Assembly (NCBI GenBank): GCA_964344965.1
Contig: CAYFPJ010000004.1
Coordinates: forward strand, 11,532-75,531
Source: an uncultured Gammaproteobacteria bacterium
GTDB taxonomy: Bacteria > Patescibacteriota > Patescibacteriia > Magasanikbacterales > UBA922
Length of the DNA stretch: 64,000 nucleotides
Direction of reading: 5' to 3'
In this document: positions 1 through 64,000 of the stretch, one piece after another
How positions within the stretch are numbered: the stretch's first letter is position 1
Layout: the number at the start of each line of letters is the position of its first letter
Notes under the pieces: model-generated
Seen by the model: only the letters and a program-made list of their open reading frames with translations
The model's database searches: none
What the model was told of the DNA's origin: nothing
Translations under genes and position numbers: made by a program

Positions 1-74
1 GATTAAATAGATTAACACGGATAAAATACGTGCTAATCCGTTCGATCCGTGTCATCTGTGTTCCATTTCCTAAA

Positions 75-542
75 CTAGCTATCACCCAATCCTTCCAAAA
101 TCTGCTCCGCATGATTTCCAGTCTCTACTTTCTTAAATATTTTGATAATTTTTCCTTTTTCATCGATCACAAAAGTAGTCCGATGAGTCCCCTGGTAAGT
201 CCGGCCCATAAATTTCTTCTCACCCCACACTCCATATTTCTCCACAATTTTCTTATCTTCGTCAACAATTAAATCAAAGGGTAAATCAAACTTCTCACTA
301 AACTTCTGGTGAGATTTTTGATTATCGGTACTGACCCCCAAAACAACAAAGCCTTTCTTCTTGAGAAGCTCATAATTATCTCGCAAGTTACAAGCCTCTT
401 TGGTGCAGCCTGGAGTATTATCTTTGGGATAAAAAAATAAAATAACTTTTTTGCCAATAAAATCTGCAAGAGAAATCTTTTCTCCATTTTGATTTAGGCC
501 AGAAAATTTTGGTGCTTTGTCTCCTTGTTTTAGATGTGTCAT
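75..542 (-). CDS. bcp: peroxiredoxin / thiol peroxidase Bcp (AhpC/TSA family)
   Basis: 155-aa ORF with the peroxiredoxin active-site context PKDNTPGCT and Bcp-like sequence overall. Confidence 0.85.
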   Translation of the reverse strand: MTHLKQGDKAPKFSGLNQNGEKISLADFIGKKVILFFYPKDNTPGCTKEACNLRDNYELLKKKGFVVLGVSTDNQKSHQKFSEKFDLPFDLIVDEDKKIVEKYGVWGEKKFMGRTYQGTHRTTFVIDEKGKIIKIFKKVETGNHAEQILEGLGDS

Positions 543-628
543 AAGTATGTTGTGTTGATTAGCTAATTTCTCCCCCTTTAGAAGGGGGAGTTAGAGGGGG
601 TTGCCTTGTTTAGCCCGGCAACCCCACC

Positions 629-1744
629 CTAGCCCTCCCCTTCTAAAGGGGAGGGAATAAAATCTAAGTTAGTTTTCAATTCACTCAAAATCCCTTCCAA
701 CTCCTCTATCGACTTCACTCGTACCAAGCGAGCACGAAATTCTTTGATCCCCGGAATAGGCATCGGCATACGTGAACTTTTGAAATACCAAGAAAGATGT
801 TTCCGGAAGGTGACAATGGTTGTTTTTTCCAAATCTTCTGCAGTGACACCTTCACTCCTATTCCTCGCAGACATGGCCCGCACTTTGGCTTGATTCTTCA
901 CATGTAGTTTTGCGTGCTCAAGAATTATAGGGATACGTTCATTAATTGATATAGGCAGTTGATCGGAAAGATCCTTCGCCTGCGGCTCAGGATGCCCCAA
1001 GGCGCTCTTGGCTTGTTTGAAGAACCAAGGATTACCAAGAGCACCTCTAGCAATCAAAACTCCATCTGCTCCAGTTTGCTCTAGACATTCCCAGACCTGT
1101 GCAGGCTGATGGATGTCTCCATTGGCAAGCAGTGGGACAGTGGCAATCTCTTTGGCCTGGCGAATCCTCTCCCAATCTGACACACCTGAATAACCCTGGG
1201 CTTTGGTCCGGCCGTGGATAGTGATAAGCTCTGCGCCAGCTTCTTCCATCGCTGGGATGAAGGTTTTGAATCTATCTGGATCACTCCAGCCTAGGCGGAT
1301 CTTCACTGATAATGGTGTCTCCCCTATCTCTTTTTTCATGGCTTTCACAATACTCGCTGCCAAATCAGGTTCTGTCATCAGAGCACAGCCATTGAAATTT
1401 GAAGTAAGCTTGTAGACTGGACAGCCCATATTGATGTCGATTCCTTCTGGATTGGCGTGCTCCATGACTATTGCAGCAGCTCTCGCCATAGTCTCTGGGT
1501 CTGCCCCAAAAATCTGCTGGACTATAGGTCTTTCTTCTTCTACAAAGTCTGTCATCCCAAGCGTTTTTTCATTATCACGAACTAGGGCCTCGCTAGAGAC
1601 CATTTCTCGGAATACAATATCAGCTCCACCGATCTTACGGACAATCTGACAAAATGCTGAGTCTGTCATATCTGCCATGGGCGAGAGGGCTAATATTGGT
1701 CTATTTTTTGATTGTATATTTTGTATCCAATTGCTCATAATCAA
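629..1744 (-). CDS. dus: tRNA-dihydrouridine synthase (Dus family, TIM-barrel FMN enzyme)
   Basis: 371-aa ORF; Dus-like motifs (LAPMADMTD, INMGCP, KIRLGW, LANGDI); the last ~9 codons and the stop lie inside G-rich palindromic element E1. Confidence 0.85.
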   Translation of the reverse strand: MIMSNWIQNIQSKNRPILALSPMADMTDSAFCQIVRKIGGADIVFREMVSSEALVRDNEKTLGMTDFVEEERPIVQQIFGADPETMARAAAIVMEHANPEGIDINMGCPVYKLTSNFNGCALMTEPDLAASIVKAMKKEIGETPLSVKIRLGWSDPDRFKTFIPAMEEAGAELITIHGRTKAQGYSGVSDWERIRQAKEIATVPLLANGDIHQPAQVWECLEQTGADGVLIARGALGNPWFFKQAKSALGHPEPQAKDLSDQLPISINERIPIILEHAKLHVKNQAKVRAMSARNRSEGVTAEDLEKTTIVTFRKHLSWYFKSSRMPMPIPGIKEFRARLVRVKSIEELEGILSELKTNLDFIPSPLEGEG

Positions 1745-2553
1745 AAAGGGCTCTTTATATTTTTCAAGGCGGGATTTGTTACTTTTGTATAAATTTGAGT
1801 TGTCCGGATGTTTGTATGTCCAAGTAATTCCTGTACATATCTAATGTCTACTCCATTTTCAAGCAGATGCGTGGCAAAACTGTGGCGCAGTGAATGAAAT
1901 GTGGCCTTTTTTGAAATACCAGACATTCGGAGAGCGTTTTCAAATATTTTTTGAACACTTCGCACTGCCATATTTCCTCCCCTATTGCTGACAAAAAGAT
2001 ACTCATCAGCAGTTCTTCCGGCTATCATAGAACGTAATTCAGAGACCAACTTGTCAGGAAGAACAGTGATACGATCTTTTTTGCCTTTTGCCTGTTTAAT
2101 ATGAATGGATAATTGTTCTGGATCTATATCTCCTACTTTTAAATTAACCAATTCGCTGATCCGTAGTCCAGCGGCATAAGATAGTGAGATAATCAATTTA
2201 TGTTTGGTATTGTTTATTTGCTCAATTATCTGCTGTATTTGATTTCTAGATAAAATGATTGGGATTTTTTTGCTCTTTTTTGGGTGTCGCAATGGTATGT
2301 AATCATTTCTTTGATATATTTCTCTGAATAAATAATTTATGGCATTGGCAATCAGGGAGAGTGTCTGTGGAGCATACCCTTTTTGTTGGGAGTAAACAAA
2401 AAACTGTTTAATTTCTTCTTCTGATAGTTCTTTTGGTATTTTTTTGGTGTGAGAACACAAGTCTTGAATTATGCGGACATAAGATGATATTGTTTTCTTG
2501 CTGTAATTGCGGAGTTTCATCTCCTGTGTTACTATATCAATAAGTTTTGGCAT
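1741..2553 (-). CDS. tyrosine-type site-specific recombinase / phage integrase family
   Basis: 270-aa ORF; C-terminal catalytic region HSLRHSFATHLLENGVDIRYVQELLGHTNIRTTQIYTKV (R..H..R..Y signature). Confidence 0.85.
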   Translation of the reverse strand: MPKLIDIVTQEMKLRNYSKKTISSYVRIIQDLCSHTKKIPKELSEEEIKQFFVYSQQKGYAPQTLSLIANAINYLFREIYQRNDYIPLRHPKKSKKIPIILSRNQIQQIIEQINNTKHKLIISLSYAAGLRISELVNLKVGDIDPEQLSIHIKQAKGKKDRITVLPDKLVSELRSMIAGRTADEYLFVSNRGGNMAVRSVQKIFENALRMSGISKKATFHSLRHSFATHLLENGVDIRYVQELLGHTNIRTTQIYTKVTNPALKNIKSPF

Positions 2554-2873
2554 ATTTTTTTGTCAAAAAGTACAGATATACTACATTATTTGTATATATT
2601 ACGCAAGAAGTTCGTATATACACTAGTTAGCTGAAATATCCCTTTTCTTTTTATTCCGCCTACGGCGGGATTTGTTCCAAAAATTTTCAAATTTCTTTTT
2701 CCAATTAGGAGTCCTTCGGACAATTATTTTATAGGGGAATAATTTGGAGTCTCGCTGTATGCTCAGCTCGACACTTTATTTATCTAAAATACGCCCTGGT
2801 CTGAACTTTTAATACGATTTGACATATTTAAGATTTAGTGCTATAGTTTGAATACAATATTCTATATTAAACT

Positions 2874-4010
2874 ATGTCCAACCCATCTTTTAAGGCTGGC
2901 AGCTTCTCCAAGCAATATGAATACAAAAGCTTCTCTCCCAGTCCAATAAACCAACCTTTCCACTGGTCTGACGAGCGTATTGATGTACTACTCGCAGATG
3001 CTATGCGCTATCTTGGCGAACTCAATGCCTATTCTTTGCTTGTACCTGACGTAGATTTTTTTATCAAAATGCACGTTATCAAAGAAGCGAACGTTTCGAG
3101 CAAAATCGAAGGAACAAAAACGGAATTGGATGAAGCTCTGATGACAGAAGAAGAAATTGACCCAGAAAAACGAGATGATTGGGAAGAAGTACAAAACTAC
3201 ATCAAAGCAATCAACCATTCTATCAAGAAACTCGACAAGCTCCCACTTTCGATGCGTCTCATAAAAGAATCACACAAGATATTACTCTCTGGTGTGCGCG
3301 GATCTGGTAAGCAACCGGGCAAAGTACGCACCAGTCAAAACTGGATTGGTGGATCATCACTGACAGATGCCTACTTCATTCCACCACATCACAGTGAACT
3401 TTCTGATCTGCTGAGTGACCTTGAAAAGTTTTGGCACAACAAAAAATTGCATGTTCCAGATCTCATCCGTATTGCACTCTCGCACTATCAATTCGAGACT
3501 ATTCACCCATTCCTCGATGGAAACGGACGTATTGGTCGCCTTCTCATTACACTCCACCTTGTGTCTCTCGGATATCTCAGAAAGCCATGCTTGTATTTGT
3601 CCGATTACTTCGAAAAACATCGTCGACAGTATTATGATGCGCTCGACAGACCTAGACAAAGTGATGATATCGAGCACTGGATCCGTTTCTTTCTAAACGG
3701 TGTGCTTGAGACTGCAAGAAAAGGAACTGAAACATTTGAGCAGATTGTTGCGCTCAGAAAAAAATACGAGGATATTATTGAAGCAAAAGTAGGGCTCCGT
3801 AGACAGAAAACTGCAAAGCAGCTCCTGCTTCATTTTTTCTCTGACCCTATTATGTCTGTAAAGCAGATGCAAGAAGTGCTTGACTGTAGCTTCCCTACCG
3901 CCAGTGCATTGGCAGCTGATTTTGAAAAGATTGGACTTTTGAAAGAAAAAACCGGCTATTCGAGAAACCGTATTTTTGTGTTGGAGGAGTATTTGAATTT
4001 GTTTAGGTAG
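2874..4010 (+). CDS. Fic/DOC family protein (putative AMPylase)
   Basis: 378-aa ORF with the canonical Fic motif [12 protein letters not shown]. Confidence 0.85.
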
Positions 4011-4066
4011 GGTAAAATACAATCACAAAGAAAAAAACATACTCTTAAAACTCAACACTACATACT

Positions 4067-6103
4067 ATGCCAAAATCAATCGAACCAAATATAGCAGACC
4101 TCGTAAACGGCTGGCTAAAGACCTACAAGCTCGACTACAAGTTAGGGCAGGAATCTTTGAATACGGAAATCGACAAAGCGCTGACTGACTACTTCACAAA
4201 GAATGGCGGTTCGGGCGCCAATCGACCCGATGCAAAGCTCCTTCTGCAGGATAAAAACCTCGATTTTTTTCCGGTTCTGATCGAATACAAAGGCTACAAA
4301 GACAAGCTCGTTAAACAGGGCAGTGATGGGCAGGTAGAAAATAAAACTACCAAGAACGAGCCGAATTTCAAAAATATGAATTCCTACGCTGTGAACGGAG
4401 CGGTGCACTATGCCAACGCCCTTTTGCACCACACCAGCTACACCGATGTTATCGCTATTGGTGTCACTGGACACAAAGACGAGACAGAAAAAATCCATCA
4501 CGAAATTGGCGTGTATTTTGTATCAAAAAGCAATCTTGGAGCCGGTCAGAAAGTTGGTGAATACACCGATTTGTCATTTTTGAAGGCAGAAAATTTTGAT
4601 GAGTTTATCGAAAAGGTAAAGAGTTTAAGTCTCACTCAAGAAGAAATCGACAAGCTCAAAGAACAGCGAGAAAAAGAAATAAATGCTAGCCTTGTAAAGC
4701 TCAATAACGATATTTATCAAAACGAAAAAGGCTTGGGAGAAAATGACCGCGTCTATCTTGTAGCCGCCTCCATCATTGCCACCATTGGTATCCCGGGCAA
4801 AGTGTCACCTCTTGAAAAATCAGACCTCAAGTCCTCTAGCGAAAAAGGAAATACCGATGGCGACATCATGGTCAGAAAGATTAAAGCCTTTTTGAGTGAA
4901 AAAGCGCTACCAGAAGAGAAAAAGGATCTCATTTTGCGCACACTCCAAAACACCCTCACAACCAACAACATAAACAAAGTAGAAAATGGTGAAAGTCAAC
5001 TCAAACGAGTGTTCTCTAAAATCGTAGACGACCTCGGCATTTATTACAAAATTGGTCTCACAACAGACTTTACCGGCAAACTCTTTAACGAAATGTACGG
5101 CTGGCTTGGCTTCTCTCAAGACAAGCTCAATGATGTGGTTCTTACCCCCTCATACGTAGGAACACTTCTCGTAAAATTAGCACGTGTCAACAAAGATTCC
5201 TATGTGTGGGACTTCGCGACTGGTTCGGCAGGGCTTTTGGTCGCGGCAATGAATGAGATGCTCAACGATGCCAAACAATCTATCAAATCTCCCGATAAAC
5301 TTACGCAAAAAGAAATCAAAATCAAGACCGAGCAGCTTCTCGGACTTGAGCTCCTCTCCAGTGTGTACATGTTGGCGATTCTCAACATGATCCTCATGGG
5401 CGACGGTAGTTCAAACATTTTGAATCAAGATTCCTTGAAAGACTTTGACGGAAAATACGGCTTTGGCAAAACCGATAGTGATTTCCCAGCCGATGCCTTC
5501 ATCCTTAATCCACCATATTCTGCCCCAGGGAACGGTATGAATTTTGTCGAAAAAGCCCTTGGTATGATGGGCAGAGGCTACGCGGCTATCATCATCCAAA
5601 GCTCAGCCGGCAGTGGGAAGGCAATAGAATACAACAAACGCATACTCCAAAAACACACGCTCATTGCGAGCATTAAAATGCCAGATGATTTGTTCATCGG
5701 CAAGTCAAGCGTGCAGACACGTGTGTATGTGTTCAAGGTAAATGAAAAGCACCAACTAGACGAGATGGTGAAGTTTATTGATTTTACAAACGACGGCTAC
5801 ACCAGAACCAACCGCAAAAAAGCCAGCAATAACCTACGCGACACCGATAACGCCAAAGAGCGCTATGAGGAACTCGTAAACCTCGTACGCTTTGGCAAGA
5901 GCAAGCTTAATATTTTTACTGAAGCCGAATACTACGAAAACACCATCGATCCAGACAATGGCGCCGACTGGAACCAATCCGCGCCAATAGATACCACACC
6001 AACCATCGCCGATTTTAAAAAGACCGTTGGTGATTATCTCGCGTGGGAAGTTGGCAATATCTTAAAACAGCAAACCAAAGACGAGCCGTCGGGAAAAGCC
6101 TAG
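4067..6103 (+). CDS. hsdM: N6-adenine DNA methyltransferase, type I R-M HsdM-like
   Basis: 678-aa ORF; SAM-binding motif DFATGSAG and catalytic NPPY motif; immediately followed by an HsdS-like gene. Confidence 0.75.
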   Translation: MPKSIEPNIADLVNGWLKTYKLDYKLGQESLNTEIDKALTDYFTKNGGSGANRPDAKLLLQDKNLDFFPVLIEYKGYKDKLVKQGSDGQVENKTTKNEPNFKNMNSYAVNGAVHYANALLHHTSYTDVIAIGVTGHKDETEKIHHEIGVYFVSKSNLGAGQKVGEYTDLSFLKAENFDEFIEKVKSLSLTQEEIDKLKEQREKEINASLVKLNNDIYQNEKGLGENDRVYLVAASIIATIGIPGKVSPLEKSDLKSSSEKGNTDGDIMVRKIKAFLSEKALPEEKKDLILRTLQNTLTTNNINKVENGESQLKRVFSKIVDDLGIYYKIGLTTDFTGKLFNEMYGWLGFSQDKLNDVVLTPSYVGTLLVKLARVNKDSYVWDFATGSAGLLVAAMNEMLNDAKQSIKSPDKLTQKEIKIKTEQLLGLELLSSVYMLAILNMILMGDGSSNILNQDSLKDFDGKYGFGKTDSDFPADAFILNPPYSAPGNGMNFVEKALGMMGRGYAAIIIQSSAGSGKAIEYNKRILQKHTLIASIKMPDDLFIGKSSVQTRVYVFKVNEKHQLDEMVKFIDFTNDGYTRTNRKKASNNLRDTDNAKERYEELVNLVRFGKSKLNIFTEAEYYENTIDPDNGADWNQSAPIDTTPTIADFKKTVGDYLAWEVGNILKQQTKDEPSGKA

Positions 6104-7246
6104 CCCCACTCGACAAGAAGCTACAAAAAGTTGAGTGGGGCGAATACAAGCTTGAGGACTTGTTTGTTGTTCAAACCGTCAAAAGTATCGACGAAGGAAA
6201 ATTAACCCTAGTCGATCACAAACAAGATGGATTATTTGAATTTGTAGGCAGGACGAGAGTTGGAAACGGAATAAAGGGCTATACAAAGAAATTAGATCTT
6301 GAGCCCAACCCTGAAGAGACAATTTCAATTACTCAAATTGGAACTATTGTTGCGCAACTGAGAAAAGAAAAATGGTATGCGAGCCAAAACATATTTTCTC
6401 TTACTCCAAAAGCAGAATATAAGAAGCTATTTTTCCTATACGGTGTTGCGGCAGTAGATAAGGCGCTGGTGAGTACATTTTCTGATGGTTATTCAAACTT
6501 ATCCGACGTTGAAAAAATTAAAGAAATTGAGAATCAAACTCCCCATCAAAAACGGTAAAATAGATTTTGCGTTTATGGAGAACTTCATAGCGGAGCTGGA
6601 GGCGGAGCGGATAGCGGAGCTGGAGGCGTATTTGGTAGCAAGCGGACTTAAAGACTATACGTTGACCAAGGAAGAAAAGAAAGTGTTGGCGGAGTTTGAA
6701 AGTGAAAACGTCACGTGGGGAGAATTCAAAATTGGTGATCTGTTTGCAATCAATCCTACGAAGTACTACAGGTTATCTAATGAGGAAATACTCTCAGGAA
6801 ATGGCAAAGTGCCTTTAGTCTCAAACTCCTCAACTAATAATGGAGTAATGGGATTTTCCGAATTGAAAGCAAACAACAGTGGAAATACCATAACTTGTTC
6901 TGACACAACTCTTGGCGCAGAAACCATGTACTACCAAAAGAATGACTTTATTGGTTATTCTCATATTCAACATTTTGTCCCAAAATTTGAGAGGTTTAAC
7001 AGACATATTGCAAGTTTCATTGTTTCTGCATCCAGAGTATCAACTTCAAAAAAGTATAATTATGGTCAAAAATTTAATCGAGAAGCAATGAATGGGACTG
7101 AAATTCAACTTTTGTCCAAAAACAACCAACCAGACTACAAAAAAATGGAGGCGTTTATTTCTGCTATCCAAAAACTGGTGATTAAAGATGTTGTGGAGTA
7201 CGCAGACAAAAAAATTGCTGCAACCAAAAAAGTGGTAAAGAAGTAA
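6043..7246 (+). CDS. hsdS: type I R-M specificity subunit HsdS with two target-recognition domains; the reading frame switches between two overlapping ORFs (6043-6558 and 6485-7246)
   Basis: Two ORFs with TRD-like sequence; central conserved region carries a tandem repeat [14 protein letters not shown] (direct DNA repeat ATAGCGGAGCTGGAGGCG); A6 tract near 6508; overlaps the hsdM 3' end. Confidence 0.6.
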
Positions 7247-7268
7247 TTACATCTAAATTAAACTAAAT

Positions 7269-7679
7269 ATGAACAACACAATCACAATTCAAACAATCGT
7301 AAAAACTCCGATTGAAAAAGTCTGGGAGTATTGGACAGAAACAAAACACATTTCCAACTGGGCTGCTAGTGGCGAATGGGAAGCAAGCGCGAAAAGTAAT
7401 GATCTGCGTGTTGGCGGTACGTTTAACACGCGTATGCAGGCAAAAGACGGTAGTGCTGGATTTGATTTTGTTGGTGAGTACACAACTGTCGTCCCTCATG
7501 AGCGTATCGAATACACCATGGATGATGACCGCAAAGTCAAAGTAGTTTTTGAGAAGGTTTCAGAAGGAGTAAAAATTGTTGAGAGTTTTGAGGCCGAGAA
7601 AGAGAATTCAGAAGAGGTACAAAAAGAGGGATGGCAAGGAATACTTGATAATTTTAAAAAGTATGCCGAGAAGCAGTAA
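7269..7679 (+). CDS. SRPBCC superfamily protein (Aha1/START-like)
   Basis: 136-aa ORF with an AHSA1-like sequence pattern (WEYWT...GGTF...). Confidence 0.6.
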   Translation: MNNTITIQTIVKTPIEKVWEYWTETKHISNWAASGEWEASAKSNDLRVGGTFNTRMQAKDGSAGFDFVGEYTTVVPHERIEYTMDDDRKVKVVFEKVSEGVKIVESFEAEKENSEEVQKEGWQGILDNFKKYAEKQ

Positions 7680-7950
7680 AACCCATACGACACTGTCAAA
7701 CGGGGCGCTCCATAGAGTACCGAAGGACTTACGCGCGGCACTTGAGGCTTCCTCAAAAGCGCACAGCACATGGGAAGACACTACTCCGCTTGCACGTAAT
7801 GAGTGGATTTGTTGGGTTGAAAATGCAAAAAAAGAAGAAACACGAATGAAGCGAATTCGCATTGCCAAAGAAAATCTTGCAGCAGGAAAACGCCGACCAT
7901 GCTGCTGGCCAGGTTGTCCACATCGAAAGAAGAGAGTTTTAAAAAAGTAA
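7663..7950 (+). CDS. YdeI/OmpD-associated family protein (DUF1801-like)
   Basis: In-frame ATG at 7663 inside ORF 7576-7950; C-terminal pattern W...AK.EETR.KRI typical of the YdeI family. Confidence 0.5.
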   Translation: MPRSSKTHTTLSNGALHRVPKDLRAALEASSKAHSTWEDTTPLARNEWICWVENAKKEETRMKRIRIAKENLAAGKRRPCCWPGCPHRKKRVLKK

Positions 7951-7977
7951 CGTGTTATTTTAACTAACATTTGGCAT

Positions 7978-8373
7978 ATGAAAAAACAAAAAGTGGGATA
8001 TGTAGACGGCTATGTCCTCGTTGTCCCAAAAAAGAAGGTGACCGCGTACAAAAAAATGGCGCGGGAGGCTGGAAAACTTTGGATAGAGCATGGTGCGCTT
8101 GGCTTAAAAGAATGTATGGGTGACGACTTGCGTCCTGATATGGATGGATATCCGGTACTCCAGTTTCCAACAATGGTCAAGCCAAAACCGAGCGAGACAA
8201 TTTGGTTCTCATATATTGAATACAGATCAAAGAAACATCGTGACCAAGTAAATAAAAAGGTGGCAAAAGACATGGAAGAATATCAGAAAAAACATCCGGA
8301 TCATATGAAAGACATGCCGTTTGATCCAAAACGCATGGCCTTTGGAGGATTTAGCGTGGAGGTGGGATACTAA
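7978..8373 (+). CDS. DUF1428 family protein
   Basis: 131-aa ORF; N-terminus YVDGYVLVVPKKKVTAYKKMA matches the DUF1428 pattern. Confidence 0.55.
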   Translation: MKKQKVGYVDGYVLVVPKKKVTAYKKMAREAGKLWIEHGALGLKECMGDDLRPDMDGYPVLQFPTMVKPKPSETIWFSYIEYRSKKHRDQVNKKVAKDMEEYQKKHPDHMKDMPFDPKRMAFGGFSVEVGY

Positions 8374-8392
8374 GATTACTTATAAATTTTCA

Positions 8393-8536
8393 ATAAAAGT
8401 AAATTTGGTTTAAGTAAGACTTCATCGGGCCATCCCCGCAGCAAGCTGCGGGGTATTGGCAGAAAATCTTATTTCAACCAATGTTAGTTTTCACTTTTTC
8501 GATGCAAGCATCGAGGAATAAAACCGCTTAAAGATT
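8393..8536 (+). repeat. ~145-bp interspersed repeat, copy A (internal hairpins CCCCGCAGC-AA-GCTGCGGGG and TCGATGC-AA-GCATCGA)
   Basis: Near-identical to copies at 29509, 37571, 40056 and 43439. Confidence 0.9.
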
Positions 8537-8556
8537 CAATCATAACGCATAACTAT

Positions 8557-9000
8557 ATGAACACAAAACACCCAATCGTACACTTCGAAATTCCAGCTGA
8601 CGATGTTGAGCGCGCGCAAGCGTTTTATCAGGAAACCTTTGGTTGGGGATTCCACAAATTTGATATGCCTAGCGACGGATCAACCGGTGGTGATCCATAC
8701 TATGGCGTCAGCACCACCGAAGTTGACGAAAACCACATGCCAACAAAACCAGGAACCATTAACGGTGGACTCATGAAACGCAAAGCACCTGGGCAACCGT
8801 TTATGAACTACATTCAGGCAGAGAGTATCGACGACGTGCTGCCAAAAATCAAAGAGCATGGTGGAGAGATAACCTTGCCAAAAACAGAAATCGCGCCTGG
8901 CATGGGCTGGATTGCTGCATTCAAAGATACCGAAGGCAACATGATGGGACTGCACGAACTCTCCGCCGAGCACAAAAAGAAAATGAAGGGAGAAAAGTAA
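8557..9000 (+). CDS. VOC/glyoxalase-bleomycin resistance family protein
   Basis: 147-aa ORF with a glyoxalase-like fold signature (HFEIP...FGW...GG...G..). Confidence 0.6.
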   Translation: MNTKHPIVHFEIPADDVERAQAFYQETFGWGFHKFDMPSDGSTGGDPYYGVSTTEVDENHMPTKPGTINGGLMKRKAPGQPFMNYIQAESIDDVLPKIKEHGGEITLPKTEIAPGMGWIAAFKDTEGNMMGLHELSAEHKKKMKGEK

Positions 9001-9004
9001 ACAT

Positions 9005-9889
9005 ATGCAAAAAATAGTTCCTCATCTCTGGTTTGAAACAAAAGCGAAAGAAGCGGTTGACTTCTATACGTCCATCTTCCCGAATTCAAAAACGCTATTT
9101 TCCGAAAAATTCCGCAGCACGCCATCAGGTGATATGGATATTATCGGGTTTGAAATTCTTGGATACGAATTTCAAGCGCTGGGTGCCGGACCACTCTACA
9201 CACCAAACCCATCTATTTCATTTATGATCAACTTTGATCCATCGCAGGATCAGGATGCTCGAAAGCGTATTGATGAGGTATGGGAGAACCTGCTCGTGGG
9301 CGGCAAAGTGCTCATGGATATTGATGCGTATCCATTTAGTGAACGGTATGGATGGGTCGAAGACAAATACGGATTTTCGTGGCAACTCATCTACACAAAA
9401 CCAGAAGGTGACGAACGGCCGCTAGTACTCCCCTCGTTCCTGTTTGTCACCGAAAGCGCAGAGCAAGCAGAAGAAGCAACAGACTTTTATCTTTCTGTAT
9501 TCAAAAATGCGAAACGCGGCAATCTGGCTCACTACCCTGTAGGAAGCGAACCAAACAAAGCAGGAGCCGTGATGTTTACGGACTTTACACTCGAAAACCA
9601 ATGGTTCGTGGCAATGGATGGAAGCAGCAAAATGCACGATTTTTTCTTTAATGAAATGGTGTCATGTATTATCCGCTGTCAGGACCAAAAAGAAATTGAT
9701 TACTACTGGAACAAACTCTCTGCAGTACCGGAGTCTGAACAATGCGGCTGGATAAAAGACAAGTACGGCATTTCGTGGCAGATTGTTCCAGAAAATATGG
9801 GAGAACTTATGAAAAGTGATGCCCAAGTACAAGCAATGCTCAAAATGAAAAAAATTATCATTGCTGATCTGGAGAGTGCGGGTAAATAA
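9005..9889 (+). CDS. tandem PhnB-like/3-demethylubiquinone-9 3-methyltransferase-like (VOC superfamily) domain protein
   Basis: 294-aa ORF with two repeated halves (VPHLWF..., YGFSWQ / YGISWQ). Confidence 0.6.
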   Translation: MQKIVPHLWFETKAKEAVDFYTSIFPNSKTLFSEKFRSTPSGDMDIIGFEILGYEFQALGAGPLYTPNPSISFMINFDPSQDQDARKRIDEVWENLLVGGKVLMDIDAYPFSERYGWVEDKYGFSWQLIYTKPEGDERPLVLPSFLFVTESAEQAEEATDFYLSVFKNAKRGNLAHYPVGSEPNKAGAVMFTDFTLENQWFVAMDGSSKMHDFFFNEMVSCIIRCQDQKEIDYYWNKLSAVPESEQCGWIKDKYGISWQIVPENMGELMKSDAQVQAMLKMKKIIIADLESAGK

Positions 9890-9906
9890 TATTAGAAAAA
9901 CCTCAT

Positions 9907-10437
9907 ATGCAACACTGGAGAGACCAGGCGGAAAAAAATGGATTGAATATACAAGAGCATGGCAGTTGTCAATTATGTGGTGCTCAGGTTGATGGCGGTA
10001 TTGCAGAATGTGTTACTATGTCAGATATTGTCACCCACAAGCTCAACCACGAAGATGCTGTGGCAAACATGACGATTTTTCTTTGTACAGATGCCCATGC
10101 GCTGCAGCACTCGGAAATTCACGGGCGATGGAACAACCATTTTCATCTTGCTCGTCTCCATTTGATTTTGAACAAAAACATACACTGGAATTATGAGCTT
10201 TCTCCAAAACTCAGTAGTGTAATTGACAAATACAAAACTCTGCATCCAGACAACAGAATATCTGCACCAGAACCAAAACAACGCGGGGCTTTTACAGTTT
10301 TTGAGCTAGGGAAAACGAGCGACCCAAAAGAATACGTAGATCTTGTTCAGCGTTGGGCAACAGAAGTACACGAAACCTATGCTTCAGGACACCATACTGC
10401 AGAAGACATTTCCGGTTTGCTTGCGGCAGAGAACTAA
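9907..10437 (+). CDS. hypothetical protein
   Basis: 176-aa ORF with no recognised motif; stop immediately abuts palindromic element E2. Confidence 0.5.
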   Translation: MQHWRDQAEKNGLNIQEHGSCQLCGAQVDGGIAECVTMSDIVTHKLNHEDAVANMTIFLCTDAHALQHSEIHGRWNNHFHLARLHLILNKNIHWNYELSPKLSSVIDKYKTLHPDNRISAPEPKQRGAFTVFELGKTSDPKEYVDLVQRWATEVHETYASGHHTAEDISGLLAAEN

Positions 10438-10440
10438 GAA

Positions 10441-10497
10441 GTGTTTGGGGGAGGGGCAATTCACCCCTTTAATTCCCCTCTTCCCCCTCCCCCAAAC
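10441..10497. repeat. G/C-run palindromic element E2 (GTTTGGGGGAGGGG...CCCCTCCCCCAAAC)
   Basis: Nested perfect inverted repeat; member of the family at 571, 32403, 58803, 47659 and 36841. Confidence 0.8.
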
Positions 10498-10735
10498 GGA
10501 AAAAGAAATTTGCACTAAAGTACAAGTGTCCCCTTGAAAATTTTTAAAATAATCCCGATTTCATCGGGAAAGAGAAAAGGAATACACCAGCCAACAGCGT
10601 ATATCTGGTTCGCGCTTGGGCTATCGCCCAAATGCTCACCCATATCCCGACTACGTTAGGACATCAGATATACGCGAACGTTAGCTAAAATTGTGCAAAT
10701 TTTTCTTCATTTTTCCAACCGCTAAAATAAAAAAT

Positions 10736-11443
10736 ATGGAACAACGAACAAATAAACCTACCCAAAACAAAAAGAACATTTGGGCAATTATTGTCCCTAT
10801 AATCGCAACTACTCTGATTGTCGGCGGTCTAATTTATTGGTGGCAAAATCAACAATTCCAAAAATACGAGACAAAAATTGAAAGTATAAAAACTGAATTG
10901 CAAAGCAAAGAAACAAATGAATTGTCACTACTCAAAGAAATCGAACAATTAAAAAAACAAGCGCAAGATAGTGAAACCGGCGAAACAGAAAACATCGCAC
11001 AAACCACAGGTGACGTGTTTGGAGACAAGTATGCAAACAATACCTACAATTTCAGTTTCACTATTCCCTCAAGCTGGGTATTTCAAAAAGAAGAACAAAA
11101 CATTGGTGGCGATCCTATCCGTCTTTATTTAACTGTTCCAGGATTTAAGGAAAAAACCTTGCCAGGAGCAGATTATATACTTTCAATTTCTGTCACCGAA
11201 AGAATTTTTGAAGAAGAATATCAATACGTGGGTAGGAATGTCAGCAAAGAAAGTGAAGAAAAAATCACTGTCGCCGGTAGAGAAGCAGTCAAAAGAATTG
11301 GCCGACATGAGTTTGGCGGGTATTTGACAGTCGTAATTTTACCAAATGAGAATAACACAATTGGGTTGGTTTTGCGCACCAATGAAGAACCTTATGCTTC
11401 ACAATTCAAGACCTTGTTAGACTCATTCGAATTTGCGGAGTAA
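10736..11443 (+). CDS. hypothetical membrane-anchored coiled-coil protein
   Basis: N-terminal TM helix (IWAIIVPIIATTLIVGGLIYWW) followed by a coiled-coil region. Confidence 0.55.
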   Translation: MEQRTNKPTQNKKNIWAIIVPIIATTLIVGGLIYWWQNQQFQKYETKIESIKTELQSKETNELSLLKEIEQLKKQAQDSETGETENIAQTTGDVFGDKYANNTYNFSFTIPSSWVFQKEEQNIGGDPIRLYLTVPGFKEKTLPGADYILSISVTERIFEEEYQYVGRNVSKESEEKITVAGREAVKRIGRHEFGGYLTVVILPNENNTIGLVLRTNEEPYASQFKTLLDSFEFAE

Positions 11444-11547
11444 AAAATAAGCACAATAACATATAGCAGACTCGTGTATCCTCACTCTTCCAAATTTGAC
11501 TTATCTTTTCTTTGTCGGTATATTGTAAGTAAAGTAATCTCTAGAAT

Positions 11548-11766
11548 ATGCGCAAAATTAGCATGAAAAATGTCGTGTGGAAAGAGGGTAAGCACTATGT
11601 ATCTTGGAATCTCAATACTGGAGTTTCCAGTTTTGGTAATACAAAAAAAGAAGCTCTTGCAATGCTCCAAGAAGCGCTAGAACTTCACCTAGAGGATGTA
11701 CCTGCTTCTAAAGTACAAAAAATTGAAAGACCTGTTCTAGAATCCATGATACTAAAACATGCCTAG
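11548..11766 (+). CDS. hicB: HicB-family antitoxin (UPF0150)
   Basis: 72-aa ORF, HicB-like; overlaps the downstream HicA-like ORF by 8 nt. Confidence 0.7.
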   Translation: MRKISMKNVVWKEGKHYVSWNLNTGVSSFGNTKKEALAMLQEALELHLEDVPASKVQKIERPVLESMILKHA

Positions 11767-11986
11767 ACCAATTTCACTAAAGATAGTATTAAGAGTCCTA
11801 CAAGAAAAGGGCTTCTTTTTTGTGAGACAAAAGGGGTCTCACGCCCGTTTTGAAAAGAAAACAAAAGGTAAAACGTTCAAAGTAACAGTGAAAGTTGGGA
11901 GCAAAGAGATTCCACATGGCACTTTTCAGTCTATTTTGCTTCAATCTGGATTGAAAGAGGATGATTTTAGAAACGTGAAAAAATAA
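11759..11986 (+). CDS. hicA: HicA-family mRNA interferase toxin (YcfA-like)
   Basis: 75-aa ORF with the HicA pattern VLQEKGFFFVRQKGSHARF. Confidence 0.75.
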   Translation: MPRPISLKIVLRVLQEKGFFFVRQKGSHARFEKKTKGKTFKVTVKVGSKEIPHGTFQSILLQSGLKEDDFRNVKK

Positions 11987-12056
11987 GTCAAACTTCTGCT
12001 ATACGCGAACGTTATCCAAAATACTTGCAAAAAATTTTAGGAGAAATTAACATAGT

Positions 12057-12419
12057 ATGAAAACAACACCAAGCCACAACGAAAGAATGGCAAACATGAC
12101 ATTTGCATCAGTATACCCACACTACCTAACAAAGATAAAAAAGAAAGACAGAACAAAAAAAGAACTACACGAAGTAATAACGTGGTTGACTGGATTCGAT
12201 GAAAAAAAGATCCAAAAAATGATCACAGAAAAAGTGACATTCCAAACATTCTTTGAAAAAGCAAAGCTCAATCCAAATGCCCACCTCATCACAGGAGTGA
12301 TATGTGGCTATCGGATAGAAGAAATCGAAAATCCACTCACACAAAAAGTGAGATACCTCGACAAACTTGTTGACGAATTGGCAAAAGGAAAAACCATGGA
12401 TAAAATTTTGCGTAAATAA
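12057..12419 (+). CDS. DUF2200 family protein
   Basis: 120-aa ORF; MTFASVYP...KKDRTKKELHEVITWLTGF matches the DUF2200 signature. Confidence 0.6.
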   Translation: MKTTPSHNERMANMTFASVYPHYLTKIKKKDRTKKELHEVITWLTGFDEKKIQKMITEKVTFQTFFEKAKLNPNAHLITGVICGYRIEEIENPLTQKVRYLDKLVDELAKGKTMDKILRK

Positions 12420-12436
12420 TATAATATTACAAAAAA

Positions 12437-13594
12437 ATGAAAGCCTCTAATAACAAAATATTCTCTATTGTCGGCACCATCATCACACTGCTCCTACTTG
12501 TCTTCCCCACTCATGCCACAAGCGCACAGCAGATAGATGATATAAACCTAGAAAGCCCCCCAGTGCAAAAAGACAAATTTTATCGCGCGATAGTGACAGA
12601 CGAACCAGAAGAGACCATGATTACAGAATTTGGGCAGACCCTACTCATCCAAAAAATACCACTTGAAATTGAAAACGGGCCAGAAAAAGGAAAAAAACTA
12701 GAACTAGACTTCAGTATCTCAGCCGGTAGTCCAGGTAGTACCAGACTTTCCAAATCAGACAAAGTAATAGTGGCCAAAAGTGTATTTGGTGAGGATGTGA
12801 CCTATTATATCAGCGATGTATACAGACTCAATTCCCTATGGCTTCTGTGCGGACTATTCTTGCTCTTAGCACTAATTTTTGCCAAATGGTCTGGTCTGCG
12901 AGCCCTTTTTGGACTTCTTATCAGTTTTGCCGTCATCATATGGTTTATTGTCCCAAAAATCATAGATGGTCATAACTCCCTAATTATTGGATTTGTCGGG
13001 ACACTCATCATTGCCACAGCATCTATTTTTATTGCCCATGGCTTCCGATCACGTACCACCATTGCTTTTGTAAGTACTGTCACCACCATACTTCTGACAA
13101 TACTGCTGGCCATACTTTTTACCAACCTCATGCATTTGTTTGGGCTAGGTAGTGAAGAGGCATTTTATTTACAAGCCACTCCAGAAAAAATATTTAATTT
13201 ACGTGGTATTTTGCTAGCTGGTATCATTATCGGAACCCTGGGAGTGCTTGACGATATCACCACAGCCCAAGCTGCAGTAGTAGAAGAATTACACAAGGCA
13301 AATCCTTCTCTTAGCATTCGAGAATTATTCACCAGAGGATCTTCAGTAGGACGAGAGCACATCATCTCACTAGTCAACACTCTAGTCCTAGCCTACACAG
13401 GAGCATCTTTACCACTACTCTTGCTATTCGATATCTACGAACGTCCGACATGGATTATCTTGAATAGTGAAATAGTAATTGAAGAGATAGTGCGAATGCT
13501 GATAGGAAGTATGGCCCTAATTCTGGCTGTGCCACTTACCACAGGGCTGGCAGCATGGTATTATGGCAGAAAGAAAAATATAGAAAATAAATAA
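12437..13594 (+). CDS. YibE/F family membrane protein
   Basis: 385-aa ORF with a signal/TM start, periplasmic domain, then multiple TM helices; GVLDDITTAQAA motif. Confidence 0.65.
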   Translation: MKASNNKIFSIVGTIITLLLLVFPTHATSAQQIDDINLESPPVQKDKFYRAIVTDEPEETMITEFGQTLLIQKIPLEIENGPEKGKKLELDFSISAGSPGSTRLSKSDKVIVAKSVFGEDVTYYISDVYRLNSLWLLCGLFLLLALIFAKWSGLRALFGLLISFAVIIWFIVPKIIDGHNSLIIGFVGTLIIATASIFIAHGFRSRTTIAFVSTVTTILLTILLAILFTNLMHLFGLGSEEAFYLQATPEKIFNLRGILLAGIIIGTLGVLDDITTAQAAVVEELHKANPSLSIRELFTRGSSVGREHIISLVNTLVLAYTGASLPLLLLFDIYERPTWIILNSEIVIEEIVRMLIGSMALILAVPLTTGLAAWYYGRKKNIENK

Positions 13595-13602
13595 TAAAAT
13601 TT

Positions 13603-13953
13603 ATGTTGTTAAAAGGAGTGGTGAAAAAAGGAACAGGTAAAGGCAGGAGAAGAGGTGTTCCAACAGCAAATATTATTATCGAAGAGAGACATTATAATTT
13701 CTTAAGAGAGGGAGTATACGCAGCCTGGACAAAACTAGACGGAAAGACTTATAAGTCAGCATTTTCTGCCCAAATAGAAAAAAGAAAGATACAAGTTCAC
13801 CTCATAGACTATACTGGAGATGACTTCTATGAAAAAGAAATAGAGATAGACCTATATCAGCAAATATCCCAAATGGAAGATTTCAACGATGAAGAAGAGC
13901 TGGCACAAAAAATACAAAGAGATATATCGATTGCCAGAGAGTGTCTCCAGTAG
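13603..13953 (+). CDS. riboflavin kinase (flavokinase domain only)
   Basis: 116-aa ORF; G.V..GTGKGRRRGVPTANI matches the flavokinase GxVxxGxxxGRxLGFPTAN motif. Confidence 0.7.
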   Translation: MLLKGVVKKGTGKGRRRGVPTANIIIEERHYNFLREGVYAAWTKLDGKTYKSAFSAQIEKRKIQVHLIDYTGDDFYEKEIEIDLYQQISQMEDFNDEEELAQKIQRDISIARECLQ

Positions 13954-13994
13954 CAAACTGAAATTATTTTACAAATTTATTTTAGAATTAAGCT

Positions 13995-14504
13995 ATGAAA
14001 AAATATTTTATCCTAATTCCTATATTATTTATTGCCATATTTCTAACGGGATGCACCAAAACAGAATATGAGTCAGACAGTCAAAATCCAACAAATGAAG
14101 AGGTTTCTGATAATTGGCAAAATTATAGTGACGAGCAGCATAATTTTGAATTTCAATATATAAAAAATGGCAATTCATCCATCTCATACGAAGGTAGACC
14201 AACCGGACTAATATTTTCTGTCCAAAAAGATGGAGTGGAAGCCTTATATGGAAAATTTGAAAAAGAAGAAAATAAAATTTCTTCAGAGTGTAAAGATGAC
14301 CAAGAAGATATCGGAGAAATTGAAATCGGAGGAATACCCACAAGAAAATGTAGTAATCATAAAAAATCTTCTTGGAGTGCAACTATTCAAAAAGAAAATA
14401 TAGATGAGACATTTGATACTTACACTATGACCTGTAGCAACGAAAGAGATAATTTTTATTCTTACTGCGATCAACTTCTTTCAACCTTCAAATTTGTAAA
14501 CTAA
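13995..14504 (+). CDS. hypothetical lipoprotein
   Basis: Signal peptide with lipobox LTGC. Confidence 0.6.
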   Translation: MKKYFILIPILFIAIFLTGCTKTEYESDSQNPTNEEVSDNWQNYSDEQHNFEFQYIKNGNSSISYEGRPTGLIFSVQKDGVEALYGKFEKEENKISSECKDDQEDIGEIEIGGIPTRKCSNHKKSSWSATIQKENIDETFDTYTMTCSNERDNFYSYCDQLLSTFKFVN

Positions 14505-14614
14505 ATCTCAAGCCAGCTAAAAAATCAACTTTCCTGTCCACTATCAAGAAGTTGATTTTTTGTTTATAAAGCTGTATCATAGTTTGAAGTGATAAAAAAT
14601 AACTTAATTAAATT

Positions 14615-16252
14615 ATGGAAAAAGAGCAACAACCAAAACAAGTAGGTAAGCCGTATCTCCTATTCAAAAAAGAACAGGCTCAACAAAAAAAAGAATTTGA
14701 TGTCATTGTTGTTGGCTCTGGTACTGGCGGACTGAGCGTCGCTTCTATACTGGCTCAAGAAGGAAAAAAAGTTTTGGTACTAGAGCAACACTACGTCATC
14801 GGAGGCTACACTCATGCTTTTGAACGCAAAGGTTATATCTGGGATATAGGATTGCACTATGTCGGCAATGTCCATATCAAAAATACCCTACTGAATAAAG
14901 TATTTCGTTACATTAGTAAAGAAAAACTAGAATGGGAACCACTTGACGACATCTATGACCGCGTAGTTTTTGGAGATACAGAATATGAATTTCCTAGAGG
15001 AAGAGCCAATTTTAAAGCAAAACTAAAAGAATATTTTCCTGATGAAAAAGATCGCAATTCTATTGACGCATATTTCGAACTGTTAGATCAAGTAAGTAAA
15101 ATAAGTGGAGGATTTTTTGCCGAAAAAGTATTACCAGAATTTCTCGCCAAAATACTTGGCCCCATGTTGCGCAAGAAGGTCCTAAAATTTTCAGACCAAT
15201 ACACGCTACCAGTCCTAAAATCAATCACAGACAACGAAAAACTAATTGGAGTGCTGACAGCACAGTATGGTGACTATGGTCTACATCCTAGTAAGAGCAG
15301 CTTCTACATGCATGCCACTCTCGCCAATCACTATATGGAAGGTGCCGGCTATCCTCTGGGCGGGGGACCAAGCTTTGCTAAGACAATAGTACCAATCATT
15401 GAAGAAGCTGGCGGTGAAGTCCTGATGCAAGCTTCTGTAAAACAAGTAATTGTAGAAAATAATACAGCAATCGGAGTAGAAATGGCTGATGGTGAAAAAA
15501 TATATGCTAGTACTGTAGTCAGTGGTGCCGGAGCAGTGAACACCTATGAGCACCTACTTCCAAAAGAAATAGCAGAAAAGCATGGTATAAAAGAACAACT
15601 GGAAAAACTTTCACCTTCACTAGCTCATATGGGGCTTTATGTAGGAATAAAAGAGCCAACCGAGAATTTAAACCTGCCAAAATGTAATTACTGGCTCTTC
15701 CCAGACGAGTACGATCATGAAAAAAACCAAGCAAATTACAAAGACATCAATTCTCCCCTACCTATTGCTTTTGCTTCATTCCCCTCTGCCAAGGATCCAA
15801 TGTCTGAAAAAAACCATCCAGGCAGAACCACTGCTGAAGTGATTATTCTATTGCCTGACACTTGGTTTGAGAAGTGGAAAGGTACAGCTTGGAAAAAGCG
15901 CGATGAAGAGTATGAGGCTCTAAAAGAAAAAGTTGCAGAACAAATGTTTGAACAATTGTACAGAATTGCACCACAGCTGAAAGGAAAAGTAGACTATTAT
16001 GAAGTGTCCTCTCCCCTATCAACTATTCATTTCTCAGGACACCGTCGTGGTGAGATATATGGCGCAGCACTAGATCCGGATCGCTTCAGACAAAAATTCT
16101 TGAAACCAATTACTCCAGTCAAAAATTTCTTCATGACCGGACAAGACGCTATGGTCGCTAGTATCTCTGGCGGAGTGATGGGAGGAGTACTAGCAGCAAC
16201 AGCAATATTGAAAAAGAATATCATATGGAAAATAACTCGAAAAATGAAATAA
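14615..16252 (+). CDS. FAD-dependent oxidoreductase, phytoene desaturase/CrtI-like family
   Basis: 545-aa ORF with an N-terminal FAD-binding motif DVIVVGSGTGGLSVA...LVLEQH...GG. Confidence 0.7.
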   Translation: MEKEQQPKQVGKPYLLFKKEQAQQKKEFDVIVVGSGTGGLSVASILAQEGKKVLVLEQHYVIGGYTHAFERKGYIWDIGLHYVGNVHIKNTLLNKVFRYISKEKLEWEPLDDIYDRVVFGDTEYEFPRGRANFKAKLKEYFPDEKDRNSIDAYFELLDQVSKISGGFFAEKVLPEFLAKILGPMLRKKVLKFSDQYTLPVLKSITDNEKLIGVLTAQYGDYGLHPSKSSFYMHATLANHYMEGAGYPLGGGPSFAKTIVPIIEEAGGEVLMQASVKQVIVENNTAIGVEMADGEKIYASTVVSGAGAVNTYEHLLPKEIAEKHGIKEQLEKLSPSLAHMGLYVGIKEPTENLNLPKCNYWLFPDEYDHEKNQANYKDINSPLPIAFASFPSAKDPMSEKNHPGRTTAEVIILLPDTWFEKWKGTAWKKRDEEYEALKEKVAEQMFEQLYRIAPQLKGKVDYYEVSSPLSTIHFSGHRRGEIYGAALDPDRFRQKFLKPITPVKNFFMTGQDAMVASISGGVMGGVLAATAILKKNIIWKITRKMK

Positions 16253-17505
16253 CAAATCATGATAAAGAAATGCGTATCGTGATTATTGGTGCTGGAGCGG
16301 CAGGACTGACAGCTGCCTCCGCACTTCGTGACAAAGGATATCAGAATATCACAATCCTCGAGCGCAGTGACCATGCTGGGGGGAAATGTTCTACGGTAGA
16401 CATAGATGGCAAAAATTATGAACTGGGAGCTGGCATGATAGCCAAGAGCAACACTACTGTTTTAAACTTTGTAAAAAAATATAAAATTCCACTAGCCCAA
16501 GTACCTTTTGGGGCAACAGTCATAACAAAAGAGGCACCAAGAGAAACGGAAAAAAAATTAACACTCCCCCATAGTCTAAAGATCATCCATCAGGCACTGT
16601 GGACTTATCGTAGATTACAAAAAAAGTATAAACTAAAAAAACCTGGTTTCTTCAATATCGACCACCAAGAGCTTTCCATGTCCTTTGCTAAGTTTGCCAA
16701 GAAATACAAAATTGAAGATCTGGCACGCAATTTTGAATTATCACATACTGGATTTGGGTATGGATACTTCGCAGATGTGCCAGCAGCCTATGTTCTAAAA
16801 TATTTCTCATTAGGAATCATGCTATCTTCTGTGACACGACGTATGTATGTTTTTCCAAACGGCATCCAACGACTGTGGACCAGGGTAGCAGAAGACTTTA
16901 GCATCATGTACGATACAAACATCACAAAAATAGTGAGAAAAAATTCTCAAATATCTATTGAAATAGAAGGAAAAAAAGACCCTCTAGTTTGTGATAAAAT
17001 TATTATTACTTCACCACTAGACGAACTTGCAGAATTCTTGGATGTGAATAATCAAGAAAAAAATTTATTCTCTCAAATCCAATATATTGATTATCGTGTC
17101 TTAGTGTGCGAACTGGAAGGATTCCCACGCAAAACTGGATATGCTTCTTACAATTTTTTCTCATCACGAGCAGGGTGTCCAGTATTTTGGTACCACAGAC
17201 ACAAAGATACAGACATCACTATATTCTATGCACTGGCTGACTTTGAAATGTCAGATGATCAAGTCACAAATAAAACCAGCGAATTCGTCACCAAAATGGG
17301 CGGCAAGGTAAAGAGGGTAGAAAGAGTAATTCGTTGGAAATACTTTCCACACGTTTCAGAAGAAAGAATCAGAGAAGGATACTATGATAAATTAGAAAGC
17401 TTACAAGGCCAAAACAATACTTATTATGCTGGAGAGCTGATGAACTTTAGTACTGTTGGTTTGACTTCACAGTATGCAGAATATCTAGTAAATAAATTTT
17501 TTTAA
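16225..17505 (+). CDS. FAD-dependent amine-oxidase-like oxidoreductase
   Basis: Rossmann motif RIVIIGAGAAGLTAA...ILERSDHAGGK; start may be the internal ATG at 16270. Confidence 0.65.
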   Translation: MENNSKNEITNHDKEMRIVIIGAGAAGLTAASALRDKGYQNITILERSDHAGGKCSTVDIDGKNYELGAGMIAKSNTTVLNFVKKYKIPLAQVPFGATVITKEAPRETEKKLTLPHSLKIIHQALWTYRRLQKKYKLKKPGFFNIDHQELSMSFAKFAKKYKIEDLARNFELSHTGFGYGYFADVPAAYVLKYFSLGIMLSSVTRRMYVFPNGIQRLWTRVAEDFSIMYDTNITKIVRKNSQISIEIEGKKDPLVCDKIIITSPLDELAEFLDVNNQEKNLFSQIQYIDYRVLVCELEGFPRKTGYASYNFFSSRAGCPVFWYHRHKDTDITIFYALADFEMSDDQVTNKTSEFVTKMGGKVKRVERVIRWKYFPHVSEERIREGYYDKLESLQGQNNTYYAGELMNFSTVGLTSQYAEYLVNKFF

Positions 17506-17508
17506 TAC

Positions 17509-17811
17509 TTGCACTATGGAACAAAAAAAGACTTCACAAAAGAATTCTCTATCCAAAAGAAAAAACTTCGTCCCTGGGCAATATTATTGCTTGCAATTGC
17601 CATTTCTGTCGTTTTAGTACTGCCAATTTTATCTATTACTGTTGGTATTGACAAAGCACTACTCTCTCACTATTTGGTCTTATCTGCAATTCTCTCAATA
17701 ATTTCTGCAATCAAAGTAATAAAATTTTCCAAATGTCCAAACTGTAAAAAATACATGGGCAGAGACATAGGAAAATTTTGTCCGAACTGTTCAGTACAGA
17801 CACAAGAATAA
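17509..17811 (+). CDS. hypothetical small membrane protein with a C-terminal zinc-ribbon (CPNC...CPNC)
   Basis: 100-aa ORF with TM helices and two CxxC pairs. Confidence 0.5.
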   Translation: MHYGTKKDFTKEFSIQKKKLRPWAILLLAIAISVVLVLPILSITVGIDKALLSHYLVLSAILSIISAIKVIKFSKCPNCKKYMGRDIGKFCPNCSVQTQE

Positions 17812-17820
17812 TTATTTAAA

Positions 17821-18318
17821 ATGTTTATGCCTCGTCATTACTCTCAAACTTTTGGTGTCGTAGGAGCCATATTGGAAAAAGATGGTAAGATTGCTTTGGT
17901 AAAAGAATCAGGAACAAAAAAACACCCAGATAATGGCAAGTGGAATCACCCAGCTGGCTGGCTTGACGTAGGAGAAGATCCTATTGTTGGGGCCAAGAGA
18001 GAGGCGGAAGAAGAAACTGGCTACAAATTTACACCCACATCTCTTTTGGGGATCTACTCACTAGTGCGTAACGATGTTGAAAAAGACTGCGGTGGTACTC
18101 CACATCCAATAAAAATGATCTTTGTCGGAGAAATAGATACAAACAACCAGTCGCCTCTTTCAGAAGACGTGTCAGAAGTAAGATGGTTTACACCACAAGA
18201 AATATACGACATGGATCAAAGCACACTAAGAGACGCTGACATAAAGACAATGGTGAAGAATTATTTTGAAGGAAAGAAATATCCACTGGAGGTCCTCTCT
18301 CATTATGTTCAAGAGTGA
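17821..18318 (+). CDS. NUDIX hydrolase
   Basis: Nudix box [23 protein letters not shown]. Confidence 0.8.
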
Positions 18319-18334
18319 TCATAAGTCATTTTTT

Positions 18335-18706
18335 ATGCCTAATCAATACAACTATCTCACTCCCGAGGAGCAAGAAGTAATTATAAACAAAGGAACTGAA
18401 AAACCCTTCAGTGGTGAGTTTGTAAATCATCATGAAGTAGGCACATACGTTTGTCGACAATGCAACTCCCCTCTTTATAGATCTGAAGACAAATTTGATT
18501 CTCACTGCGGCTGGCCCAGCTTTGATGATGAAATACCTGGGGCAGTAAATCACCTCCAAGATGCTGACGGAAGAAGAACAGAAATAATCTGCAATAATTG
18601 CAGCGGCCATCTTGGACATGTCTTTGAAGGAGAAAAAATGACTGCCAAAAATACTAGACACTGCGTCAACTCTATCTCTCTCAAATTTATTCCTCAAAAA
18701 AATTAG
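18335..18706 (+). CDS. msrB: peptide-methionine (R)-S-oxide reductase MsrB
   Basis: GTYVCRQC...HCGWPSF...[12 protein letters not shown] (SelR motifs); start taken at the internal ATG 18335. Confidence 0.85.
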
Positions 18707-18758
18707 TATCCATTAGTATTATTGGCATAAATTCGCATATTAGCATTATTATTCGCAT

Positions 18759-19241
18759 ATGGAAAAAGCATATTTTGCCGGCGGCTGCTTCTGGGGCGTA
18801 GAATACTTCTTTGCCAAGCAACCAGGAGTAATGGAAACCACTGTCGGCTACATCGGTGGTCACAAAGAAAATCCAACTTACAAAGAAGTCTGCAATAAAA
18901 CCACTGGTCATATCGAAGCCATGGAGGTGGTGTTTGATGAAGACAAGACAAGTTTTGAAGATTTGGCAAAGCTATTTTTTGAAATTCATGATCCGACTCA
19001 AGTGAATGGCCAAGGGCCAGACATTGGTGAGCAGTACAAGTCTGCTATTTTTTATACTGATGATGAACAAAAAAGTAAATCAGAAGAACTAATTGCTATT
19101 TTGAAAGAAAAAGGGTACGATGTGGTTACAAAGCTGATCAAGGCCGAAAAATTCTGGCCAGCCGAGGACTATCACCAAGATTACTATGATAAGAAAGACT
19201 CTACGCCGTATTGTCATAGTTATGTTAAAAAATTTGATTGA
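18759..19241 (+). CDS. msrA: peptide-methionine (S)-S-oxide reductase MsrA
   Basis: AYFAGGCFWGVE active-site motif. Confidence 0.85.
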   Translation: MEKAYFAGGCFWGVEYFFAKQPGVMETTVGYIGGHKENPTYKEVCNKTTGHIEAMEVVFDEDKTSFEDLAKLFFEIHDPTQVNGQGPDIGEQYKSAIFYTDDEQKSKSEELIAILKEKGYDVVTKLIKAEKFWPAEDYHQDYYDKKDSTPYCHSYVKKFD

Positions 19242-19247
19242 TAAAAT

Positions 19248-19958
19248 ATGGATAGAACAGAACCAGGAGGACCAAATCCAGAACAACTAGCTAAAGAAGA
19301 GCGTGAAAAGCATCTCAGAGAAACTACAGAAATACTGAAAGAAAAAGATAATAGGAATCACAAACTGTCTATTGAAGGATGGAGGCTTTTGGCAGAGCAC
19401 GAAGATTATGAAACTTATAGAAATATGGGTTATAACATTTTATATCAATTAGAGGTTGGGCTAGTCAGTAGACTATTCGGTGGCCCTGAAAATCTGAGAG
19501 GGAAAACTATCATACTTCTTGGTGGGGCAAAAAACTTTAGAATAAAGGATAAAAATAGTAGAGCAAAAAATTTATCACCAGCAGAAATACTCGCATTGCA
19601 TGGAGCGAAAGTGATTGTTGTTGATTTATATATCGACAAAAAAGATTTTTTACCAATACCAGGCATTACTGTCTTAGAAGGTAATCTAAAAGACCTAAGC
19701 CTAGAGAAAAAAGCAGACTTGCTAGTAACCCAATCTGTTTTCACAAACAGAATGGCACCTGATTTTTTCAATGAAACATTAGAGGCTTCGAAAGATCTGG
19801 CATTGCTTCAAGCTCATATTTGTGCCCAATTTGAATCCCCTTACCCTAAATTAAAGGAAGAAGAATTGCCTGGAAAAGTACTATTTTGTGACACAAAAAA
19901 AGAAGGTGAGGGTTTTAATGGTCGCACACATTTTCTCATTATAGACAATCAAGAATAA
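19248..19958 (+). CDS. hypothetical protein
   Basis: 236-aa ORF with no recognised motif. Confidence 0.5.
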   Translation: MDRTEPGGPNPEQLAKEEREKHLRETTEILKEKDNRNHKLSIEGWRLLAEHEDYETYRNMGYNILYQLEVGLVSRLFGGPENLRGKTIILLGGAKNFRIKDKNSRAKNLSPAEILALHGAKVIVVDLYIDKKDFLPIPGITVLEGNLKDLSLEKKADLLVTQSVFTNRMAPDFFNETLEASKDLALLQAHICAQFESPYPKLKEEELPGKVLFCDTKKEGEGFNGRTHFLIIDNQE

Positions 19959-20035
19959 GATATATAAAAACTTGACAACAAACTTGACAACAATCCCACA
20001 TTGATCTAAAATACAAAAACTTACAACCAAACCAC

Positions 20036-20252
20036 ATATATTACGGAAGTGAGGTGAGATTCCTCCACTGTGCCGCAACGGTAATTGGTCTTCCTAGTCT
20101 TCACGGATAAGCACCTTGTAAAAAGGGACTTGTCCGGCGAAGCTTTAGCGAAGCCGGAGTCCGGTCTGTGTATATGTGCAATTCCCGAGCAGGAAAACAA
20201 GTAAATTGTCTTTACTTTTTGCCATCTTCCTGACTCTCTGGAAGATTTTTTT
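20036..20252 (+). promoter_or_regulatory. candidate cobalamin (B12) riboswitch with an intrinsic-terminator expression platform
   Basis: GGUGAGAUUCC, GCAACGGUAA and a B12-box-like AGCCGGAGUCCGGUC element resemble the RF00174 core; hairpin TCTTCC-N8-GGAAGA followed by T7 at 20225-20252; lies upstream of DUF4430 genes. Confidence 0.55.
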
Positions 20253-20261
20253 ATACTAAAA

Positions 20262-20368
20262 ACGTCATTGCGAGGAGTCTGAAAGAACGACGTGGCAATC
20301 TCAGTGTCTGTAAGTAAAAACGCGAGATTACCACGTCGTGTGGCTTCGCCCACCCCTCGCAATGACGA
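20262..20368. mobile_element. MITE-like element M1 with 15-bp terminal inverted repeats CGTCATTGCGAGGAG / CCTCGCAATGACG
   Basis: Homologous copies at 43314, 44727 and 47153; inserted between the riboswitch terminator and the first gene of the cluster. Confidence 0.8.
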
Positions 20369-20398
20369 AAATATTTACCAAAATCAGTCAATAAATTT

Positions 20399-21040
20399 AT
20401 GCAAAACACAAATTCAAAAATCCTTATCTTTGCGCTATTACTCCTACTTGCTGGAGCTGCTTGCAACCAAATAACAATACCAGAATCTCCATATGAATCT
20501 GATAAATCAGAAAAGATTGAAATAACAATAGATTCAGATTTGGAGATAGAACAAGTACCAAAAGTAGAAGAAGAGCTCCCGCCTGATGACACTCCCCCAC
20601 CAACTATAGTAGAAAAAAAAGTAGAAGAAAAACTGGAAATAGAAGATGGGTCCACGGCGCCAATAGATGTAGTCCCGCAGAAGCAGTCAAGGAATTATGA
20701 AAGTAAATACAAGAATAACACAGATAAAGAAAAAAGAGATGTGCTGATAACCTCATTTCTAGTACAAGACGAAGAGTATAATATAGAAATTCCCGAAGGT
20801 AGTACAGGCTACGATCTAATGCAGAGTGCTAGTACCCAATCAAATTTCACTTTCTCTGCCAAAAATTTTCCTGGTCTTGGTTATTTCATTGAAGAAATCA
20901 ATGGTCAAAAAAATGATCATATGAAAGGAATCTACTGGATTTATTATATCAACGGCGAAAAAGCAAAAGTAGGTATATCGAATTATTTATTAACTAATGG
21001 AGACATAATTGAATGGAAGTATGAAAATGAAAAATTTTAA
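20399..21040 (+). CDS. DUF4430 domain lipoprotein (transcobalamin beta-domain-like)
   Basis: Signal peptide with lipobox (LLLAGAAC); C-terminal DUF4430-like region YWIYYINGEKAKVGISNYLLTNGDIIEWKYE. Confidence 0.6.
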   Translation: MQNTNSKILIFALLLLLAGAACNQITIPESPYESDKSEKIEITIDSDLEIEQVPKVEEELPPDDTPPPTIVEKKVEEKLEIEDGSTAPIDVVPQKQSRNYESKYKNNTDKEKRDVLITSFLVQDEEYNIEIPEGSTGYDLMQSASTQSNFTFSAKNFPGLGYFIEEINGQKNDHMKGIYWIYYINGEKAKVGISNYLLTNGDIIEWKYENEKF

Positions 21041-24017
21041 ACCACTCCTGACAGGAATATTTATAATTGCAATACTAATCGCTCAACCCACTAGTGCAGA
21101 AGAGGTCAATATAGAGATGACTGCAAATAGTGAAGAAATTGTGGTGGAATCAATTGCAATAATATCTGAAGAAGAGATCATCCCAGATGATATTTTCATT
21201 ACAAATGAAAATATCACTGAAATGCAGAATGATGTTTCTGAAAATGAAACTAAATTTATCTTCGAAGAAACAATAGATGGTAATAATTTCGAAATAATTG
21301 CTGATGTCAGTAGTGGGAATAAAACAACTACATTCAGTATAGAAAACCTTTCAGATGCAGTTGCGATAGATTCTGTAGAACTCGAAGAAAAAAATGCTGA
21401 AGAAGATAACACAGGTACAGATATTCAAGATGAAAAAAATATAGAATCAAACATAGAAACCACCACCATCCACCTCCAACTAGAAACTATCGACGGTACC
21501 ATATTTGATAAAGAAGATTATGTGGTGGAAAGTTGTGAGTATGCTGATCAGTATGTCCTTACTGCTTGGTGCGCAATCCAGCAAGTAGCTGAAGAAGAAG
21601 GTTTGGGGCTGGATTATACAGATTATGGTGGTGATCTTGGTATATTTTTGGTATCAATCACATCAGATTTTGGTACACACAATTATCCAAGTTTCTTTGT
21701 AAATAATGAATGGGGACCCGGTCTTAGCAACTATCATTTACAAGAATATGATCATATTTTACTTGTCGGAGAGACATACCCCCTAAAACTAGATGTATCC
21801 ACGACTACGCCAGAAATAGGTACTACTACGACCATATCTGTCTATGAGGCAGGTTATGATGAGAATTGGAATGCTGGTTGGTTTTTGTCTGTGAGCAGTA
21901 CAATACTTGTCAATGGAGAAACCGTAGACAGTGACAGTGGAGTTTATCCGCTTGATGTTACCACTACTAGTGAATATCTGGTCCATGCTGTGAAAGATGG
22001 ATTTGTGGGGACTGGGGAGTTGACTATTAGTCCTTATAAAATAGAGGAAGCAGCTGCAGAGGTCATAAACTACCCCACCACCACCATCCACCTCCAACTA
22101 GAAACTATCGACGGTACCATATTTGATAAAGAAGATTATGTGGTGGAAAGTTGTGAGTATGCTGATCAGTATGTCCTTACTGCTTGGTGCGCAATCCAGC
22201 AAGTAGCTGAAGAAGAAGGTTTGGGGCTGGATTATACAGATTATGGTGGTGATCTTGGTATATTTTTGGTATCAATCACATCAGATTTTGGTACACACAA
22301 TTATCCAAGTTTCTTTGTAAATAATGAATGGGGACCCGGTCTTAGCAACTATCATTTACAAGAATATGATCATATTTTACTTGTCGGAGAGACATACCCC
22401 CTAAAACTAGATGTATCCACGACTACGCCAGAAATAGGTACTACTACGACCATATCTGTCTATGAGGCAGGTTATGATGAGAATTGGAATGCTGGTTGGT
22501 TTTTGTCTGTGAGCAGTACAATACTTGTCAATGGAGAAACCGTAGACAGTGACAGTGGAGTTTATCCGCTTGATGTTACCACTACTAGTGAATATCTGGT
22601 CCATGCTGTGAAAGATGGATTTGTGGGGACTGGGGAGTTGACTCTATCACCAATAACAACGACAGGAGATCAGACAGAAGAAGAAATAGAAGATGATCCT
22701 CCTGGCAATGGCGGGAGCGGAGGAGGCACTTCAAAACCAAATACAGAAACATCTCTAGAAATAATGATTAACAAAGCTTTTGAATACTTGTATAATGAAC
22801 AGCTGGAAGATGGCAGCTTTGAGATAACTCCATTTACAGACTGGGTGGCGATTGCCTTTGGTAAGTATGATTTTTCTGATGATCTCTTTACAACAGCAAA
22901 AAATAATTTAAAAACATTTCTGCAAGATGTATCTGAAAATGAATTAACACTTTTAACTGATTATGAACGGCACATCCTTGCCCGATCAGCACTTGATCTT
23001 GACGGGTATATTTACCAACAAAATATTTTAGATAAATTTGATGGTCAGCAATTTGGTAGTCCCGCTTTGATCAATGATGATATATTTGCTATTATTTCTT
23101 TGTGTGAAATTGGATACTGCATAAATGAGATAGAAACTGCGGCTGAAAATATCCGGAATGATTTTGTAGCTGATAATTTTTATGGTATTGATCTGACTGC
23201 TGCGGCCATTCGAGCTTTATTATTTATATATCCAAGCACAGATGAAGCTATTGCAAATGCCAAAGTACATCTCCAGAAAAACCAAGAATTAGATGGTGGA
23301 TTCAATAGTGAGGACGGAAGAGTAGATTCCACTAGCTGGGTAATGGATGCCATTGGTAAGATTGGCGATACTAGCTTTGACGGATGGACAAATAATGGTA
23401 AAACACCTTTGGATTACCTATCTGAAGTTCAAAATGACGATGGTAGTTTTGGAGAAACCAACAAAGTATGGTCTACAGCCTATGGTCTCATAGCTCTATC
23501 GCATGACTGGTCACTAGAGCCTGGCACAGAAAATAATCTTGTCAACGAAGATGAAACTACCAAAGAAAATAATTCTACAAATCAAAGTAGTGGATCAAAT
23601 ATTGTCATAAATACTACCACTACTACAGAAATAATGATTGACGAGAATCCTACTTCTACTCTTGATTTTATTATTGAGACCCCAAACAGCACTCCATCTT
23701 CAACTACCAAAGCAGAACAATCGGAAGAAAGCAATGATGAAGAAAAAAAAGGTAATGAAAATGTGAATAATAAGTCTACCAAAGACACAGTTTCTGTCGA
23801 AATAGTTCCTGAAGTGACACCAGTGAGGGCAATACTAGGTAAAAAAATTAATGACCAAGGTAATAGTATCGAAAAAGAAATAATAACTGATGAAAAAAAT
23901 GAAAAACAAAAAATAGTGCCAGTAAAAAATGAAAATAAATCATTCATAAATATAATCATGAACTTCATTTACAACATATTTTCTTCTGGTTTAAAATTTT
24001 TAAGTAATCTGATATAA
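21009..24017 (+). CDS. large secreted/anchored surface protein: signal peptide, acidic region, 2x (DUF4430-like + Ig-like) modules, Gly-rich linker, alpha/alpha-toroid (prenyltransferase/terpene-cyclase-like) domain, Thr/Ser-rich stalk, C-terminal TM anchor
   Basis: 1002-aa ORF; internal near-identical 206-aa tandem duplication; LEDGSFEITPFTDWVAIAFG... repeats resemble prenyltransferase alpha-alpha repeats. Confidence 0.7.
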   Translation: MNGSMKMKNFKPLLTGIFIIAILIAQPTSAEEVNIEMTANSEEIVVESIAIISEEEIIPDDIFITNENITEMQNDVSENETKFIFEETIDGNNFEIIADVSSGNKTTTFSIENLSDAVAIDSVELEEKNAEEDNTGTDIQDEKNIESNIETTTIHLQLETIDGTIFDKEDYVVESCEYADQYVLTAWCAIQQVAEEEGLGLDYTDYGGDLGIFLVSITSDFGTHNYPSFFVNNEWGPGLSNYHLQEYDHILLVGETYPLKLDVSTTTPEIGTTTTISVYEAGYDENWNAGWFLSVSSTILVNGETVDSDSGVYPLDVTTTSEYLVHAVKDGFVGTGELTISPYKIEEAAAEVINYPTTTIHLQLETIDGTIFDKEDYVVESCEYADQYVLTAWCAIQQVAEEEGLGLDYTDYGGDLGIFLVSITSDFGTHNYPSFFVNNEWGPGLSNYHLQEYDHILLVGETYPLKLDVSTTTPEIGTTTTISVYEAGYDENWNAGWFLSVSSTILVNGETVDSDSGVYPLDVTTTSEYLVHAVKDGFVGTGELTLSPITTTGDQTEEEIEDDPPGNGGSGGGTSKPNTETSLEIMINKAFEYLYNEQLEDGSFEITPFTDWVAIAFGKYDFSDDLFTTAKNNLKTFLQDVSENELTLLTDYERHILARSALDLDGYIYQQNILDKFDGQQFGSPALINDDIFAIISLCEIGYCINEIETAAENIRNDFVADNFYGIDLTAAAIRALLFIYPSTDEAIANAKVHLQKNQELDGGFNSEDGRVDSTSWVMDAIGKIGDTSFDGWTNNGKTPLDYLSEVQNDDGSFGETNKVWSTAYGLIALSHDWSLEPGTENNLVNEDETTKENNSTNQSSGSNIVINTTTTTEIMIDENPTSTLDFIIETPNSTPSSTTKAEQSEESNDEEKKGNENVNNKSTKDTVSVEIVPEVTPVRAILGKKINDQGNSIEKEIITDEKNEKQKIVPVKNENKSFINIIMNFIYNIFSSGLKFLSNLI
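21459..22650 (+). repeat. near-perfect tandem duplication (2 x 618 bp) inside the 21009-24017 CDS
   Basis: Copy 1 begins at 21459 and copy 2 at 22077; about 574 bp identical at nucleotide level before divergence at 22033 / 22651. Confidence 0.9.
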
Positions 24018-24415
24018 TGAATTACACTCCAAAAAAAGTCAATATGTATACAAAATTAGGTAAAATTGGAATGGTAATTACCACTGTACTAATCATTGGT
24101 GTTGGATGCAATAGTGTCAAAAAAATCACCTATATTTATAACGTAGAAATCTTCAAGTCAGACATGTATTCTGATACTCATAAGATAGAAATGGAAAAAG
24201 ATAACACAAATCTAGCAGTTCTAACAAAAAAAATTGATCCAGAAGCACAAACACAGTCTATAAACGGACAAGAAACAGTGACAAAGCTAGAAGGAGTAAT
24301 CTCTACTCTCAGCAAAGAATGGAAAATATATATAAATAGTACTAGTCCAGAATTCATTAATCTTGCCGACGTGACGGTCCAAGCTTCAGACCAGATTGAA
24401 TGGCGCTACGAATAA
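24017..24415 (+). CDS. small DUF4430-like protein
   Basis: 132-aa ORF with N-terminal TM/signal; C-terminal ...QASDQIEWRYE pattern like the DUF4430 proteins upstream. Confidence 0.5.
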   Translation: MNYTPKKVNMYTKLGKIGMVITTVLIIGVGCNSVKKITYIYNVEIFKSDMYSDTHKIEMEKDNTNLAVLTKKIDPEAQTQSINGQETVTKLEGVISTLSKEWKIYINSTSPEFINLADVTVQASDQIEWRYE

Positions 24416-24423
24416 AAAATATT

Positions 24424-24960
24424 ATGAAAGATAAAAATAAAGTGTTGATAGTCCTTTTATTAATTCTAATTGGAGCCTCAGCCAGATTATTCCCACACCC
24501 TGCCAACTTCGCTCCAATCGGAGCGATAGCAATATTCGGAGCACTGTACCTGCCGCGAAAAATTGCTCTTGTTGCTCCCCTACTAGCTATGTTTGCTAGT
24601 GACATCTTCATTGGATTTTATAGTTGGCAGATGATGGTGGCAGTGTATTTTGGGTTTGTAATCATGGGGATGATTGGTCTTCAAGTCAGGAAAAATAAAA
24701 AATTTAGTACTATTCTCGGCGGGACCTTACTAGGATCTTTCCTATTTTTCTTATTAACCAATGCTGCTGTTTGGGCTTTTGGGACCATGTATACTCTTGA
24801 TCTATCTGGACTAATGCAGAGTTATTACATGGCTATTCCGTTCTTTAGGAACAGCCTTGCCGGTGATTTATTTTATACTGCTGTACTAGTAGGTGCTTTT
24901 GAAGGATTGCAATATTATTATAGGATTCAGAATACAAAAAAAGAAATCTTGAATTCTTAA
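24424..24960 (+). CDS. polytopic membrane protein, putative ECF-transporter S-component-like (5-6 TM)
   Basis: ~178 aa, hydrophobic throughout; genomic association with DUF4430 genes and the riboswitch. Confidence 0.45.
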   Translation: MKDKNKVLIVLLLILIGASARLFPHPANFAPIGAIAIFGALYLPRKIALVAPLLAMFASDIFIGFYSWQMMVAVYFGFVIMGMIGLQVRKNKKFSTILGGTLLGSFLFFLLTNAAVWAFGTMYTLDLSGLMQSYYMAIPFFRNSLAGDLFYTAVLVGAFEGLQYYYRIQNTKKEILNS

Positions 24961-24980
24961 ATCATACAAATAATATTATA

Positions 24981-25011
24981 AAAAACTCTCTTAAATTAAG
25001 AGAGTTTTTTT
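24981..25011. terminator. bidirectional intrinsic terminator
   Basis: Hairpin ACTCTCTTAA-A-TTAAGAGAGT flanked by an A-run and a T-run. Confidence 0.7.
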
Positions 25012-25033
25012 GTCAGCAATTGTTGAAATATTC

Positions 25034-25228
25034 TTATTTTTCTTCTGGAGAAGAACCTTCTGGCAGATCACCTTCTTCAGGAGTTGCAGGAGGAAAAACA
25101 TCTGCATTAGGATCACTTCTTTCTCTTTGTGCTTCAGCCCCTATGCAATCACAACCTTCTTTCAAGGGCTTGCCACAAGTTGTACAACACTTTACCTCAC
25201 CCTCCTTACCACTTCCATATGACACCAT
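25034..25228 (-). CDS. hypothetical small Cys-rich protein (KCCTTCGKPLKEGCDC)
   Basis: 64-aa ORF at the 3' end of a minus-strand operon; overlapped by plus-strand ORFs, so uncertain. Confidence 0.3.
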   Translation of the reverse strand: MVSYGSGKEGEVKCCTTCGKPLKEGCDCIGAEAQRERSDPNADVFPPATPEEGDLPEGSSPEEK

Positions 25229-25316
25229 ATATTTTTTATTAATTATAATACTATTTTTAACATTGATCTAAGACTTAAAATTCTATGAACTATGAACCAA
25301 GAACTGTGCACTCAGA

Positions 25317-26747
25317 TCACCCAAAGATCTGATCCCCATCATCATAGGTAATATCACCAGAATCAGTCATGTATTTTGGGGCAGTTTTTTCAAATTCTGC
25401 CACCTTATCTTCTGGTGCAGACAATAGTTCAATAGGTAGACCAACAGGCGGCTCGGAAGTCTTGAGACTGGCTGTCTGAATCTGTGGAGTAGCAACATGA
25501 GACATTGGAAAATGCCAAATTGTAGCCAATTCTTCAATATTCAAGACATAGCGCTTCTTACCTATCCAAGGATTACGTTTTTTATAGGCTTTCATCATTA
25601 TATTTTTTCTAAAGTTATCCCTTCTTTCTTTCATGAAATATTCTGTCGATGTAATATATTTTGGCAAAAGAGCATTGGAGTAGGGATTGTTGAACTGATT
25701 CACTGCCCCCACCAAAGAATTTATTCCTCTAGATGGATTGTATACTTCTTTTTTGGCAACATAGACTGTCCTAATCTTGGTCTTAAATCCGAGCTTGCTG
25801 ATCTTATTTTCCATAGCTTCAAGCAACTTCTTCTTCCCAGGTGTTAAGTACAAAATTTGATTGGGAGGTCCATCATCCTTAGAAGAAGAAGTGGATCCAC
25901 CCTCTGTACGAATTCCTCCAGCCAACTGGGCACTGACCTCTTCAAAACTTCTGGCAAACTCATTTGTGAGAGGGTTATCAAAGACCCAACCAAGCATGCC
26001 TGGCTTACTCTTTTCTTTTTCACCAATAAGTTCTTTGATCTTCTTTATGCATCCCTTTTTCCAACGAAATTCCTGTAGAGGCTCGATAATAATTTGATAC
26101 CACATCTGCTCTCCTGGTCCAATCCTACTGAAACTCTCCAAAAAAGTACCCATAGGATCTTTCAAGACAGTATCTTTTGAGATGTTGTGTTCAAACTCTT
26201 GGTACATACGAATTGGATAGGCCTCATGCTGTGTCAAGACAAAATCAGCTGCCCACATCTTGTGAGTGTCACTTGGATACTTGTCTGGAATTCCTTCTGT
26301 ATAATCCTCTACCTCAGTAATTTCTGCTTCTGGATATTGAGCATAGACAGCTGCTTCGATCACATCCTGGTATTTATCAAGTGTGCGAATCAAAAACTGG
26401 ATATAACCCTCAATACTCACAATCTCAAAACTAAATTGGTTTTGATAAAATCCATGCCAATACTTCGTACCAATACTTGGTACCTCCATCACACTGAATA
26501 TGTGAGTAAATAGCTGCTCCACAGCTTTGGGGGTCTGTACATTCATCGGAGGAATATCTATAGCCAAAAGCACGTGTTTAAAATCTTTTTTTAAAATTTT
26601 CCTCTTGTAGGAATAGAGCTCATAAAAACCGGCGTACAACAAAAGATACACCAACACAGACCAACCTCCTGCTGCTATAAATCTATAAATTATTTCAAAA
26701 GTTGACTCGCTTGTTATGTAGTCAATGATGATATCCATAGCTGACAA
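25317..26747 (-). CDS. hypothetical N-terminally membrane-anchored protein
   Basis: 476-aa ORF with 2 N-terminal TM helices and a large soluble domain. Confidence 0.6.
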   Translation of the reverse strand: MSAMDIIIDYITSESTFEIIYRFIAAGGWSVLVYLLLYAGFYELYSYKRKILKKDFKHVLLAIDIPPMNVQTPKAVEQLFTHIFSVMEVPSIGTKYWHGFYQNQFSFEIVSIEGYIQFLIRTLDKYQDVIEAAVYAQYPEAEITEVEDYTEGIPDKYPSDTHKMWAADFVLTQHEAYPIRMYQEFEHNISKDTVLKDPMGTFLESFSRIGPGEQMWYQIIIEPLQEFRWKKGCIKKIKELIGEKEKSKPGMLGWVFDNPLTNEFARSFEEVSAQLAGGIRTEGGSTSSSKDDGPPNQILYLTPGKKKLLEAMENKISKLGFKTKIRTVYVAKKEVYNPSRGINSLVGAVNQFNNPYSNALLPKYITSTEYFMKERRDNFRKNIMMKAYKKRNPWIGKKRYVLNIEELATIWHFPMSHVATPQIQTASLKTSEPPVGLPIELLSAPEDKVAEFEKTAPKYMTDSGDITYDDGDQIFG

Positions 26748-26749
26748 AA

Positions 26750-26911
26750 TTATACTTCAAGTATTTTGTAAACTCCCAAGTATACAACAATCACAAAAAA
26801 GCCGGACCACCACCAACCAAGCTGGCCAGACTTGTATCCAGCAAAGAATGCAAGCAGACAGACAAAAGCAGCAATGAAAGAGATAAAATGTCTAATAAAT
26901 TCTTCAGACAT
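26750..26911 (-). CDS. hypothetical 53-aa small membrane protein (not in the ORF track)
   Basis: ATG at 26911 and stop at 26750, 3 nt before the start of the 25317-26747 gene; one TM helix plus a WWW motif. Confidence 0.4.
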   Translation of the reverse strand: MSEEFIRHFISFIAAFVCLLAFFAGYKSGQLGWWWSGFFVIVVYLGVYKILEV

Positions 26912-27129
26912 AATAAATATTTAACTAATGAATATAGGACTGATATTAAGTTTTACCTATTTTTGACCAAAAGAGAGCCAAAATATTAACTTATTTTTTA
27001 GACACAATTGTGTAAGTCCAAAGACGAGTTTCGGGGCTAAAAAATAAGTTAGTATTTTGGTGGGTTTGAAAAACTTGATATGAGTTCATAGTTTTAGAAG
27101 TATATCACAAAATCTACCTGGTAACTATC

Positions 27130-27492
27130 TCAAGAAGCAGAAACAGATGATAATAATTCTTTTACAGAATTTATATCTGCTTTTATTTTTTTTATTAATT
27201 CTCTGTCAGATTCAAACTTCTCAATCGAAGCAACCTGCTGGACAGGATCTATCTCCAGATAGTCACCATAAAAATCAGGCCCTTTATAATCAATCAAGTA
27301 AATTTCAACCTTCCAAACAGGATCTTCTCTCACCACCATTGAGCAAGGATATTTCTTTTTTTTAAAATGACACCAAGCAGCATATACACCTGAGCCAAAC
27401 TTTACTTCTTTTTTTGTACAATCCAAATTGGCCGTAGGAAATCCATAGACCTTACCCATTTTGTCTCCACCTATCACTATTCCACCAAACAT
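27130..27492 (-). CDS. riboflavin kinase domain protein (second paralog)
   Basis: GKVYGFPTANL motif; paralog of 13603-13953. Confidence 0.7.
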   Translation of the reverse strand: MFGGIVIGGDKMGKVYGFPTANLDCTKKEVKFGSGVYAAWCHFKKKKYPCSMVVREDPVWKVEIYLIDYKGPDFYGDYLEIDPVQQVASIEKFESDRELIKKIKADINSVKELLSSVSAS

Positions 27493-27652
27493 AATATAAA
27501 TTTAAAACTTGTGAACCCCTTCCTGGGCCAGAGAGCCCGAGGGCGTCAGGGTCAAAAGAAATGGAACTGTGGCAGGGCCACAAAGTGTTTATTTCACTAT
27601 AGATATTTTATTCTAGTATCTGTGTAATCTATTTTAATCTGTGTAATCAATG

Positions 27653-28120
27653 TCATAAAAGAGCCATCTCCACTGCTGCCTTACCCCACTCATAGCCACT
27701 ATTTTTTGAGCCACTAGAACGCTCTATGGCCTGATCCTCTGTCAGACAAGTTAGAACTCCGTAAATTATAGGAATATCGTTGTATATACTTAATTTCATG
27801 ATAGCATTAGTGACTGTCTCAGCAATATACTCAAAATGCATAGTTTCACCCTTGATGAGAGACCCTAGACAAACAACTACATCAAGATTATTTTCTTTGA
27901 TTATTCTGCTAGTGGCAAATGGTATTTCAAAAGCTCCGGGAACATTGCGTATTATGATATTTTTCTCCAAAACTTCTGATTCTAGCAGAGCCAATTTACA
28001 CCTCTCAAGCAAGGCGTCTGTAATATGACTATTCCAACGACTTGTCACAATACCTACTTTCAATTTTGCACCACTCATCTTACCAAATTCTATACCCTTG
28101 CCCATACAAATAGCGATCAA
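27653..28120 (-). CDS. ribH: 6,7-dimethyl-8-ribityllumazine synthase
   Basis: KVGIVTSRWNSHITDALL...VPGAFEIP...VVCLGSLIKGETMHFEY; true start may be the ATG at 28078. Confidence 0.85.
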   Translation of the reverse strand: MIAICMGKGIEFGKMSGAKLKVGIVTSRWNSHITDALLERCKLALLESEVLEKNIIIRNVPGAFEIPFATSRIIKENNLDVVVCLGSLIKGETMHFEYIAETVTNAIMKLSIYNDIPIIYGVLTCLTEDQAIERSSGSKNSGYEWGKAAVEMALL

Positions 28121-29383
28121 CTAATTAAGTAAAATTTCGACTGCTTTTTCAAGTCCTTTATCAATATAATCAACACTTTCTAGATCCTCCTCCCCTTCTG
28201 GTGACACAAACATTTCTTCTACAATTATATCCGGCACAATCCCCTCTCCATCTATCATCCTGTCATCTGGAGTCAACCATTTGGCAATAGTAAGTTTTAT
28301 GGCAGACCCATCTGGGAGTACTTCAAAATCCTGAACAGAGCCTTTCCCAAAGGTCTGAACTCCTACAATGGTAGCCAATCCGTGATCTTGAAGAGCTCCA
28401 GCCACTATCTCTGACCCTGAGGCTGTGCCTCCGTCAACAAGTACTACAGTAGGGATATCTGCTAATCTATGTTTACCTCTTGTCTTGTGCTCGTTACTTT
28501 TTATATTGGCAAATTGCTCTTTCACTATCACTCCACTGGTGACCCATTCACTAGCTATATCAATAGAAGTCTCCAAAAAACCACCAGGATTGAGACGAAG
28601 ATCAAGCACAATACCTTCTGGAGGAGACAAAGCCATCCCTCGGACTACTTTATCAAATTCAGGCCAGGTTGTTTCATTGAAATAACTTACCCTGATATAG
28701 GCAATATTATCTTCTCTCATTTCAAACAAAACAGTTGGCACGTTTATAGTATCACGAATAATTTCTATGTCTTCGGCAGTATCAAATCCATTGTGAGTGA
28801 CAGTAAGTGTCACCACCGTACCACCCCCCCCTCGAATTTTGGACACAGCATCTTCGAGAGACATACCAAATGTCTCTTCTCCATCAATAGCATATATCTT
28901 ATCTCCTGCCACCAAACCTGCTTTCTCGGCTGGAGATTCTGGCAAAGGCGCCACAATGATTAGTTGCTCATTACGAATACCAATCTCCGCTCCAATTCCT
29001 TCAAATTCTCCAGAAAGCCCCTCGGTAAATTCTTTGGCTTTTACAGGAGGAAAATATGTAGAATAGGGGTCGTCTATACCCTCCACGAGTCCAGAGATTG
29101 CCCCATAAAAAAGATCTACATCGCTAATTGACTGATGATCGACATGCTTTTTCTTGATCTTGTCCCATATTTCCCAAAATTGCTCAAAACTAACTTCTGG
29201 AGACCTTGTCTCAGAATAGAGATCAATAACTTTGCCCAATTCAACCTCACCATTGCTATCAAAAATTTCACTTTTAAGTGCATACCCTTGGCCAATATAA
29301 AAACCAAAAGCAAAAAATAAAGCTAGTCCAATTAGTATTTTCCAAGTATTTATTTTGGATGAATTTTTTGTTGATTCTTCCAT
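28121..29383 (-). CDS. ctpA: C-terminal processing peptidase (S41 family, CtpA/Prc-like) with a PDZ domain
   Basis: PDZ region GLVAGDKIYAIDGEE; S41 motifs VVLVDGGTASGSEIVAGALQD and GKGSVQ. Confidence 0.85.
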   Translation of the reverse strand: MEESTKNSSKINTWKILIGLALFFAFGFYIGQGYALKSEIFDSNGEVELGKVIDLYSETRSPEVSFEQFWEIWDKIKKKHVDHQSISDVDLFYGAISGLVEGIDDPYSTYFPPVKAKEFTEGLSGEFEGIGAEIGIRNEQLIIVAPLPESPAEKAGLVAGDKIYAIDGEETFGMSLEDAVSKIRGGGGTVVTLTVTHNGFDTAEDIEIIRDTINVPTVLFEMREDNIAYIRVSYFNETTWPEFDKVVRGMALSPPEGIVLDLRLNPGGFLETSIDIASEWVTSGVIVKEQFANIKSNEHKTRGKHRLADIPTVVLVDGGTASGSEIVAGALQDHGLATIVGVQTFGKGSVQDFEVLPDGSAIKLTIAKWLTPDDRMIDGEGIVPDIIVEEMFVSPEGEEDLESVDYIDKGLEKAVEILLN

Positions 29384-29508
29384 AAACTAAAGCAAATTAG
29401 GCAGAGTACGCAGAATAGGCCAAATAAGCAAAAGATGTAGTGGCATTAATTTCGTATCCTTAATCTGCATACTCTGCTTATTCTGCTTTGACTATCCAAG
29501 TTTAATAA

Positions 29509-29652
29509 ATAAAAGTAAATTTGGTTTAAGTAAGACTTCATCGTGCCATCCCCGCAGCAAGCTGCGGGGTATTGGCATAAAATTCTATTTCAACCAATGT
29601 GAGTCTTCACTTTTTCGATGCAAGCATCGAGGAATAAAACCACTTAAAGATT
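29509..29652 (+). repeat. ~145-bp interspersed repeat, copy B (most divergent, ~8 substitutions)
   Basis: Sequence identity to copies A, C, D and E. Confidence 0.9.
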
Positions 29653-29686
29653 TAATGATATCTAACATCTCTGACAAATCTAAAAA

Positions 29687-30994
29687 TCATTGGTCTTCCA
29701 AGCGTTCAATTTCCACACCTATACCACGTAAATTCTTGATCAAGTCAGCATAACCTCTCTCGAGAGGATAAACATTTCTTAGTACTGATTTACCACTGGC
29801 AGCGATCATGGCAATCAATATTGCCATACCAGGACGAATGGCAGGAGGGCAGATCAAATCATTTCCTTTTAGGCTTGTGGGCCCCTCCACCATCACTCTG
29901 TGCGTATCCAACATCAGTACATTCCCACCCAATTTGCCAAGTTCTAGGATGTACTGAGCTCTATTTTCATACACCCAATCATGGACAAGTGTCTTACCTT
30001 TTACTTGGGTAAGTACTGGAGCAAAAAGAGGTAGATTATCGATATTCAAACCAGGAAAGGGGCGGCCGTAAAGTTTGTCTGACAGGGCAAGTAAATTCGA
30101 AGGCTTAATCACTAAATCCACGATATTGAAATGACCATTTTTTGACTTACGCTTTCCTGTAATCTTATATTTCTGACCCATTACTTTTAATTTTTCAAGT
30201 TCTAATTCGAGAAAGTCTAGTGGGCAATTTTTGATAGTCAAATTCGACTTGGTGGTAATAGCCAAAGAAATCCAAGTCATGGCGACAATCGGGTCTGGCA
30301 TAATATGGTAAGCAGTCACTGATTTTAACTTTTTGACTCCTGTAATGACCAGAGTGGTGGTGCCAACACCTTCTATCTTGGCTCCAGCAGTATTCAAAAA
30401 ATGACAAAGATCTTGGACCATGTAGTTTGAAGAAGCAAACTTAATAGTAGTCTTACCGGGAGCCAAAACAGCTGCCATTATGGCATTTTCAGTTGGTGTA
30501 TCCCCAGATTCATACATCACTATATCGGCTGATCGAATTGGCTTATTTTTGACATCGTAGTACTTTGCCTTAGAGGTCACAGAAATCCCAAATTTCTCCA
30601 GAGCAAAAAGATGAGGTTTGATAGTGCGAGCCCCAAGCTTGCAACCTCCAGATTTGTAAATTTTGTATGATTTTTCTCTAGATGCTAGAGCGCCGATTAG
30701 GAGTAGAGATGCTCTAGTTTTTTCACAAGCATACTTGTGAATATTTTCCATTTTCAATTTTTTACTACTATCAATTACCAGGGTGGTCTTACCAATTCTT
30801 TCTACTGTCACCCCAACGCTGTCTAATATTTCCAAAAACCTATCCACTTCTACAATATTAGGGACATCTTTCAAAGTGACCCTACCTCGCACCATGAGGG
30901 AAGCACAAAGGATGGCGACAGTGGAATTTTTTGCAGTACTTGTCTTGATTTCCCCCTTTAGGGACTTACCACCTTTTATAATAAATTTGGCCAT
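29687..30994 (-). CDS. murA: UDP-N-acetylglucosamine 1-carboxyvinyltransferase
   Basis: 435-aa ORF of the EPSP-synthase family with a MurA-like N-terminus and the K..ST.KN motif. Confidence 0.85.
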   Translation of the reverse strand: MAKFIIKGGKSLKGEIKTSTAKNSTVAILCASLMVRGRVTLKDVPNIVEVDRFLEILDSVGVTVERIGKTTLVIDSSKKLKMENIHKYACEKTRASLLLIGALASREKSYKIYKSGGCKLGARTIKPHLFALEKFGISVTSKAKYYDVKNKPIRSADIVMYESGDTPTENAIMAAVLAPGKTTIKFASSNYMVQDLCHFLNTAGAKIEGVGTTTLVITGVKKLKSVTAYHIMPDPIVAMTWISLAITTKSNLTIKNCPLDFLELELEKLKVMGQKYKITGKRKSKNGHFNIVDLVIKPSNLLALSDKLYGRPFPGLNIDNLPLFAPVLTQVKGKTLVHDWVYENRAQYILELGKLGGNVLMLDTHRVMVEGPTSLKGNDLICPPAIRPGMAILIAMIAASGKSVLRNVYPLERGYADLIKNLRGIGVEIERLEDQ

Positions 30995-30999
30995 AAATA

Positions 31000-32397
31000 T
31001 TGATTTTTTGGCTTAATTACGGTAGTATTATACTTGAAAAAATACGAAAAAGCAACCCTCGCTTTATGCCTTACCCAGTTATAATACTGACTAGAAAAAT
31101 TAGAATAGCAATCATGGTTTCACTAATTGTGGCATTTTTTATTATCTCTCCCATAGTGCTTCTGTACACTGCAGGCTATAGATATGATTTCAAAAATCAT
31201 AAAATCAAAGAAACAGGAGTAATTAGTATTGACATCAAACCAAAAGATGCAACTGTATACCTAAATGGTGTCAAACTACAGGATAAAATCCCCGTCCGCC
31301 TGACCAATCGTTTACCTGGAAACTATAGTATAAAAATCACCAAAGAAGGCCACCAAGATTGGCAAAAAAATATTACTGTTGAGAGTAAAAAAAGTAGTTA
31401 TATTAAGGATATTATCCTATATAAAGAAAATCTACCTTCAAAAATACTAGATCTTGATGACACACTAGTGTCTGTCCAACCCAGTCTCCACAGTAGATAC
31501 ATTGCAAATATTTATAAAATAAAAAATATTTTTGAAATAAAAATACTAGACCCAAAGGAAGCCAAGGAAATCCTAGTATTGAGAGAAAAATTAGACAGTA
31601 TCCCAGAAATAGAATGGTCAAAAAATGGTAATGAAATTTCTATAAAAACAAGAGAAGAAAATAATGAAAAAATAACTCTTTTCTCTGCAAACAAAAATAG
31701 TATTATAAATAGTTATGCTATAACTTCAAAAAATGGTCTTTCCAAAATCCAATGGTCTGATGGAAAATTATTTGTCCAAGATGGTACAAAAATAAAAATA
31801 ATTGAAGAAAACAATATTGAAACAATTGCAACAAGCTCATCTACTATCTGGTTTGCAGACAACAAAAATGATTTTTGGTATATTGATCTTTCTTCAAATA
31901 ATCTGAAAACTACCATAGATGGGCAAGAGAAATCAATTCACTTTCCACTAAAAAATATAAATAAAATAATTAATGCAACAGAAAATACTACCATTGTGCA
32001 AAATGATAACAAAAAAATTTCAATAATAAAGCACAATGGAAAAGAGGTAGAGAATGTAAAAAATATTCCCTCAACTTTTTTTGTATACAACGATGATCTA
32101 AAAGAGTGGATTGCCTGGGATCAGTGGGAAATATGGCATATCTACCAAGACGGTAGCTCAAAGCTGCTAAGTAGGCTCGATCGCTCCATAGATAATATCT
32201 CTATACTAGACAAATTTGGCAATTTGATTTTACTTTCAAAAAACAAAATATTAGCATTTGATCCAAATTACCATGTCACTCATACTCTAGTAGAAGATGC
32301 AGAAGTAAAAAAAATGTGGACTGACATAGAGAATAGAACTCTGTATTTTATTGGTTCACACAGTGGCGAGGAAGGAATGTACGAATTAGAGTATTAA
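31000..32397 (+). CDS. PEGA-domain membrane-anchored protein
   Basis: N-terminal TM helix; PEGA-like segment DIKPKDATVYLNGV...PGNYSIKITKEGHQDW. Confidence 0.55.
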   Translation: MIFWLNYGSIILEKIRKSNPRFMPYPVIILTRKIRIAIMVSLIVAFFIISPIVLLYTAGYRYDFKNHKIKETGVISIDIKPKDATVYLNGVKLQDKIPVRLTNRLPGNYSIKITKEGHQDWQKNITVESKKSSYIKDIILYKENLPSKILDLDDTLVSVQPSLHSRYIANIYKIKNIFEIKILDPKEAKEILVLREKLDSIPEIEWSKNGNEISIKTREENNEKITLFSANKNSIINSYAITSKNGLSKIQWSDGKLFVQDGTKIKIIEENNIETIATSSSTIWFADNKNDFWYIDLSSNNLKTTIDGQEKSIHFPLKNINKIINATENTTIVQNDNKKISIIKHNGKEVENVKNIPSTFFVYNDDLKEWIAWDQWEIWHIYQDGSSKLLSRLDRSIDNISILDKFGNLILLSKNKILAFDPNYHVTHTLVEDAEVKKMWTDIENRTLYFIGSHSGEEGMYELEY

Positions 32398-32402
32398 AAA
32401 AC

Positions 32403-32500
32403 TTCCCCTTTTGGAGGAGGTCGGGAAAGGTTCGTACCAACATAGAGGATATTGATTTACGACAACGAACCCCCTCTAACTCCACCTAAAAGGGGGAGAA
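32403..32500. repeat. G/C-run palindromic element E3
   Basis: TTCCCCTTTTGGAGG ... stem GGTTCGT/ACGAACC ... CCACCTAAAAGGGGGAG. Confidence 0.75.
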
Positions 32501-32520
32501 TTTTATTTATATCGACAAAT

Positions 32521-33621
32521 CTACATCTCAATAATAGTCTTGTCCCCCACCACCATTCTATGACCAGACTTCTCATCATCTTTTTTCTTTTTCAATTTTA
32601 CCCCTTTACCAATCAAACTATCATGAATCTTTATTTCACAGTCTATATAAGCATTGTCAAGAATAATACTATCTTCTAAAGTCGTATTATACACTTCTGT
32701 ACCTTGCCCTATAGTAACGTTTGGTCCAATCTGACAATTCTCTAGGATACAATTTTCACCAATCATGACAGGTCCATTTATTTTAACATTATCACCAACC
32801 TGTGAACCAATTCCTATTTTGACATTGCCAGATATGTCTGGAGAATCATTTTTTGTATTATTATCTCCATCATTATCAAAATGACGATTATCCATCTTTT
32901 CCAGCAAAAGATTATTTGCTGTAATAAGATCTTCAACTTTGCCAGTATCCTTCCACCAACCAGTAATCTCCTTGTAACCGACCTTACTCCCCTGTTTCAA
33001 TAAGTAGGAATGAATGCTTGATATTTCATATTCCCCTCTGGCGCTTTTTTCAATATTTTGAAAAGCATCAAAAAATATATCAGGACCATAGAGATAAATA
33101 CCAGTAACAGCAAAATTATTTGGTGGGTTACTGGGTTTCTCTATCACGTCTACCAAATTTTTATTCTCATCAAATATCGGCACTCCAAATCTCTGTGGAT
33201 CCTTTACTTCAGACAAAGCCAACATACTGTCATAGTTACCATTTTCAAATTCAGCAAATAGACCGCTGATGTCTCCAAAGAGGATATTATCAGACAAATA
33301 AAACATAAAAGGGTCACTGCCGATAAATTCTTTTGCTTCATTTACGACATGGGCAATTCCCTGCGGACCACCAGTCTGCTCAAAAAACTTAATGCTTATT
33401 CCCCAGTGCCCACCATCACCAATAAAATCTTGCAAACTAGTATCCCCTGGATTGGTATTGATGAAAATTTCTTCCACTCCAGCGTTCACTGCTTTTTCAA
33501 TAGCATGAAAAATCATTGGTTTGTTGGCAAGTGGCAGGAGATGCTTGTTGATTGTTGTTGTAACCGGATGCAAGCGAGTTGCTCTACCTCCACCGGTGAG
33601 AATTGCTTTACGAATTTTCAT
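32521..33621 (-). CDS. sugar-phosphate nucleotidyltransferase with a C-terminal left-handed beta-helix (RmlA/GlmU-like)
   Basis: N-terminal motif AILTGGGRATRLHPVTTTINKHLLP followed by C-terminal hexapeptide repeats. Confidence 0.75.
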   Translation of the reverse strand: MKIRKAILTGGGRATRLHPVTTTINKHLLPLANKPMIFHAIEKAVNAGVEEIFINTNPGDTSLQDFIGDGGHWGISIKFFEQTGGPQGIAHVVNEAKEFIGSDPFMFYLSDNILFGDISGLFAEFENGNYDSMLALSEVKDPQRFGVPIFDENKNLVDVIEKPSNPPNNFAVTGIYLYGPDIFFDAFQNIEKSARGEYEISSIHSYLLKQGSKVGYKEITGWWKDTGKVEDLITANNLLLEKMDNRHFDNDGDNNTKNDSPDISGNVKIGIGSQVGDNVKINGPVMIGENCILENCQIGPNVTIGQGTEVYNTTLEDSIILDNAYIDCEIKIHDSLIGKGVKLKKKKDDEKSGHRMVVGDKTIIEM

Positions 33622-33660
33622 AACACAGATTACACAAATTTTTACGGATTATACAGATCA

Positions 33661-33994
33661 CTATTTTGTAGTAAAGTGAACCATTCCAAAGGCAAAAAGA
33701 AAACAAAGTATGTAAGCTACTACAAAATTTATCCAGTGTGTGTTTGTAAATTTATCATTGAAAAAAATAAGAATCAAACTAAAAAATATCGCTGCAATGG
33801 CACCGTACACCCCCCCCCACAAGAAAATCCTTAGCCGCCACCTTTGTTTCCATAGTTATCAGTACATAAGAAATTGCAAACACAATTGGAATACCTCCAA
33901 TTGCCCCAGCCAACTTAGGTCCGGCAAATTTAGCAATAATTAAAATAATAGCTGTAACCACAGCCGATGCTAAACTTTTTAAAATAATTTCCAT
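33661..33994 (-). pseudogene. GtrA-like small polytopic membrane protein, interrupted or phase-variable at a G9 tract
   Basis: ORF 33779-33994 stops shortly after a G9 run (plus-strand C9 at 33810-33818); a one-G-shorter tract gives a 111-aa protein with two additional TM helices ending at 33661. Confidence 0.45.
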
Positions 33995-34070
33995 AATAGA
34001 TTTGTTAATTAATTTTATGTTTTAAGATAAAATTTTTGTTCCATGCTATATGTTACATGCTCCATGAAAA

Positions 34071-35171
34071 TTACCACCAAACCAGCCTCTTAACCACCAC
34101 CCAATAATAAACCTTCATCACTGGATTGCCAATATATTTCAAAAGTGGATTGTCCATTGCTTTTTCTTGAAAATAAATTCCTGGGACTGAGTAGCTAAGT
34201 AGATAGCGATCACTTACTTTTCTAATTTTCTGAATATACTTTCTCTTCTTCAGCCATAGTTTCCAGCTACTCGACTTGAGCCAATATTGATAGACTTCTT
34301 TCTTCTTGTCAGCCCACCCTCCCTTGAATGCAAAAATCCATAGACCAATCTCAAGGGCAAGGGCCATTGGTAGTAGTAATAATAATGTTGGCCAACGGAA
34401 AAACATCAGCATCACTCCATAGCGATTGCGCTCCATCCAATAAAATTTGGTTATGCTACGGCTAAATTGATATTTATGATAAAAAATGGAATCACTGACG
34501 AGGGCAATTTTATACCCAGCAGCACGAAGTCGAAAAGCCCATTCCAAATCTTCGTGGTAAAGAAAGAAATCATTATCCCAGGTACCAAATTTTTTGATCA
34601 TTTCGGTACTAACCATGAGAGCCGCTCCACTAGCATAAGGGACTTCTTTTACTTTCGGATAAGTGATATCTCGATATTTCATCCGATAGTTATTACAATA
34701 CCCAAAACCAAGATAGTGAAACATATTGCCATCACTATTAATAAGGTCTGTCTCTGGATGAAGAAGCATGAGAGACTGAGCCAGGCCGATATTTTTATCA
34801 CCTTCCATTGCTTCTACTAGAGGTTCAAAGGCATTGGCGGCCAGAAAGCCATCATTGTTGTGAAAAAAGACATAATCAAAATCATGTTCAATCGCCCAAT
34901 CTACACCAGCATTATTCCCACCAGCAAACCCTAGATTTTCTTTCTGGGCGAGAAGTGTAGTGTGAGGTAATTCATTGCCAGACAAAGGCATGACATTATC
35001 CTCAATATAGCGAACTGACGGACCATGTTTTGGATGAGGATTGTCAACAATTACAAATTCCAACTTGTCTTTGGGATAAGTTATTTTTTTCAGTGAAGAA
35101 ACCACGTCCTCGATATAAGGCTCGCAGTGGAAGGAAAGGTAAATGATAGCGATCTTTGGATGTGAATCCAT
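34071..35171 (-). CDS. family 2 glycosyltransferase (GT2)
   Basis: GT-A N-terminal domain (IAIIYLSFHC...VIVDN) and DxD-like motif. Confidence 0.8.
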   Translation of the reverse strand: MDSHPKIAIIYLSFHCEPYIEDVVSSLKKITYPKDKLEFVIVDNPHPKHGPSVRYIEDNVMPLSGNELPHTTLLAQKENLGFAGGNNAGVDWAIEHDFDYVFFHNNDGFLAANAFEPLVEAMEGDKNIGLAQSLMLLHPETDLINSDGNMFHYLGFGYCNNYRMKYRDITYPKVKEVPYASGAALMVSTEMIKKFGTWDNDFFLYHEDLEWAFRLRAAGYKIALVSDSIFYHKYQFSRSITKFYWMERNRYGVMLMFFRWPTLLLLLPMALALEIGLWIFAFKGGWADKKKEVYQYWLKSSSWKLWLKKRKYIQKIRKVSDRYLLSYSVPGIYFQEKAMDNPLLKYIGNPVMKVYYWVVVKRLVWW

Positions 35172-35235
35172 AAATTTTAATCCTAAATCATAAATCTAAA
35201 ATCCTAAATAAAAATAACATTTATGATTTAGGATT

Positions 35236-36081
35236 TTAGATTTTAGATTTATAATACTTATGATTCCCCCGCCATTTCCACAAGTATTTTATCCAACTCT
35301 TGGCATGGATTCTGGCCAATTTATTTTTAAATAAAGCTTTGAAAATTCCAGGTACTTTGGCCGATTCTCTAGCATGAGCATGCTTGATAACTATATCATG
35401 AACATAGTATACAGGCCAGCCAGTCTCCCACATCCTGTGACACCAGTCAGCGTCCTCTAGATACATGAAATAGCGATCGTCAAACCAGCCAATCTCATCG
35501 ACCACTTCCTTTCGAACCACCATTGCAGCCCCCAGTACCCAGTCCACAGGACGGGTCTCATCATGATCAAAATCTTTCATAATTAGCTTGTCGGCATGGC
35601 GTCTTACCCATTTGTATTTCTTATCAAAATTTATTTGTTTGAAGGGTTTGATAAGGATTGATGACAAATCAAATCTATAGCACGAATACTGCAAACTACC
35701 ATCCATATTTTGCAACTTCGGACCAATACAACCTATCTTTGGATGGGCATCCATGTATTTAACAATCCGCTCAATAGTCTGAGAATTTTCGAGGATGATA
35801 GTATCTCTATTGAGAGCAAAATAATAGCGCGCTTCACAGGCTTTGAAGCCATGGACATTCCCTTTACCAAATCCTACATTACCACCAGAATCTACATAAA
35901 GAACATCTGGAAACTGACGCGCCAAGTCTCCACGAATACCGTCTACATTACCAGAATTGTCAGCAACAGTTATCTGGACATCGTACTGACAATCAACAAT
36001 ATCCGCAACCAAAGATTCAACAGCTCGCAGGATGTCGTCTTTACATTTGTAGTTGAGTAAGGTTATGTTGATGTCTTTCAT
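35236..36081 (-). CDS. family 2 glycosyltransferase (GT2)
   Basis: GT-A fold with YLEDADWCHRMWETGW, typical of rhamnosyl/GT2 enzymes. Confidence 0.8.
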   Translation of the reverse strand: MKDINITLLNYKCKDDILRAVESLVADIVDCQYDVQITVADNSGNVDGIRGDLARQFPDVLYVDSGGNVGFGKGNVHGFKACEARYYFALNRDTIILENSQTIERIVKYMDAHPKIGCIGPKLQNMDGSLQYSCYRFDLSSILIKPFKQINFDKKYKWVRRHADKLIMKDFDHDETRPVDWVLGAAMVVRKEVVDEIGWFDDRYFMYLEDADWCHRMWETGWPVYYVHDIVIKHAHARESAKVPGIFKALFKNKLARIHAKSWIKYLWKWRGNHKYYKSKI

Positions 36082-36162
36082 GGAACACGAATTTTAACAC
36101 GAATCAACACGAATATTTTTAACAAAAATTATTAACAAAATTTGTGCATATTCGTGTTAAGA

Positions 36163-37281
36163 TTAGTGTTTCCACCACTTCCTTATCTCCCTCCAACTTA
36201 TTTTTCGCCTACCTCTTATTTCATATCTCTTATTTCTCAAATCCTTCCTATTCTTCCACACCTCCTTAAGTCCCTTCAATACACTTCTGTCAAACAAAAG
36301 AAACCAGCCAAACTTCTTCAATTCATACCATTTTATCCACAAAAAATCAAGTAGCCAGTTTTGCCAATACTCGTTTTTGTAAATAGTCATTAATTGATTT
36401 TTGTAACTATGATATTTCACCCAGTTGGATTGCTTTTTTTTGTTTTTGGAGGCAAAGAAGTCTCCTGTGTTCTCCAATCCCTCAGCAGAGCGATCATGAT
36501 AAGCGACTGTATCTAGAAGTACACAAGCCTTATACCCAGCTTGTCTAAGACGAAAAGCCAAATCTACGTCTTCTTTATAAGAACCGTAGCTCTGGTCCAA
36601 AAAAGTTCCATCAGAAAACTGAACTGCCTCAGCAGCCTGACGACGAAGCATGGGGAAAGCTCCAGACACTCCGAACACTTCCATAGCGTCCCCCTGGGTG
36701 CGATAGCTAGTCATTACTTTTGGCTTAATCTTTTCCCACTCCTTACCAGTATATTTCTCTATCACCCGCCGATTCCGAAATACTTTCAAACCAAGTGAGT
36801 CAATTTTATTTGTAAATGAGCACTGAAGCAAGGAAAAATCCGCCCCCCCTTGTAGGGGGGGCTGGGGGGGGTTATCACCAAGCACACCAAAATCCCACCG
36901 CATTAGTCTAGGACTCACCGCAGCCACATCTTTTCGAATATCCATAAACTTCACCATCCTTTCAAAACAGTTTTTCAAAAGATACATATCCTGATTAAGA
37001 AGCAAAAAATATTCTGATTGCTGATCACCGCTCACTGATCTCTGGTATAGCAAATTATGACCTCCTGCAAAGCCAAGATTTTCTCTGTTTTCGATCAGCC
37101 TCACCTCAACTGGAAAATCTGCTATCTCAGCTTTGATACTAGCAGCAGTGTCATCACTAGATCCATTATCAAGTACCACGAGTCGCCAATTTGTAAACTC
37201 TTGTTTGCGTAGAGAGTCAAAAAGATATGGAACATATTTGGCTCCATTCCAAGTAACCAGTTGTACTACTAATTTAGACAT
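36163..37281 (-). CDS. family 2 glycosyltransferase (GT2) carrying an in-frame palindromic-element insertion
   Basis: GT2 motifs (VVLDNGSSDDT, DMYLL); element E6 at 36841-36876 encodes GDNPPQPPLQGGA in frame. Confidence 0.8.
   Translation of the reverse strand: MSKLVVQLVTWNGAKYVPYLFDSLRKQEFTNWRLVVLDNGSSDDTAASIKAEIADFPVEVRLIENRENLGFAGGHNLLYQRSVSGDQQSEYFLLLNQDMYLLKNCFERMVKFMDIRKDVAAVSPRLMRWDFGVLGDNPPQPPLQGGADFSLLQCSFTNKIDSLGLKVFRNRRVIEKYTGKEWEKIKPKVMTSYRTQGDAMEVFGVSGAFPMLRRQAAEAVQFSDGTFLDQSYGSYKEDVDLAFRLRQAGYKACVLLDTVAYHDRSAEGLENTGDFFASKNKKKQSNWVKYHSYKNQLMTIYKNEYWQNWLLDFLWIKWYELKKFGWFLLFDRSVLKGLKEVWKNRKDLRNKRYEIRGRRKISWREIRKWWKH
36841..36876. repeat. G/C-run palindromic element E6 (CCCCCCCTTGTAGGGGGGG + GGGGGGGGTTATC), intragenic and in frame
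   Basis: Perfect hairpin with 7-bp G/C arms inside a CDS. Confidence 0.75.
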
Positions 37282-37570
37282 GTGTATTAAATAATTTTGT
37301 GTAGCCTGTCGGCTGAAACTTTATAGAAGACAGATTCCAAATGACTAACTGTACTGTTAGTTTTGACATATATCAATACGCTTTTCCTAAAATATAAAAT
37401 TTGGTTGAAAGTCTTTAAACTACATGTGAAGCGCCTAATTTTTTATCTATTTCATCCAAAAAATTTTCCCATCCAAGATTACGTAAAGAATATAATATTT
37501 GCTCTAGTTCTTCTAGTGTGTCTATGTCTTGATTATATTCCAACAAAATATTCTTTAATCTAGACATAAA

Positions 37571-37715
37571 ATAAAAGTAAATTTGGTTTAAGTAAGACTT
37601 CATCGGGCCATCCCCGCAGCAAGCTGCGGGGTATTGGCAGAAAATCTTATTTCAACCAATGTTAGTTTTCACTTTTTCGATGCAAGCATCGAGGAATAAA
37701 ACCGCTTAAAGATTT
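37571..37715 (+). repeat. ~145-bp interspersed repeat, copy C
   Basis: Identical to copy D; the 3' end supplies the last 17 codons and stop of gene 37662-38204. Confidence 0.9.
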
Positions 37716-38204
37716 AAGTTCCAATTCTATTTCTTTGCCAATTCTTCCATAAAAAATCTCTTTTGATTTTGGCATTCTCTTGGTTTTTCTGTTTGTGACG
37801 TTAGTTACGATATCTCCATGGGCAGACGTATTGACAGCCATCATGTTTCTTAAAAAAAATTTTCTCTCCTCTTCAGATAAAGAATTATTCCAACCGCCCT
37901 GATTCAAAAAATTAGAAAAGGCTCTAACACAATCAAATCCGTAATGCAATTCTACCCATAAAAAAAACAGGTGTTGATCAGTCGGGCTTCCTCTAGAAAC
38001 CCTAAAACTTTCTGTAATAAAAGAAATAAACGATTGTCTGGTAATCCGATCCCCTTCCCGATACAAAACAATATCATCCTTACTCTGCGGAGCATTCTCC
38101 GGATCAAAATCTTCTGGTGTCAAAAAATAACGTTCAGGTTTACCTGTGTCTCGTGCATCTGTTTGAGTGACATCTGGTCTACGACCTGGTTTTGGGTCTG
38201 TCAT
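37662..38204 (-). CDS. hypothetical protein
   Basis: 180-aa ORF whose C-terminus is encoded by repeat copy C. Confidence 0.5.
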   Translation of the reverse strand: MTDPKPGRRPDVTQTDARDTGKPERYFLTPEDFDPENAPQSKDDIVLYREGDRITRQSFISFITESFRVSRGSPTDQHLFFLWVELHYGFDCVRAFSNFLNQGGWNNSLSEEERKFFLRNMMAVNTSAHGDIVTNVTNRKTKRMPKSKEIFYGRIGKEIELELKSLSGFIPRCLHRKSEN

Positions 38205-38229
38205 ATATTTAAAAACTTAGCAAACTTAG

Positions 38230-39144
38230 CTACTTAGACAACTTAGCAAGGCGATCATTCACCCACGCCATCCCAATCCCCACTGGTCTCAACAAAGCAA
38301 TCCACACCCATTTGTACCACGGTTCCCATTTTTGAAAATAACTGAGCATTGACTTGGTAAATTGCTTCTGCTTCCAGAGTGTCGTCCTTTTTTTAAAACT
38401 TTGTCCGACATAGTCGACGCAAGTGATAATTGGTGTATATATTACTTTGTAGCCATGACGCTTCGCTTCCCGACAAATATCGACATCTTCGTACCAGATA
38501 AAATAGCGTGGATCAAAGGCCCAGCCAGTCTTATCAAGAAACTCTCGTCGCATGAGCATGAATGAGCCACGGATAGAATCTACTTCTTGCTCCTGATCTG
38601 GATCCATATCCCGCATGTGGTATTTATTTAAGATGCTTGGAAAAACGTGAGGGATCTTCAAAATCAAAGCTATCTGCTCCCATAGTTTTGGCAATCTCCG
38701 TGGTGAAGCATTCCAAACAAAATTTCCTTCGCGGTCCACTAACTTGACGCTGACAATGCCCACTTCCTTGTGAGACTTCATCCAATCAAGAATTTTGTCA
38801 AGGCTCCCTGGCTCGACGCGCATGTCAGGATTGAGAAATAATATATATTCTCCTGTTGTTTTTTTTAGTCCTTGATTGTTGGCAGCACCAAACCCCAAAT
38901 TCTTTTCATTTGATATTACATGTACTGATGAAAAATCTTTTGACCTCAAAAACTCTACAGTCCCATCTGTTGATCCATTGTCCACCACAATTTCTTCACA
39001 ACTAATCTTTTCACACCCATCAAAAACAGAACGAATCTGTTCTTCGATCCGTTCTTTGGAATTCCAAGTGACTGTAATGATTGATAGGTCCATAAAAGTC
39101 TGTTTGTGATCTTTTTTCCTGTTATATTCTTTTAGAGATTCCAT
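38230..39144 (-). CDS. family 2 glycosyltransferase (GT2)
   Basis: ITVTWNSKERIEEQIRSV...VVDNGSTDGT. Confidence 0.8.
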   Translation of the reverse strand: MESLKEYNRKKDHKQTFMDLSIITVTWNSKERIEEQIRSVFDGCEKISCEEIVVDNGSTDGTVEFLRSKDFSSVHVISNEKNLGFGAANNQGLKKTTGEYILFLNPDMRVEPGSLDKILDWMKSHKEVGIVSVKLVDREGNFVWNASPRRLPKLWEQIALILKIPHVFPSILNKYHMRDMDPDQEQEVDSIRGSFMLMRREFLDKTGWAFDPRYFIWYEDVDICREAKRHGYKVIYTPIITCVDYVGQSFKKRTTLWKQKQFTKSMLSYFQKWEPWYKWVWIALLRPVGIGMAWVNDRLAKLSK

Positions 39145-39147
39145 ATG

Positions 39148-39618
39148 TCAATCGAATGATGACTCCAAACCATCTAGGACACTAACAAGTAGACCGAAAT
39201 TCAACTCCACATTCTCTTCTGAAGGTCTCTCACCTTTTTCACCAATATTGTGTATCATGATCTTTATCTCTGATAAGTGATGATCAAAGGCATCAATAAA
39301 AATAATATCTGAACCACTATCATTGACCAACTTAGCAAATCGAGAGCGTATATCATCCAACGTCTCGTTCACTTCTTCAGGACTCATCTTTTCTCCTCTT
39401 ATTGGACGTACGTCTCTATCAAAATTTCCCCTTCTAACTAACCTAGCAATTACAGTACGTGCTCTACCAATGGACCCACTGATTAATCTTATTCTAGCTC
39501 TCATAGTATCTGGATCAATTTCTAGTTTTTGTCTCTCTTCTATATTCTTTCTATATGCCACAAAATCAATCACATTGTTACCTCCTCCTGGTTTTTTAGT
39601 ATCAGACATATTTATCAA
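39148..39618 (-). CDS. hypothetical protein
   Basis: 156-aa ORF tightly packed with its neighbours. Confidence 0.45.
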   Translation of the reverse strand: MINMSDTKKPGGGNNVIDFVAYRKNIEERQKLEIDPDTMRARIRLISGSIGRARTVIARLVRRGNFDRDVRPIRGEKMSPEEVNETLDDIRSRFAKLVNDSGSDIIFIDAFDHHLSEIKIMIHNIGEKGERPSEENVELNFGLLVSVLDGLESSFD

Positions 39619-39655
39619 ACTATAGTAATGACTTTAAAAAACTTATTTACTTGAT

Positions 39656-40048
39656 CTAAGAGACAACTGACAACATTATTTTCTTTCTAACTTTTTCTTG
39701 TAGAAAACTAATAGTTGTGCGAGCTTTTTTTGTGTCAATTTCATCCTCTTTATCCATAACTAATTCCCTGAGATCAATAAAATCTTCACCAGGATCCTCG
39801 TCTTGAGCTCTACCACGCCCTTCTTCCGGAATCAAGGGGTCTGCACCATTGGCATGGATATATTTTCTTTTACTGTTTAGAAAAATGACATTTGAGCCGT
39901 CATCTGGATAAACCTCTTCCAAGTTATCAGAATTCCTAGATCCTGACAAAAAACCATGTGGATCAAAGTCATTTATATGACTAGTAGACACTTCTTTCAA
40001 TAAAAGACCAAGCTCACCCTCTTCCCACAACGGCCAATTCTCCCGCAA
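39656..40048 (-). CDS. hypothetical acidic protein
   Basis: 130-aa ORF with no ATG near the 5' end; would need a TTG start. Confidence 0.35.
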   Translation of the reverse strand: MRENWPLWEEGELGLLLKEVSTSHINDFDPHGFLSGSRNSDNLEEVYPDDGSNVIFLNSKRKYIHANGADPLIPEEGRGRAQDEDPGEDFIDLRELVMDKEDEIDTKKARTTISFLQEKVRKKIMLSVVS

Positions 40049-40055
40049 AAAATCA

Positions 40056-40200
40056 ATAAAAGTAAATTTGGTTTAAGTAAGACTTCATCGGGCCATCCCC
40101 GCAGCAAGCTGCGGGGTATTGGCAGAAAATCTTATTTCAACCAATGTTAGTTTTCACTTTTTCGATGCAAGCATCGAGGAATAAAACCGCTTAAAGATTT
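40056..40200 (+). repeat. ~145-bp interspersed repeat, copy D
   Basis: Identical to copy C; supplies the stop codon of gene 40191-40718. Confidence 0.9.
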
Positions 40201-40718
40201 AAATCTGTTATACTTTTTGTTATTTCTTCCCCCAATATTTCAGCCAAAATTTCCATTTTCCCTGCTGCAATTTCTTGTCGAACCTCGTAAGATTGCTTGT
40301 TCAATTCCACCAACTTATCATCAACATCATAGATAGAAGGTGTCCAAGATTCTCCCTCTCGATATACAGAATAATTTATTTCATGCAATTGTAAATAATT
40401 ATTCAACGCTCTTTTTTCTTCGTCAGTCAAATTTGGATACCTCTTTTTGAATTCTTCAAATATTATTTTTGAAAATGCTATAGTGAGTTCATACTGATAC
40501 CACTCTCTATCTAAATCACAATCTCCATGTTCCAAATCATCAGGAAAAAGACTGAGGGGATATTTTTTGGCATCTTTTTTTGTAGCCAAAGCATCATCCC
40601 TACCCAGAGTGTCTCTGTAAGTCTCTAACTTTCTTTTTTCTTTGATGAGTCTTTCTAATTGTTGTGTAATTTGCCTTCCAGCCTCTGCACTTGGCCACTT
40701 ACCTTGCAGTATTCCCAT
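40191..40718 (-). CDS. hypothetical protein
   Basis: 175-aa ORF. Confidence 0.5.
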   Translation of the reverse strand: MGILQGKWPSAEAGRQITQQLERLIKEKRKLETYRDTLGRDDALATKKDAKKYPLSLFPDDLEHGDCDLDREWYQYELTIAFSKIIFEEFKKRYPNLTDEEKRALNNYLQLHEINYSVYREGESWTPSIYDVDDKLVELNKQSYEVRQEIAAGKMEILAEILGEEITKSITDLNL

Positions 40719-40731
40719 ATTTTATTTATTT

Positions 40732-41586
40732 TCAGATATTTAGATTTTTATTTTCTGCATATTTCTCCATTGTGTCCCGCATCCCTACATGCACTTCCCG
40801 CATTTCAATCCCAATACTAGCCAAATTTTCTGAAGCAAGAAAATTATTAGATCTACCTTTTGTGGCAAGACCTTGTTTTACCAAGTCATCATTGGTGATC
40901 CATTCATTGGTATGAGTAGGATCCACAAGTTCTTCATAGAGATCAATAATCTCACGATGCTTGAGAATGCCAGGATTGGTGACGTGAAAAATACCTTCTG
41001 CTTTTTTTTCTAGCAGCTGATAAAACACATCTACCATGTCATCGACAATCGTCACACTATTTTCCACATCAATCACCTTTGGAAAGCTAGCTAGCTTGTC
41101 GATCATGTTATTTGGTGATGGGATGTGATCAATAGGCATGCGAATGCGAGCAATCCCCACTTTTGGCAAAGTAGACAAGACAAGATCAGCCGCCCACTTG
41201 GCACGAGAGTAGGTCACTTCAGTTGGATTACCCATGTCTCCTTCTCGCCACCTCTTATCCTCATGTGGTGAGTCACCGTAGAAGATACAACCAGATCCAA
41301 TATGAAGAAGGTAAATATTTCGCTCCTGACAAGCCTCGGCAATAGTGATTGGTAGCTTGGTATTGCCAAGCATGGTTTCCAGAGGATGATCCTCACACCA
41401 GTCTACATTTGGCTTGCCACGTACTCCTGCGGCGTTCAAAACTGCATCTGGCTGATGCTCGTCAATAAGTTTTAGTACATCTTCTTTGGAGTTAATTCTT
41501 TCAGCAGACAAAACTGAATCTGACCAATCCTTGTGACAACGCTTACCTACATATCCAGCTCCGATAATTAATATCTTCATAAACAA
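40732..41586 (-). CDS. NAD(P)-dependent sugar-nucleotide reductase/epimerase, RmlD-like (dTDP-4-dehydrorhamnose reductase family)
   Basis: N-terminal Rossmann motif ILIIGAGYVG; short-chain epimerase/RmlD-like overall; adjacent to rmlB. Confidence 0.6.
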   Translation of the reverse strand: MFMKILIIGAGYVGKRCHKDWSDSVLSAERINSKEDVLKLIDEHQPDAVLNAAGVRGKPNVDWCEDHPLETMLGNTKLPITIAEACQERNIYLLHIGSGCIFYGDSPHEDKRWREGDMGNPTEVTYSRAKWAADLVLSTLPKVGIARIRMPIDHIPSPNNMIDKLASFPKVIDVENSVTIVDDMVDVFYQLLEKKAEGIFHVTNPGILKHREIIDLYEELVDPTHTNEWITNDDLVKQGLATKGRSNNFLASENLASIGIEMREVHVGMRDTMEKYAENKNLNI

Positions 41587-41616
41587 GTTTGTAAATTAAA
41601 AATTTCAAATTAAAAA

Positions 41617-42621
41617 TTATTCACGTCCGTACCACTCCTCATAATAATCCTGATACGCTCCACTCTTACACCTCTCTACCCATTCTTGATTATTTTGATA
41701 CCATTCGATCATCTCTCTTAGAGCGTATTCAAACTTTACCTGAGGTTTCCAACCAAGTTCATTTTTTGCTTTAGAAAAATTAATAGCATAACGACGATCA
41801 TGACCTGGACGATCTTTGACAAAATCAATACTGCTTTCATCTTTATCCATCAACATCAAAAGAGTCTTGGTCAAATCAAGGTTTGTCATTTCACTATCTC
41901 CACCAAGACAATATGTCTCCCCTATTTTTCCATTCTTAATAATTACCTCAATCCCACGAGCGTGATCATCTACATGGATCCAGTCACGAACCTGGAGACC
42001 GTCACCATACACTGGAACTTTCTTTCCTTCCATTAGGTTGGAAATAAAAAGTGGTATCAACTTCTCTGGAAACATGTACGGACCATAGTTGTTGGAACAG
42101 TTTGATATAGTAACCTGCAATCCATAAGTATGAAAATAGGATCTTACCAGATGATCAGATGCTGCCTTGGATGCAGAGTAAGGACTACGAGGATCATAAG
42201 ATGTAGATTCATCAAAGGCAGGATCCTCTGGCTTCAAAGCTCCAAAAACTTCATCTGTCGAAACATGATGAAAACGCTTCTGATATTCTCTAGCAGCATC
42301 TAAAAGAACTTGTGTACCGAGAACATTGGTACGAACGAATGCACTAGGATCTAGGATAGAACGATCGACATGGGATTCTGCTGCAAAATGTACAACAACA
42401 TCGACATCTTTCACTGTCGCAAAGACCAAATCACGATCACAGATATCACCCTTTACAAAAGAATAATTTTGATTGTCTTTTAAATCTTTTAAATTTTCAA
42501 GATTACCGGCATAAGTGAGTAAATCAAAATTAACAATCTCATCTTCTGAATTGCTCTCCATCCAATAACGAATAAAATTTGATCCAATAAACCCAGCACC
42601 GCCAGTTACCAATAGACGCAT
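41617..42621 (-). CDS. rmlB: dTDP-glucose 4,6-dehydratase
   Basis: MRLLVTGGAGFIGSNF...; TDEV and YSASK catalytic motifs. Confidence 0.85.
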   Translation of the reverse strand: MRLLVTGGAGFIGSNFIRYWMESNSEDEIVNFDLLTYAGNLENLKDLKDNQNYSFVKGDICDRDLVFATVKDVDVVVHFAAESHVDRSILDPSAFVRTNVLGTQVLLDAAREYQKRFHHVSTDEVFGALKPEDPAFDESTSYDPRSPYSASKAASDHLVRSYFHTYGLQVTISNCSNNYGPYMFPEKLIPLFISNLMEGKKVPVYGDGLQVRDWIHVDDHARGIEVIIKNGKIGETYCLGGDSEMTNLDLTKTLLMLMDKDESSIDFVKDRPGHDRRYAINFSKAKNELGWKPQVKFEYALREMIEWYQNNQEWVERCKSGAYQDYYEEWYGRE

Positions 42622-42722
42622 AAACGACAAATTAAATTAAATCACTATATTATTTACTAAATAAAGTTCGTGGTACTGGTGACGGGTAGGTCCCAGCACC
42701 GCCAGTTACCAACAATTTCATA

Positions 42723-43106
42723 TTATTTTACAATATACTCGTAGCTGTCATCTGTACGCAAAGGAAAATTACTAAAAACCACCACTATTGCTGACTCCTC
42801 TCCGACATTGGTAGTTGAATGAGCTACTAGGTTGGGGATATGAATGACATCTCTTCCCGGTACCAACTTCATGTCTTTTCTTTTTTTGGAAACGACGTGC
42901 TCCATTTTTAGAGAGACATCACCCTTTTCTGCATAAATCATTATCCTATTTTCTTTGTGATAATGATTGCCGGTAGTAACTCCAGGATCAATAACCAAAC
43001 GAGACATATAGATGTCTCCCACTTTTACACTAGACAAAACTCTACCAGGCTTACTAGCATCATCTTTCATCTTGAAATGAGTGATAAATTCTTCTTTTCT
43101 GTTCAT
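42723..43106 (-). CDS. cupin-domain protein, possible dTDP-sugar epimerase/isomerase (RmlC/FdtA-like)
   Basis: 127-aa beta-rich ORF with cupin-like HYHKEN...H motifs, in a sugar-nucleotide gene context. Confidence 0.45.
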   Translation of the reverse strand: MNRKEEFITHFKMKDDASKPGRVLSSVKVGDIYMSRLVIDPGVTTGNHYHKENRIMIYAEKGDVSLKMEHVVSKKRKDMKLVPGRDVIHIPNLVAHSTTNVGEESAIVVVFSNFPLRTDDSYEYIVK

Positions 43107-43127
43107 AAAGCCACATTGTTTAATCCC

Positions 43128-43282
43128 GACCTCGTTCCTCGGTACGGGACGAGAGATCGGTTTAACCTGCCTGCCGGTCTTCGACTATGAAGCTCAGACT
43201 GAATAGCAGGCAGGTTCCCCGGGGCTTGCCCCGGAAAAATTGGTCAAGGACTTGCCCTGGAGTTCATACCATTGATTTATTT
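43128..43282 (+). repeat. ~150-nt structured element, family F copy 1 (three hairpins; shared 30-nt module TCCCGACCTCGTTCCTCGGTACGGGACGAG)
   Basis: Homologous to the reverse complement of 63790-63965. Confidence 0.7.
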
Positions 43283-43313
43283 TGAATTACGAAAAACTCT
43301 AATCTCGTCATTG

Positions 43314-43412
43314 CGAGGAGTGCGCGAAGCAAGCACGACGTGGCAATCTAGACTTTGGAAGTGTAGATTGCTTCGTCATCCCGTACTTCGTCGGGATTCC
43401 TCGCAATGACGA
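43314..43412. mobile_element. MITE-like element M2 (TIR TCGTCATTGCGAGGAG)
   Basis: Same TIRs as M1, M3 and M4. Confidence 0.8.
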
Positions 43413-43438
43413 AAATGCAATTTAACGAGTAGTGTGAA

Positions 43439-43582
43439 ATAAAAGTAAATTTGGTTTAAGTAAGACTTCATCGGGCCATCCCCGCAGCAAGCTGCGGGGT
43501 ATTGGCAGAAAATCTTATTTCAACCAATGTTAGTTTTCACTTTTTCGATGCAAGCATCGAGGAATAAAACCGCTTAAAGATT
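43439..43582 (+). repeat. ~145-bp interspersed repeat, copy E
   Basis: Identity to copies A, C and D. Confidence 0.9.
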
Positions 43583-43709
43583 AAAATTGATATTTTCCTT
43601 ATTTTAGCAAAATATGAATTTTCCGCATATCTATTTTCTAAAAATATTTAGCTAAATTAAGCCAAACGAGTCTAATTCACACTACTCGTAATTTAGTAAT
43701 TCAAAATAA

Positions 43710-44246
43710 TTATTTATGTAAAAAATGATGATGAACAAGAGCCCAAGCCGCCATAGTCTGTCCGTCCCAGATATCATTACGACGAATCATTTCATCTACT
43801 TCATCTGGCCTGCGATACATTACTTCTATATCTTCTGTGTCATCAAGGTCCATTTCCTGTTGTTCACTCAAGTGAGCTATGAAGACATGGGTAGTGTCCT
43901 TGGTATATCCATTGGCAGGTTGAAATTCTCCAACCTTGATAAATTCATCAGCCAAATATCCTGTTTCTTCTGCTAGCTCCTCTTTGGCAGCCTCTAAAGC
44001 TGTCTGACCATCTTTCAATCCTCCTCCTGGAAATTCAATACTCTCCTTATTAGTCAGGTATCTAGATTGCAAAATCAAAACCAAACGACCATCTGGTAAT
44101 ACTGGAACCACGATAGACATCCCACTAAGCTCTGAATAATAATAGTCACCTATATCACCGTTTGGTAATTCATAAGTGTCATGCTTGTAAGTATACCAAG
44201 GATTCTCGTGCAGTGTTTCTTCTGATAATTTTTTGAGGTGTTTCAT
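43710..44246 (-). CDS. NUDIX hydrolase (ADP-ribose pyrophosphatase-like)
   Basis: Nudix box GGGLKDGQTALEAAKEELAEETGY. Confidence 0.8.
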   Translation of the reverse strand: MKHLKKLSEETLHENPWYTYKHDTYELPNGDIGDYYYSELSGMSIVVPVLPDGRLVLILQSRYLTNKESIEFPGGGLKDGQTALEAAKEELAEETGYLADEFIKVGEFQPANGYTKDTTHVFIAHLSEQQEMDLDDTEDIEVMYRRPDEVDEMIRRNDIWDGQTMAAWALVHHHFLHK

Positions 44247-44295
44247 AAGTCATTATAATATCAGTAAAATCTATATAAATCAGTCTGAATTAATG

Positions 44296-44697
44296 CTAAA
44301 ACAATTTGGCAACCTCTTCTACAGAAGTATCACCAGCATTATTAATAATAGAATGGATATTTCCTCCCCCATCACCCTTCCAACGAGGTAAGATATGAAC
44401 ATGTAGATGTGACACCTCTTGTCCACCTGCCTCTCCATGATTCCAACCAACGTTGAATCCATCTGGATGAAGAGTGGATTCTAGTTTTTCCATCACTTTC
44501 TCAATAGATAAAAAAAGATCTTTGGAAAGTTCTTTATTCAGGTCAAACAAATTTTCTGCATGTACTTTTGGCACCAGTACTGTATGACCTTTGGCACGAG
44601 GGTTTATATCCAAAAAGGCGAGAAAGTGTGCATCCTCATACACAGTATGATTTGGTATTTCTCCTCCTACAATTTTACAAAAAATACAGTCTTTCAT
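44296..44697 (-). CDS. HIT family hydrolase
   Basis: Histidine triad HLHVHILPR. Confidence 0.85.
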   Translation of the reverse strand: MKDCIFCKIVGGEIPNHTVYEDAHFLAFLDINPRAKGHTVLVPKVHAENLFDLNKELSKDLFLSIEKVMEKLESTLHPDGFNVGWNHGEAGGQEVSHLHVHILPRWKGDGGGNIHSIINNAGDTSVEEVAKLF

Positions 44698-44726
44698 AGG
44701 TTATAATAAATTCTTTAAAACATAAA

Positions 44727-44837
44727 ACTATCATTTTCGTCATTGCGAGGAATGAAACGCAGTGGAATGACGAAGCAATCTACACTTTGGACGTGTAGAT
44801 TGCCACGTCGCTCCTTCGTCGCTCCTCGCAATGACGA
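44727..44837. mobile_element. MITE-like element M3
   Basis: TIRs TCGTCATTGCGAGGA / CCTCGCAATGACGA; internal palindrome GCAATCTACACTTTGGACGTGTAGATTGC. Confidence 0.8.
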
Positions 44838-44898
44838 ATTTTAGATATTTATAGTACAAATTAACTTATACTTACTCTGCAATATTATCAATATTTAG

Positions 44899-47127
44899 CT
44901 ATTTTTTCAAGTCAATATTCCAAATCAGAAAGTCACCCAGCTGCTCAGGTGTGGAGCTGGAAAATTCTGACATTTTTGCTTCCTTTTCCTCATCTACATC
45001 TTTTATTGGCAACACAACCCAACACCTCTCATGTCCAGTGATATTAGATATCTCAGATAAGACACTTTGTTCTGGATTTTCTATCATTTCAGATAATAAT
45101 GAAACTCTCTTCTCTTGGGCAAATTGGTAATCAATAGGAAATCCGCCACCGACAATTTTTTGAGATGACCTCGACTCAAGAGCAAGAAGAATCCAAGTAT
45201 TTGCTAAAACACACTGACTATCTTCATTTTTATGCTTCCAAACATAATTGGCCGCATTATATTCATCTAGACTGACAACTCTCATATCAGGACCAGTCGC
45301 AAATGATGTCGTGCCCACCCAAGAAAATAATACTACCAATGACAAAATAACCACATTCCTATACCTTGCTCTCATTTTCTCAAAATTAATCTTACTCAAA
45401 CCAAAAACAAAATAAACAAATATGACTATAGAAAAAATTGGATCAAGACGGCGGACAAATGATCTGTCTCCCTCGAGGAAAAACCAACCTATCAAATATC
45501 CAGCCACAATACTCGTAGCAAAAAGATTAAAAATCAACCAAACTATTTTTTTCTTATATAATGATCTCCAGAGTCCAAATATTGCTAAGCCAAAAATAAT
45601 TGAAACACCAAGCATCATTGGCCAACGCCAGTCAGTGAAGAAGCTCGATACAAAAGCATAATCTGGAGTATGATTGATAAGAATATTGCCACTAAGCATA
45701 TCATGAGGGCGAATAGCACTAGCATAGTACCAGCCACTAAACTGGCCGAGCATCTGCTTAATCTGGTTCACAAAGTCCCAAGATTGAGGAAGGTGGCTAG
45801 CTCTACTGACTATTTCTATAATTGGAAAAAATAAGATGGCAAAAATTGTTGAGAATGAGATAGTTATTTTTCTAAAAATTTTATTGCCACGAAAATCTAT
45901 ATTCTTGAAAAATAAAGAAATTAAAATCACAAACCAAATCAAAATGAAATACAGTGTGTACCCAAACAGCATGGAGACTGCAAAAAATAATGCCAAATTC
46001 CTTCCCCTCTTACCCCCACTATCCAAATATTGCAACCACAGCATCAACGTGAATAAGAAGAATAATAATCCCAAACTAACAGGCAGAGCAAGGCTCCCAA
46101 GAGCTTGTAGGGTAAATGGGATTAGTGATAAGAATGAAAAAAACAAACCAGCCCGCCACGAACCAAACATGATTCGACCAATTCGTAATAAAACTATCGG
46201 CAAAACTATAGACCATAAGAAAACCATCATCCACTTGTTGACTGCCAACAAATCAATATCTAGGGTGGCAGATAAAAGCACGCCAGATCCCCAGAGATGA
46301 CCATAAAGATACTTGTGTGGCACGACCAAAGCTTCTGGCACATCTATGCCTGCTACTTCACGCCAGCTAGCTTCATCCCCAAACAAAACTGGCAAAACAG
46401 ACTGACCACCCAACAATTGATTCTCGACAGCCACATGTCTCCATACATCCCCGCCCCAAGGCATCTCATGAGACAATGGTAAATAAAGATGCATGACTAG
46501 AGACTGAACAATAATCAAAAATAACAAAGTCTTGATCTTGTGCTTTGAACAAACTAATATCCCTAGCACGAAAATAGACAAAAAAGTAAGAGGTAAAACA
46601 AGTTTATCAATACTTTGCCAAGGAGAATTCAAAACTTCTGTGCCATTTGATTTGAGAAGTAAGAAAAATATCAATGAAGCAAGTAGTAAAAAAATTCCCA
46701 ACAAAATATTATTTTTCTTAAACATTACAAAGCCAAATTTCTTTTTTCCATTTTCAGAAAGTCCTCTTTTTCTTTTTTTCTTAACAATCAAAAAAAGCAG
46801 ATAGCTAAATATTGCTAAAGTTAAATATACTGACCACAAAAGCATGGGAGTCAGCTTGTACCAGACGACCAAGACAGAGCTGAACAAACCTAGCAAAGTG
46901 AAAACTGTAAAAAATGAAAATACCACCGTCATCCAATCCTTATACTTCATCCCAAAAATACGATGCAAAACACAACGCCAATATTCTCCTACAAACCATA
47001 GATAGACGACAAATAGCAAAATTCCAGCAAATTTGCTATGCCAAACAGTCAGTTGGAGATATAACAAAAATAGCAGAACTGCCAACTTACCAACTTCTAT
47101 CAATTTTATCCTATACAAAAATTTCAC
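44899..47127 (-). CDS. large polytopic membrane protein (~16 TM plus C-terminal soluble domain), GT-C-like glycosyltransferase/polymerase candidate
   Basis: 742-aa ORF; paralogous to 47346-49556 (SPWQSIDK vs SPWQAVNH, GGDVWRHVA vs GFDAFIHRA). Confidence 0.6.
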   Translation of the reverse strand: MKFLYRIKLIEVGKLAVLLFLLYLQLTVWHSKFAGILLFVVYLWFVGEYWRCVLHRIFGMKYKDWMTVVFSFFTVFTLLGLFSSVLVVWYKLTPMLLWSVYLTLAIFSYLLFLIVKKKRKRGLSENGKKKFGFVMFKKNNILLGIFLLLASLIFFLLLKSNGTEVLNSPWQSIDKLVLPLTFLSIFVLGILVCSKHKIKTLLFLIIVQSLVMHLYLPLSHEMPWGGDVWRHVAVENQLLGGQSVLPVLFGDEASWREVAGIDVPEALVVPHKYLYGHLWGSGVLLSATLDIDLLAVNKWMMVFLWSIVLPIVLLRIGRIMFGSWRAGLFFSFLSLIPFTLQALGSLALPVSLGLLFFLFTLMLWLQYLDSGGKRGRNLALFFAVSMLFGYTLYFILIWFVILISLFFKNIDFRGNKIFRKITISFSTIFAILFFPIIEIVSRASHLPQSWDFVNQIKQMLGQFSGWYYASAIRPHDMLSGNILINHTPDYAFVSSFFTDWRWPMMLGVSIIFGLAIFGLWRSLYKKKIVWLIFNLFATSIVAGYLIGWFFLEGDRSFVRRLDPIFSIVIFVYFVFGLSKINFEKMRARYRNVVILSLVVLFSWVGTTSFATGPDMRVVSLDEYNAANYVWKHKNEDSQCVLANTWILLALESRSSQKIVGGGFPIDYQFAQEKRVSLLSEMIENPEQSVLSEISNITGHERCWVVLPIKDVDEEKEAKMSEFSSSTPEQLGDFLIWNIDLKK

Positions 47128-47152
47128 AATATTTTCGATCTAAAAAAACGAT

Positions 47153-47257
47153 TCGTCATTGCGAGGAGCGACGAAGGAGCGACGCGGCAATCTCATTGTG
47201 TGTAGGTAAAACTTTGAGATTGCCACGTCGTTCTTTCAGACTCCTCGCAATGACGAA
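47153..47257. mobile_element. MITE-like element M4 (inverted relative to M1)
   Basis: Sits in the divergent promoter region between the two paralogous membrane-protein genes. Confidence 0.8.
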
Positions 47258-47345
47258 CTAACCTGTGGCCGAAAATTGATTATTAACATCAAATTCTATA
47301 TACTGTTCTCTAGAAACTATAGCTAAATATAGCAAAAAAGGCAAT

Positions 47346-49556
47346 ATGAAGAACGTTTCCAAAAAACAATACCTGATAGCTGCAAGCGGCGCTACATTAC
47401 TTTTGTTATTGAACATTTTCTTTTTGAACAGTATCTTGATTGGCATCACAGCCATCATCCTCTATGGCTACGTTTTCAGCAGATTTATCGCTGATATTTT
47501 TTTGTCAGAAGAAAACCAAGGCAGACTATTTTATGGCTTTTTACTACTCCTGACTGGAGAGATACTAACCAACACTGCCCTCTACTATCTCCACGGCATC
47601 ACACCAGTCACCGTTGCCATCGCCCTACTTCTACCGTTCCTACTATTTCTATCATCAAAATCTCTCCCCCTTTATAAGGGGGAGATGGCCGCAGGCCAGA
47701 GGGGGTTGCGTGGCAGAGCCCCATTTCTTGGCATAGCCAACATCCTCCTAAACATCGCTCTCCTCACAACTCTCTTCCTAAACCAAACAACATCCCTAAT
47801 GCCCTCCCCCTGGCAAGCGGTAAACCACTGGTTTTTCATCACCTTCGCTATTTCCACTGCATTTCTAATCCTGTTCGTCTCTAAAAATAAAAATTATCAG
47901 ACTAGCATCTTCGCAATGGCAGTGCACCTGTTTGTGATGTTTGGTGTGGCAGCCATCCTCTATCCACTGGGCTATGGCTTCGATGCCTTCATCCACCGCG
48001 CAACTGAAGAATGGATCTTACTGAATGGTAGTATCTTGCCAAAAACTCCTTACTATATTGGCCAGTACAGTCTAGTTGCTTGGCTGGCTCATATTACTTC
48101 CCTGCCAATTTTCTATCTTGATGTCTATCTTGTCCCGATCTTAGCGTCTATTTCCTTGCCAATCGTAGTTTCCAATGTGCTAAAAAAAATCTGGAACATA
48201 CCGTACAAAGTTGGAATCCTTCTCACACTTTTCATTCCTTTCATCCCCTTTCTTTCTCTTCATCTCACCACTCCTCACAACCTGGTAATCTTATTTACAA
48301 TTCTTATTGTCTTCACCACTCTTGGCTATTTGAAAAATAAAACACCCCTAATTATTCCCTTCTCCCTCTCCCTCGCTTCTCTCGCCACCCACCCCCTAGT
48401 CGCTGCTCCTACTTTTGTTTTTCTTATTGCAACAATGATCATTAAAAAAACATCCGCCAGAGGACGGACCAGCCTCTGGCTGGAAAAACTATCTCCTATC
48501 TCCTATCTCCTATCTTTTTTACTAATCACCCTCACAGTCCCAATTCTCTTCATCCTCAACAATTTCCTCGCCAATGCTCCCCTACCAACATTCACCAATC
48601 CTCTGTCAAGTCTACCTTACTTCCTAGAACTCTTTGCCCGCCCCTACTGGTATCTTGAAAATGCTCCGATAATTTATGAACTCCTCTACACTTGGCAACT
48701 TTTGATAATTCCAATTGCGATTTCCCTCTGCTTCGCTGGATTTTTCATATCCAAAAAAAAGCTCAAAGCTGAGTATCTATTTCCAATAGCAACAATATCA
48801 TTCTTCCTCAGTGCCTGGCTCCTACGCAGTTGGATCGTCTTCCCCGACGTCGTCTCCTACGAACAAGGCGACTATCCCCTCCGCCTCCTCAAAACCAGCC
48901 TCATCTTCATCCTCCCCTTCGGAACGTTCATGATTTATAAAATACTTGCAAACTTGCAAACTTACAAACTTACAAACTTAAGCAAAACCAGAAAAACAGC
49001 AATGACTATCACGTTAGTGACAATCATCTCAGCATCGCTCATGCTCTCCTTCTACTTCTCCTATCCTCAAAGAAACATCAAATCCCGCTTCCCCGGCTTC
49101 AATATCACCGCTGCTGATTTCCAGGCTGTCGAATGGATTCATGAAAGAGAGAAAAAAACTTTCCGAAGCATAGGAAGGATTGATGGACCCTCTTTATTTT
49201 TATCGACACAAGTCGCAGAAATCGATTACATTGTACTATCAAATCAACTTGTCTCTGCTAGCGCGCTCACAAAATACAGCTTTGCCAAATATTTCCAAAC
49301 TGAGTCAGGAGAAATATTTTACTATTCAATCCCTACTGGTGGAAAACTATACCAACAATACGGCAAGATGCTCTATGAAGGACAAAAGCGAGAGTATATG
49401 GAAGATGCCATGCAGATTGCTGGAGTGGACAAAGCTTACTTTGTCGTAAACTCTTACTGGGCCAATGCTGATAAAATTATTGAAGGAGCGAAAGAAAGTG
49501 CTGATGGTTGGGAAGTGATTAATAATCAAGTCTGGATTTTTATTTATGAAAAATAA
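47346..49556 (+). CDS. large polytopic membrane protein, paralog of 44899-47127, with an in-frame palindromic-element insertion
   Basis: 736-aa ORF; element E5 at 47659-47716 encodes LPLYKGEMAAGQRGLRGRAPF in frame. Confidence 0.6.
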   Translation: MKNVSKKQYLIAASGATLLLLLNIFFLNSILIGITAIILYGYVFSRFIADIFLSEENQGRLFYGFLLLLTGEILTNTALYYLHGITPVTVAIALLLPFLLFLSSKSLPLYKGEMAAGQRGLRGRAPFLGIANILLNIALLTTLFLNQTTSLMPSPWQAVNHWFFITFAISTAFLILFVSKNKNYQTSIFAMAVHLFVMFGVAAILYPLGYGFDAFIHRATEEWILLNGSILPKTPYYIGQYSLVAWLAHITSLPIFYLDVYLVPILASISLPIVVSNVLKKIWNIPYKVGILLTLFIPFIPFLSLHLTTPHNLVILFTILIVFTTLGYLKNKTPLIIPFSLSLASLATHPLVAAPTFVFLIATMIIKKTSARGRTSLWLEKLSPISYLLSFLLITLTVPILFILNNFLANAPLPTFTNPLSSLPYFLELFARPYWYLENAPIIYELLYTWQLLIIPIAISLCFAGFFISKKKLKAEYLFPIATISFFLSAWLLRSWIVFPDVVSYEQGDYPLRLLKTSLIFILPFGTFMIYKILANLQTYKLTNLSKTRKTAMTITLVTIISASLMLSFYFSYPQRNIKSRFPGFNITAADFQAVEWIHEREKKTFRSIGRIDGPSLFLSTQVAEIDYIVLSNQLVSASALTKYSFAKYFQTESGEIFYYSIPTGGKLYQQYGKMLYEGQKREYMEDAMQIAGVDKAYFVVNSYWANADKIIEGAKESADGWEVINNQVWIFIYEK
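47659..47716. repeat. G/C-run palindromic element E5 (CTCCCCCTTTATAAGGGGGAG + GGGGGTTGCG...), intragenic and in frame
   Basis: Perfect hairpin inside a CDS. Confidence 0.75.
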
Positions 49557-49644
49557 AAATAATCTCGATTGTATTGTATTTTCTGAATTTTTATGTAAAA
49601 TAACTTTATAGAGAATCTCGTAAACCTATTTTAACCACAAACCT

Positions 49645-50292
49645 ATGACATATGAAGATCTAGTAAGAAGAGGTGTAGAATTAATAAGATATCAAGAACG
49701 ACCAACACCAGATCAGATAACAGGAGAAGCAACAAAACTAGCAGTAGAGGCAACGAAAGCTGATGAACCTATATATGGAATGGATGCAGCTGCTACTGTT
49801 GCTCGTCAAAGACAAGAAACAAGCAAAAATGTTATAGAAAGATTTCAACAAGCAGTAGAAGATGAGAACACAGCTGTTCTTCAAGGAACTCTCTGGGAGG
49901 TGTGGGAAGTAGAAGACTGTAAGATCTTGCTAGCAACCATGGAAGAAATCAAAGCACAGATAATCCTGGAAAACACAGCTCTAAAATTAAGAGAAGAAAG
50001 CTATGAAGAAAGAACTAGAGAATTGGAAGAGTGGTCTTATGGAAACATATACAAAGAAGGAATCGAAAATTTTTTACCAAAACTAAAAGCATTGGTATCT
50101 GTACTTGAAAAAATAACCACAGAAGGAGAACCTAGCGGTCATCTAAGAAGACTGTACGCCGGATGGTCCGAAGAGCAAATACAACAATATTATGATCGAG
50201 CAAAAGAACTAGTTGACGAACTAGAAGATAAGCTAGAAGATGCTCCTGGAGAGGATGATGGTTATTATGATGATGGTTACGATGACTGGTAA
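49645..50292 (+). CDS. hypothetical acidic coiled-coil protein
   Basis: 215-aa ORF with a very acidic C-terminus (DDGYYDDGYDDW). Confidence 0.5.
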   Translation: MTYEDLVRRGVELIRYQERPTPDQITGEATKLAVEATKADEPIYGMDAAATVARQRQETSKNVIERFQQAVEDENTAVLQGTLWEVWEVEDCKILLATMEEIKAQIILENTALKLREESYEERTRELEEWSYGNIYKEGIENFLPKLKALVSVLEKITTEGEPSGHLRRLYAGWSEEQIQQYYDRAKELVDELEDKLEDAPGEDDGYYDDGYDDW

Positions 50293-50293
50293 T

Positions 50294-51484
50294 TTACTCG
50301 TTGTATAACTTCTCTAGTTTCCCTACATACCCCCCTTCCGACCTCCCCGTGGTCGGAATTTTTTTACTCATTTTTTCAACCTCTTCTCTATTCTTCACGC
50401 ACCATTGCAACTTTTCTCCCAAAGACTCATTATCCCCTGCCTCAAAAGTAAACCCATTCTCCCCTTCTTCAATTAATTCTGCAATCCCTTCAATTCTGCT
50501 GGCAAGTACTGGCACACCAAAAGAAAGACTCTCAAAAATAACTGTTGGCGAATTCTCATAGCAGAGAGACGGCACAATAGTAATATCAGTCTTAGAAAAC
50601 AACCCTGGCAATTCATCACGACCCACCCGACCATGCACCACAATATTTTCACCACCTTCAGCCAAATCTTTTACATCCCCCAAAGCCGACCCGTCCCCCA
50701 CCACATGCAGTTCGCAATTTGCGTTAGTTTTGACAAACTGCTTAAAAATCCGAAGCAAAAACAAAATGCCCTTGTGCTCTTCAATCTGCCCCAAATACAA
50801 AAAACTAAACAAATCATTTTCCCCTTTCCCCTTTCCCCTTTCCCCTTTCCCCTCACTAAACGTCATCGGATTCCTCACCACCACAAACTTCGAGCTAGCA
50901 AAAAATCCTCGCTCCTTATAAAAATCAAGTAAAAATTGTGAAGGAGAAATCACAACCTCAGGAGAAGCAAAGAGCTTCTTCATAATCCAAGTATAGACTC
51001 TTGTTGGCCATCCTGTGTAACGCCAGCTATTTTCTTCTTTTTTCAAAATAATTCCGCTGGGTTCCACTAGCTGAACATCATGAACAGTGTGGATGTGACG
51101 AATGTCCAGGGAACGAATGGTGCGTGGGATGAGAAAGCTAAGTCCCATTAAATTATGAGTGTGAACAATATCTGGTTTTTCCCAAGTCAAAATTTTCTTT
51201 ACTTCACTACTTACAGAAAAATTAAAAGTATCAACAATATGCCACAAAAAACGTGACAAAAAATCATGTTTGTGTGCTTCAGTATAAAAAAAAGTATTCT
51301 TCGGCTTGATGCGGTAAATCTTCAAATCATCACTTTCTTCTACCCCTGGATCATCCGGTGTGCTGGTAATCAAAACAACACTATTCCCAGCCGCCATAAG
51401 CCCCTCCACAGTCTTCCTCACTACCTGCTCTGCCCCACCACGAGCATAAGGAGGATATAAATTGTTGATAATGCAAATTTTCAT
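50294..51484 (-). CDS. family 4 glycosyltransferase (GT4, GT-B fold)
   Basis: N-terminal YPPYARGGAEQVV motif; C-terminal EGFG.P..EA-like region; contains a (TTTCCCC)x5 repeat at 50821-50855. Confidence 0.8.
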   Translation of the reverse strand: MKICIINNLYPPYARGGAEQVVRKTVEGLMAAGNSVVLITSTPDDPGVEESDDLKIYRIKPKNTFFYTEAHKHDFLSRFLWHIVDTFNFSVSSEVKKILTWEKPDIVHTHNLMGLSFLIPRTIRSLDIRHIHTVHDVQLVEPSGIILKKEENSWRYTGWPTRVYTWIMKKLFASPEVVISPSQFLLDFYKERGFFASSKFVVVRNPMTFSEGKGERGKGKGENDLFSFLYLGQIEEHKGILFLLRIFKQFVKTNANCELHVVGDGSALGDVKDLAEGGENIVVHGRVGRDELPGLFSKTDITIVPSLCYENSPTVIFESLSFGVPVLASRIEGIAELIEEGENGFTFEAGDNESLGEKLQWCVKNREEVEKMSKKIPTTGRSEGGYVGKLEKLYNE

Positions 51485-51487
51485 AGA

Positions 51488-51568
51488 AAACAATCCGGAT
51501 ATCCAGATAATCCAGATCTACAGATGACTATCCGGAAAATCTGGATTATCTGGATATCCGGATTGTTT
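51488..51568. promoter_or_regulatory. perfect 30-bp inverted repeat with a 21-bp spacer, built from ~8 copies of ATCYRGAT, immediately upstream of the GT4 start
   Basis: Arms 51488-51517 and 51539-51568 are exact reverse complements. Confidence 0.7.
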
Positions 51569-51694
51569 AAGTATAACACAAAACCCCCGTTCGCAAATAA
51601 CCTCCCGTCTTGTCCCCAAATATACTTAGAAACAAAACGGGCAGTGCGAACGGAGGTTCCACTGCACCGCCCCGCACGAAGCGGGAAAGTGCCA

Positions 51695-51823
51695 CTACCG
51701 CCTCTTACCCTTCTTGGGCCTGGGCGGGCGACACTTCTTCGCATCACGCTTAGTTGCGTGATACTTGCCGCATCCTTTAGTGCGGCAGGCGTAACCCTTA
51801 AGGACGTGGTGCTTGACTTTCAT
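51695..51823 (-). CDS. hypothetical 42-aa basic zinc-ribbon-like protein (MKVKHHVLKGYACRTKGCGKYHATKRDAKKCRPPRPKKGKRR) in a GC-rich island
   Basis: Strong SD GGAGGG 6 nt upstream of the ATG; hairpin plus T-run downstream; GC-rich codon usage atypical for this window; not in the ORF track (<60 aa). Confidence 0.4.
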   Translation of the reverse strand: MKVKHHVLKGYACRTKGCGKYHATKRDAKKCRPPRPKKGKRR

Positions 51824-52018
51824 TGGAACCCTCCATCGCCCCGGTTAACTGGGCGTTAAGAATTATAAAACCAAAAACTCTCTCTCTTGTCAACACCTTT
51901 CCCACATTTATCCCACAGAGGAGTGCTTGGAATACTTGTCGAACTCCTATATTTGGGATAATATAAAAAAACCAACAACACCTATAAACTAAGAACTATT
52001 GGCTATGAACTATTCATT

Positions 52019-53461
52019 ATGAACATAAAAGACGTAGAAAAAATCCCACCCCAAAACCTCGAAGCAGAGAAATCTCTCCTCGGGGCTATTTTGCTTGACA
52101 AAGATGCCATGTTGAAGATTGCTGATGATGTAGAAGTAGATGATTTTTACAAGAGAGCTCATAGTGACATTTATCAATCCATCCTCGAGCTATATAATAA
52201 AAACGAACCAATCGATGTTTTGACCCTTGGTAATAAACTAGAAGAAAAAAATAAAATAGCAGAGATTGGTGGTAGAAGCTATTTGGTGGAACTTTCCAAT
52301 GTTGTTCCCACGACAACGCATATCAAAGAATACGCCAATATAGTCCGTAAAAAATCTACACTTAGAAAATTATTACGTGCTGCCCATGAAATCTCTGGTC
52401 TTGGCTATCAAGACAATACTGACGATGTAGACAATATTCTTGATAAAGCCCAACAACACCTGCACGGTATTACTCAGAAGCATCTCAAGCAAACCTTCAC
52501 CCCAATCAGTGACGTCCTTAGTAATACTTTCGAGAGAATAGATGAGTTACATCGCGAAAAAGGAAAATTGCGTGGCATACCAACAGGATTTAAAAAATTA
52601 GATAATCTGCTAGCTGGATTCCAAAAATCTGATCTGATCATTCTGGCGGCTCGTCCTTCTGTCGGTAAGACTTCTCTTGCTCTAGATTTTGCTCGCCACA
52701 CTGCAATTCGTGGTAAAGCTAAGGTCGGAATGTTTTCTCTTGAGATGAGCAAAGAACAGCTTGTGGACAGACTGCTTTGTGCAGAAGCTAATGTCGACTT
52801 ATGGAAGATGAGAACAGGAAATCTATCAGACCGTCCAGATAGTAGTGATTTCCCACGGATCGGTAATGCTATGGGTAAGCTATCTGAGGCAAAGATATTT
52901 ATCGATGACACAGCTGGTCAAAATGTCATGCAGATCCGCACTAAGGCTCGTAGACTCCAAGCTGAGCACGGACTAGATTTGATCATTATTGATTATTTGC
53001 AGCTGATGAACTCTACTCGCAACCGTGGCAGTGACAATCGTGTCCAAGAGGTGGCAGAGATGAGTCGAGGGCTCAAGCTTCTCGCTCGTGAGATCAATGT
53101 CCCGGTCCTCTGCCTTTCTCAGCTTTCTCGTGCTGTCGAACAAACCAAGCCAGCCATCCCGAAGTTGTCACATTTGCGAGATTCTGGTAGTATTGAGCAG
53201 GATGCTGATGTTGTAATGTTCATTTACCGTAAAGCTGCTGACAGGAATTATCGCATCGAAGATATCCCTCCAGACGAGATGGCTCTAGCTGAGATTCATA
53301 TTGCCAAGCACAGAAATGGACCTACAGGAGTAGTCAAAACATTCTTTGACCAAGAAAGAGCTAGTTTCAAAAATCTAGACTCCACCTTCGGCCCCCCACC
53401 CCCTCCAGTGCCTCAAGCAACCTCTCCAGTACCCCAACCCAAACCAGTCCCGTCATTTTAA
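52019..53461 (+). CDS. dnaB: replicative DNA helicase DnaB
   Basis: Walker A ARPSVGKTSLAL and RecA-like motifs; Pro-rich C-terminal tail. Confidence 0.9.
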   Translation: MNIKDVEKIPPQNLEAEKSLLGAILLDKDAMLKIADDVEVDDFYKRAHSDIYQSILELYNKNEPIDVLTLGNKLEEKNKIAEIGGRSYLVELSNVVPTTTHIKEYANIVRKKSTLRKLLRAAHEISGLGYQDNTDDVDNILDKAQQHLHGITQKHLKQTFTPISDVLSNTFERIDELHREKGKLRGIPTGFKKLDNLLAGFQKSDLIILAARPSVGKTSLALDFARHTAIRGKAKVGMFSLEMSKEQLVDRLLCAEANVDLWKMRTGNLSDRPDSSDFPRIGNAMGKLSEAKIFIDDTAGQNVMQIRTKARRLQAEHGLDLIIIDYLQLMNSTRNRGSDNRVQEVAEMSRGLKLLAREINVPVLCLSQLSRAVEQTKPAIPKLSHLRDSGSIEQDADVVMFIYRKAADRNYRIEDIPPDEMALAEIHIAKHRNGPTGVVKTFFDQERASFKNLDSTFGPPPPPVPQATSPVPQPKPVPSF

Positions 53462-53604
53462 AAGAATACGCAAAGTACGAAGAAGAACAAAAAGCTTATT
53501 CTGCCTAATCTGCTTATTTTGCTTACTTTGCTCACAAATAGCAGCAAAAACCGACATTTAATAATTCACCATGTAAATATCCTACATGTTGTAATCAAAA
53601 CCCT

Positions 53605-53907
53605 ATGTTCAACAAACTAAAGCAATTCAAAGACATGCGTAGTCAAGCTAAGACTATCCAAAGTGCTTTGTCTGAAGAATCAGTCACTGTCAAAGAAGCC
53701 GGTGATAAAGTTCTCCTCACTATGGATGGCAACATGAAATTGACTGGCCTAGCCATTGACGACGAACTGATGTCTCCTGGTAAAAAAGATAAACTAATAA
53801 AAGCGATTAAAGATGGTCACGAAAGTGCCATGAAGAAGATGCAGCGTGTAATGGCGATGAAAATGAAAGAGATGGGTGGATTTCCAGATATTCCTGGTCT
53901 AAGCTAG
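53605..53907 (+). CDS. ybaB: YbaB/EbfC nucleoid-associated protein
   Basis: 100-aa ORF matching the YbaB family; lies upstream of recR. Confidence 0.8.
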   Translation: MFNKLKQFKDMRSQAKTIQSALSEESVTVKEAGDKVLLTMDGNMKLTGLAIDDELMSPGKKDKLIKAIKDGHESAMKKMQRVMAMKMKEMGGFPDIPGLS

Positions 53908-53929
53908 ATCTATTTAGCAAAATTTATTT

Positions 53930-55036
53930 ATGGGTGGCAGAAAACCCACCAACAGAGAGTTTCAAGAAGAGCAAGAGTTTCATGCTTTTATTTTAGATTT
54001 TTTAAATACCATCAAAAGCCTAGAAGCATTTGAGGAAAGAGATAAATTTATTGCCGAATCCATAGAATCGGTTACAAATGAAAGAAATTTAGAATATATT
54101 TTGTCTCAGATACCCACGATTGGATTATTAGGAAATGAAACTGCCAAAATATTGATTTTTATCGGAGAAAGAGATGTCTTAATAGACAATTTAGATTGTT
54201 TCACGGGACTTAGTTCTAGTATATCCAAAGAGCTAAGAATTGATGAGGAAGATAAAAAAAGGCTACAAGACTATAATCTCATCTTTGGCGATCCAAAAAC
54301 AGAAGAAGATGAAGAAATAATTGACTCACCAACAAAATTTATTGATGAAAATGGGGCTGGAGTTATGCTAATAGGCAAGCTTCACTCGGCTACCAATAAA
54401 CGAGGAAGAGAAATGGCAGGAAGACTTATTATATCCAATATTGATGTCTTTCCAGATCCTTACCAGATAATCACCCTTCTTGTTGAAGAAAACCTATATA
54501 AATTTATCTTCTCAAACAAAGCACACTTCTTTCACACTACTGAGCTCAATCGTAGGCGTATAGCCGAGATAATAATTGCTGAAGGAGAAGCACATCCAGA
54601 AAGAATAAAATACCTTTGTGGTAAATTAATTTTATTTGAAAAAAAAGAATTGGGGAAAACAGTAGCACTGGCAATACTCAAATGGGGAACCCAAAAAGAT
54701 GTCATGAGATTTGACGACTATTTCGATAGATTCCATGGACTCGACATGGAGATAGCAAAACTATTGATAGATAGGGACTTATCACATAAAGTTATAGACA
54801 ATTGGTCAATATTCATAGACATGGACTATGGTGAATGCCTGAACCATATGATCTCACAAGGTCCCAGTGCAGCAATGCAAATACTTATCCGTGTAAAACA
54901 AATTCCTCGCCAATATCTTACCGACGAACTAGCGAAAAATCTATTGGCAATGGGACTGGCAGATGTGTTTTTTTATCGAGGCAGGCCTTCATATTTTCAA
55001 TTAAATCCTGAAACAGAAAAAGAATATAATATTTAG
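53930..55036 (+). CDS. hypothetical protein
   Basis: 368-aa ORF inserted between ybaB and recR. Confidence 0.5.
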   Translation: MGGRKPTNREFQEEQEFHAFILDFLNTIKSLEAFEERDKFIAESIESVTNERNLEYILSQIPTIGLLGNETAKILIFIGERDVLIDNLDCFTGLSSSISKELRIDEEDKKRLQDYNLIFGDPKTEEDEEIIDSPTKFIDENGAGVMLIGKLHSATNKRGREMAGRLIISNIDVFPDPYQIITLLVEENLYKFIFSNKAHFFHTTELNRRRIAEIIIAEGEAHPERIKYLCGKLILFEKKELGKTVALAILKWGTQKDVMRFDDYFDRFHGLDMEIAKLLIDRDLSHKVIDNWSIFIDMDYGECLNHMISQGPSAAMQILIRVKQIPRQYLTDELAKNLLAMGLADVFFYRGRPSYFQLNPETEKEYNI

Positions 55037-55076
55037 TTAGGTATTGATAAAACCAACTTAGATCCATAAACTTCAT

Positions 55077-55670
55077 ATGTACACTAGGTCTATAGAAAAC
55101 CTAATCAAATCCTTCTCCAAGCTCCCAACAGTCGGCCCACGCACGGCCGAACGTTTTGTTTTTCATCTTCTACGCTCGGGAAAGAAGGATGTCGGAGAAC
55201 TTACTCTCGCTTTGAAAAATTTGATTGATAATATCAAGAGCTGTGAACAATGCTGGGACTTTGCTGAGCAGTCTCCCTGTGAGATCTGTGCTGATTCCAG
55301 GCGAGACCAGTCCCAAATCTGTGTCGTCACCCAGCCCCAAGACTTGCAAGTTATGGAAAAGACTGGCGCTTACCAAGGACTCTACCACATTCTTCGTGGG
55401 ATCTTGAAACCTGGAGATGAAAGAAATATAAAATTTTTGAAAATAAAAGAATTGTTAGATAGAATCAGAAAACCAGCTATAAAAGAAGTAATCCTCGCCC
55501 TCAATCCAGATCTACCTGGTGAGACGACCATGATGTATATTGAGAAGCAAATCAAAGCTCAGAATCCTGAAACTAAAATTACTCGCTTGGCCAGAGGTCT
55601 ACCGATGGGCAGTGATGTGCAGTATGCGGATGAGGTGACACTTGGGAGTGCGCTAAAAAATCGTAATTAA
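55077..55670 (+). CDS. recR: recombination protein RecR
   Basis: HhH N-terminus, C4 zinc finger CEQCWDFAEQSPCEIC and Toprim domain. Confidence 0.9.
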   Translation: MYTRSIENLIKSFSKLPTVGPRTAERFVFHLLRSGKKDVGELTLALKNLIDNIKSCEQCWDFAEQSPCEICADSRRDQSQICVVTQPQDLQVMEKTGAYQGLYHILRGILKPGDERNIKFLKIKELLDRIRKPAIKEVILALNPDLPGETTMMYIEKQIKAQNPETKITRLARGLPMGSDVQYADEVTLGSALKNRN

Positions 55671-55709
55671 AAAACCTACCTAGTCAGGTGGGTTTTTATA
55701 TCCAAAAAT

Positions 55710-56063
55710 TTAAACCAAACCAACAAGCGGCTTAATCTCCCTCACATCATCTTCCACTCGCCTCAACCGCTCCCCCATAAACGTCACCTCCTGATCTCTC
55801 TTTTCTACCAGGCCAACAATCTTATCAAGCGTATTCGAAATACCCCGCAAGTCATCTTTTGTAGCCATATTTTCTTCGATTCTATCAAGTCTATCAGAGT
55901 GATCAACGACAGCCAGCACGATATTGTCAAGTTTCCCATCATGTTCTGTTACTTTGCGAGAAATAAAATCAAGCTGCTTGTCGTGCTCTGTGACTTTATG
56001 AGCAATAAAATCAATCTGCTCTTCATGCGCTTCTGGTCTTTGTTCTTGTGTATTATTTTTCAT
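55710..56063 (-). CDS. hypothetical coiled-coil protein with an internal repeat (IDFIAHKVTEHDKQLD / FISRKVTEHDGKLD)
   Basis: 117-aa ORF. Confidence 0.5.
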   Translation of the reverse strand: MKNNTQEQRPEAHEEQIDFIAHKVTEHDKQLDFISRKVTEHDGKLDNIVLAVVDHSDRLDRIEENMATKDDLRGISNTLDKIVGLVEKRDQEVTFMGERLRRVEDDVREIKPLVGLV

Positions 56064-56215
56064 AGTGACAGTAGTATAGCCACCCCAAAGACTCCCGTCA
56101 ATCTCAAGAACGAAATAACCCCAAAATAAACATTTCGATTAAAAAACCCACCTAACCAGGCGGGCTCAATATTCGTGCTGTCTGTCTTCATTCGTGTTAT
56201 TCGCTAAAATTCGTG

Positions 56216-56530
56216 TTATTTGACAGTACCAATCTTCACCTTTGTCTTCTTCTGTCTATGACCAATCACCCTCTTGTAGCGAACTTTACGCTTGAACTTC
56301 ACGACGCGAATCTTCTTGTCGCGAGTCTGGGACTCAACAGTGGCGGCAACACTTACCCCTTCGAGATAAGGAGTACCGATCTGTACATCAGAGCCGTCTT
56401 CCTTAGCCAAAAGAAGAACTTTTTCAAAAACTACTTCCTTACCAGGTTCGACGTCTAATTTTTCAATTTTTAGAGTTTGTCCTGACTTGATCAGGTATTG
56501 CTTACCGCCGGTCTGAATTACTGCGAACAT
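56216..56530 (-). CDS. rplU: 50S ribosomal protein L21
   Basis: MFAVIQTGGKQY...; bL21 family. Confidence 0.9.
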   Translation of the reverse strand: MFAVIQTGGKQYLIKSGQTLKIEKLDVEPGKEVVFEKVLLLAKEDGSDVQIGTPYLEGVSVAATVESQTRDKKIRVVKFKRKVRYKRVIGHRQKKTKVKIGTVK

Positions 56531-56641
56531 ATTTTTTAGGTATTAGGTATTTAGGTTATAGGTGTTTAGGAAATTTACCCACCGGAGCTTTAGCGTAGGT
56601 GAGCGTGAATAGTTTACCTGTTTTCAACCAATAAGTCAAGT

Positions 56642-57109
56642 CTAGTCCTCCACAAGGGACATTTTGTCCCCTATTTTGAGGTCATGTGCTACTGCCCAGC
56701 CAGATTGAAGCTCTAAGACCATAGTAGAGTCAATTCTAGGTGTATATACCCGCAATTGCTCCTCTGGGACATCTTCTGGCTCCACACTAGGTGCAATGTC
56801 CACCACCTCACCCTTATCTAGCCAGATAATATCAATTGGAAAATTCATGTCCCTCATCACTATGCCATGTTGCCCTGGAAATTCAAACAAAAACAACATT
56901 CCTTGATTTTGTTCCAACTTATTCCTTCCTCCCAAACCTTTGTATCTCTGTTGGATAGTTTTGGGTAGCCAAACATTCAGAATCTCACCGTTTAGGAAGA
57001 CTTTTTTCACTGGGATCCTGTATTGCCAAAATTGTAGTGCCACAAAAGCAATGAAAAAAATTGTTAGAAAAAAGATTCCGATTTTGCTTACTTTAATTTG
57101 GTTAGGCAT
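56642..57109 (-). CDS. DUF192 domain protein
   Basis: N-terminal TM helix; GMLFLFEF...IDIIWLD pattern. Confidence 0.65.
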   Translation of the reverse strand: MPNQIKVSKIGIFFLTIFFIAFVALQFWQYRIPVKKVFLNGEILNVWLPKTIQQRYKGLGGRNKLEQNQGMLFLFEFPGQHGIVMRDMNFPIDIIWLDKGEVVDIAPSVEPEDVPEEQLRVYTPRIDSTMVLELQSGWAVAHDLKIGDKMSLVED

Positions 57110-57188
57110 ATTTTCCTATATCCTATAACGTATAACCTATAGCCTATATGTAACTAACACATACAGGTTACAAGTTATAAGTTACACG

Positions 57189-58241
57189 TTATAAGCCTTT
57201 CTTCTTACTAAACCAAACTCCCAAAAGTAACATCAAAATAAACAGTAGCACCAAAGCAATCATCTTCTCACTACTCTGCAAAAATAACGTCGTTACCCCA
57301 AACAAAAATGAAATAGCATACATGAGAAGCACTGCTTGCTTTTGGGTCAGGCCAGATTCAATCAGTTTGAAATGCAAGTGCTCACTGTCCCCAACATGGA
57401 TTGGTTTTTTCTTTTGGATCCTTCTTATTATAACACGAATTACGTCTAGTGCGGGGATACCCATTACTAGAAGTGTGGTAGCAATCTTACCGCCAGAAAT
57501 AATAGCTAAGGCCCCGATCATAAAGCCAGTAAATAGACTACCACCTTCGCCCAAGAATATCTTGGCTGGATGCCAATTCCAGGCCAAAAATCCAAGACAG
57601 CTACCAGCAAAAATAATTGACAAGAGTGCTACTTCTGGTTGATACCATGGCTCCTGGAGACTAAGAGCGAAGATCATCATCGCCCCAATAGTGACCACAC
57701 CAGTAACCAATCCGTCTAACCCATCAAGAAACTTGGTGGTAAACATCATTCCCATCAACCAAAAGAAAACTACCAAATCTGCCAAAATTACCCAATTACC
57801 CAAACCAGCAAGCGACAGAGTCCACTGGTCTAGAGAAACTACCCCGCCCCAAGGATTAGTAATTTCATGAGGCCCAATGCCAAAAGCAATAATGATAGTA
57901 GCAGCCAAAATTGGAAAAATAATTTGTTTTTTTGCCCTCAGATTGTACTTATCATCCAGTAGACCTCCAATCATCAAGACCAGACCTCCCCAAAACAAAC
58001 CCCAAATATGGCGTGGTAATACATCATTTCCAAAATGACTGGAAAGCAAAAGAAAAGTAATCAAAAAAAAGCTAAAAAAAATTGCCATTCCTCCTCCGAG
58101 TGGAATTTTCTTCTTGTGAATCTTACGTTTCTCTGTCCGAGGAGCGTCTACAATGTGATACTTCTGCATCAAGATCCGAACCAGAGCAGTGGCAAAAAGA
58201 GAGGCAAAAAAAGTAATAATAAAATAACCAAAATATTGCAT
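57189..58241 (-). CDS. MraY/WecA-family polyprenyl-phosphate N-acetylhexosamine-1-phosphate transferase (likely MraY)
   Basis: 10-11 TM helices; DD..D motif (LLDDKYNL); DGLDGL motif; H-rich loop PIHVGDSEHLHF. Confidence 0.6.
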   Translation of the reverse strand: MQYFGYFIITFFASLFATALVRILMQKYHIVDAPRTEKRKIHKKKIPLGGGMAIFFSFFLITFLLLSSHFGNDVLPRHIWGLFWGGLVLMIGGLLDDKYNLRAKKQIIFPILAATIIIAFGIGPHEITNPWGGVVSLDQWTLSLAGLGNWVILADLVVFFWLMGMMFTTKFLDGLDGLVTGVVTIGAMMIFALSLQEPWYQPEVALLSIIFAGSCLGFLAWNWHPAKIFLGEGGSLFTGFMIGALAIISGGKIATTLLVMGIPALDVIRVIIRRIQKKKPIHVGDSEHLHFKLIESGLTQKQAVLLMYAISFLFGVTTLFLQSSEKMIALVLLFILMLLLGVWFSKKKGL

Positions 58242-58443
58242 AATTTGTATATGACAATGTCAACTAATATTGTACCTCAATCTATATTCTTTTACAAAAC
58301 AAAAAAAGACCCCAACCTCGCTCACTCCTTGCCAATATTTCCAATAAACCTGTCCTGCGAAGCTTCAGCGAAGCAGGATGAAAATATCAGCAAGTCGCGC
58401 GAGGCCAAGGTCCTCTCCAAATGCGTGACTCTAGCCCTTTCCT

Positions 58444-58707
58444 CTAGGAGCGCCGAAGCTCCGTACGGAGCCAAGCGACGAAGCAGACCACAAAGACAAG
58501 CGCCAGTGGCACAAACAGGGCCAAAGAAAAAGGCTCTGAAGCTGCCGCCCACAGTCCCACAAAAGGACTGAAACAGACGGCCGCCACAGCACCAAATCCC
58601 GGGCTCTTCTCAACACGCCAGCAAAACAGCGCGCCGAGGGCCAGGTAGGTGCTAACGATCCACCCCACAATAACCATTTCCGCCTCCGCGGCGATATGAG
58701 GGTTCAT
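58444..58707 (-). CDS. hypothetical small membrane protein encoded in a GC-rich island
   Basis: ~87 aa from an internal ATG preceded by GAGGG; 2-3 TM helices; overlapping alternative-frame ORFs look like GC-driven artefacts. Confidence 0.4.
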   Translation of the reverse strand: MNPHIAAEAEMVIVGWIVSTYLALGALFCWRVEKSPGFGAVAAVCFSPFVGLWAAASEPFSLALFVPLALVFVVCFVAWLRTELRRS

Positions 58708-58802
58708 TCCCTCTCTTCTTACTTTTTTTGTCAAAAATTAAGAAGAGAAAGAATGTAAAACATGTAAAAAATAAACCACAGAAATAGTGGTTTGTCAATT
58801 AT

Positions 58803-58912
58803 TATATTATCCCTCCCCTTTTAGGGGAGGTTAGGAGGGGTTACGGACTACCAAAATCTTTCTTGCTAAGTAACCCCCTCTAGCTCCCCCTAAAAGGGGG
58901 AGAAATTTTAAC
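58803..58912. repeat. G/C-run palindromic element E4 (three hairpins)
   Basis: CCTCCCCTTTTAGGGGAGG; GGAGGGGTTAC...GTAACCCCCTC; CTCCCCCTAAAAGGGGGAG; overlaps the stop of the Clp ATPase gene. Confidence 0.8.
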
Positions 58913-61646
58913 CCCTCTCCACCCTAATTTCACAACCTGCTCCCAATACCACCACATCTCTCCGTTGCAATTTATTTGAAAGCAGCAAGTCAGCAAGTTG
59001 ATTTTCTACTTTATTCTGTATTGCTCTACGCATCGGACGAGCCCCAAATTCTGGATCAAACCCTACTTCAGCGAGAGATTCGAGAGCAGCCTCTTCCACG
59101 CGCATTCCGATCCCCTTGATCGCCAGATCCTTCTCTACCCGCTTCAGCATCAAGCCAGCAATCTTCTTGATTTCTTCCCTGTTCAATGCTTTGAAAAGTA
59201 CGATGCCATCAAAACGATTGAGGAATTCTGGTTTGTAATATTTTTTCAATTCTCCACGAACAATATCTTGACGAATACTCTCTAGATCGACTCCTTCTCT
59301 GATCTTGTCCTGGACATAGGCAGTACCAGCATTACTGGTTGCAATGATTATCGTATTGGTGAAATCGATCACCCGACCGACACTGTCAGTCAGTCGCCCA
59401 TCATCAAACACTTGCAAAAACAGATTGAGAATATCAGGATCAGCCTTTTCCATCTCATCTAGAAGTACCAAGGAAAAAGGATTTTGTCGCACTGCTTCTG
59501 TCAGAAGTCCTGTCCCTTGCTGACCAGGTTGGCCAATTAGGCGATAGACTCCACTCTTGTCCTGATACTCACTCATATCGACTCTGATCATCCTCTCTTC
59601 TCCACCAAAGTAGACATTGGCAATAGTCTTGGCAAGCTCAGTCTTACCCACACCAGTCGGTCCGAGGAATAGGAAATTGGCAATCGGCCTATTCTCTGAT
59701 CTCATCTGGGCTCTAGCTCTACGAAGAGCACTAGCCACGAGGACCACGGCTTCATCTTGACCAATGACCCGCTTGTGCATTTCATCCTCCAGGCGCAATA
59801 ATTTGCTAGACTCATCTTCTGAGATGCTAGTCACCGGTATGCCAGTCTTACTGCCGACAATAGCTGCCACATCATCTCCTGTCACAATCTGATTTTTACC
59901 TCTTTTTCTTCTAGTGTAAGCGGCTGCTTCTGTCATCAATTCTATTGCACTTTCTGGCAAATTCTTGTCATGAAGAAACTTCGTAGCCAGCTGGACAGAT
60001 TGTGCCAGAGCATCATAAGAAAAAAATACTCTATGCTTGTATTCTGACAAACCAACTTTTGACTCTAGTACTTGGATAGCTTGGTTTTGATTCATTTCAT
60101 TGATATCTACTCTCACCAAGGCCTGAGAAATCTCTGAGTCCAAAATATATTTATTGAACCCATCGAGAGTGGTGGTAGCAAAAGAAAAGAAACGATCTGT
60201 GCCAATGAACTCAGCTAAGGTCTCTGAGACATCAAGCCCTTCTCCTCCGTCACCTTTGGCTCCTGCTCCGACCAGGTCATGAATATTATTTATAAATAAA
60301 ATAATATTTTTGGCTCTAGCCACCTCGTGCATGATCTGAATCAACCTCTGCTGAGCGCCACTGACTGTAGTACCGGCCAAAAGAGAGGAAGTAGAGATTT
60401 GAACCAACCTCTTGTCTTTTAGCAAATTTGGAACATTTTCTTCTACCATCCTCTGAGCAATACCTTCGATGATACTCATCTTACCTACTCCACGATTACC
60501 AACCAAAAGGGCACTCTGAGCACCGCCTTCAATGATACGGAAAAGTTGGTCTATCTCCTTCTCTCTTGCTACACAAGGAAAAAGTTGACCAAACTTGGCA
60601 GACAGAGTCAAATCTTGACTAAATCGATTTAAAAAAGGAGTAGCTATGGCAGTCATAGCACGATCCATACCATGCTTACTTCTACGAGCCGCAGCTTTTT
60701 TGAACTTTTGATGCTGCCGACGAAGATTTTCTCCAATTCTAAGCCACTCAATGACATTGACAAGTTTTTGTTGATCCACCTTCAGGTCATACAATAATTC
60801 CTGGAGAGCTTGAGATTGCATCACTGTAGCATGAAGTAGCTCTGTCACGTGGACATAATCTTGCTTGGCGCGGTAAGCATATTCATACGCATGAAATAAA
60901 ATTTGCTCTGCATCATCACTTCTTTCTAAACTATTACCTAAAAATCTTTTGGCGACAAGGGCTCGGAGCTGCTTAGCTGGAATACTAAGTCTAGCAAAAA
61001 CCCCCTCAATTCCTGGCACAGAAAGCAAAGTATAAAAAACGTGAAAAGAGTTTATATTGACTTTTTTACCAGACCCTGGAGCACTGTATGATTTTTCAAT
61101 TACTTGCAGAGCTTCTTCTGTGAATACTTTAGAGATGTCTTTTTTGTTTTTTCTAGAAAATTTCTTCACTTGAGACCAGTCCGAAAGAATCTCCACATTA
61201 CTATTTTCAGCAGTATTATACGAATAATTTTCTACTGCCTCAATTTTTTTGTGTCCAGCTATTATTCGATAGATAAAAAAAGAAAAAGAGGCAATAGCCA
61301 ACCAAAAAAAAGCTTGGGTCATGCCAGGACCCTCTTGCCAAAAGCTTGCAGAAAAAATATCCAACCACAACTTCTGGCTATCAACTCGCCAAAAAAATAA
61401 CCCAAGAAAACCAACAAAAAAAATAATAGAACCGAAAATTTCAAACTTTTGCAAAAAATGAGTAGCTTTTCTCAAAAGAATATGATACCTGGTCAGAGGG
61501 CGTCCCCAATATAACAACTTTTCGCGCACTGCATAAGCCACACCATGTTTACGACAAACATAGCAAGGACGCGGACCACTGTAACCTTTGGCATCACACT
61601 GACTACAGACAAGCAAGGGAATTTTTTCTTGAGCATCAAATTGCAT
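58908..61646 (-). CDS. Clp/Hsp100 AAA+ ATPase (ClpC/ClpA-like) with an unusual N-terminal zinc-ribbon and two predicted TM helices
   Basis: 912-aa ORF; Clp_N repeats; AAA2 Walker A GPTGVGKT; AAA1 P-loop reads GNRGVGKMS; N-terminus CSQCDAKGY...CYVCRKHG followed by two hydrophobic helices. Confidence 0.8.
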   Translation of the reverse strand: MQFDAQEKIPLLVCSQCDAKGYSGPRPCYVCRKHGVAYAVREKLLYWGRPLTRYHILLRKATHFLQKFEIFGSIIFFVGFLGLFFWRVDSQKLWLDIFSASFWQEGPGMTQAFFWLAIASFSFFIYRIIAGHKKIEAVENYSYNTAENSNVEILSDWSQVKKFSRKNKKDISKVFTEEALQVIEKSYSAPGSGKKVNINSFHVFYTLLSVPGIEGVFARLSIPAKQLRALVAKRFLGNSLERSDDAEQILFHAYEYAYRAKQDYVHVTELLHATVMQSQALQELLYDLKVDQQKLVNVIEWLRIGENLRRQHQKFKKAAARRSKHGMDRAMTAIATPFLNRFSQDLTLSAKFGQLFPCVAREKEIDQLFRIIEGGAQSALLVGNRGVGKMSIIEGIAQRMVEENVPNLLKDKRLVQISTSSLLAGTTVSGAQQRLIQIMHEVARAKNIILFINNIHDLVGAGAKGDGGEGLDVSETLAEFIGTDRFFSFATTTLDGFNKYILDSEISQALVRVDINEMNQNQAIQVLESKVGLSEYKHRVFFSYDALAQSVQLATKFLHDKNLPESAIELMTEAAAYTRRKRGKNQIVTGDDVAAIVGSKTGIPVTSISEDESSKLLRLEDEMHKRVIGQDEAVVLVASALRRARAQMRSENRPIANFLFLGPTGVGKTELAKTIANVYFGGEERMIRVDMSEYQDKSGVYRLIGQPGQQGTGLLTEAVRQNPFSLVLLDEMEKADPDILNLFLQVFDDGRLTDSVGRVIDFTNTIIIATSNAGTAYVQDKIREGVDLESIRQDIVRGELKKYYKPEFLNRFDGIVLFKALNREEIKKIAGLMLKRVEKDLAIKGIGMRVEEAALESLAEVGFDPEFGARPMRRAIQNKVENQLADLLLSNKLQRRDVVVLGAGCEIRVERG

Positions 61647-61716
61647 AATGAAAAAACTAATTTACGAGTGATATGAATTAATTTTTACAATTGACTGAAT
61701 TAATTAGCATAACTTG

Positions 61717-62076
61717 TTAACTTATTATGACTGACAGAGAAAGCATATAAACTACAAAAATAGGAAAAACCAGCCACAAAAAGAAGACAGACAAGAGCAA
61801 TAAAAACCAAAAAAGTAAAGCTATTGATCTGAATATAATATTAAAAAATCTAATAAACACACTCATCAGGCGACCCTGGATATCTCTCTGCCCAAACATA
61901 GGGACAAAAATATTTTTCAACCACAGCATCGGAGCAAGACGACTATTGCCACCTTGAAAAACATTCCACAGACCAGCCCCCACCCACAACAAACCACCAG
62001 AATACCACCATACTGGAAAATAAAAAAAATCCAACACCAACTTAATAATGAGCCTCTGGAAAACAATAAAAAACAT
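61717..62076 (-). CDS. hypothetical small membrane protein
   Basis: 119-aa ORF with 3-4 TM helices. Confidence 0.45.
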   Translation of the reverse strand: MFFIVFQRLIIKLVLDFFYFPVWWYSGGLLWVGAGLWNVFQGGNSRLAPMLWLKNIFVPMFGQRDIQGRLMSVFIRFFNIIFRSIALLFWFLLLLSVFFLWLVFPIFVVYMLSLSVIIS

Positions 62077-62270
62077 ACAAATAAATTATCAGTGTAATCA
62101 ATCAAAAATCAGTGTAATCAATGTTTAAATTGTACCACAAAAACAAAAAAACTCCCACACAAATGAGAATCTTTGGCACCCAGCTAGAGCCAAGCAACCA
62201 AGTGTCTATCAAGAAAAAAACTGAAGAAACAATTTATCTAGTTGCTAGTTATTGATTACTAGTCACAATG

Positions 62271-62615
62271 CTATCTAAGAGCAACAGCCGTGCCAACTGG
62301 TGTGAGATATTCTGGACTATCGACAGTCACTAGATTCAATTCTGTAATTCTATTCTGAATTGACTCCATAGAACGATACTCAGCTATCTCGACATTGATC
62401 TTTCTATTTTCTCTTTCGAGTTCTACGATCTGTCTTTCCAAATCACTAATCTCAAAACCTTTGGTAGATACAGAATTCGTCTGGAAAACATAGAGAACTC
62501 CAAACAAAATCATCATCACAATCAATCCAACCCGAAAAGAACTGCTGACTATCAACTTCTGGAGAGCTTGTTTTTTTTGTCTTAATGTTGGTTTTTGTTT
62601 TAAATAAGCATTCAT
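62271..62615 (-). CDS. ftsL: cell division protein FtsL/DivIC-like (septum formation initiator)
   Basis: Single TM helix plus coiled coil; immediately downstream of rsmH, as in dcw clusters. Confidence 0.6.
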   Translation of the reverse strand: MNAYLKQKPTLRQKKQALQKLIVSSSFRVGLIVMMILFGVLYVFQTNSVSTKGFEISDLERQIVELERENRKINVEIAEYRSMESIQNRITELNLVTVDSPEYLTPVGTAVALR

Positions 62616-62719
62616 AAGTATCGCGATTTTGTATATAAGTTATAGTAAGAAAGTTAAATATTATAGTTGAAAATAATCTGTACTGACATGAGATGACGAT
62701 AACGGTGACCAATTACTGA

Positions 62720-63694
62720 CTACAATTTTTCTACCACTCGTAACTTTGCAGATCTGGACCTAGGATTATGTTCACGCTCCCTGTCACTACAGACAATAGG
62801 TTTTTTTGTGACAATATTGATACTTTTTCCTTTCTGTGATTTGAAATAGTGCTTCACAATCCTATCTTCCAGAGAATGAAATGATATCACAGCCAGCCTA
62901 CCCCCACTTGCCAACAAATCTATTGCCTGGGGCAATGTACGCTCTATCACACCGATTTCATCATTTACAATGATTCTAAGAGCTTGAAAAGTTTTGGTAG
63001 CCGGGTGAGTCCCACCTACCCAAGGAATTTTATTTTCATCTTTTATTTTTAATTTTTTTCTATAAACCTCGAGGACAATATCCACCAAATCACCGACAGT
63101 CTCTAAAACAAACTTCTCTCTTTTTTCTACTACTAGTCTAGCCATCTCCTTACTTAGTTTTTCTTCACCACATTCTCGAAATATTTTTTCTAGCTCTTCT
63201 TCACTTTTTTTGTTCAAATGTTCTGCCGCGGTACACTTACCATATAGCGGCTTACCATCATATGACAAAGGTGGATTATCTGCGAGGTGGATACACTTCA
63301 GACGCATGTCATAGCGCATGTCTAGAGGTTCTTCTTTGTTTTGGAATGAGAATCCTCTTCCGCGCTCTTGAAACTGTGGACTAGACCAACCCAAGTCAAT
63401 GAGTATTGAATTAACTGGCGCAAAATCATGTGTTTTTATTATCTCTGATAAATTTTCAAAATTATCTCTTTCAAAAATTACTCTGTCAGAAAACTGATGT
63501 AAAAATTTTTTGGATCTTAGGAGTGACTCAGGGTCAGCATCTATACCGAGCAGTCTCCCGTCTGGACTAGTTGCTTCTAATATTTTTTCAGAATGACCGG
63601 CATCACCAATGGTGCAATCGACGACATTAATCCCTGGCTTCAGTTTTAGAAATTCAAGTACCTCTTCCAAAAGTACCGGCACATGACGTAACAT
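62720..63694 (-). CDS. rsmH: 16S rRNA (cytosine1402-N4)-methyltransferase RsmH (MraW)
   Basis: HVPVLLEEVL...DCTIGDAGHS...DLGWSSPQ motifs; start taken at the internal ATG 63694. Confidence 0.85.
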   Translation of the reverse strand: MLRHVPVLLEEVLEFLKLKPGINVVDCTIGDAGHSEKILEATSPDGRLLGIDADPESLLRSKKFLHQFSDRVIFERDNFENLSEIIKTHDFAPVNSILIDLGWSSPQFQERGRGFSFQNKEEPLDMRYDMRLKCIHLADNPPLSYDGKPLYGKCTAAEHLNKKSEEELEKIFRECGEEKLSKEMARLVVEKREKFVLETVGDLVDIVLEVYRKKLKIKDENKIPWVGGTHPATKTFQALRIIVNDEIGVIERTLPQAIDLLASGGRLAVISFHSLEDRIVKHYFKSQKGKSINIVTKKPIVCSDREREHNPRSRSAKLRVVEKL

Positions 63695-63789
63695 ATATTT
63701 TAAATTCTGTGTAATCCTTAAAATCCACGTAATCTGTGTAGGCATAAATGACCTCAGACGTCGGCGCCATACATAAATACCAACGCCTG

Positions 63790-63965
63790 AGATCTTCGAC
63801 CATATTACTTATCCGGCGTAGCTCCTGCCTGCCGGCAGGCAGGTTAGGGAAGCCGGAATCAAAGGTATGAACCCCAGGGCAAACCCTGGACCTTTTTTTC
63901 CGAGGCAATCCTCGGGTAATCAAACCAACCCCTCGTCCCGTACCGAGGAACGAGGTCGGGACTAA
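63790..63965 (-). repeat. ~150-nt structured element, family F copy 2 (inverted relative to copy 1)
   Basis: Reverse complement begins with the same 30-nt module as 43128 and shares the hairpin modules. Confidence 0.7.
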
Positions 63966-64000
63966 ATACCAAGATCAAACATCTCTTCAGCAATCTTATT

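Follow-up and report, generated by a model that had tools for sequence, protein, structure and literature searches.

Palindromic elements of the window

The window, the whole 64,000-nucleotide stretch that was analysed, comes from a small and gene-dense genome of Candidatus Magasanikbacteria (CPR). Its GC content is 38.9%, compared to the ~35% given in the earlier note. Five G/C-rich palindromic elements are found in it (Table 1), built on a basic unit of ~35 nt that consists of a C-block, a loop, the complementary G-block, a second loop of 3 nt (TTA or CTA) and a mirror G-block. In E1, E3 and E4 two such units stand in inverted orientation around a short, variable centre, giving elements of 90-100 bp; E5 and E6 each consist of one unit (32-60 nt) inside a gene.

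Table 1. Coordinates of the elements, their units and the genes that overlap them (L, left unit; R, right unit).
Feature	Position	Strand	Description
E1	568..657	.	Inverted doublet; nhmmer E 3.7e-8 and 2.3e-6
E1L			CTCCCCC 570-576, loop 577-583, GGGGGAG 584-590, TTA 591-593, GAGGGGG mirror 594-600
E1 centre	601..621		
E1R	622..657		Reverse orientation
dus-like ORF	629..1744	-	C-terminus IPSPLEGEG-stop encoded by E1
E2	10441..10497	.	Not supported as member; G-first 15-bp hairpin of similar composition
E3	32401..32500	.	Decayed doublet; nhmmer E 0.0029 (right) and 1.5 (left)
E3L	32402..32434		Degenerate
E3R	32466..32500		Intact
GT2 glycosyltransferase gene	36163..37281	-	Host of E6
E6	36842..36873	+	Single unit; GCCCCCCC-TTGTA-GGGGGGGC-T-GGGGGGGG-TT; nhmmer E 5.5e-5
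Polytopic membrane-protein gene	47346..49556	+	Host of E5; no Pfam family; Magasanikbacteria-specific
E5	47663..47722	+	Single unit, expanded second loop; TCTCCCCC-TTTATAA-GGGGGAGA-13 nt-GAGGGGG-TTGC...; nhmmer E 2.6e-4
E4	58810..58904	.	Inverted doublet; nhmmer E ≤ 0.003 for both units
E4L			CCTCCCC 58812-58818, TTTTA, GGGGAGG 58824-58830, TTA, GGAGGGG mirror 58834-58840
E4R	58870..58904		

The family is real and palindromic, as the earlier note had proposed, its matches lying well above chance: pattern CCCCYTTWNNAARGGGG occurs 4 times in the window against 0.03 expected, and a structural regular expression identifies 5 units against none in 20 shuffles. An nhmmer profile made from 388 units, all from other organisms, recovers E1L, E1R, E4L, E4R, E6, E5 and E3R with E ≤ 0.003 and E3L weakly; it reveals no additional copies in the window. 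A sixth proposed member, E2, which directly follows an ORF at 9907-10437, has no match to this profile (E 7.4) and is not supported.

Stems of 7-10 bp are perfect in E1L, E1R, E4L, E4R, E5 and E6, and E3R has one mismatch. The mirror blocks are perfect in E1L and E4L after TTA and in E4R after CTA, that of E1R following CTA with one mismatch. Block 3 co-varies with block 2 as its mirror (GGGGGAG/GAGGGGG, GGGGAGG/GGAGGGG, GGGGAGGG/GGGTGGGG), and loci chosen by their protein carry a mirror copy in 113 cases versus a direct copy in 42, with TTA as the commonest loop. This three-block layout is that of a purine-motif intrastrand triplex, which the window units may form as single strands. The long members can be drawn with three hairpins, as first described, but the minimum-energy fold predicted by ViennaRNA, which models duplex pairing only, is one long hairpin formed by the two halves of the element pairing with each other (-61.1 kcal/mol, z -5.95, for E1; -49.2 kcal/mol, z -4.2, for E4; -36.5 kcal/mol, z -3.0, for E3).

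Assignment to the BoxC/PIT/TM class

The layout of the window elements fits the BoxC/PIT/TM repeat class (PMC4666352). This motif (BoxC/PIT/TM_ECO) is described from E. coli, Enterobacter and cyanobacteria (Bachellier, 1990s; Hoyne et al. 2000; Holder et al. 2015, PMC4666352), with the TM arrangement CCCTCNCCC-N3-6-GGGNGAGGG-N3-GGGNGAGGG and a second loop that reads TTA in type A and CCG in type B (PMC4666352). Both sets share the C-block, the complementary G-block, the 3-nt TTA loop and the mirror G-block. Inverted pairs, a mostly intergenic location, well-conserved stems with variable loops and presence in many phyla are further features in common. They differ in the size of the blocks, 7 nt in the window (CTCCCCC) versus 9 nt (CCCTCNCCC), in the type B loop, not seen in the window units, and in the CPR host. 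The E. coli K-12 copies are moreover reported as "always" intergenic (PMC4666352), whereas E5 and E6 lie in frame inside genes and E1 encodes the C-terminus of one. The bracketing of DUF559 genes described below is absent from the literature on BoxC/PIT/TM.

The repeat family itself is already known; the CPR host, the in-frame intragenic copies and the DUF559 association are new. BoxC/PIT/TM, known since the 1990s, forms a triplex in vitro and marks unstable loci, but has not been assigned an enzyme, an origin or a spreading mechanism. The G-quadruplex potential initially attributed to the G-runs is unlikely, since the E. coli version of the motif is by NMR an intrastrand triplex and not a quadruplex (PMC4666352).

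Sites after stop codons and within coding sequences

E1, E3 and E4 are positioned 0-5 nt from stop codons. An overlap with the stop had been claimed for two of them and stands for E1, which provides the last 9 codons of dus together with its TAG stop (629-631); E4 merely abuts the Clp-ATPase gene, whose stop (58908-58910) lies beyond the end of the element, and is flanked on the other side by a separate terminator-like hairpin (58771-58795). E3 separates two convergent genes, a PEGA-domain ORF (end 32397) and an NTP-transferase ORF (end 32521), and a T-run follows one of its arms.

The two ORFs that host E5 and E6 read through them, confirming their in-frame status. E6 is on the strand opposite to the GT2 gene, whose frame reads NPPQPPLQGGA (residues 137-147), and E5 reads LPLYKGEMAAGQRGLRGRAP in a loop between transmembrane helices. 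These Pro/Gly-rich peptides are presumably translated. The exact insert-bearing GT2 protein is found on 5 contigs from 3 sequencing runs and its insert is therefore not an assembly artefact. The GT2 loop is 30 residues long here versus 10-20 in most of 109 orthologs. The closest genome has neither the E6 nor the E5 sequence, and the corresponding segments are missing from the nearest orthologs, which identifies them as additions or replacements in variable loops. The predicted structure agrees with this placement, the GT2 insert being modelled in a coil of lower confidence (residues 135-146, local pLDDT 65-83). Insert-bearing GT2 proteins are scattered on a neighbour-joining tree, each beside insert-free sisters: this loop has gained such inserts repeatedly. 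An identical 31-nt core shared by the window gene and the GT2 gene of P0004 also points to insertion and not to ancestral sequence. Repeated gain in one loop of a surface-polysaccharide GT2 makes the repeat a source of protein-loop variation.

The proximity of E1, E3 and E4 to stops and the T-run of E3 could also indicate host regulatory signals conserved for their function, such as terminators, mRNA stabilisers or translation attenuators. A variant of this explanation has E6 as a slippage-prone C8/C7/G7 switch that renders GT2 phase-variable. Tracts of poly-G/C are a classical form of contingency switch in glycosyltransferase genes, and the 31-nt core is kept identical between the window GT2 gene and a diverged one (P0004, 63% amino acid identity). 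We regard a regulatory origin as improbable. E1 and E4 fail to score as intrinsic terminators, E4 lies upstream of the separate canonical terminator-like hairpin, and a terminator role is impossible for copies inside ORFs. Earlier experiments, as cited in PMC4666352, assign neither promoter nor terminator activity to PIT.

Distribution and amplification

The 19-mer GGGGGAGYTAGAGGGGGTT is found in more than 119 stretches (~9 expected at equal base frequencies) from Patescibacteria, Omnitrophota, Planctomycetota, Poribacteria, Cyanobacteria, Proteobacteria, Bacteroidota, Chloroflexota and others. The upstream C-block nearly always stands beside it, though outside the search pattern. Cultured Aliivibrio, Marinomonas, Moraxella and cyanobacteria carry a unit identical over at least 19 nt, and in several other phyla units sit within frames that stay open for 40 codons or more to either side. 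Two units of one assembly have the same hairpin loop in 40% of pairs, versus 2.6% for pairs drawn from different assemblies: copies amplify within genomes and loop variants are genome-specific. None of 40 inverted doublets in other loci is flanked by a direct repeat that would denote a target-site duplication, and no clean empty site was found.

This distribution bears on the likeness to Rickettsia palindromic elements (RPE) put forward in the earlier note, which holds for the in-frame insertion in variable loops and not for the range of hosts. RPE are described as ~100-150 bp long, restricted to Rickettsia and encoding family-specific conserved peptides (Ogata et al. 2000, 2002; summarised in PMC10969869). 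They have in common with E5 and E6 the in-frame position of palindromic repeats in unrelated protein genes, at sites compatible with the protein fold, in a small genome. The size of the intragenic copies described here (single units of 32-60 nt), their host and the pan-bacterial spread speak against their belonging to an RPE sequence family. Selfish palindromes of RPE type arisen within this reduced lineage would account for in-frame copies in tolerated loops of a small, gene-dense genome, but units identical over at least 19 nt in many phyla contradict a lineage restriction, units within open frames occur in several other phyla too, and the elements fit BoxC/TM. We give this origin very little credence.

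Association with DUF559 genes

Among the ORFs near 128 units, DUF559 is the one protein family to recur at distances of up to 400 nt. The 19-mer loci include 8 DUF559 genes, 6 bracketed by units on both sides and 2 flanked on one side. The converse analysis took 78 evaluable metagenomic DUF559 genes, selected by their protein alone, and searched the 130 nt to either side of each for a perfect C-run hairpin. A unit-type hairpin is present upstream of 51/78, downstream of 45/78 and on both sides of 37/78, a result that may hold for a single subfamily, the loci having been selected as the 80 best relatives of unit-linked queries. The same test is positive in 13/612 distant windows and at 4/146 ends of other genes in the same loci, ~2-3% of the controls; the latter figure (2.7%) compares to ~60% for DUF559 ends. 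Bracketing of DUF559 by units is specific, and its geometry is alike from locus to locus, the ATG being closely preceded by a G-block and the stop closely followed by a C-block. The cassette gene has ~120 codons, and the third G-block is often located 4-25 nt before the ATG, resembling a ribosome-binding site.

The bracketed ORFs match the DUF559 structure 3HRL (E 1e-30) and the Vsr-fold homing endonuclease I-Bth0305I (PDB 3R3P, E 4e-5). The latter sets a precedent for the Vsr fold in selfish DNA cutting. The gene of I-Bth0305I resides in a group I intron, while the DUF559 genes have no intron and are flanked by palindromes, and their products are stand-alone proteins without known activity. 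The DUF559 family is very large (one search gave more than 7,900 sequence clusters) and no function has been assigned to it.

Short hairpin units organised as inverted doublets, a small bracketed enzyme gene, amplification within the genome and absence of target-site duplication are also features of the REP/BIME/REPIN-RAYT systems (PMC3333891; PMC3733652). REP/BIME repeats mobilised by a RAYT (Y1 HUH transposase), or MITEs mobilised by a DDE transposase, have accordingly to be considered: the window doublets resemble REPINs and BIMEs and fold into long hairpins, and the missing duplication fits Y1-type mechanisms. The unit ends (TTCTCCCCC / GGGGGAGAA), however, have no GTAG/CGTC tag, which the palindromes should carry according to the tag rule (PMC3733652). 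A Pfam scan detects neither Y1_Tnp nor DDE transposases among 40 window ORFs, and no such family recurs in the ORFs near 128 units. The bracketed gene codes for a PD-(D/E)XK protein (DUF559, Vsr-like) instead of a Y1 HUH transposase, and the unit sequence is common to many phyla whereas REP sequences are species-specific. MITEs are disfavoured as well, terminal inverted repeats being present but without direct repeats at the 40 doublets and without a related IS among the same two sets of ORFs. Both forms of this explanation appear highly improbable.

In E. coli a type A TM lies 170 nt downstream of the DUF559 gene ycjD, whose locus varies between strains. The gene is missing from 38% of the complete genomes of this species, yet TM copies have been reported from strains across it (PMC4666352), showing that the repeat persists without the gene. 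A breakpoint between strains K-12 and S88 lies ~25 nt from the TM adjacent to ycjD, as expected from the published view that these repeats are structure-prone "instability motifs" without a dedicated enzyme, at which triplexes or hairpins stall replication and provoke recombination, and which are propagated by horizontal transfer together with recombination. The latest study devoted to the repeat (Holder et al. 2015, PMC4666352) points in the same direction, reporting triplexes in vitro, a higher degree of rearrangement at TM loci across 56 E. coli strains and, explicitly, no mobility genes in the vicinity of the E. coli copies. The units would then be landing hot spots for small accessory genes, or DUF559 a homing-type gene that targets doublet centres. 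In Acinetobacter and Pseudanabaena the DUF559 copies are always found between hsdS and hsdR in type I restriction-modification operons, a fixed placement equally compatible with a mobile gene and with a resident one of accessory or defensive function, and an identical DUF559 protein was never seen in differing genomic contexts. This explanation does not readily account for the specificity of the association, in which DUF559 is the only recurrent neighbour and other gene ends rarely have a hairpin, nor for a tight repeated geometry that resembles one integrated cassette. We consider it rather unlikely, although it deserves more weight than a regulatory role.

A putative minimal mobile cassette

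We privilege the hypothesis, with a probability of about 55%, that the window elements are BoxC/PIT/TM copies and ORF-less relatives of the unit-bracketed DUF559 cassette. The minimal cassette would consist of two units bracketing the gene of a Vsr-like PD-(D/E)XK nuclease, which may recognise or cut the unit and so drive its copying. ORF-less copies could be moved in trans and multiply within the genome. In a gene-dense CPR genome they would survive only at harmless sites: directly after stops, like E1, E3 and E4, or in loops, at the surface or between helices, that tolerate insertion and where the unit has a stop-free frame, like E5 and E6, yielding the Pro/Gly-rich peptides. The window has no DUF559 gene, and no transposase or RAYT among its 40 scanned ORFs; for that reason the link of DUF559 to this genome is indirect. 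The missing target-site duplications and clean empty sites, the constant genomic context of each DUF559 protein, the persistence of TM copies without ycjD and the lack of mobility genes near E. coli TMs also count against this hypothesis.

A broader proposal, which we advance tentatively and with less than even confidence, is that BoxC/TM repeats at large are the ends and ORF-less derivatives of an unrecognised pan-bacterial minimal selfish element. Its sole gene would code for the DUF559 nuclease, recognising the triplex/hairpin unit and driving its copying in a manner reminiscent of REP/RAYT with a different enzyme fold. Such an element would explain a 30-year-old orphan repeat and provide a route for in-frame remodelling of protein loops in gene-dense genomes. 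What moves BoxC and what DUF559 does become one hypothesis testable at the bench, for which E. coli YcjD is a ready model. The window in addition extends the family to CPR bacteria, in which it is tolerated inside coding sequences.

Mobile GC clusters of yeast mitochondrial DNA offer a further parallel: they too are short palindromes, rich in G+C against an A+T-rich background, and can sit in frame in coding sequence. They belong to an organelle, however, bear no sequence relationship to the units and lack an accompanying nuclease gene of DUF559 type.

Repeat units in the window

Half-elements of the palindromic family align to a consensus of about 35 nt, TTCTCCCCC-TTTTA-GGGGGAG-YTA-GAGGGGG-TTRC, in which a hairpin of a C-block and a G-block is followed by a 3-nt loop and a third G-block. 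Such a unit is found singly or as an inverted pair (Table), and the variable centre of the pairs in E1, E3 and E4 spans 15-30 nt. A simple pattern has four matches in the window against 0.03 expected, and a structural regular expression retrieves five units there and none in 20 shuffles. An nhmmer profile built from 388 units, all from other organisms, recovers E1L, E1R, E4L, E4R, E6, E5 and E3R (L and R being left and right units) at E <= 0.003 and E3L weakly (E 1.5), and matches no further copies in the window. The earlier note, largely correct in its observation, listed six members, of which E1, E3, E4, E5 and E6 stand; E2 is unsupported because its profile match has an E value of only 7.4. 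The three hairpins proposed for the long members are not their preferred fold: each favours one long hairpin in which the left half pairs with the right half (predicted -61.1 kcal/mol, z -5.95, for E1). The GC content of the window is 38.9%, not the claimed ~35%, and the best relatives of its proteins come from Candidatus Magasanikbacteria (CPR/Patescibacteria).

Features located in the window, with strand where reported
Feature	Positions	Strand	Description
E1	568-657		two inverted units around variable centre
E3	32401-32500		two inverted units around variable centre
E4	58810-58904		two inverted units around variable centre
E5	47663-47722		single unit
E6	36842-36873		single unit
Hairpin past E4	58771-58795		canonical terminator-like, with T-run
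~146-nt repeat	8393-8538	+	intergenic copy
~146-nt repeat	29509-29654	+	intergenic copy
~146-nt repeat	37571-37716	+	intergenic copy
~146-nt repeat	40056-40201	+	intergenic copy
~146-nt repeat	43439-43584	+	intergenic copy
Tyrosine recombinase	1741-2553	minus
Fic protein	2874-4010
Methylase	4067-6103		type I R-M
Specificity subunit	6485-7246		type I R-M

As previously noted for the dus stop codon, a dus-like ORF takes its final nine codons, as well as its TAG stop, from E1. Contrary to the earlier note, E4 does not overlap the stop codon of the Clp-type ATPase and ends 3-5 nt before it. A separate terminator-like hairpin lies just past E4, on the side opposite to this stop, and E4 seems to be inserted between the ATPase stop codon and the ATPase terminator. 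E1 and E4 themselves fail to score as intrinsic terminators.

Other identities were discarded. The window has no GCGATCGC sites of the cyanobacterial HIP1 repeat, and ortholog names point to Magasanikbacteria rather than to a cyanobacterial origin. Rfam gives no match at gathering thresholds and only chance-level miRNA-like matches at E <= 10; no relation to tRNA or tmRNA was found. The GTTRRRY-like core brought to mind attC, integron or dif-like sites, but cassette arrays are absent and the copies are scattered.

Relationship to the BoxC/PIT/TM repeats

A literature search with motif sequence strings returned no relevant paper, and the match to a known repeat came through the flank of ycjD, an E. 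coli gene of the Vsr-like nuclease family DUF559. This flank reads CCCCTCGCCCC-TCT-GGGGAGAGGG-TTA-GGGTGAGGGG and is the BoxC/PIT/TM_ECO motif of Holder et al. 2015 (PMC4666352). The TM consensus is CCCTCNCCC-N3-6-GGGNGAGGG-N3-GGGNGAGGG, with a second loop TTA in type A and CCG in type B; the 23 copies of strain K-12 are all intergenic and include five inverted A+B pairs, and 443 motifs are reported for Microcystis (PMC4666352). CD and NMR established that TM forms a purine-motif intrastrand triplex and excluded a quadruplex; rearrangement between strains is more frequent at TM loci, near which there is no transposase, integrase or other mobility gene (PMC4666352).

In the window units the third block mirrors the second in a co-varying manner (GGGGGAG-TTA-GAGGGGG; GGGGAGG-TTA-GGAGGGG; GGGGAGGG-CTA-GGGTGGGG). 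At loci for which no DNA criterion was used in the selection, mirror copies of the second block outnumber direct copies as third block by 113 to 42, and TTA is the most frequent loop. Sharing of this defining symmetry places the window elements, at the level of sequence, in the known BoxC/PIT/TM kind. They differ from the E. coli TMs by their shorter blocks, of 7 nt, by their CPR host and by the presence of intragenic copies. They form a new member of this kind, found in a CPR genome, with copies in frame inside genes and a hotspot of recurrent insertion. The analogy with Rickettsia palindromic elements drawn earlier holds for behaviour, in-frame copies being present, but neither for kinship nor for rarity, given membership of a pan-bacterial family.

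In-frame copies in protein genes

E6, which has C8, C7 and G7 tracts, lies in a GT2 glycosyltransferase gene, where in silico translation gives NPPQPPLQGGA. When 37 orthologs are aligned, E6 occupies a hypervariable loop flanked by two conserved motifs, PRLMRWDF and SFTNKIDSLGLK. This stretch has 30 residues in the window, whereas 10, 16 and 19 residues are its most frequent lengths in a set of 109 orthologs. Inspection of the DNA of four insert-bearing orthologs makes the repeat itself visible: an identical 31-nt core, AACCCCCCCCAGCCCCCCCTACAAGGGGGGG, is common to the window and P0004 (63% protein identity), while P0001 and P0011 have a complete two-hairpin element at the equivalent site. P0007, among the closer orthologs (67% identity), is devoid of the element. 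A neighbour-joining tree built without the loop, a crude one with no support values, does not group the four proteins that have an insert: each has insert-free sisters next to it. Together these observations show that E6 is an insertion, as the earlier note read it, and not ancestral sequence; its scattered occurrence among insert-free sisters indicates that the loop was hit repeatedly. The AlphaFold model (mean pLDDT 83) places residues 137-146, where pLDDT is locally lower (65-83), in a coil between strand/helix and helix 147-155, consistent with insertion in a loop. Five contigs, from three sequencing runs in all, encode exactly this protein, insert included, and a possible 15-nt imperfect duplication (GATTTT...TGCTT) surrounds E6.

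In other Magasanikbacteria (P0094, P0092, P0095) the GT2 loop holds peptides, e.g. IPAKAGIQSQRNGDLDSRLRGNDK, whose apparent source is a different palindromic repeat; repeats in general thus seem prone to insert in frame at this site. The insert-free loop of P0007 (L005 1417-2511) has an in-frame 7-nt tandem repeat (CTTCAGA) of 3.4 copies, and the LQxxxxxLQD peptide pattern that matches it is found in many GT2 orthologs.

The membrane protein that hosts E5 is specific to Magasanikbacteria, and the element falls in a loop between its transmembrane helices. In orthologs the loops are unrelated and of comparable length or longer; the closest ortholog, re-read from DNA, has FTTRSEERATSKKNDLTLKPSNPLTAV in place of the window's SSKSLPLYKGEMAAGQRGLRGRAPF. 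E5 is thus absent from the closest ortholog, as expected for an in-frame insertion, but it has taken the place of loop residues and is not a simple addition.

Distribution and general properties

The 19-mer GGGGGAGYTAGAGGGGGTT occurs in at least 119 stretches among species-representative genomes, with ~9 expected by our own arithmetic on equal base frequencies. The matches listed include many Patescibacteria lineages, Omnitrophota, Planctomycetota, Poribacteria, Cyanobacteria, Gallionella, Nitrosomonadales, Aliivibrio, Marinomonas, Moraxella, Ignavibacteria, Bacteroidota, Cloacimonadota, Armatimonadota and Chloroflexota. The complementary C-block, though outside the search pattern, is almost always present upstream, and in many matches an inverted partner lies 13-107 nt off. 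Two units share the same hairpin loop in 40% of pairs drawn within an assembly but in 2.6% of pairs drawn from different assemblies, a pattern that fits amplification within genomes. Open frames contain units about three times less often than they contain random positions (24/109 versus 368/545), yet candidate in-frame copies are found in long ORFs of several phyla. No target-site duplication is consistent across 40 doublets.

A head-to-head element (AACCCC...hairpin-hairpin...GGGGTT) is located in the 298-nt narG-narH spacer of Moraxella osloensis plasmid pYHS1 (L208 660-740), genes that abut in most bacteria. It is present, and unannotated, in all seven related Moraxella plasmids; no clean empty site was found.

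DUF559 genes bracketed by units

Clustering of ORFs within 400 nt of units, at loci drawn by the 19-mer, yields a single recurrent protein, a ~120-aa product assigned to DUF559 (PF04480, E 1e-36), whose closest solved relatives are 3HRL and 3R3P, the Vsr-fold homing endonuclease I-Bth0305I. Six of the eight DUF559 genes at these loci are bracketed by units on both sides and two on one side. Since these loci had been chosen by the repeat, 80 DUF559 genes were drawn from metagenome contigs by protein similarity alone, as the best 80 relatives of unit-linked queries, 78 being evaluable. A perfect C-run hairpin within 130 nt of the gene end is found upstream in 51/78, downstream in 45/78 and on both sides in 37, against 13/612 windows at least 400 nt away and 4/146 ends of other genes in the same loci. 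The geometry is recurrent: upstream, hairpin, 2-6 nt, G-run, ATTT, 0-25 nt (up to 55 nt in some loci) and ATG, the G-run often being positioned like a ribosome-binding site; downstream, stop codon, 3-15 nt, C-run and hairpin. DUF559 genes bracketed by units include L095 1592-1954 and L109 6191-6562. The short window elements have exactly this cassette layout minus the gene. Being so specific and so regular in geometry, the association favours a functional link between DUF559 and the repeat; the nuclease may drive the repeat or home into it. The bracketing appears undescribed, being absent from 25 papers that mention DUF559, and the TM paper (PMC4666352) makes no mention of DUF559; it is the part of the finding worth pursuing.

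The family is very large: among 8,000 candidates scored, 7,922 clusters reach E <= 1e-15. Many of them lie on contigs of very small size, which is what breakage of assemblies at repeats would produce. A tandem unit array with a period of ~100 nt (L195 1866-2170) adjoins one DUF559 gene and resembles a BIME cluster. No Magasanikbacteria DUF559 is named among the best 120 matches, and the window has no DUF559 gene. A Pfam scan of 40 of its ORFs reveals no transposase, and the one recombinase, of the tyrosine type, has a type I R-M system as its neighbour.

The same DUF559 protein was not found in different contexts: identical proteins in Acinetobacter (P0302) and in Pseudanabaena (P0246) lie always between hsdS and hsdR. 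This comparison yielded no sign of transposition. Given this fixed position and no clean empty site, the cassette is at most a putative mobile element, and DUF559 may have a resident defence-linked role. Membership of a known defence system is not supported, as the PADLOC matches (DpdF, methyl-directed REase and HEase) are weak and confined to domains. This subfamily is found inside type I restriction-modification operons of two phyla (L209-L218 in Acinetobacter; L221-L230, L064 and L097 in Pseudanabaena). In Pseudanabaena, HTH and PIN genes accompany it. Hairpins of the unit type are located upstream of DUF559 in Acinetobacter and flank it in L064/L097.

In E. coli ycjD is accessory (3,378/5,426 complete genomes), with a strain-to-strain breakpoint at its locus ~25 nt from a TM; strains lacking ycjD are reported to carry TMs all the same. 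The K-12 ycjD-fabI spacer (L219 3030-3410) has, downstream of ycjD, a relic of a second DUF559 3' end (ETVLENIRQGLNR) and then partial TM blocks, which suggests past tandem or nested cassettes. Strain S88 has a TetR and RND efflux operon at the position of the relic.

Other features of the window

A second, unrelated repeat of ~146 nt has five near-identical intergenic copies, all in one orientation (Table). Its fold (-48.8 kcal/mol, z -5.8) is a long, imperfect hairpin with a second, terminator-like one after it. Rfam has no match to this repeat even when E is relaxed to 0.1, and it may be either a MITE or a family of small-RNA genes. At 1741-7246 the tyrosine recombinase adjoins Fic and type I R-M genes, with no hsdR seen at this locus, which may be a phase-variable or shufflon-type R-M system.

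Follow-up and report, generated by a model that had tools for sequence, protein, structure and literature searches.

PATEs, or palindrome-associated transposable elements, were defined in a study of Haloquadratum walsbyi that also covered IS605-type transposons related to them (Dyall-Smith et al., 2011; PMC3119063). The haloarchaeal elements lack terminal inverted repeats, do not duplicate their target and are too short for a transposase. Close to their ends they carry palindromes akin to those found in IS200/IS605 transposons, their 5' end bears a short oligonucleotide used for targeting, and their near-identical copies arise in 'homogeneous' bursts. For the mechanism of the IS200/IS605 family, IS608 of Helicobacter pylori and ISDra2 serve as the paradigm; a guide/cleavage-site rule has been described for them, as have the targeting of lagging strands and the fact that a longer right-end (RE) linker is tolerated (He et al., 2013; PMC3597680). 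Their subterminal hairpins share one orientation, a guide 5' of each hairpin foot reads the cleavage sites, and insertion takes place 3' of a short target. The ISGst elements of Geobacillus stearothermophilus include gene-less PATE-like elements, predicted to be mobilised in trans and showing TAM/guide dependence, in which the left end (LE) and RE are as in the autonomous ISs, a TAM lies beside LE and a compatible DNA guide is present within LE (Meers et al., 2023; PMC10055086). The REP/BIME sequences associated with RAYTs are also intergenic hairpin repeats that are recognised by Y1/HUH proteins and may affect mRNA (PMC2817692, PMC3479197).

The listed traits of haloarchaeal PATEs, the hairpin, guide and insertion arrangement of IS608/ISDra2 (with a predicted lagging-strand preference), the end structure of the gene-less ISGst elements and the general features of REPs recur in a 145-nt repeat that we analysed in a 64-kb stretch of DNA (the window, i.e. 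the whole stretch examined). The host is a CPR bacterium (Candidatus Magasanikbacteria) as opposed to a haloarchaeon. We consider it highly probable that each repeat is a PATE, consisting of the fused LE and RE of an IS200-group IS (IS200/IS605 family) with the transposase gene absent.

Repeat searching gave a single family of five direct copies, whose edges are sharp in the alignment (Table 1), in agreement with a previous sequence-only reading that had described five near-identical copies of ~145 bp in the same orientation. Copies 1, 3, 4 and 5 are 100% identical, whereas copy 2 has 7 differing positions, all of which leave the hairpins, guide bases and terminal motif untouched. The near-identity reported earlier (0-8 substitutions) thus holds with a maximum of 7, the eighth difference being a flank base outside the element. 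Each copy indeed contains both of the perfect hairpins noted previously, and the rest of the window has neither: the hairpin 1 and hairpin 2 sequences have 10 and 5 matches, respectively, all within copies, compared with 0.00 expected. The family is not confined to the window, since a sixth copy of identical sequence lies 5 kb upstream of it on an independent contig (copy 6; L250:1-122), and five of the six known copies (window plus L250) are 100% identical. All six have a common orientation (P ~0.03). The repeat is not an artefact of duplication during assembly, because an independent ENA assembly contains copy 2 with identical flanks, and other independent contigs end inside the identical copies, one of them exposing copy 6. 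Copy 1 is flanked by a DUF1428 gene and a glyoxalase-like gene, both on the plus strand, and copy 2 lies between murA and an S41 peptidase gene; every copy in the window lies between genes or at the 3' end of one. The copies at the 3' ends of short ORFs sit in a variable glycan-synthesis locus, and two copies are placed among housekeeping genes.

Table 1. Window coordinates of the probable PATE copies and of their parts (slash in flanks, edge of the repeat; slash in motifs, predicted cleavage)
Feature	Position	Strand	Remarks
Copy 1	8392..8536	-	145 nt; top strand = minus strand; 5' flank (top strand) ...ATTG/AATC
Copy 1, part matched by the family RE model	8431-8453	-	RE model match, E 8e-5
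Copy 2	29508..29652	-	sole diverged copy; 5' flank ...ATTA/AATC
Copy 3	37570..37714	-	5' flank ...CTTA/AATC
Copy 4	40055..40199	-	5' flank ...TTTA/AATC
Copy 5	43438..43582	-	in 603-nt NUDIX-cupin spacer; 5' flank ...TTTT/AATC
Copy 3, target/cleavage motif TT[y]AAT (TAM)	37712..37717	-	abuts left end
Copy 3, left-end linker CTTTAAGCGGTTTTATTCC	37693..37711	-	19 nt; guide base W = T at 37698
Copy 3, left-end hairpin (hairpin 2) TCGATG-CTTG-CATCGA	37677..37692	-	top-strand sequence
Copy 3, right-end guide tetranucleotide AATA	37632..37635	-	directly 5' of RE hairpin
Copy 3, right-end hairpin (hairpin 1) CCCCGCAG-CTTG-CTGCGGGG	37612..37631	-	top-strand sequence
Copy 3, RE-linker insertion relative to family	37576..37608	-	33 nt; pairs with LE-RE spacer to give ~100-nt hairpin
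Copy 3, terminal right-end motif TTTATT/ (TEM, predicted RE cleavage site)	37570..37575	-	

On the top strand, which is the minus strand of the window, the element is arranged in the order TT[y]AAT target, LE linker, LE hairpin, spacer, AATA, RE hairpin and RE linker. Cleavage at LE would fall after the AAT of TT[y]AAT, and the predicted cleavage positions should be exact to within 3 nt. The hairpin, target and end sequences differ from those of IS608, with TT[y]AAT and TTyATT found here as opposed to the IS608 motifs TTAC and TCAA, and unlike IS608 and ISDra2 the window element has neither tnpA nor tnpB. The 19-nt LE linker has the length of that in IS608, whereas the RE linker is the oddity, being 42 nt compared with ~9 nt in the family and 10 nt in IS608 (PMC3597680). 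The distance from palindrome to terminus is greater on the 3' side (42 nt) than on the 5' side (19-22 nt), the reverse of the haloarchaeal arrangement (PMC3119063). RE cleavage may be inefficient, since with the predicted long stem the terminal motif would be distant from its guide. As RNA, either strand folds strongly (-51.5 kcal/mol, z = -6.9; -48.7 kcal/mol, z = -4.9), and folding is also evident for DNA (z = -4.4).

The hairpin-2 side of the element, TT[y]AAT/C-N6-GGTTTTATTCC-hairpin, corresponds to the LE of a very widespread IS200 subgroup, and the hairpin-1 side, AATA-CCCCGCAGCTTGCTGCGGGG...TTTATT/, agrees with the RE of the same subgroup. The 20-nt hairpin 1 was found at >118 genome loci from many bacterial lineages and archaea; at four of these it stands on both sides of a gene for an IS200-like Y1 transposase (PF01797, E 1e-33 to 1e-40). 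Searching metagenomes with the LE pattern gave at least 120 loci (118 unique). Because this pattern came in part from the window element, the LE similarity is partly by construction, but the pattern did not determine the flank motif, the linkage to tnpA, the covariation or the features of RE. A Y1 (HUH) tnpA lies directly downstream of LE in 13 metagenome loci, always on the same strand, and a recognisable RE in six of these completes ISs of 542-623 nt, while 24 metagenome loci hold gene-less LE+RE minis of 82-292 nt. When the tnpA region of one IS (L171) was compared with plasmid DNA, identities of 65-70% over 38-63% of its length were obtained, and the four matched plasmid regions having any annotation were all labelled IS200/IS605 family transposase. 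The window element is 68-70% identical to the gene-less minis over ~105 nt, and in a MAFFT alignment its LE, RE hairpin and terminal TTTATT line up with theirs. A covariance model of the family RE had five minus-strand matches, precisely at the hairpin-1 sites (25 bits, E 8e-5), as compared with 12.6 bits on the plus strand; the active (top) strand is the minus strand of the window. The element appears to originate from an IS200 subgroup that has tnpA only. The haloarchaeal PATEs, in contrast, are related to IS605-type transposons, most of which carry an IS1341-type tnpB (PMC3119063). The ISGst elements are members of IS605-type families that have TnpB or IscB, and they frequently carry omega-RNAs (PMC10055086), whereas no nuclease or omega-RNA is evident here.

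In the family, the LE base W covaries with the flank base y: W=A is found with T in 108/110 cases and W=T with A in 5/7 (Fisher p = 6e-8), and in another set, assembled without selecting for the LE head, the pair is Watson-Crick in 13/14, G-C included. The window element has W=T, with y being A, A, A, A, G and T over the six copies; the family flank motif counts, out of 117, are T97/T116/T109. At the other end, the RE guide base x and the terminal base y form G-C in 15/17, A-T in 8/10 and C-G in 5/6 cases, and the window element has x=A and y=T. In alignment A3, 96% of cells have the RE x/y pair, and there is covariation in the hairpin stems, with 0/500 shuffles attaining the observed score. 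The covariation of LE and RE bases is the signature of the IS608 type, both rules of which the window copies obey, and it is the natural counterpart of the guide/cleavage-site rule of IS608/ISDra2 (PMC3597680). TT occupies positions -3 and -2 in 6/6 copies (P ~7e-7), and comparison of the flanks of the six copies revealed no target duplication.

These properties bear on the possibility that the repeats are integron-like attC sites, resembling cassette boundaries of the VCR type, or that they are a classical MITE with TIRs whose movement depends on a DDE transposase. The single orientation, the location at 3' ends of short ORFs in a variable locus and the weak complementarity of AAATTTGGTTTAAG and CTTAAAGATTT (~11/14 matches with a gap) might be taken to favour such models. 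However, these complementary stretches, previously regarded as imperfect terminal inverted repeats, are neither at the termini nor defining, target duplication is absent, and both ends are homologous to IS200 ends. GTTRRRY / RYYYAAC core sites (R''/R') are missing at the ends, the window contains no integron integrase or attI, its sole tyrosine recombinase is encoded next to a type I R-M locus that includes two hsdS genes, and two copies lie amid housekeeping genes. We therefore regard both models as extremely improbable, and the likeness to VCR/attC is not upheld. The earlier suggestion of a recently active MITE was right as to a recently active, non-autonomous mobile element, but the element is not a classical MITE because it lacks functional TIRs and does not duplicate its target; as in a PATE, it has subterminal same-orientation hairpins, a conserved 5' target motif and guide/cleavage-site complementarity.

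As reported before, four of the five window copies directly follow co-oriented minus-strand genes, and the repeat supplies the 3' ends of two ORFs: 17 codons and the stop of ORF 37662-38204 come from copy 3, and the last 1-2 codons and the stop of ORF 40191-40718 from copy 4. ORF 37662-38204 has no homologue among 5.8 billion proteins and, being an orphan, is possibly not a genuine gene. As side effects of insertion, upstream ORFs would gain new stop codons or C-terminal tails, and stable stem-loops would be placed at the 3' ends of co-oriented transcripts. Together with the strong folding of both strands, the position of four copies downstream of co-oriented genes raises the question of a functional RNA module, either a family of small structured RNAs or an element that terminates or stabilises transcripts at their 3' ends. 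In a variant of this model, the PATE would carry an omega-RNA-like guide scaffold for TnpB or IscB acting in trans; omega-RNAs are often carried by PATEs (PMC10055086), and the unusual 33-nt RE extension would yield a ~100-nt hairpin ending at the 3' boundary of the element. However, Rfam gave no match at gathering thresholds and only chance-level matches at permissive ones, which lends no support to a catalogued RNA family, and a consensus scan found no canonical intrinsic terminator at any copy. Moreover, copies 1 and 6 are antisense to adjacent genes, the window encodes no TnpB or IscB, family minis of 82-100 nt are too short to hold a guide scaffold, and transposition hairpins already predict the structure. 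RNA covariation within the genome has no power with two sequence variants only. A functional RNA module thus seems very unlikely.

The murA-ctp region is syntenic in two relatives (MurA 81% and 78% identical), and the element is absent from it as well as from a 21 kb conserved neighbourhood in the same two relatives. The intergenic region homologous to the copy 2 site measures 160 nt and 18 nt in these genomes, without the element; no precise empty site was recovered, because between genes the sequences of the relatives have diverged too far for alignment. Since the element is absent at syntenic sites and its copies are identical, it has spread recently in the Candidatus Magasanikbacteria genome. 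No Y1 transposase is encoded in the 64-kb window, and none could be tied to this genome.

Among the earlier suggestions, a REP-like terminator element came nearest in its first part, REPs being processed by relatives of the same transposase family, whereas the terminator part received no support. In a REP/RAYT-type system, domesticated repetitive extragenic palindromes (REPs) would be kept by a single-copy REP-associated tyrosine transposase (RAYT) and serve host roles such as mRNA stabilisation or protein binding. RAYTs are likewise members of the Y1/HUH family, and the hairpins they process are REPs; a REP consists of one short palindrome, frequently paired with another in inverted orientation, and the RAYT is present in single copy (PMC2817692, PMC3479197). 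The hairpin is common as solitary copies in many genomes, and the intergenic or 3'-end position of all window copies would also suit this model. Nevertheless, the 145-nt element is a two-ended unit whose two different ends match the tnpA-carrying ISs, and its copies are single and all direct, with no inverted REP pairs or BIMEs. REPs are defined by a conserved GTAG-type head 5' of the palindrome, which is missing 5' of the palindromes of the element. As identical copies furthermore indicate recent transposition as a unit, we think a REP/RAYT-type system very unlikely.

For the PATE, we propose a mechanism by homology with IS608 and ISDra2. A Y1/HUH TnpA, whose gene either lies elsewhere in the genome or was present in the past, would bind the two subterminal hairpins on single-stranded DNA and locate both cleavage sites via base contacts with the guide bases 5' of each hairpin. 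The top strand would be excised as a circle and reinserted 3' of another TT[y]AAT without duplication of the target, preferentially into the lagging-strand template. Such a preference would explain the single orientation of the six copies, and mobilisation is predicted to occur in trans and to be coupled to replication. PATEs are an already known kind of element, of which the one in Magasanikbacteria is probably an ordinary but neatly documented example.

We conclude that the 145-nt repeat is very probably a palindrome-associated transposable element (PATE, in the sense of Dyall-Smith et al., PMC3119063) of an IS200 subgroup, a gene-less IS200/IS605 derivative for which no cognate TnpA was found in about 70 kb of the genome. 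The window holds one such family of five direct repeats (unrefined starts 8391, 29507, 37569, 40054 and 43437) whose edges are sharp in the alignment, bearing out a sequence-only reading that had proposed five near-identical direct copies of about 145 bp. Copy 2 differs at seven positions from copies 1, 3, 4 and 5, which have one and the same sequence; with copy 6 counted in, five copies are identical in all. The two perfect hairpins described for each copy are likewise present in 5/5 copies and absent elsewhere in the window (0.00 matches expected by chance). None of the substitutions in copy 2 falls in the hairpins, the guide bases or the terminal motif, a pattern that is only weakly significant.

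Copies of the element and other features of the window
Feature	Position	Strand or orientation	Remarks
Element copy 1	8392-8536	minus (top strand)	145 nt; repeat search and alignment
Element copy 2	29508-29652	minus (top strand)	145 nt; repeat search and alignment
Element copy 3	37570-37714	minus (top strand)	145 nt; repeat search and alignment
Element copy 4	40055-40199	minus (top strand)	145 nt; repeat search and alignment
Element copy 5	43438-43582	minus (top strand)	145 nt; repeat search and alignment
Element copy 6	ENA contig L250:1-122, ~5.1 kb upstream of window position 1	same as copies 1-5	100% identical; 80 nt upstream of guaA; target TTAAAT
ORF 37662-38204	37662-38204		180 aa
ORF 40191-40718	40191-40718
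Tyrosine recombinase	1741-2553	minus
Type I R-M methylase	4067-6103
Two adjacent hsdS-type genes	~6043-7246
1002-aa ORF	21009-24017
300-nt direct repeat, first unit	21459-21758		100% identical to second unit
300-nt direct repeat, second unit	22077-22376		units spaced 618 nt
742-aa ORF	44899-47127		no Pfam domain
736-aa ORF	47346-49556		no Pfam domain
Second repeat family (~105 nt)	20263-20367
Second repeat family (~105 nt)	43306-43411
Second repeat family (~105 nt)	44738-44836
Second repeat family (~105 nt)	47154-47255
NUDIX-cupin spacer	43107-43709		603 nt
Spacer hairpin CCGGGGCAAGCCCCGG	43219-43234	minus-strand reading
Spacer hairpin AACCTGCCTGC/GCAGGCAGGTT	43164-43216

Neither uniqueness to the window nor duplication during assembly accounts for the copies: a sixth, identical copy lies outside the window, an independent ENA contig has copy 2 in identical context, and other contigs from these samples stop inside identical copies. 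The ENA contig bearing copy 6 itself begins and ends within repeat copies, and the repeats explain the breakpoints of short-read assemblies of this Magasanikbacteria genome. As had been suggested, the repeat supplies the ends of upstream ORFs, contributing 17 codons to ORF 37662-38204 and the last codon(s) and stop of ORF 40191-40718. The former, which ends inside the PATE, is an orphan with no homologue among 5.8 billion proteins. Such PATE-created ORF tails call for caution in annotation. A unit of repeat plus gene is excluded, since the two small ORFs that precede copies 3 and 4 show no relationship to one another.

The connection with IS200 comes from hairpin 1, with which we searched the genome collection as a bare 20-mer (CCCCGCAGCAAGCTGCGGGG), a generic query for which all statements refer to the matches listed. 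Among these, the hairpin occurs in very diverse bacteria and archaea with conserved flanks (AATGAAsCT-hairpin-TATC), often followed after about 30 nt by a second module (stem-CAAG-stem-GGGAATTAnACCC), a two-module build that is also that of the window repeat; the whole 145-nt repeat was found at none of the listed loci. Clustering of the neighbouring ORFs yielded one hairpin-adjacent gene family, an IS200-like Y1 transposase (PF01797, E 1e-33 to 1e-40; genome loci L036, L039, L072 and L108), and no recurrent gene other than tnpA beside the listed matches. In all four of these loci the Y1 gene sits between two hairpins of the hairpin 1 type. Read on the transposase strand, the solo conserved motif corresponds to the right end (RE; GATA-hairpin-AGsTTCATT) and the second module to the left end (LE). 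The natural orientation of the window repeat is therefore minus, hairpin 2 marking its LE side and hairpin 1 its RE side.

With the same conserved flanks, the hairpin CCCCGCAGCAAGCTGCGGGG was also seen as solitary IS200-RE-like copies and in tiny two-hairpin units (genome loci L005-L122, e.g. L049, L079, L120 and L031), its 4-nt loop being either CAAG or CTTG. Hosts among the matches listed include Nitrospira, Deltaproteobacteria/Desulfobacterales, Lachnospiraceae, Verrucomicrobiota, Saccharibacteria, Methanosarcinales and Methanotrichaceae. A literature search on the hairpin sequence found nothing. A 25-mer specific to the element gave zero matches in the metagenome collection, from which the organism is therefore absent.

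We examined the ends at the level of the family by searching metagenomes with an LE pattern (AATC-N6-8-GGTTTWATTCC-N5-GCWWGC), which returned at least 120 loci, 118 of them unique. A Y1 tnpA lay directly downstream of the LE in 13 loci, on the same strand in 13/13, and a recognisable RE in 6 of these 13 defined complete insertion sequences (LE to RE, 542-623 nt). The tnpA products contain the HUH motif and are IS200 TnpAs of the typical kind. When the tnpA region of one such metagenome locus (L171) was compared with plasmid DNA, it matched at 65-70% identity over 38-63% of its length, and the annotated plasmid regions (4/4) were labelled IS200/IS605 family transposase. A further 24 metagenome matches were gene-less LE+RE units (PATEs) of 82-292 nt. 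The window element, which at 145 nt is too short for a transposase, has two subterminal hairpins on the top strand in the same orientation, with a shared CTTG loop, and aligns collinearly with the family minis at 68-70% identity over about 105 nt. In a MAFFT alignment its LE, RE guide, RE hairpin and terminal TTTATT are in register with the minis, and 33 additional nt separate hairpin-1+ATG from TTTATT. An RE covariance model built from family REs only recovered exactly the five hairpin 1 sites on the minus strand of the window (25 bits, E 8e-5), against 12.6 bits on the plus strand. The ends of the element are homologous to those of transposase-carrying IS200/IS605 elements, the match being to the family and not to an IS of the source genome. 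The subgroup's common LE variant (GGTTTAATTCC, W=A, where W is the LE guide base) also occurs in five viral or proviral IMG/VR contigs (L253-L257); the window-type variant (GGTTTTATTCC, W=T) was present in no viral contig of IMG/VR.

In IS608, the protein does not read the cleavage sites directly; they are recognised through base contacts to a guide tetranucleotide that lies 5' of each hairpin foot, and the element inserts into single-stranded DNA on the 3' side of a short target (PMC3597680). In ISGst elements, the target motif beside the LE and the LE guide depend on each other (PMC10055086). The metagenome matches of the present family carry T at positions -3, -2 and -1 of the LE 5' flank in 97/117, 116/117 and 109/117 cases, respectively. 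Over independent insertion sites, W in the LE (GGTTT[W]ATTCC) and y in the flank (TT[y]AAT) vary together (Fisher p = 6e-8): W=A is accompanied by y=T in 108 of 110 cases and W=T by y=A in 5 of 7. In a hairpin-derived set that was unselected for the LE head, W and y form Watson-Crick pairs in 13/14, G-C included. A corresponding relation exists at the RE, where the guide base x, the first of the xATA that precedes the hairpin on its 5' side, has its pairing partner in y of the terminal TTyATT, G with C in 15/17, A with T in 8/10 and C with G in 5/6. The x-y pair is formed in 96% of cells of alignment A3, and the hairpin stems covary (0/500 shuffles reach the observed score).

In the element itself, the target motif TT[y]AAT lies beside the LE in 6/6 copies, W is T and y reads A, A, A, A, G and T over the six copies, and at the RE x is A with the terminal motif TTTATT. 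Since y is the sole departure of copies 1 and 5 from the consensus, it belongs to the flank and not to the element. Both guide rules are obeyed by the element, with y mostly A opposite W=T, and the family shows a comparative footprint of the IS608 guide rule at both ends. By analogy with the RE register, LE cleavage would fall after AAT; the target would then be TT[y]AAT and the LE linker would have 19 nt, exactly the length found in IS608. This placement may be 3 nt off.

The other classes put forward by the sequence-only reading fit less well. For a classical MITE, real terminal inverted repeats, such as would match a DDE-type IS, and a target-site duplication are both absent: the complementarity between the ends, which had been taken for imperfect inverted repeats, is weak and not at the termini, and no direct repeat is shared by the flanks of the five window copies (for copy 6, the LE-side flank only). 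REPs are short single palindromes with a conserved 5' head, commonly arranged as inverted pairs or BIMEs, and reside beside a single-copy RAYT. The element is a two-ended unit, its copies are solitary and direct and not inverted pairs, and a Y1 gene is absent nearby. The likeness to attC/VCR cassette boundaries, which form arrays downstream of intI/attI, does not extend to the core sites, as GTTRRRY (R''/L''...L'/R') is absent at the ends, and an integron integrase is lacking; the one tyrosine recombinase in the window adjoins a type I R-M locus, and the copies are spread over 49 kb amid housekeeping genes.

A reading of the repeat as a structured RNA or a terminator could draw on its strong folding scores (RNA z = -6.9 and -4.9; DNA z = -4.4). 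These are explained by a hairpin of about 100 nt, formed by the extra 33 nt pairing with the LE-RE spacer. An Rfam search gave no meaningful match at gathering or permissive thresholds, no intrinsic-terminator-like site (GC-rich stem plus U-tract) was present at any copy, and copies in antisense to neighbouring genes number two out of six, all of which argues against a functional RNA or terminator. A secondary RNA-level effect of the element is possible. The PATE is unusual in its RE linker, 42 nt versus about 9 nt in the family. Doubling the RE linker of IS608 caused only about a 7-fold loss of transposition (PMC3597680), and this tolerance, taken with the identity of the copies, makes continued mobility plausible by analogy. 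We consider it improbable that the 33-nt extension and its complementary spacer are an acquired functional module on a still-mobile PATE, for example a stem (about 100 nt) that terminates or stabilises upstream transcripts, or a minimal scaffold of guide-RNA type acting in trans. If this were true, a reduced CPR genome would be receiving a regulatory RNA structure by way of an IS200-type mini-element, and IS200 TnpA would tolerate cargo between the RE hairpin and the cleavage site.

We compared the window with two relatives (MurA 81% and 78% identical) in which gene order is kept over about 21 kb. Their murA-ctp spacers are 160 nt and 18 nt, versus 303 nt here, and contain no trace of the element; these spacers are not alignable with the window, and a base-precise empty site was not recovered. 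Six of six copies share one orientation (P ~0.03 by chance), though gene strand and local GC skew flip near 24-25 kb. The orientation is independent of local gene strand, and GC skew is ambiguous. The uniformity would fit a replication-coupled strand bias with the top strand on the lagging-strand template.

The host, known from a metagenome, is a Candidatus Magasanikbacteria (Patescibacteria/CPR), the name borne by MurA homologues at 81-65% identity. The window proteins are singletons at 90% identity, and the genes around the copies serve housekeeping and glycan synthesis. No transposase, TnpB, IscB or integron integrase is encoded in the window, no Y1 domain is present in any of its reading frames, and no tnpA was found in about 70 kb of this genome (the window plus about 6 kb reached by protein look-ups). 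Near the start of the window, the tyrosine recombinase, a Fic protein, the type I R-M methylase and the hsdS-type genes (1741-7246) form a layout typical for phase-variable (shufflon-like) type I restriction-modification loci. The 300-nt direct repeat lies inside the 1002-aa ORF, which has a sub-threshold DUF3281 match only, and reflects either a recent internal domain duplication or assembly collapse/expansion.

In a second, unrelated palindromic family, 14-nt inverted repeats (CGTCATTGCGAGGA...TCCTCGCAATGACG) lie on the outside and enclose a further inverted pair (GACGTGGCAATC/GATTGCCACGTC). The 14-mer gave 9 matches against 0.16 expected, mean column identity in the diverged interiors is 67%, and every copy is intergenic, one being about 30 nt from PATE copy 5. 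In appearance this family is either a true MITE of the TIR type or REP-like. The NUDIX-cupin spacer, which is 151 nt in the relative L126, holds PATE copy 5, a second-family repeat and further hairpins, and seems to be a site where small sequences of structured or mobile character accumulate.

The IS200/IS605 family is already known, and the element leaves the current understanding of it unchanged. For annotation, the repeats should be labelled PATEs of the IS200/IS605 type, with strand, ends and target specified, and they point to PATE-type mobile DNA active in a small CPR genome. One IS200 subgroup carries a nearly invariant 20-nt hairpin over many bacterial lineages and some archaea. Within it, natural sequence variation by itself recovers the biochemically established guide/target pairing of IS608, one base per end, and with this one-base code the target of any family member would be predictable from its sequence.

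Follow-up and report, generated by a model that had tools for sequence, protein, structure and literature searches.

Inverted pairs of short palindromic units that form one long hairpin are typical of REPINs and BIMEs, whose units carry a GTAG (GT[A/G]G) tag and whose partner protein, RAYT, is a Y1/HUH enzyme (Bertels & Rainey 2011; Ton-Hoang et al. 2012). CGTC-tagged REPs, for which no associated tyrosine transposase was found, are defined by an 8–9 bp stem and a 4–5 nt loop and occur mostly as head-to-head dimers (Di Nocera, De Gregorio & Rocco 2013, BMC Genomics 14:522). Also close to the elements described here is the Neisseria NTS (dRS3) repeat, CGTCATT[CCCGCG-MAV-GCGGG]AATCYRG, which is read by the nuclease SsnA: the C after the palindrome is most critical for binding and the GTC just before the palindrome most important for cutting, duplex DNA is not cut and RNA is ignored (Chenal 2025, Nat Commun 16:2388, PMC11893778). 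The same study described a repeat-ssn-repeat layout.

The window analysed here, a 64-kb (64,000-nt) stretch of DNA from an uncultured Gammaproteobacteria bacterium, holds four intergenic elements of ~100 bp each (M1–M4), bounded by the 13-nt ends CGTCATTGCGAGG / CCTCGCAATGACG. They are probably a variant of the known CGTC-REP/Ssn repeat type, one that lies outside the published 'Ssn-related motif' (SRM) pattern. An earlier note on this DNA had described a MITE family in four copies with exact 15-bp terminal inverted repeats, and the four copies are real and far above chance, as the 15-mer TCGTCATTGCGAGGA, allowing up to two mismatches, has eight window matches against 0.05 expected from shuffles. 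Exactness over 15 nt holds for six of the eight arms but fails in both arms of M1 (one mismatch apiece); none of the eight deviates from the 13-nt core CGTCATTGCGAGG. An nhmmer profile built from 236 half-units of genomes other than the source recovers exactly eight half-units in the window and nothing further. Two start coordinates needed correction: M2 begins at 43305 (43314 lies 9 nt inside it) and M3 at 44737 (44727 lies 10 nt outside). The elements and their half-units are:

20262–20368: M1, tail-to-tail inverted pair of two different CGTC-tagged half-units
20263–20302, plus strand: left half-unit of M1, CGTCATTGCGAGG-AGTCTGAAAGAACGACGTG-GCAATCTCA (nhmmer E=1e-8)
20325–20369, minus strand: right half-unit of M1 (nhmmer E=2e-4)
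43305–43412: M2, inverted pair of half-units
43304–43350, plus strand: left half-unit of M2 (nhmmer E=2.8e-8)
43364–43413, minus strand: right half-unit of M2 (nhmmer E=8.1e-8)
44737–44837: M3, inverted pair of half-units
44736–44782, plus strand: left half-unit of M3 (nhmmer E=2.4e-8)
44796–44838, minus strand: right half-unit of M3 (nhmmer E=9.5e-10)
47153–47256: M4, inverted pair of half-units
47152–47194, plus strand: left half-unit of M4, same type as the right half of M3 (nhmmer E=8.2e-10)
47216–47257, minus strand: right half-unit of M4, same type as the left half of M1 (nhmmer E=5.5e-9)

Comparison of the copies showed that they are mosaics of independently reassorting ~40-nt halves and not whole-element copies. 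The left half of M1 is the reverse complement of the right half of M4 over 41/41 nt, and the right half of M3 matches the left half of M4 at 42/43 positions; in each pair one half is common, while the other halves and the loops differ. The description of M4 as the inverse of M1 is accordingly right for one half only. Likewise, the palindromic core GCAATCTACACTTTGGACGTGTAGATTGC that had been assigned to all copies is exact in M3 alone: M2 departs from it at two positions, and M1 and M4 have unrelated loops, with only GCAATCT...AGATTGC in common. The inner motif of the right half-unit of M1 is mutated to GTAATC.

M1 lies 304 nt past an ORF (19248–19958) and 31 nt upstream of a DUF4430 gene (20399–21040), and M4 occupies the divergent region between a 742-aa gene (start 47127, minus) and a 736-aa gene (start 47346, plus). 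A promoter or 5′ UTR location had been proposed for the copies generally; it suits these two, but M2 and M3 sit between co-directional minus-strand genes, M2 flanked by a 127-aa gene (42723–43106) and a NUDIX gene (43710–44246), M3 downstream of the 742-aa gene, whose stop codon is 62 nt away, and 40 nt upstream of a HIT gene. One copy of an unrelated 150-nt repeat, D1, begins 25 nt to the right of M2. Exact-protein look-ups returned only the same population, in which the elements are identical. Pfam annotation of the ORFs agrees with the earlier note that the window encodes no transposase; the window likewise contains no GIY-YIG or ssn gene, and its only recombinase, a tyrosine integrase (1741–2553), adjoins type I restriction-modification specificity genes. 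The four copies are non-autonomous members of a dispersed inverted-repeat family present in both orientations, as had been supposed. Their predicted RNA folds on the two strands reach −52.8 / −59.5 kcal/mol for M1 (z ~ −9; a long hairpin), −63.8 / −63.2 for M2 (z −10.5 / −11.7), −57.4 / −63.5 for M3 and −70.1 / −66.5 for M4 (z ~ −12.4), and the only likely local effect is the formation of a hairpin or cruciform of great stability, both in the DNA and in crossing transcripts.

Across genomes, the ~40-nt half-unit reads CGTC-ATTGC-GAGG-(variable segment)-CG(AA/TG/CG)-GCAAT-C(C/T), and an element joins two of these tail-to-tail in inverted orientation. The stem begins with A-T complementarity at its first two positions (ATTGC...GCAAT) and spans 5 bp, followed by GAGG/CGAA and then by a segment of 6–34 nt that in many copies can form a short GC-rich hairpin; the shortest form, CGTCATTGCGAGGCACGAAGCAATCCCC, has 28 nt. 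Among 271 unique units, conservation reaches 96% for the C that directly follows GCAAT, at tail position 1, and the base after it is a pyrimidine in 95%. CGTC-tagged REPs end in a short tail of CCA type; here C (49%) and T (46%) share tail position 2, A (35%) and C (48%) share position 3, and the window tails read CTC or CTA. The internal motif CGAAGCAATC is conserved across phyla to the same degree as the ends. The CGTC tag is present in 8/8 window units; its presence in all 337 heads of outside loci follows from the construction of the search pattern. As single-stranded DNA, lone units are predicted to fold weakly (median −4.6 kcal/mol); 131/200 have a predicted ATTGC/GCAAT stem. Self-folding of the variable segments shows no clear overall advantage over shuffles (median z −0.44), although 26% of units fall below z −2. 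Paired units give a predicted long hairpin far more stable than the single unit, which would bury the site in duplex. Half-units also occur in tandem arrays (L039, L065, L008), and the flanks extend the palindrome in few copies, five of them with at least 7 perfect extra pairs; most have no such extension.

Further copies, on which the earlier note had made its family depend, proved abundant, the same ends occurring at at least 120 loci in other genomes across roughly ten phyla. These comprise Bacteroidota, Alpha-, Beta- and Gammaproteobacteria, Chloroflexota, Omnitrophota and Margulisiibacteriota, together with Melainabacteria, Patescibacteria, Hydrogenedentota, Planctomycetota and Clostridia, and copies are found on megaplasmids of cultured strains and on phage contigs as well. 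Intergenic copies lie between co-directional (60), convergent (20) or divergent (5) genes, against ~15 divergent expected, and favour sites downstream of genes, with a median distance of 45 nt to the preceding stop codon.

A GIY-YIG protein is the only recurrent nuclease encoded by the 1152 ORFs that lie no more than 500 nt from element ends. Where the earlier note had anticipated a cognate IS630/Tc1 or IS200-like enzyme, the recurrent neighbour is instead this ~95-aa nuclease of the Ssn family, whose gene directly abuts such units in six independent loci. Three of these (L039, L067, L076) emerged from the ~120 loci found by DNA pattern alone; there the GIY-YIG gene (PF01541, E 1e-13 to 1e-16) lies at most 35 nt from an element, with elements on both sides in L039 and L076. 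The reverse search, from homologues P0008, P0053 and P0107, gave the repeat association in 3/3, and all CGTCATTGCGAG heads within ±1.5–2 kb fell in intergenic DNA abutting the GIY-YIG gene. Apart from L039, L067 and L076, repeat-flanked ssn genes are present at L143, L144 and L152–159. The repeat-adjacent proteins are 48% identical to the Neisseria gonorrhoeae SsnA orthologue (E 5e-32), match SsnA in length and carry the catalytic Y6/Y17/E64 at the same aligned positions; NCBIfam and PDB hold no specific family or structure for them. The gonococcal ssnA-orthologue gene itself sits among NTS copies, and canonical NTS copies also flank a homologue carried by a viral contig. Ssn homologues number at least 8000 at E≤1e-10; around three plasmid-borne ones (Planktothrix, Spirosoma and Novosphingobium pNL2), the flanking 700 nt contain no repeat. 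Unit counts downstream of ssn vary even between strains whose Ssn proteins are identical (gap 129 to 562 nt), and the copy-number junctions fall inside common unit sequence.

Conservation within the unit falls on the positions by which SsnA recognises NTS. All eight window units have the head CGTCAT, and the C and Y of the tail are likewise present in 8/8 (SRM head HGTCWY, tail RNCYNB); the full 6-nt tail pattern RNCYNB occurs in 5/8. Since the unit has a different centre, the complete published SRM pattern has 0 matches in the window, whereas control sequences gave 7 (gonococcal, 1.7 kb) and 5 (Rhizobium). Full-text literature searches by repeat DNA words or peptide translations returned only primer and blood-group noise. 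Relative to NTS/dRS3, the window type CGTCATT[GCGAGG...CGAAGC]AATCYNN has in common the head CGTCAT(T), the tail AATC(Y) and the C after the palindrome, as well as a minimal unit of 28 nt, hundreds of dispersed intergenic copies and, for ATTGCGAGG units in six loci, the repeat-ssn-repeat layout. The centres diverge: ATTGCGAGG units have ATTGC-GAGG...CGAA-GCAAT, with a stem of 5 bp, an internal loop rich in purines and then a variable segment, and are fused tail-to-tail into long hairpins of ~100 bp, whereas the stem of NTS is compact (8 bp) and its loop has 3 nt. Set against the four CGTC-REP families of Di Nocera 2013, by description and not by consensus sequence, ATTGCGAGG units resemble them in the terminal CGTC tag, the A-T/T-A stem start, perhaps the C-C/T-A type tail, the frequent inverted dimers, often heterodimers, and a mainly co-directional or convergent intergenic distribution over several phyla without a transposase. 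They depart from them in stem and loop geometry, in tail-to-tail dimerization, which is rare for CGTC families in that survey, and in a wider range of phyla that takes in Chloroflexota, Omnitrophota, Patescibacteria, Margulisiibacteriota and others.

These observations bear unequally on how such elements could arise. The original interpretation was a MITE; in classical form, this would be derived by deletion from a DDE-type IS (e.g. IS630/Tc1), with a trans-acting transposase recognising its 13–15-bp inverted ends. Features in common with bacterial MITEs such as Correia/NEMIS, RUP and Nezha are the length of ~100 bp, the inverted ends, the non-coding, multi-copy and intergenic nature, in both orientations, and the potential for a transcript hairpin, and no transposase lies in the window. 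The classical model is disfavoured, and we regard it as very unlikely. Target-site duplications of 2–9 bp, which the earlier note had proposed to seek at empty orthologous sites, were no commoner across 130 copies from other genomes than when the flanks were paired by shuffling, and none is consistent at the four window copies; no longer element or insertion sequence with these ends is present in ~1 Mb of loci; and the 1152 neighbouring ORFs include no recurrent transposase family. For empty orthologous sites, a metagenome scan with the 736-aa neighbour yielded two relatives only (44–52% identity), one of which (L129) is syntenic and without the element, and too divergent to define junctions. 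Window copies with one half in common at 98–100% and the other half and loop different, together with the absence of target-site duplications and of a recurrent transposase, argue against any transposon moving as a whole, and neither the cross-phylum conservation of CGAAGCAATC nor the tandem half-unit arrays suits a MITE. Since their relatives adjoin Ssn GIY-YIG nucleases, the elements are not classical transposase-driven MITEs. A REPIN, that is, a REP pair mobilised by a single-copy RAYT tyrosine transposase (Y1/HUH), would account for the inverted-pair hairpin, the lack of target-site duplications, the avoidance of divergent regions and unit heterodimers like those of BIMEs (Di Nocera 2013, BMC Genomics 14:522), and the resemblance extends to clusters of alternating orientation beside the cognate gene and to a single-copy nuclease gene bracketed by repeats. 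We nevertheless hold it to be highly improbable: the tag is CGTC, not the GTAG that RAYTs recognise; CGTC repeats lack an associated tyrosine transposase (Di Nocera 2013); no RAYT is among the recurrent neighbours, GIY-YIG being the one nuclease family that recurs in ~1 Mb of loci, with no second nuclease or transposase family; and REPIN sequences are lineage-specific, whereas a single sequence spans ~ten phyla here.

Selection at the RNA level, with the copies acting as stabilising hairpins, attenuators or terminators, or small RNAs that regulate flanking genes, would fit the high predicted stability of the hairpins (z −9 to −12), the location of three of the four window copies within likely transcription units or 5′ leaders, and the family's preference for gene-downstream sites. 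This seems quite unlikely. The elements are symmetric, fold about equally on both strands and occur in both orientations; no U-tract follows M1–M4 and no terminator-like call falls on them, while promoter-like matches there are at background frequency. No Rfam family matches them at gathering thresholds, and permissive E-values bring up nothing but generic long-hairpin similarity to precursors of plant microRNAs, well short of the threshold. Such selection would also leave unexplained both the exact primary sequence across phyla and the link to an RNA-ignoring DNA nuclease. If instead the units were passive palindromes without a dedicated protein, spread and homogenised solely by host recombination and by replication slippage at hairpins, and found near ssn through hitch-hiking or insertion preference, then copy-number junctions inside common unit sequence, as unequal recombination predicts, tandem arrays, mosaic halves and Ssn homologues without repeats would all be expected. 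We judge this unlikely too, as it explains neither the identical 13 + 10 nt from Patescibacteria to Proteobacteria, nor the coincidence with the positions SsnA reads in NTS, nor repeats on both sides of ssn in several unrelated lineages.

We consider it probable that the elements are a divergent branch of the CGTC-tagged REP superfamily (NTS/dRS3, 'Ssn-related motif'), spread and kept uniform together with the Ssn nuclease. The head and tail match to Neisseria NTS and the GIY-YIG gene association, in the forward direction (three loci) and in reverse (3/3 homologues), speak for this, as do the Ssn-family character of those proteins and the differing unit counts between strains; the REP-like intergenic behaviour agrees with the transposase-free CGTC REPs of Di Nocera 2013, and the broad spread of the repeats with that of the Ssn family. 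On this reading, single-stranded units of this superfamily would serve as recognition sites for small single-domain GIY-YIG endonucleases of the Ssn family, whose genes are typically bracketed by the repeats, and repeat and nuclease would propagate together. Propagation would operate on the unit, through recombination or gene conversion between units, possibly aided by Ssn-initiated copying, and would not require cut-and-paste of an element bounded by inverted ends by a DDE transposase. An Ssn enzyme may bind or cut ATTGCGAGG-type units and may drive their spread, and the source genome presumably encodes one. Several points count against an Ssn-based origin: the window has neither a GIY-YIG gene nor an SRM-pattern match, lone units are predicted to fold only weakly, the predicted long hairpin would place the site in the duplex that SsnA spares, stem, loop and tail-to-tail pairing fall outside the CGTC-REP definition, and the association comprises only six loci beside three repeat-free plasmid homologues. 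A stronger version, in which ATTGCGAGG elements are a non-autonomous mobile element copied or moved by Ssn and not by a transposase of any known class, a GIY-YIG counterpart of the REPIN-RAYT partnership, with a recognition code so constrained that 13 + 10 nt persist in ~ten phyla and in phage genomes, is conceivable but doubtful as a whole.

With Ssn as their probable companion, CGTC-tagged REPs, which in 2013 were without a dedicated enzyme, gain a candidate protein-family partner. The Ssn repeat family is also wider than reported, as the variant escapes the published pattern and yet spans many phyla, in a range that includes Patescibacteria, Omnitrophota, Chloroflexota, megaplasmids and phage contigs. 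Homologues of Ssn that adjoin ATTGCGAGG units may offer a new specificity for cleaving single-stranded DNA, which would have practical value now that the family is being developed into ssDNA tools. For annotation, the label MITE is inappropriate for these elements, whose translations give rise to spurious short ORFs and which break metagenome assemblies.

The window holds four hairpin elements of 101-108 bp, all intergenic, whose coordinates we corrected as follows:

20262-20368, element M1
43305-43412, element M2
44737-44837, element M3
47153-47256, element M4

Each element opens with (T)TCGTCATTGCGAGGA and closes with its reverse complement. Allowing two mismatches at most, the 15-mer end matched the window eight times against 0.05 expected, so the four-copy inverted-repeat family proposed in an earlier note is real and lies far above chance. 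All eight arms carry the 13-nt core CGTCATTGCGAGG without a mismatch, and a profile made from 236 half-units taken from other genomes picked out exactly these eight in the window, with no further match. Nested inverted repeats were present in every element: outer arms CGTCATTGCGAGG / CCTCGCAATGACG and inner arms GACG(TG/AA/CG)GCAATCT / AGATTGC..CGTC, separated by variable segments, with a variable loop at the centre. The common palindromic core described earlier is exact in M3, but M2 carries a near variant and the loops of M1 and M4 are unrelated to it.

Comparison of the arms revealed that M1-M4 are mosaics of halves. The left half of M1 is the reverse complement of the right half of M4 (41/41), the left half of M4 that of the right half of M3 (42/43), and the cores of M2 and M3 are 81% alike in opposite orientation with differing partner halves. 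Because halves match while their partners differ, what the copies share as a unit is the ~40-nt half rather than the ~100-bp element; M4 had been read as the inverse of M1, yet it mirrors only the one half. All copies share the plan CGTC-ATTGC-GAGG-(0-30 nt segment)-CG(AA/CG/TG)-GCAAT-C-Y, in which the segment is often a mini-hairpin, rich in GC, whose loop is of G-N-A type. A lone unit folds weakly and a pair gives a duplex-like hairpin: each of M1-M4 forms a single extended hairpin on either strand, with RNA folding energies of -53 to -70 kcal/mol (z -9 to -12). Neither U-tracts 3′ of the elements nor terminator-like calls on them were found, and no element matched Rfam. Each element is an inverted pair of CGTC-tagged units that lacks a target-site duplication (TSD) and whose units reassort.

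The label first given to the family, that of a classical MITE, is not supported. Direct repeats of 2-9 bp at the flanks of 130 non-redundant copies did not exceed those of shuffled flank pairings, giving no TSD excess; no longer element with the same ends occurred in ~1 Mb of loci; and no recurrent transposase emerged from clustering 1152 ORFs located within 500 nt of element ends. The transposase families proposed with that label are likewise unsupported. Pfam annotation of the window bore out the absence of a transposase, showing no DDE, Y1/HUH or GIY-YIG gene; the sole recombinase there is a tyrosine integrase (1741-2553), which neighbours specificity genes of type I restriction-modification.

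The architecture instead has a close relative in the 'CGTC-tagged REPs' defined by Di Nocera et al. 2013 (PMC3733652), whose unit comprises an unpaired CGTC tag, a CCA-like tail and, between them, a stem whose first pairs are A-T. These occur mainly as inverted dimers between co-directional or convergent genes, were recorded in five phyla, count Neisseria dRS3 and Rickettsia RPE-4/-6 among their members, and had no associated transposase found (PMC3733652). Chenal et al. 2025 (PMC11893778) lengthened dRS3 to the 28-nt NTS, CGTCATTCCCGCGMAVGCGGGAATCYRG, which is bound and cut, as single-stranded DNA only, by SsnA, a 94-aa single-domain GIY-YIG nuclease; the C after the palindrome is the most critical base for binding and the GTC ahead of it weighs most for cutting, and Ssn homologues are widespread, their genes typically bracketed by repeats (PMC11893778). 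The half-unit head CGTCATT and tail AATCY are identical to those of NTS, and the shortest units here are likewise 28 nt. Among 271 unique units, the C after GCAAT, the counterpart of that binding-critical C, was kept in 96% and the next base was a pyrimidine in 95%. The centre of the unit, however, departs from NTS, so the published degenerate Ssn-motif pattern finds nothing in the window, although it does match gonococcal and Rhizobium controls. The element is a CGTC-REP, or Ssn-related repeat, of a variant form that stands out by its breadth across phyla and its escape from the published search pattern.

A scan for CGTCATTGCGAGG-N60-90-CCTCGCAATGACG, with each species represented by one genome, recovered at least 120 loci against a chance expectation of ~0.004 (26 fixed bases, 596 Gb). 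The matches listed include Bacteroidota (Mucilaginibacter, Pedobacter, Tannerella and others); Alpha-, Beta- and Gammaproteobacteria (Bradyrhizobium, Rhodopseudomonas, Thioalkalivibrio, Legionellales, Rickettsiaceae, Coxiellaceae); Chloroflexota, Omnitrophota, Margulisiibacteriota, Melainabacteria/Vampirovibrionia and Patescibacteria (Falkowbacteria); and Hydrogenedentota, Planctomycetota and Clostridia. Copies also reside on megaplasmids of cultured Novosphingobium, Methylosinus, Methylocystis, Calothrix and Legionella, and in four stretches from three viral contigs. Two Mucilaginibacter species have kept the element at an orthologous site, where the conserved blocks are 25/25 identical on each side and the loop has diverged. 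Half-unit tandem arrays were found in loci L039, L040, L065 and L008. Separately, the IMG/VR contigs L006, L007 and L008 appear phage-like, with ORFs resembling putative phage structural proteins; they bear several ATTGCGAGG elements, with half-unit arrays of period 41-46 nt on one side of complete elements.

By a rough ORF-based classing, 60 elements lie between co-directional genes (median 45 nt from the upstream stop codon), 20 between convergent and 5 between divergent genes, the last against ~15 predicted by the intergenic space that these loci contain, a bias matching that reported for CGTC-tagged REPs. Another 28 copies lie within naively called ORFs (110 aa or longer); in GC-rich genomes many such ORFs are probably spurious. 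M2 and M3 had been assigned to promoters or 5′ UTRs, but both sit between co-directional genes; M4, in a divergent region, is atypically placed for the family.

Units of this type bracket Ssn-family genes in unrelated lineages. Among the loci caught by DNA pattern alone, three carry a ~95-aa GIY-YIG gene (Pfam PF01541), in each case with ATTGCGAGG elements within 35 nt of it, which in L039 and L076 flank it left and right; GIY-YIG was the only recurrent nuclease family in the ORF clustering. The L067 protein and the N. gonorrhoeae SsnA orthologue share 48% identity (E 5e-32); the orthologue has 94 aa, carries Y6, Y17 and E64 where the published catalytic residues lie, and has NTS copies all around its gene. 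In the reverse direction, a protein search returned at least 8000 relatives; at the three looked up (fetched with ±1.5-2 kb), CGTCATTGCGAG units were present in 3/3 and confined to intergenic DNA abutting the gene. A viral-contig homologue has canonical NTS on its flanks, and next to a Rhizobium homologue the repeats on the flanks are of a third variant, CGTCATCCCAGGG...CCCTGGGATCC. Three plasmid-borne homologues lacked a flanking repeat within 700 nt, and the 64-kb window itself contains no ssn gene.

Eight assemblies (L152-L159) encode an identical Ssn protein, and in seven of them the gap to the next gene downstream varies between 129 and 562 nt by differing unit number (the eighth, L156, has a run of N there). 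The junctions lie within sequence that the units have in common, which is what recombination or copying at the level of the unit would produce. The region (about 1790-2350, 3′ of the Ssn-like gene) holds, depending on the strain, as little as a single degenerate half-unit or as much as several alternating units, with conserved head-to-head spacers (TAAAACCTAATACACA, TAAAAATAATATAGAAA), and is a BIME-like cluster with copy-number polymorphism.

A cognate Ssn enzyme would recognise the unit, in single-stranded DNA, by its head, stem and tail. Such an enzyme could account for the constant sequence of the repeat family and perhaps also for its spread. The duplex-like hairpin of paired units should not be cut by SsnA-type enzymes, and the window copies would act solely via their hairpin.

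The window carries further repeats, including the unrelated family D1:

8391-8558, + strand, D1
29507-29674, + strand, D1
37569-37736, + strand, D1
40054-40221, + strand, D1
43437-43604, + strand, D1
564-602, 32468-32519, 58791-58842 and 58872-58910, both orientations, intergenic, third short repeat AACCCCCTCTA(A/G)CTCC(A/C)CCTAAAAGGGGGAG
43119-43163 and 63922-63966, inverted orientation, 45-nt sequence TTTAATCCCGACCTCGTTCCTCGGTACGGGACGAGAGATCGGTTT
51488-51517 / 51539-51568, perfect 30-nt inverted repeat AAACAATCCGGATATCCAGATAATCCAGAT with a 21-nt spacer

D1 is a sharply bounded ~150-nt sequence, nearly every core position identical (88-95% identity to a reference copy over a 168-nt repeat window), with two internal hairpins (CCCCGCAGCAAGCTGCGGGG and CGATGCAAGCATCG); all five copies are on the + strand irrespective of neighbouring gene orientation, and same-population ENA contigs terminate at D1 repeats. 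Rfam at gathering threshold found nothing anywhere in the window, nor did a permissive search on the D1 copy at 43437-43604. Two copies of the third repeat form an inverted pair directly 3′ of clpB. The TTTAATCCCGACCTCGTTCCTCGGTACGGGACGAGAGATCGGTTT copies are 91% identical and 20.8 kb apart, one ~140 nt from M2. The 30-nt inverted repeat, between a glycosyltransferase gene (50294-51493) and ORF 51524-51859, could be operator-like or a recombination site.

ORF 21009-24017, 3′ of the DUF4430 gene, contains an exact 300-nt duplicate (21459-21758 / 22077-22376, 618 nt apart) and encodes 1002 aa, against 792 aa in a same-population ENA contig, which points to a ~630-nt in-frame tandem duplication, either polymorphic or an assembly difference. 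The layout at 1741-7246 — tyrosine recombinase (1741-2553), Fic gene, N6 DNA methylase (4067-6103) and two adjacent HsdS specificity ORFs (6043-6558, 6485-7246) with a common 28-nt repeat (6139-6166 / 6719-6746) — resembles a phase-variable type I restriction-modification shufflon. Finally, same-population assemblies vary around clpB (58242-58907 and 61647-62270 versus L160-L162): a 119-aa ORF (61717-62076) is missing from contig k127_57528, and an 87-aa ORF is called 3′ of clpB in another contig.
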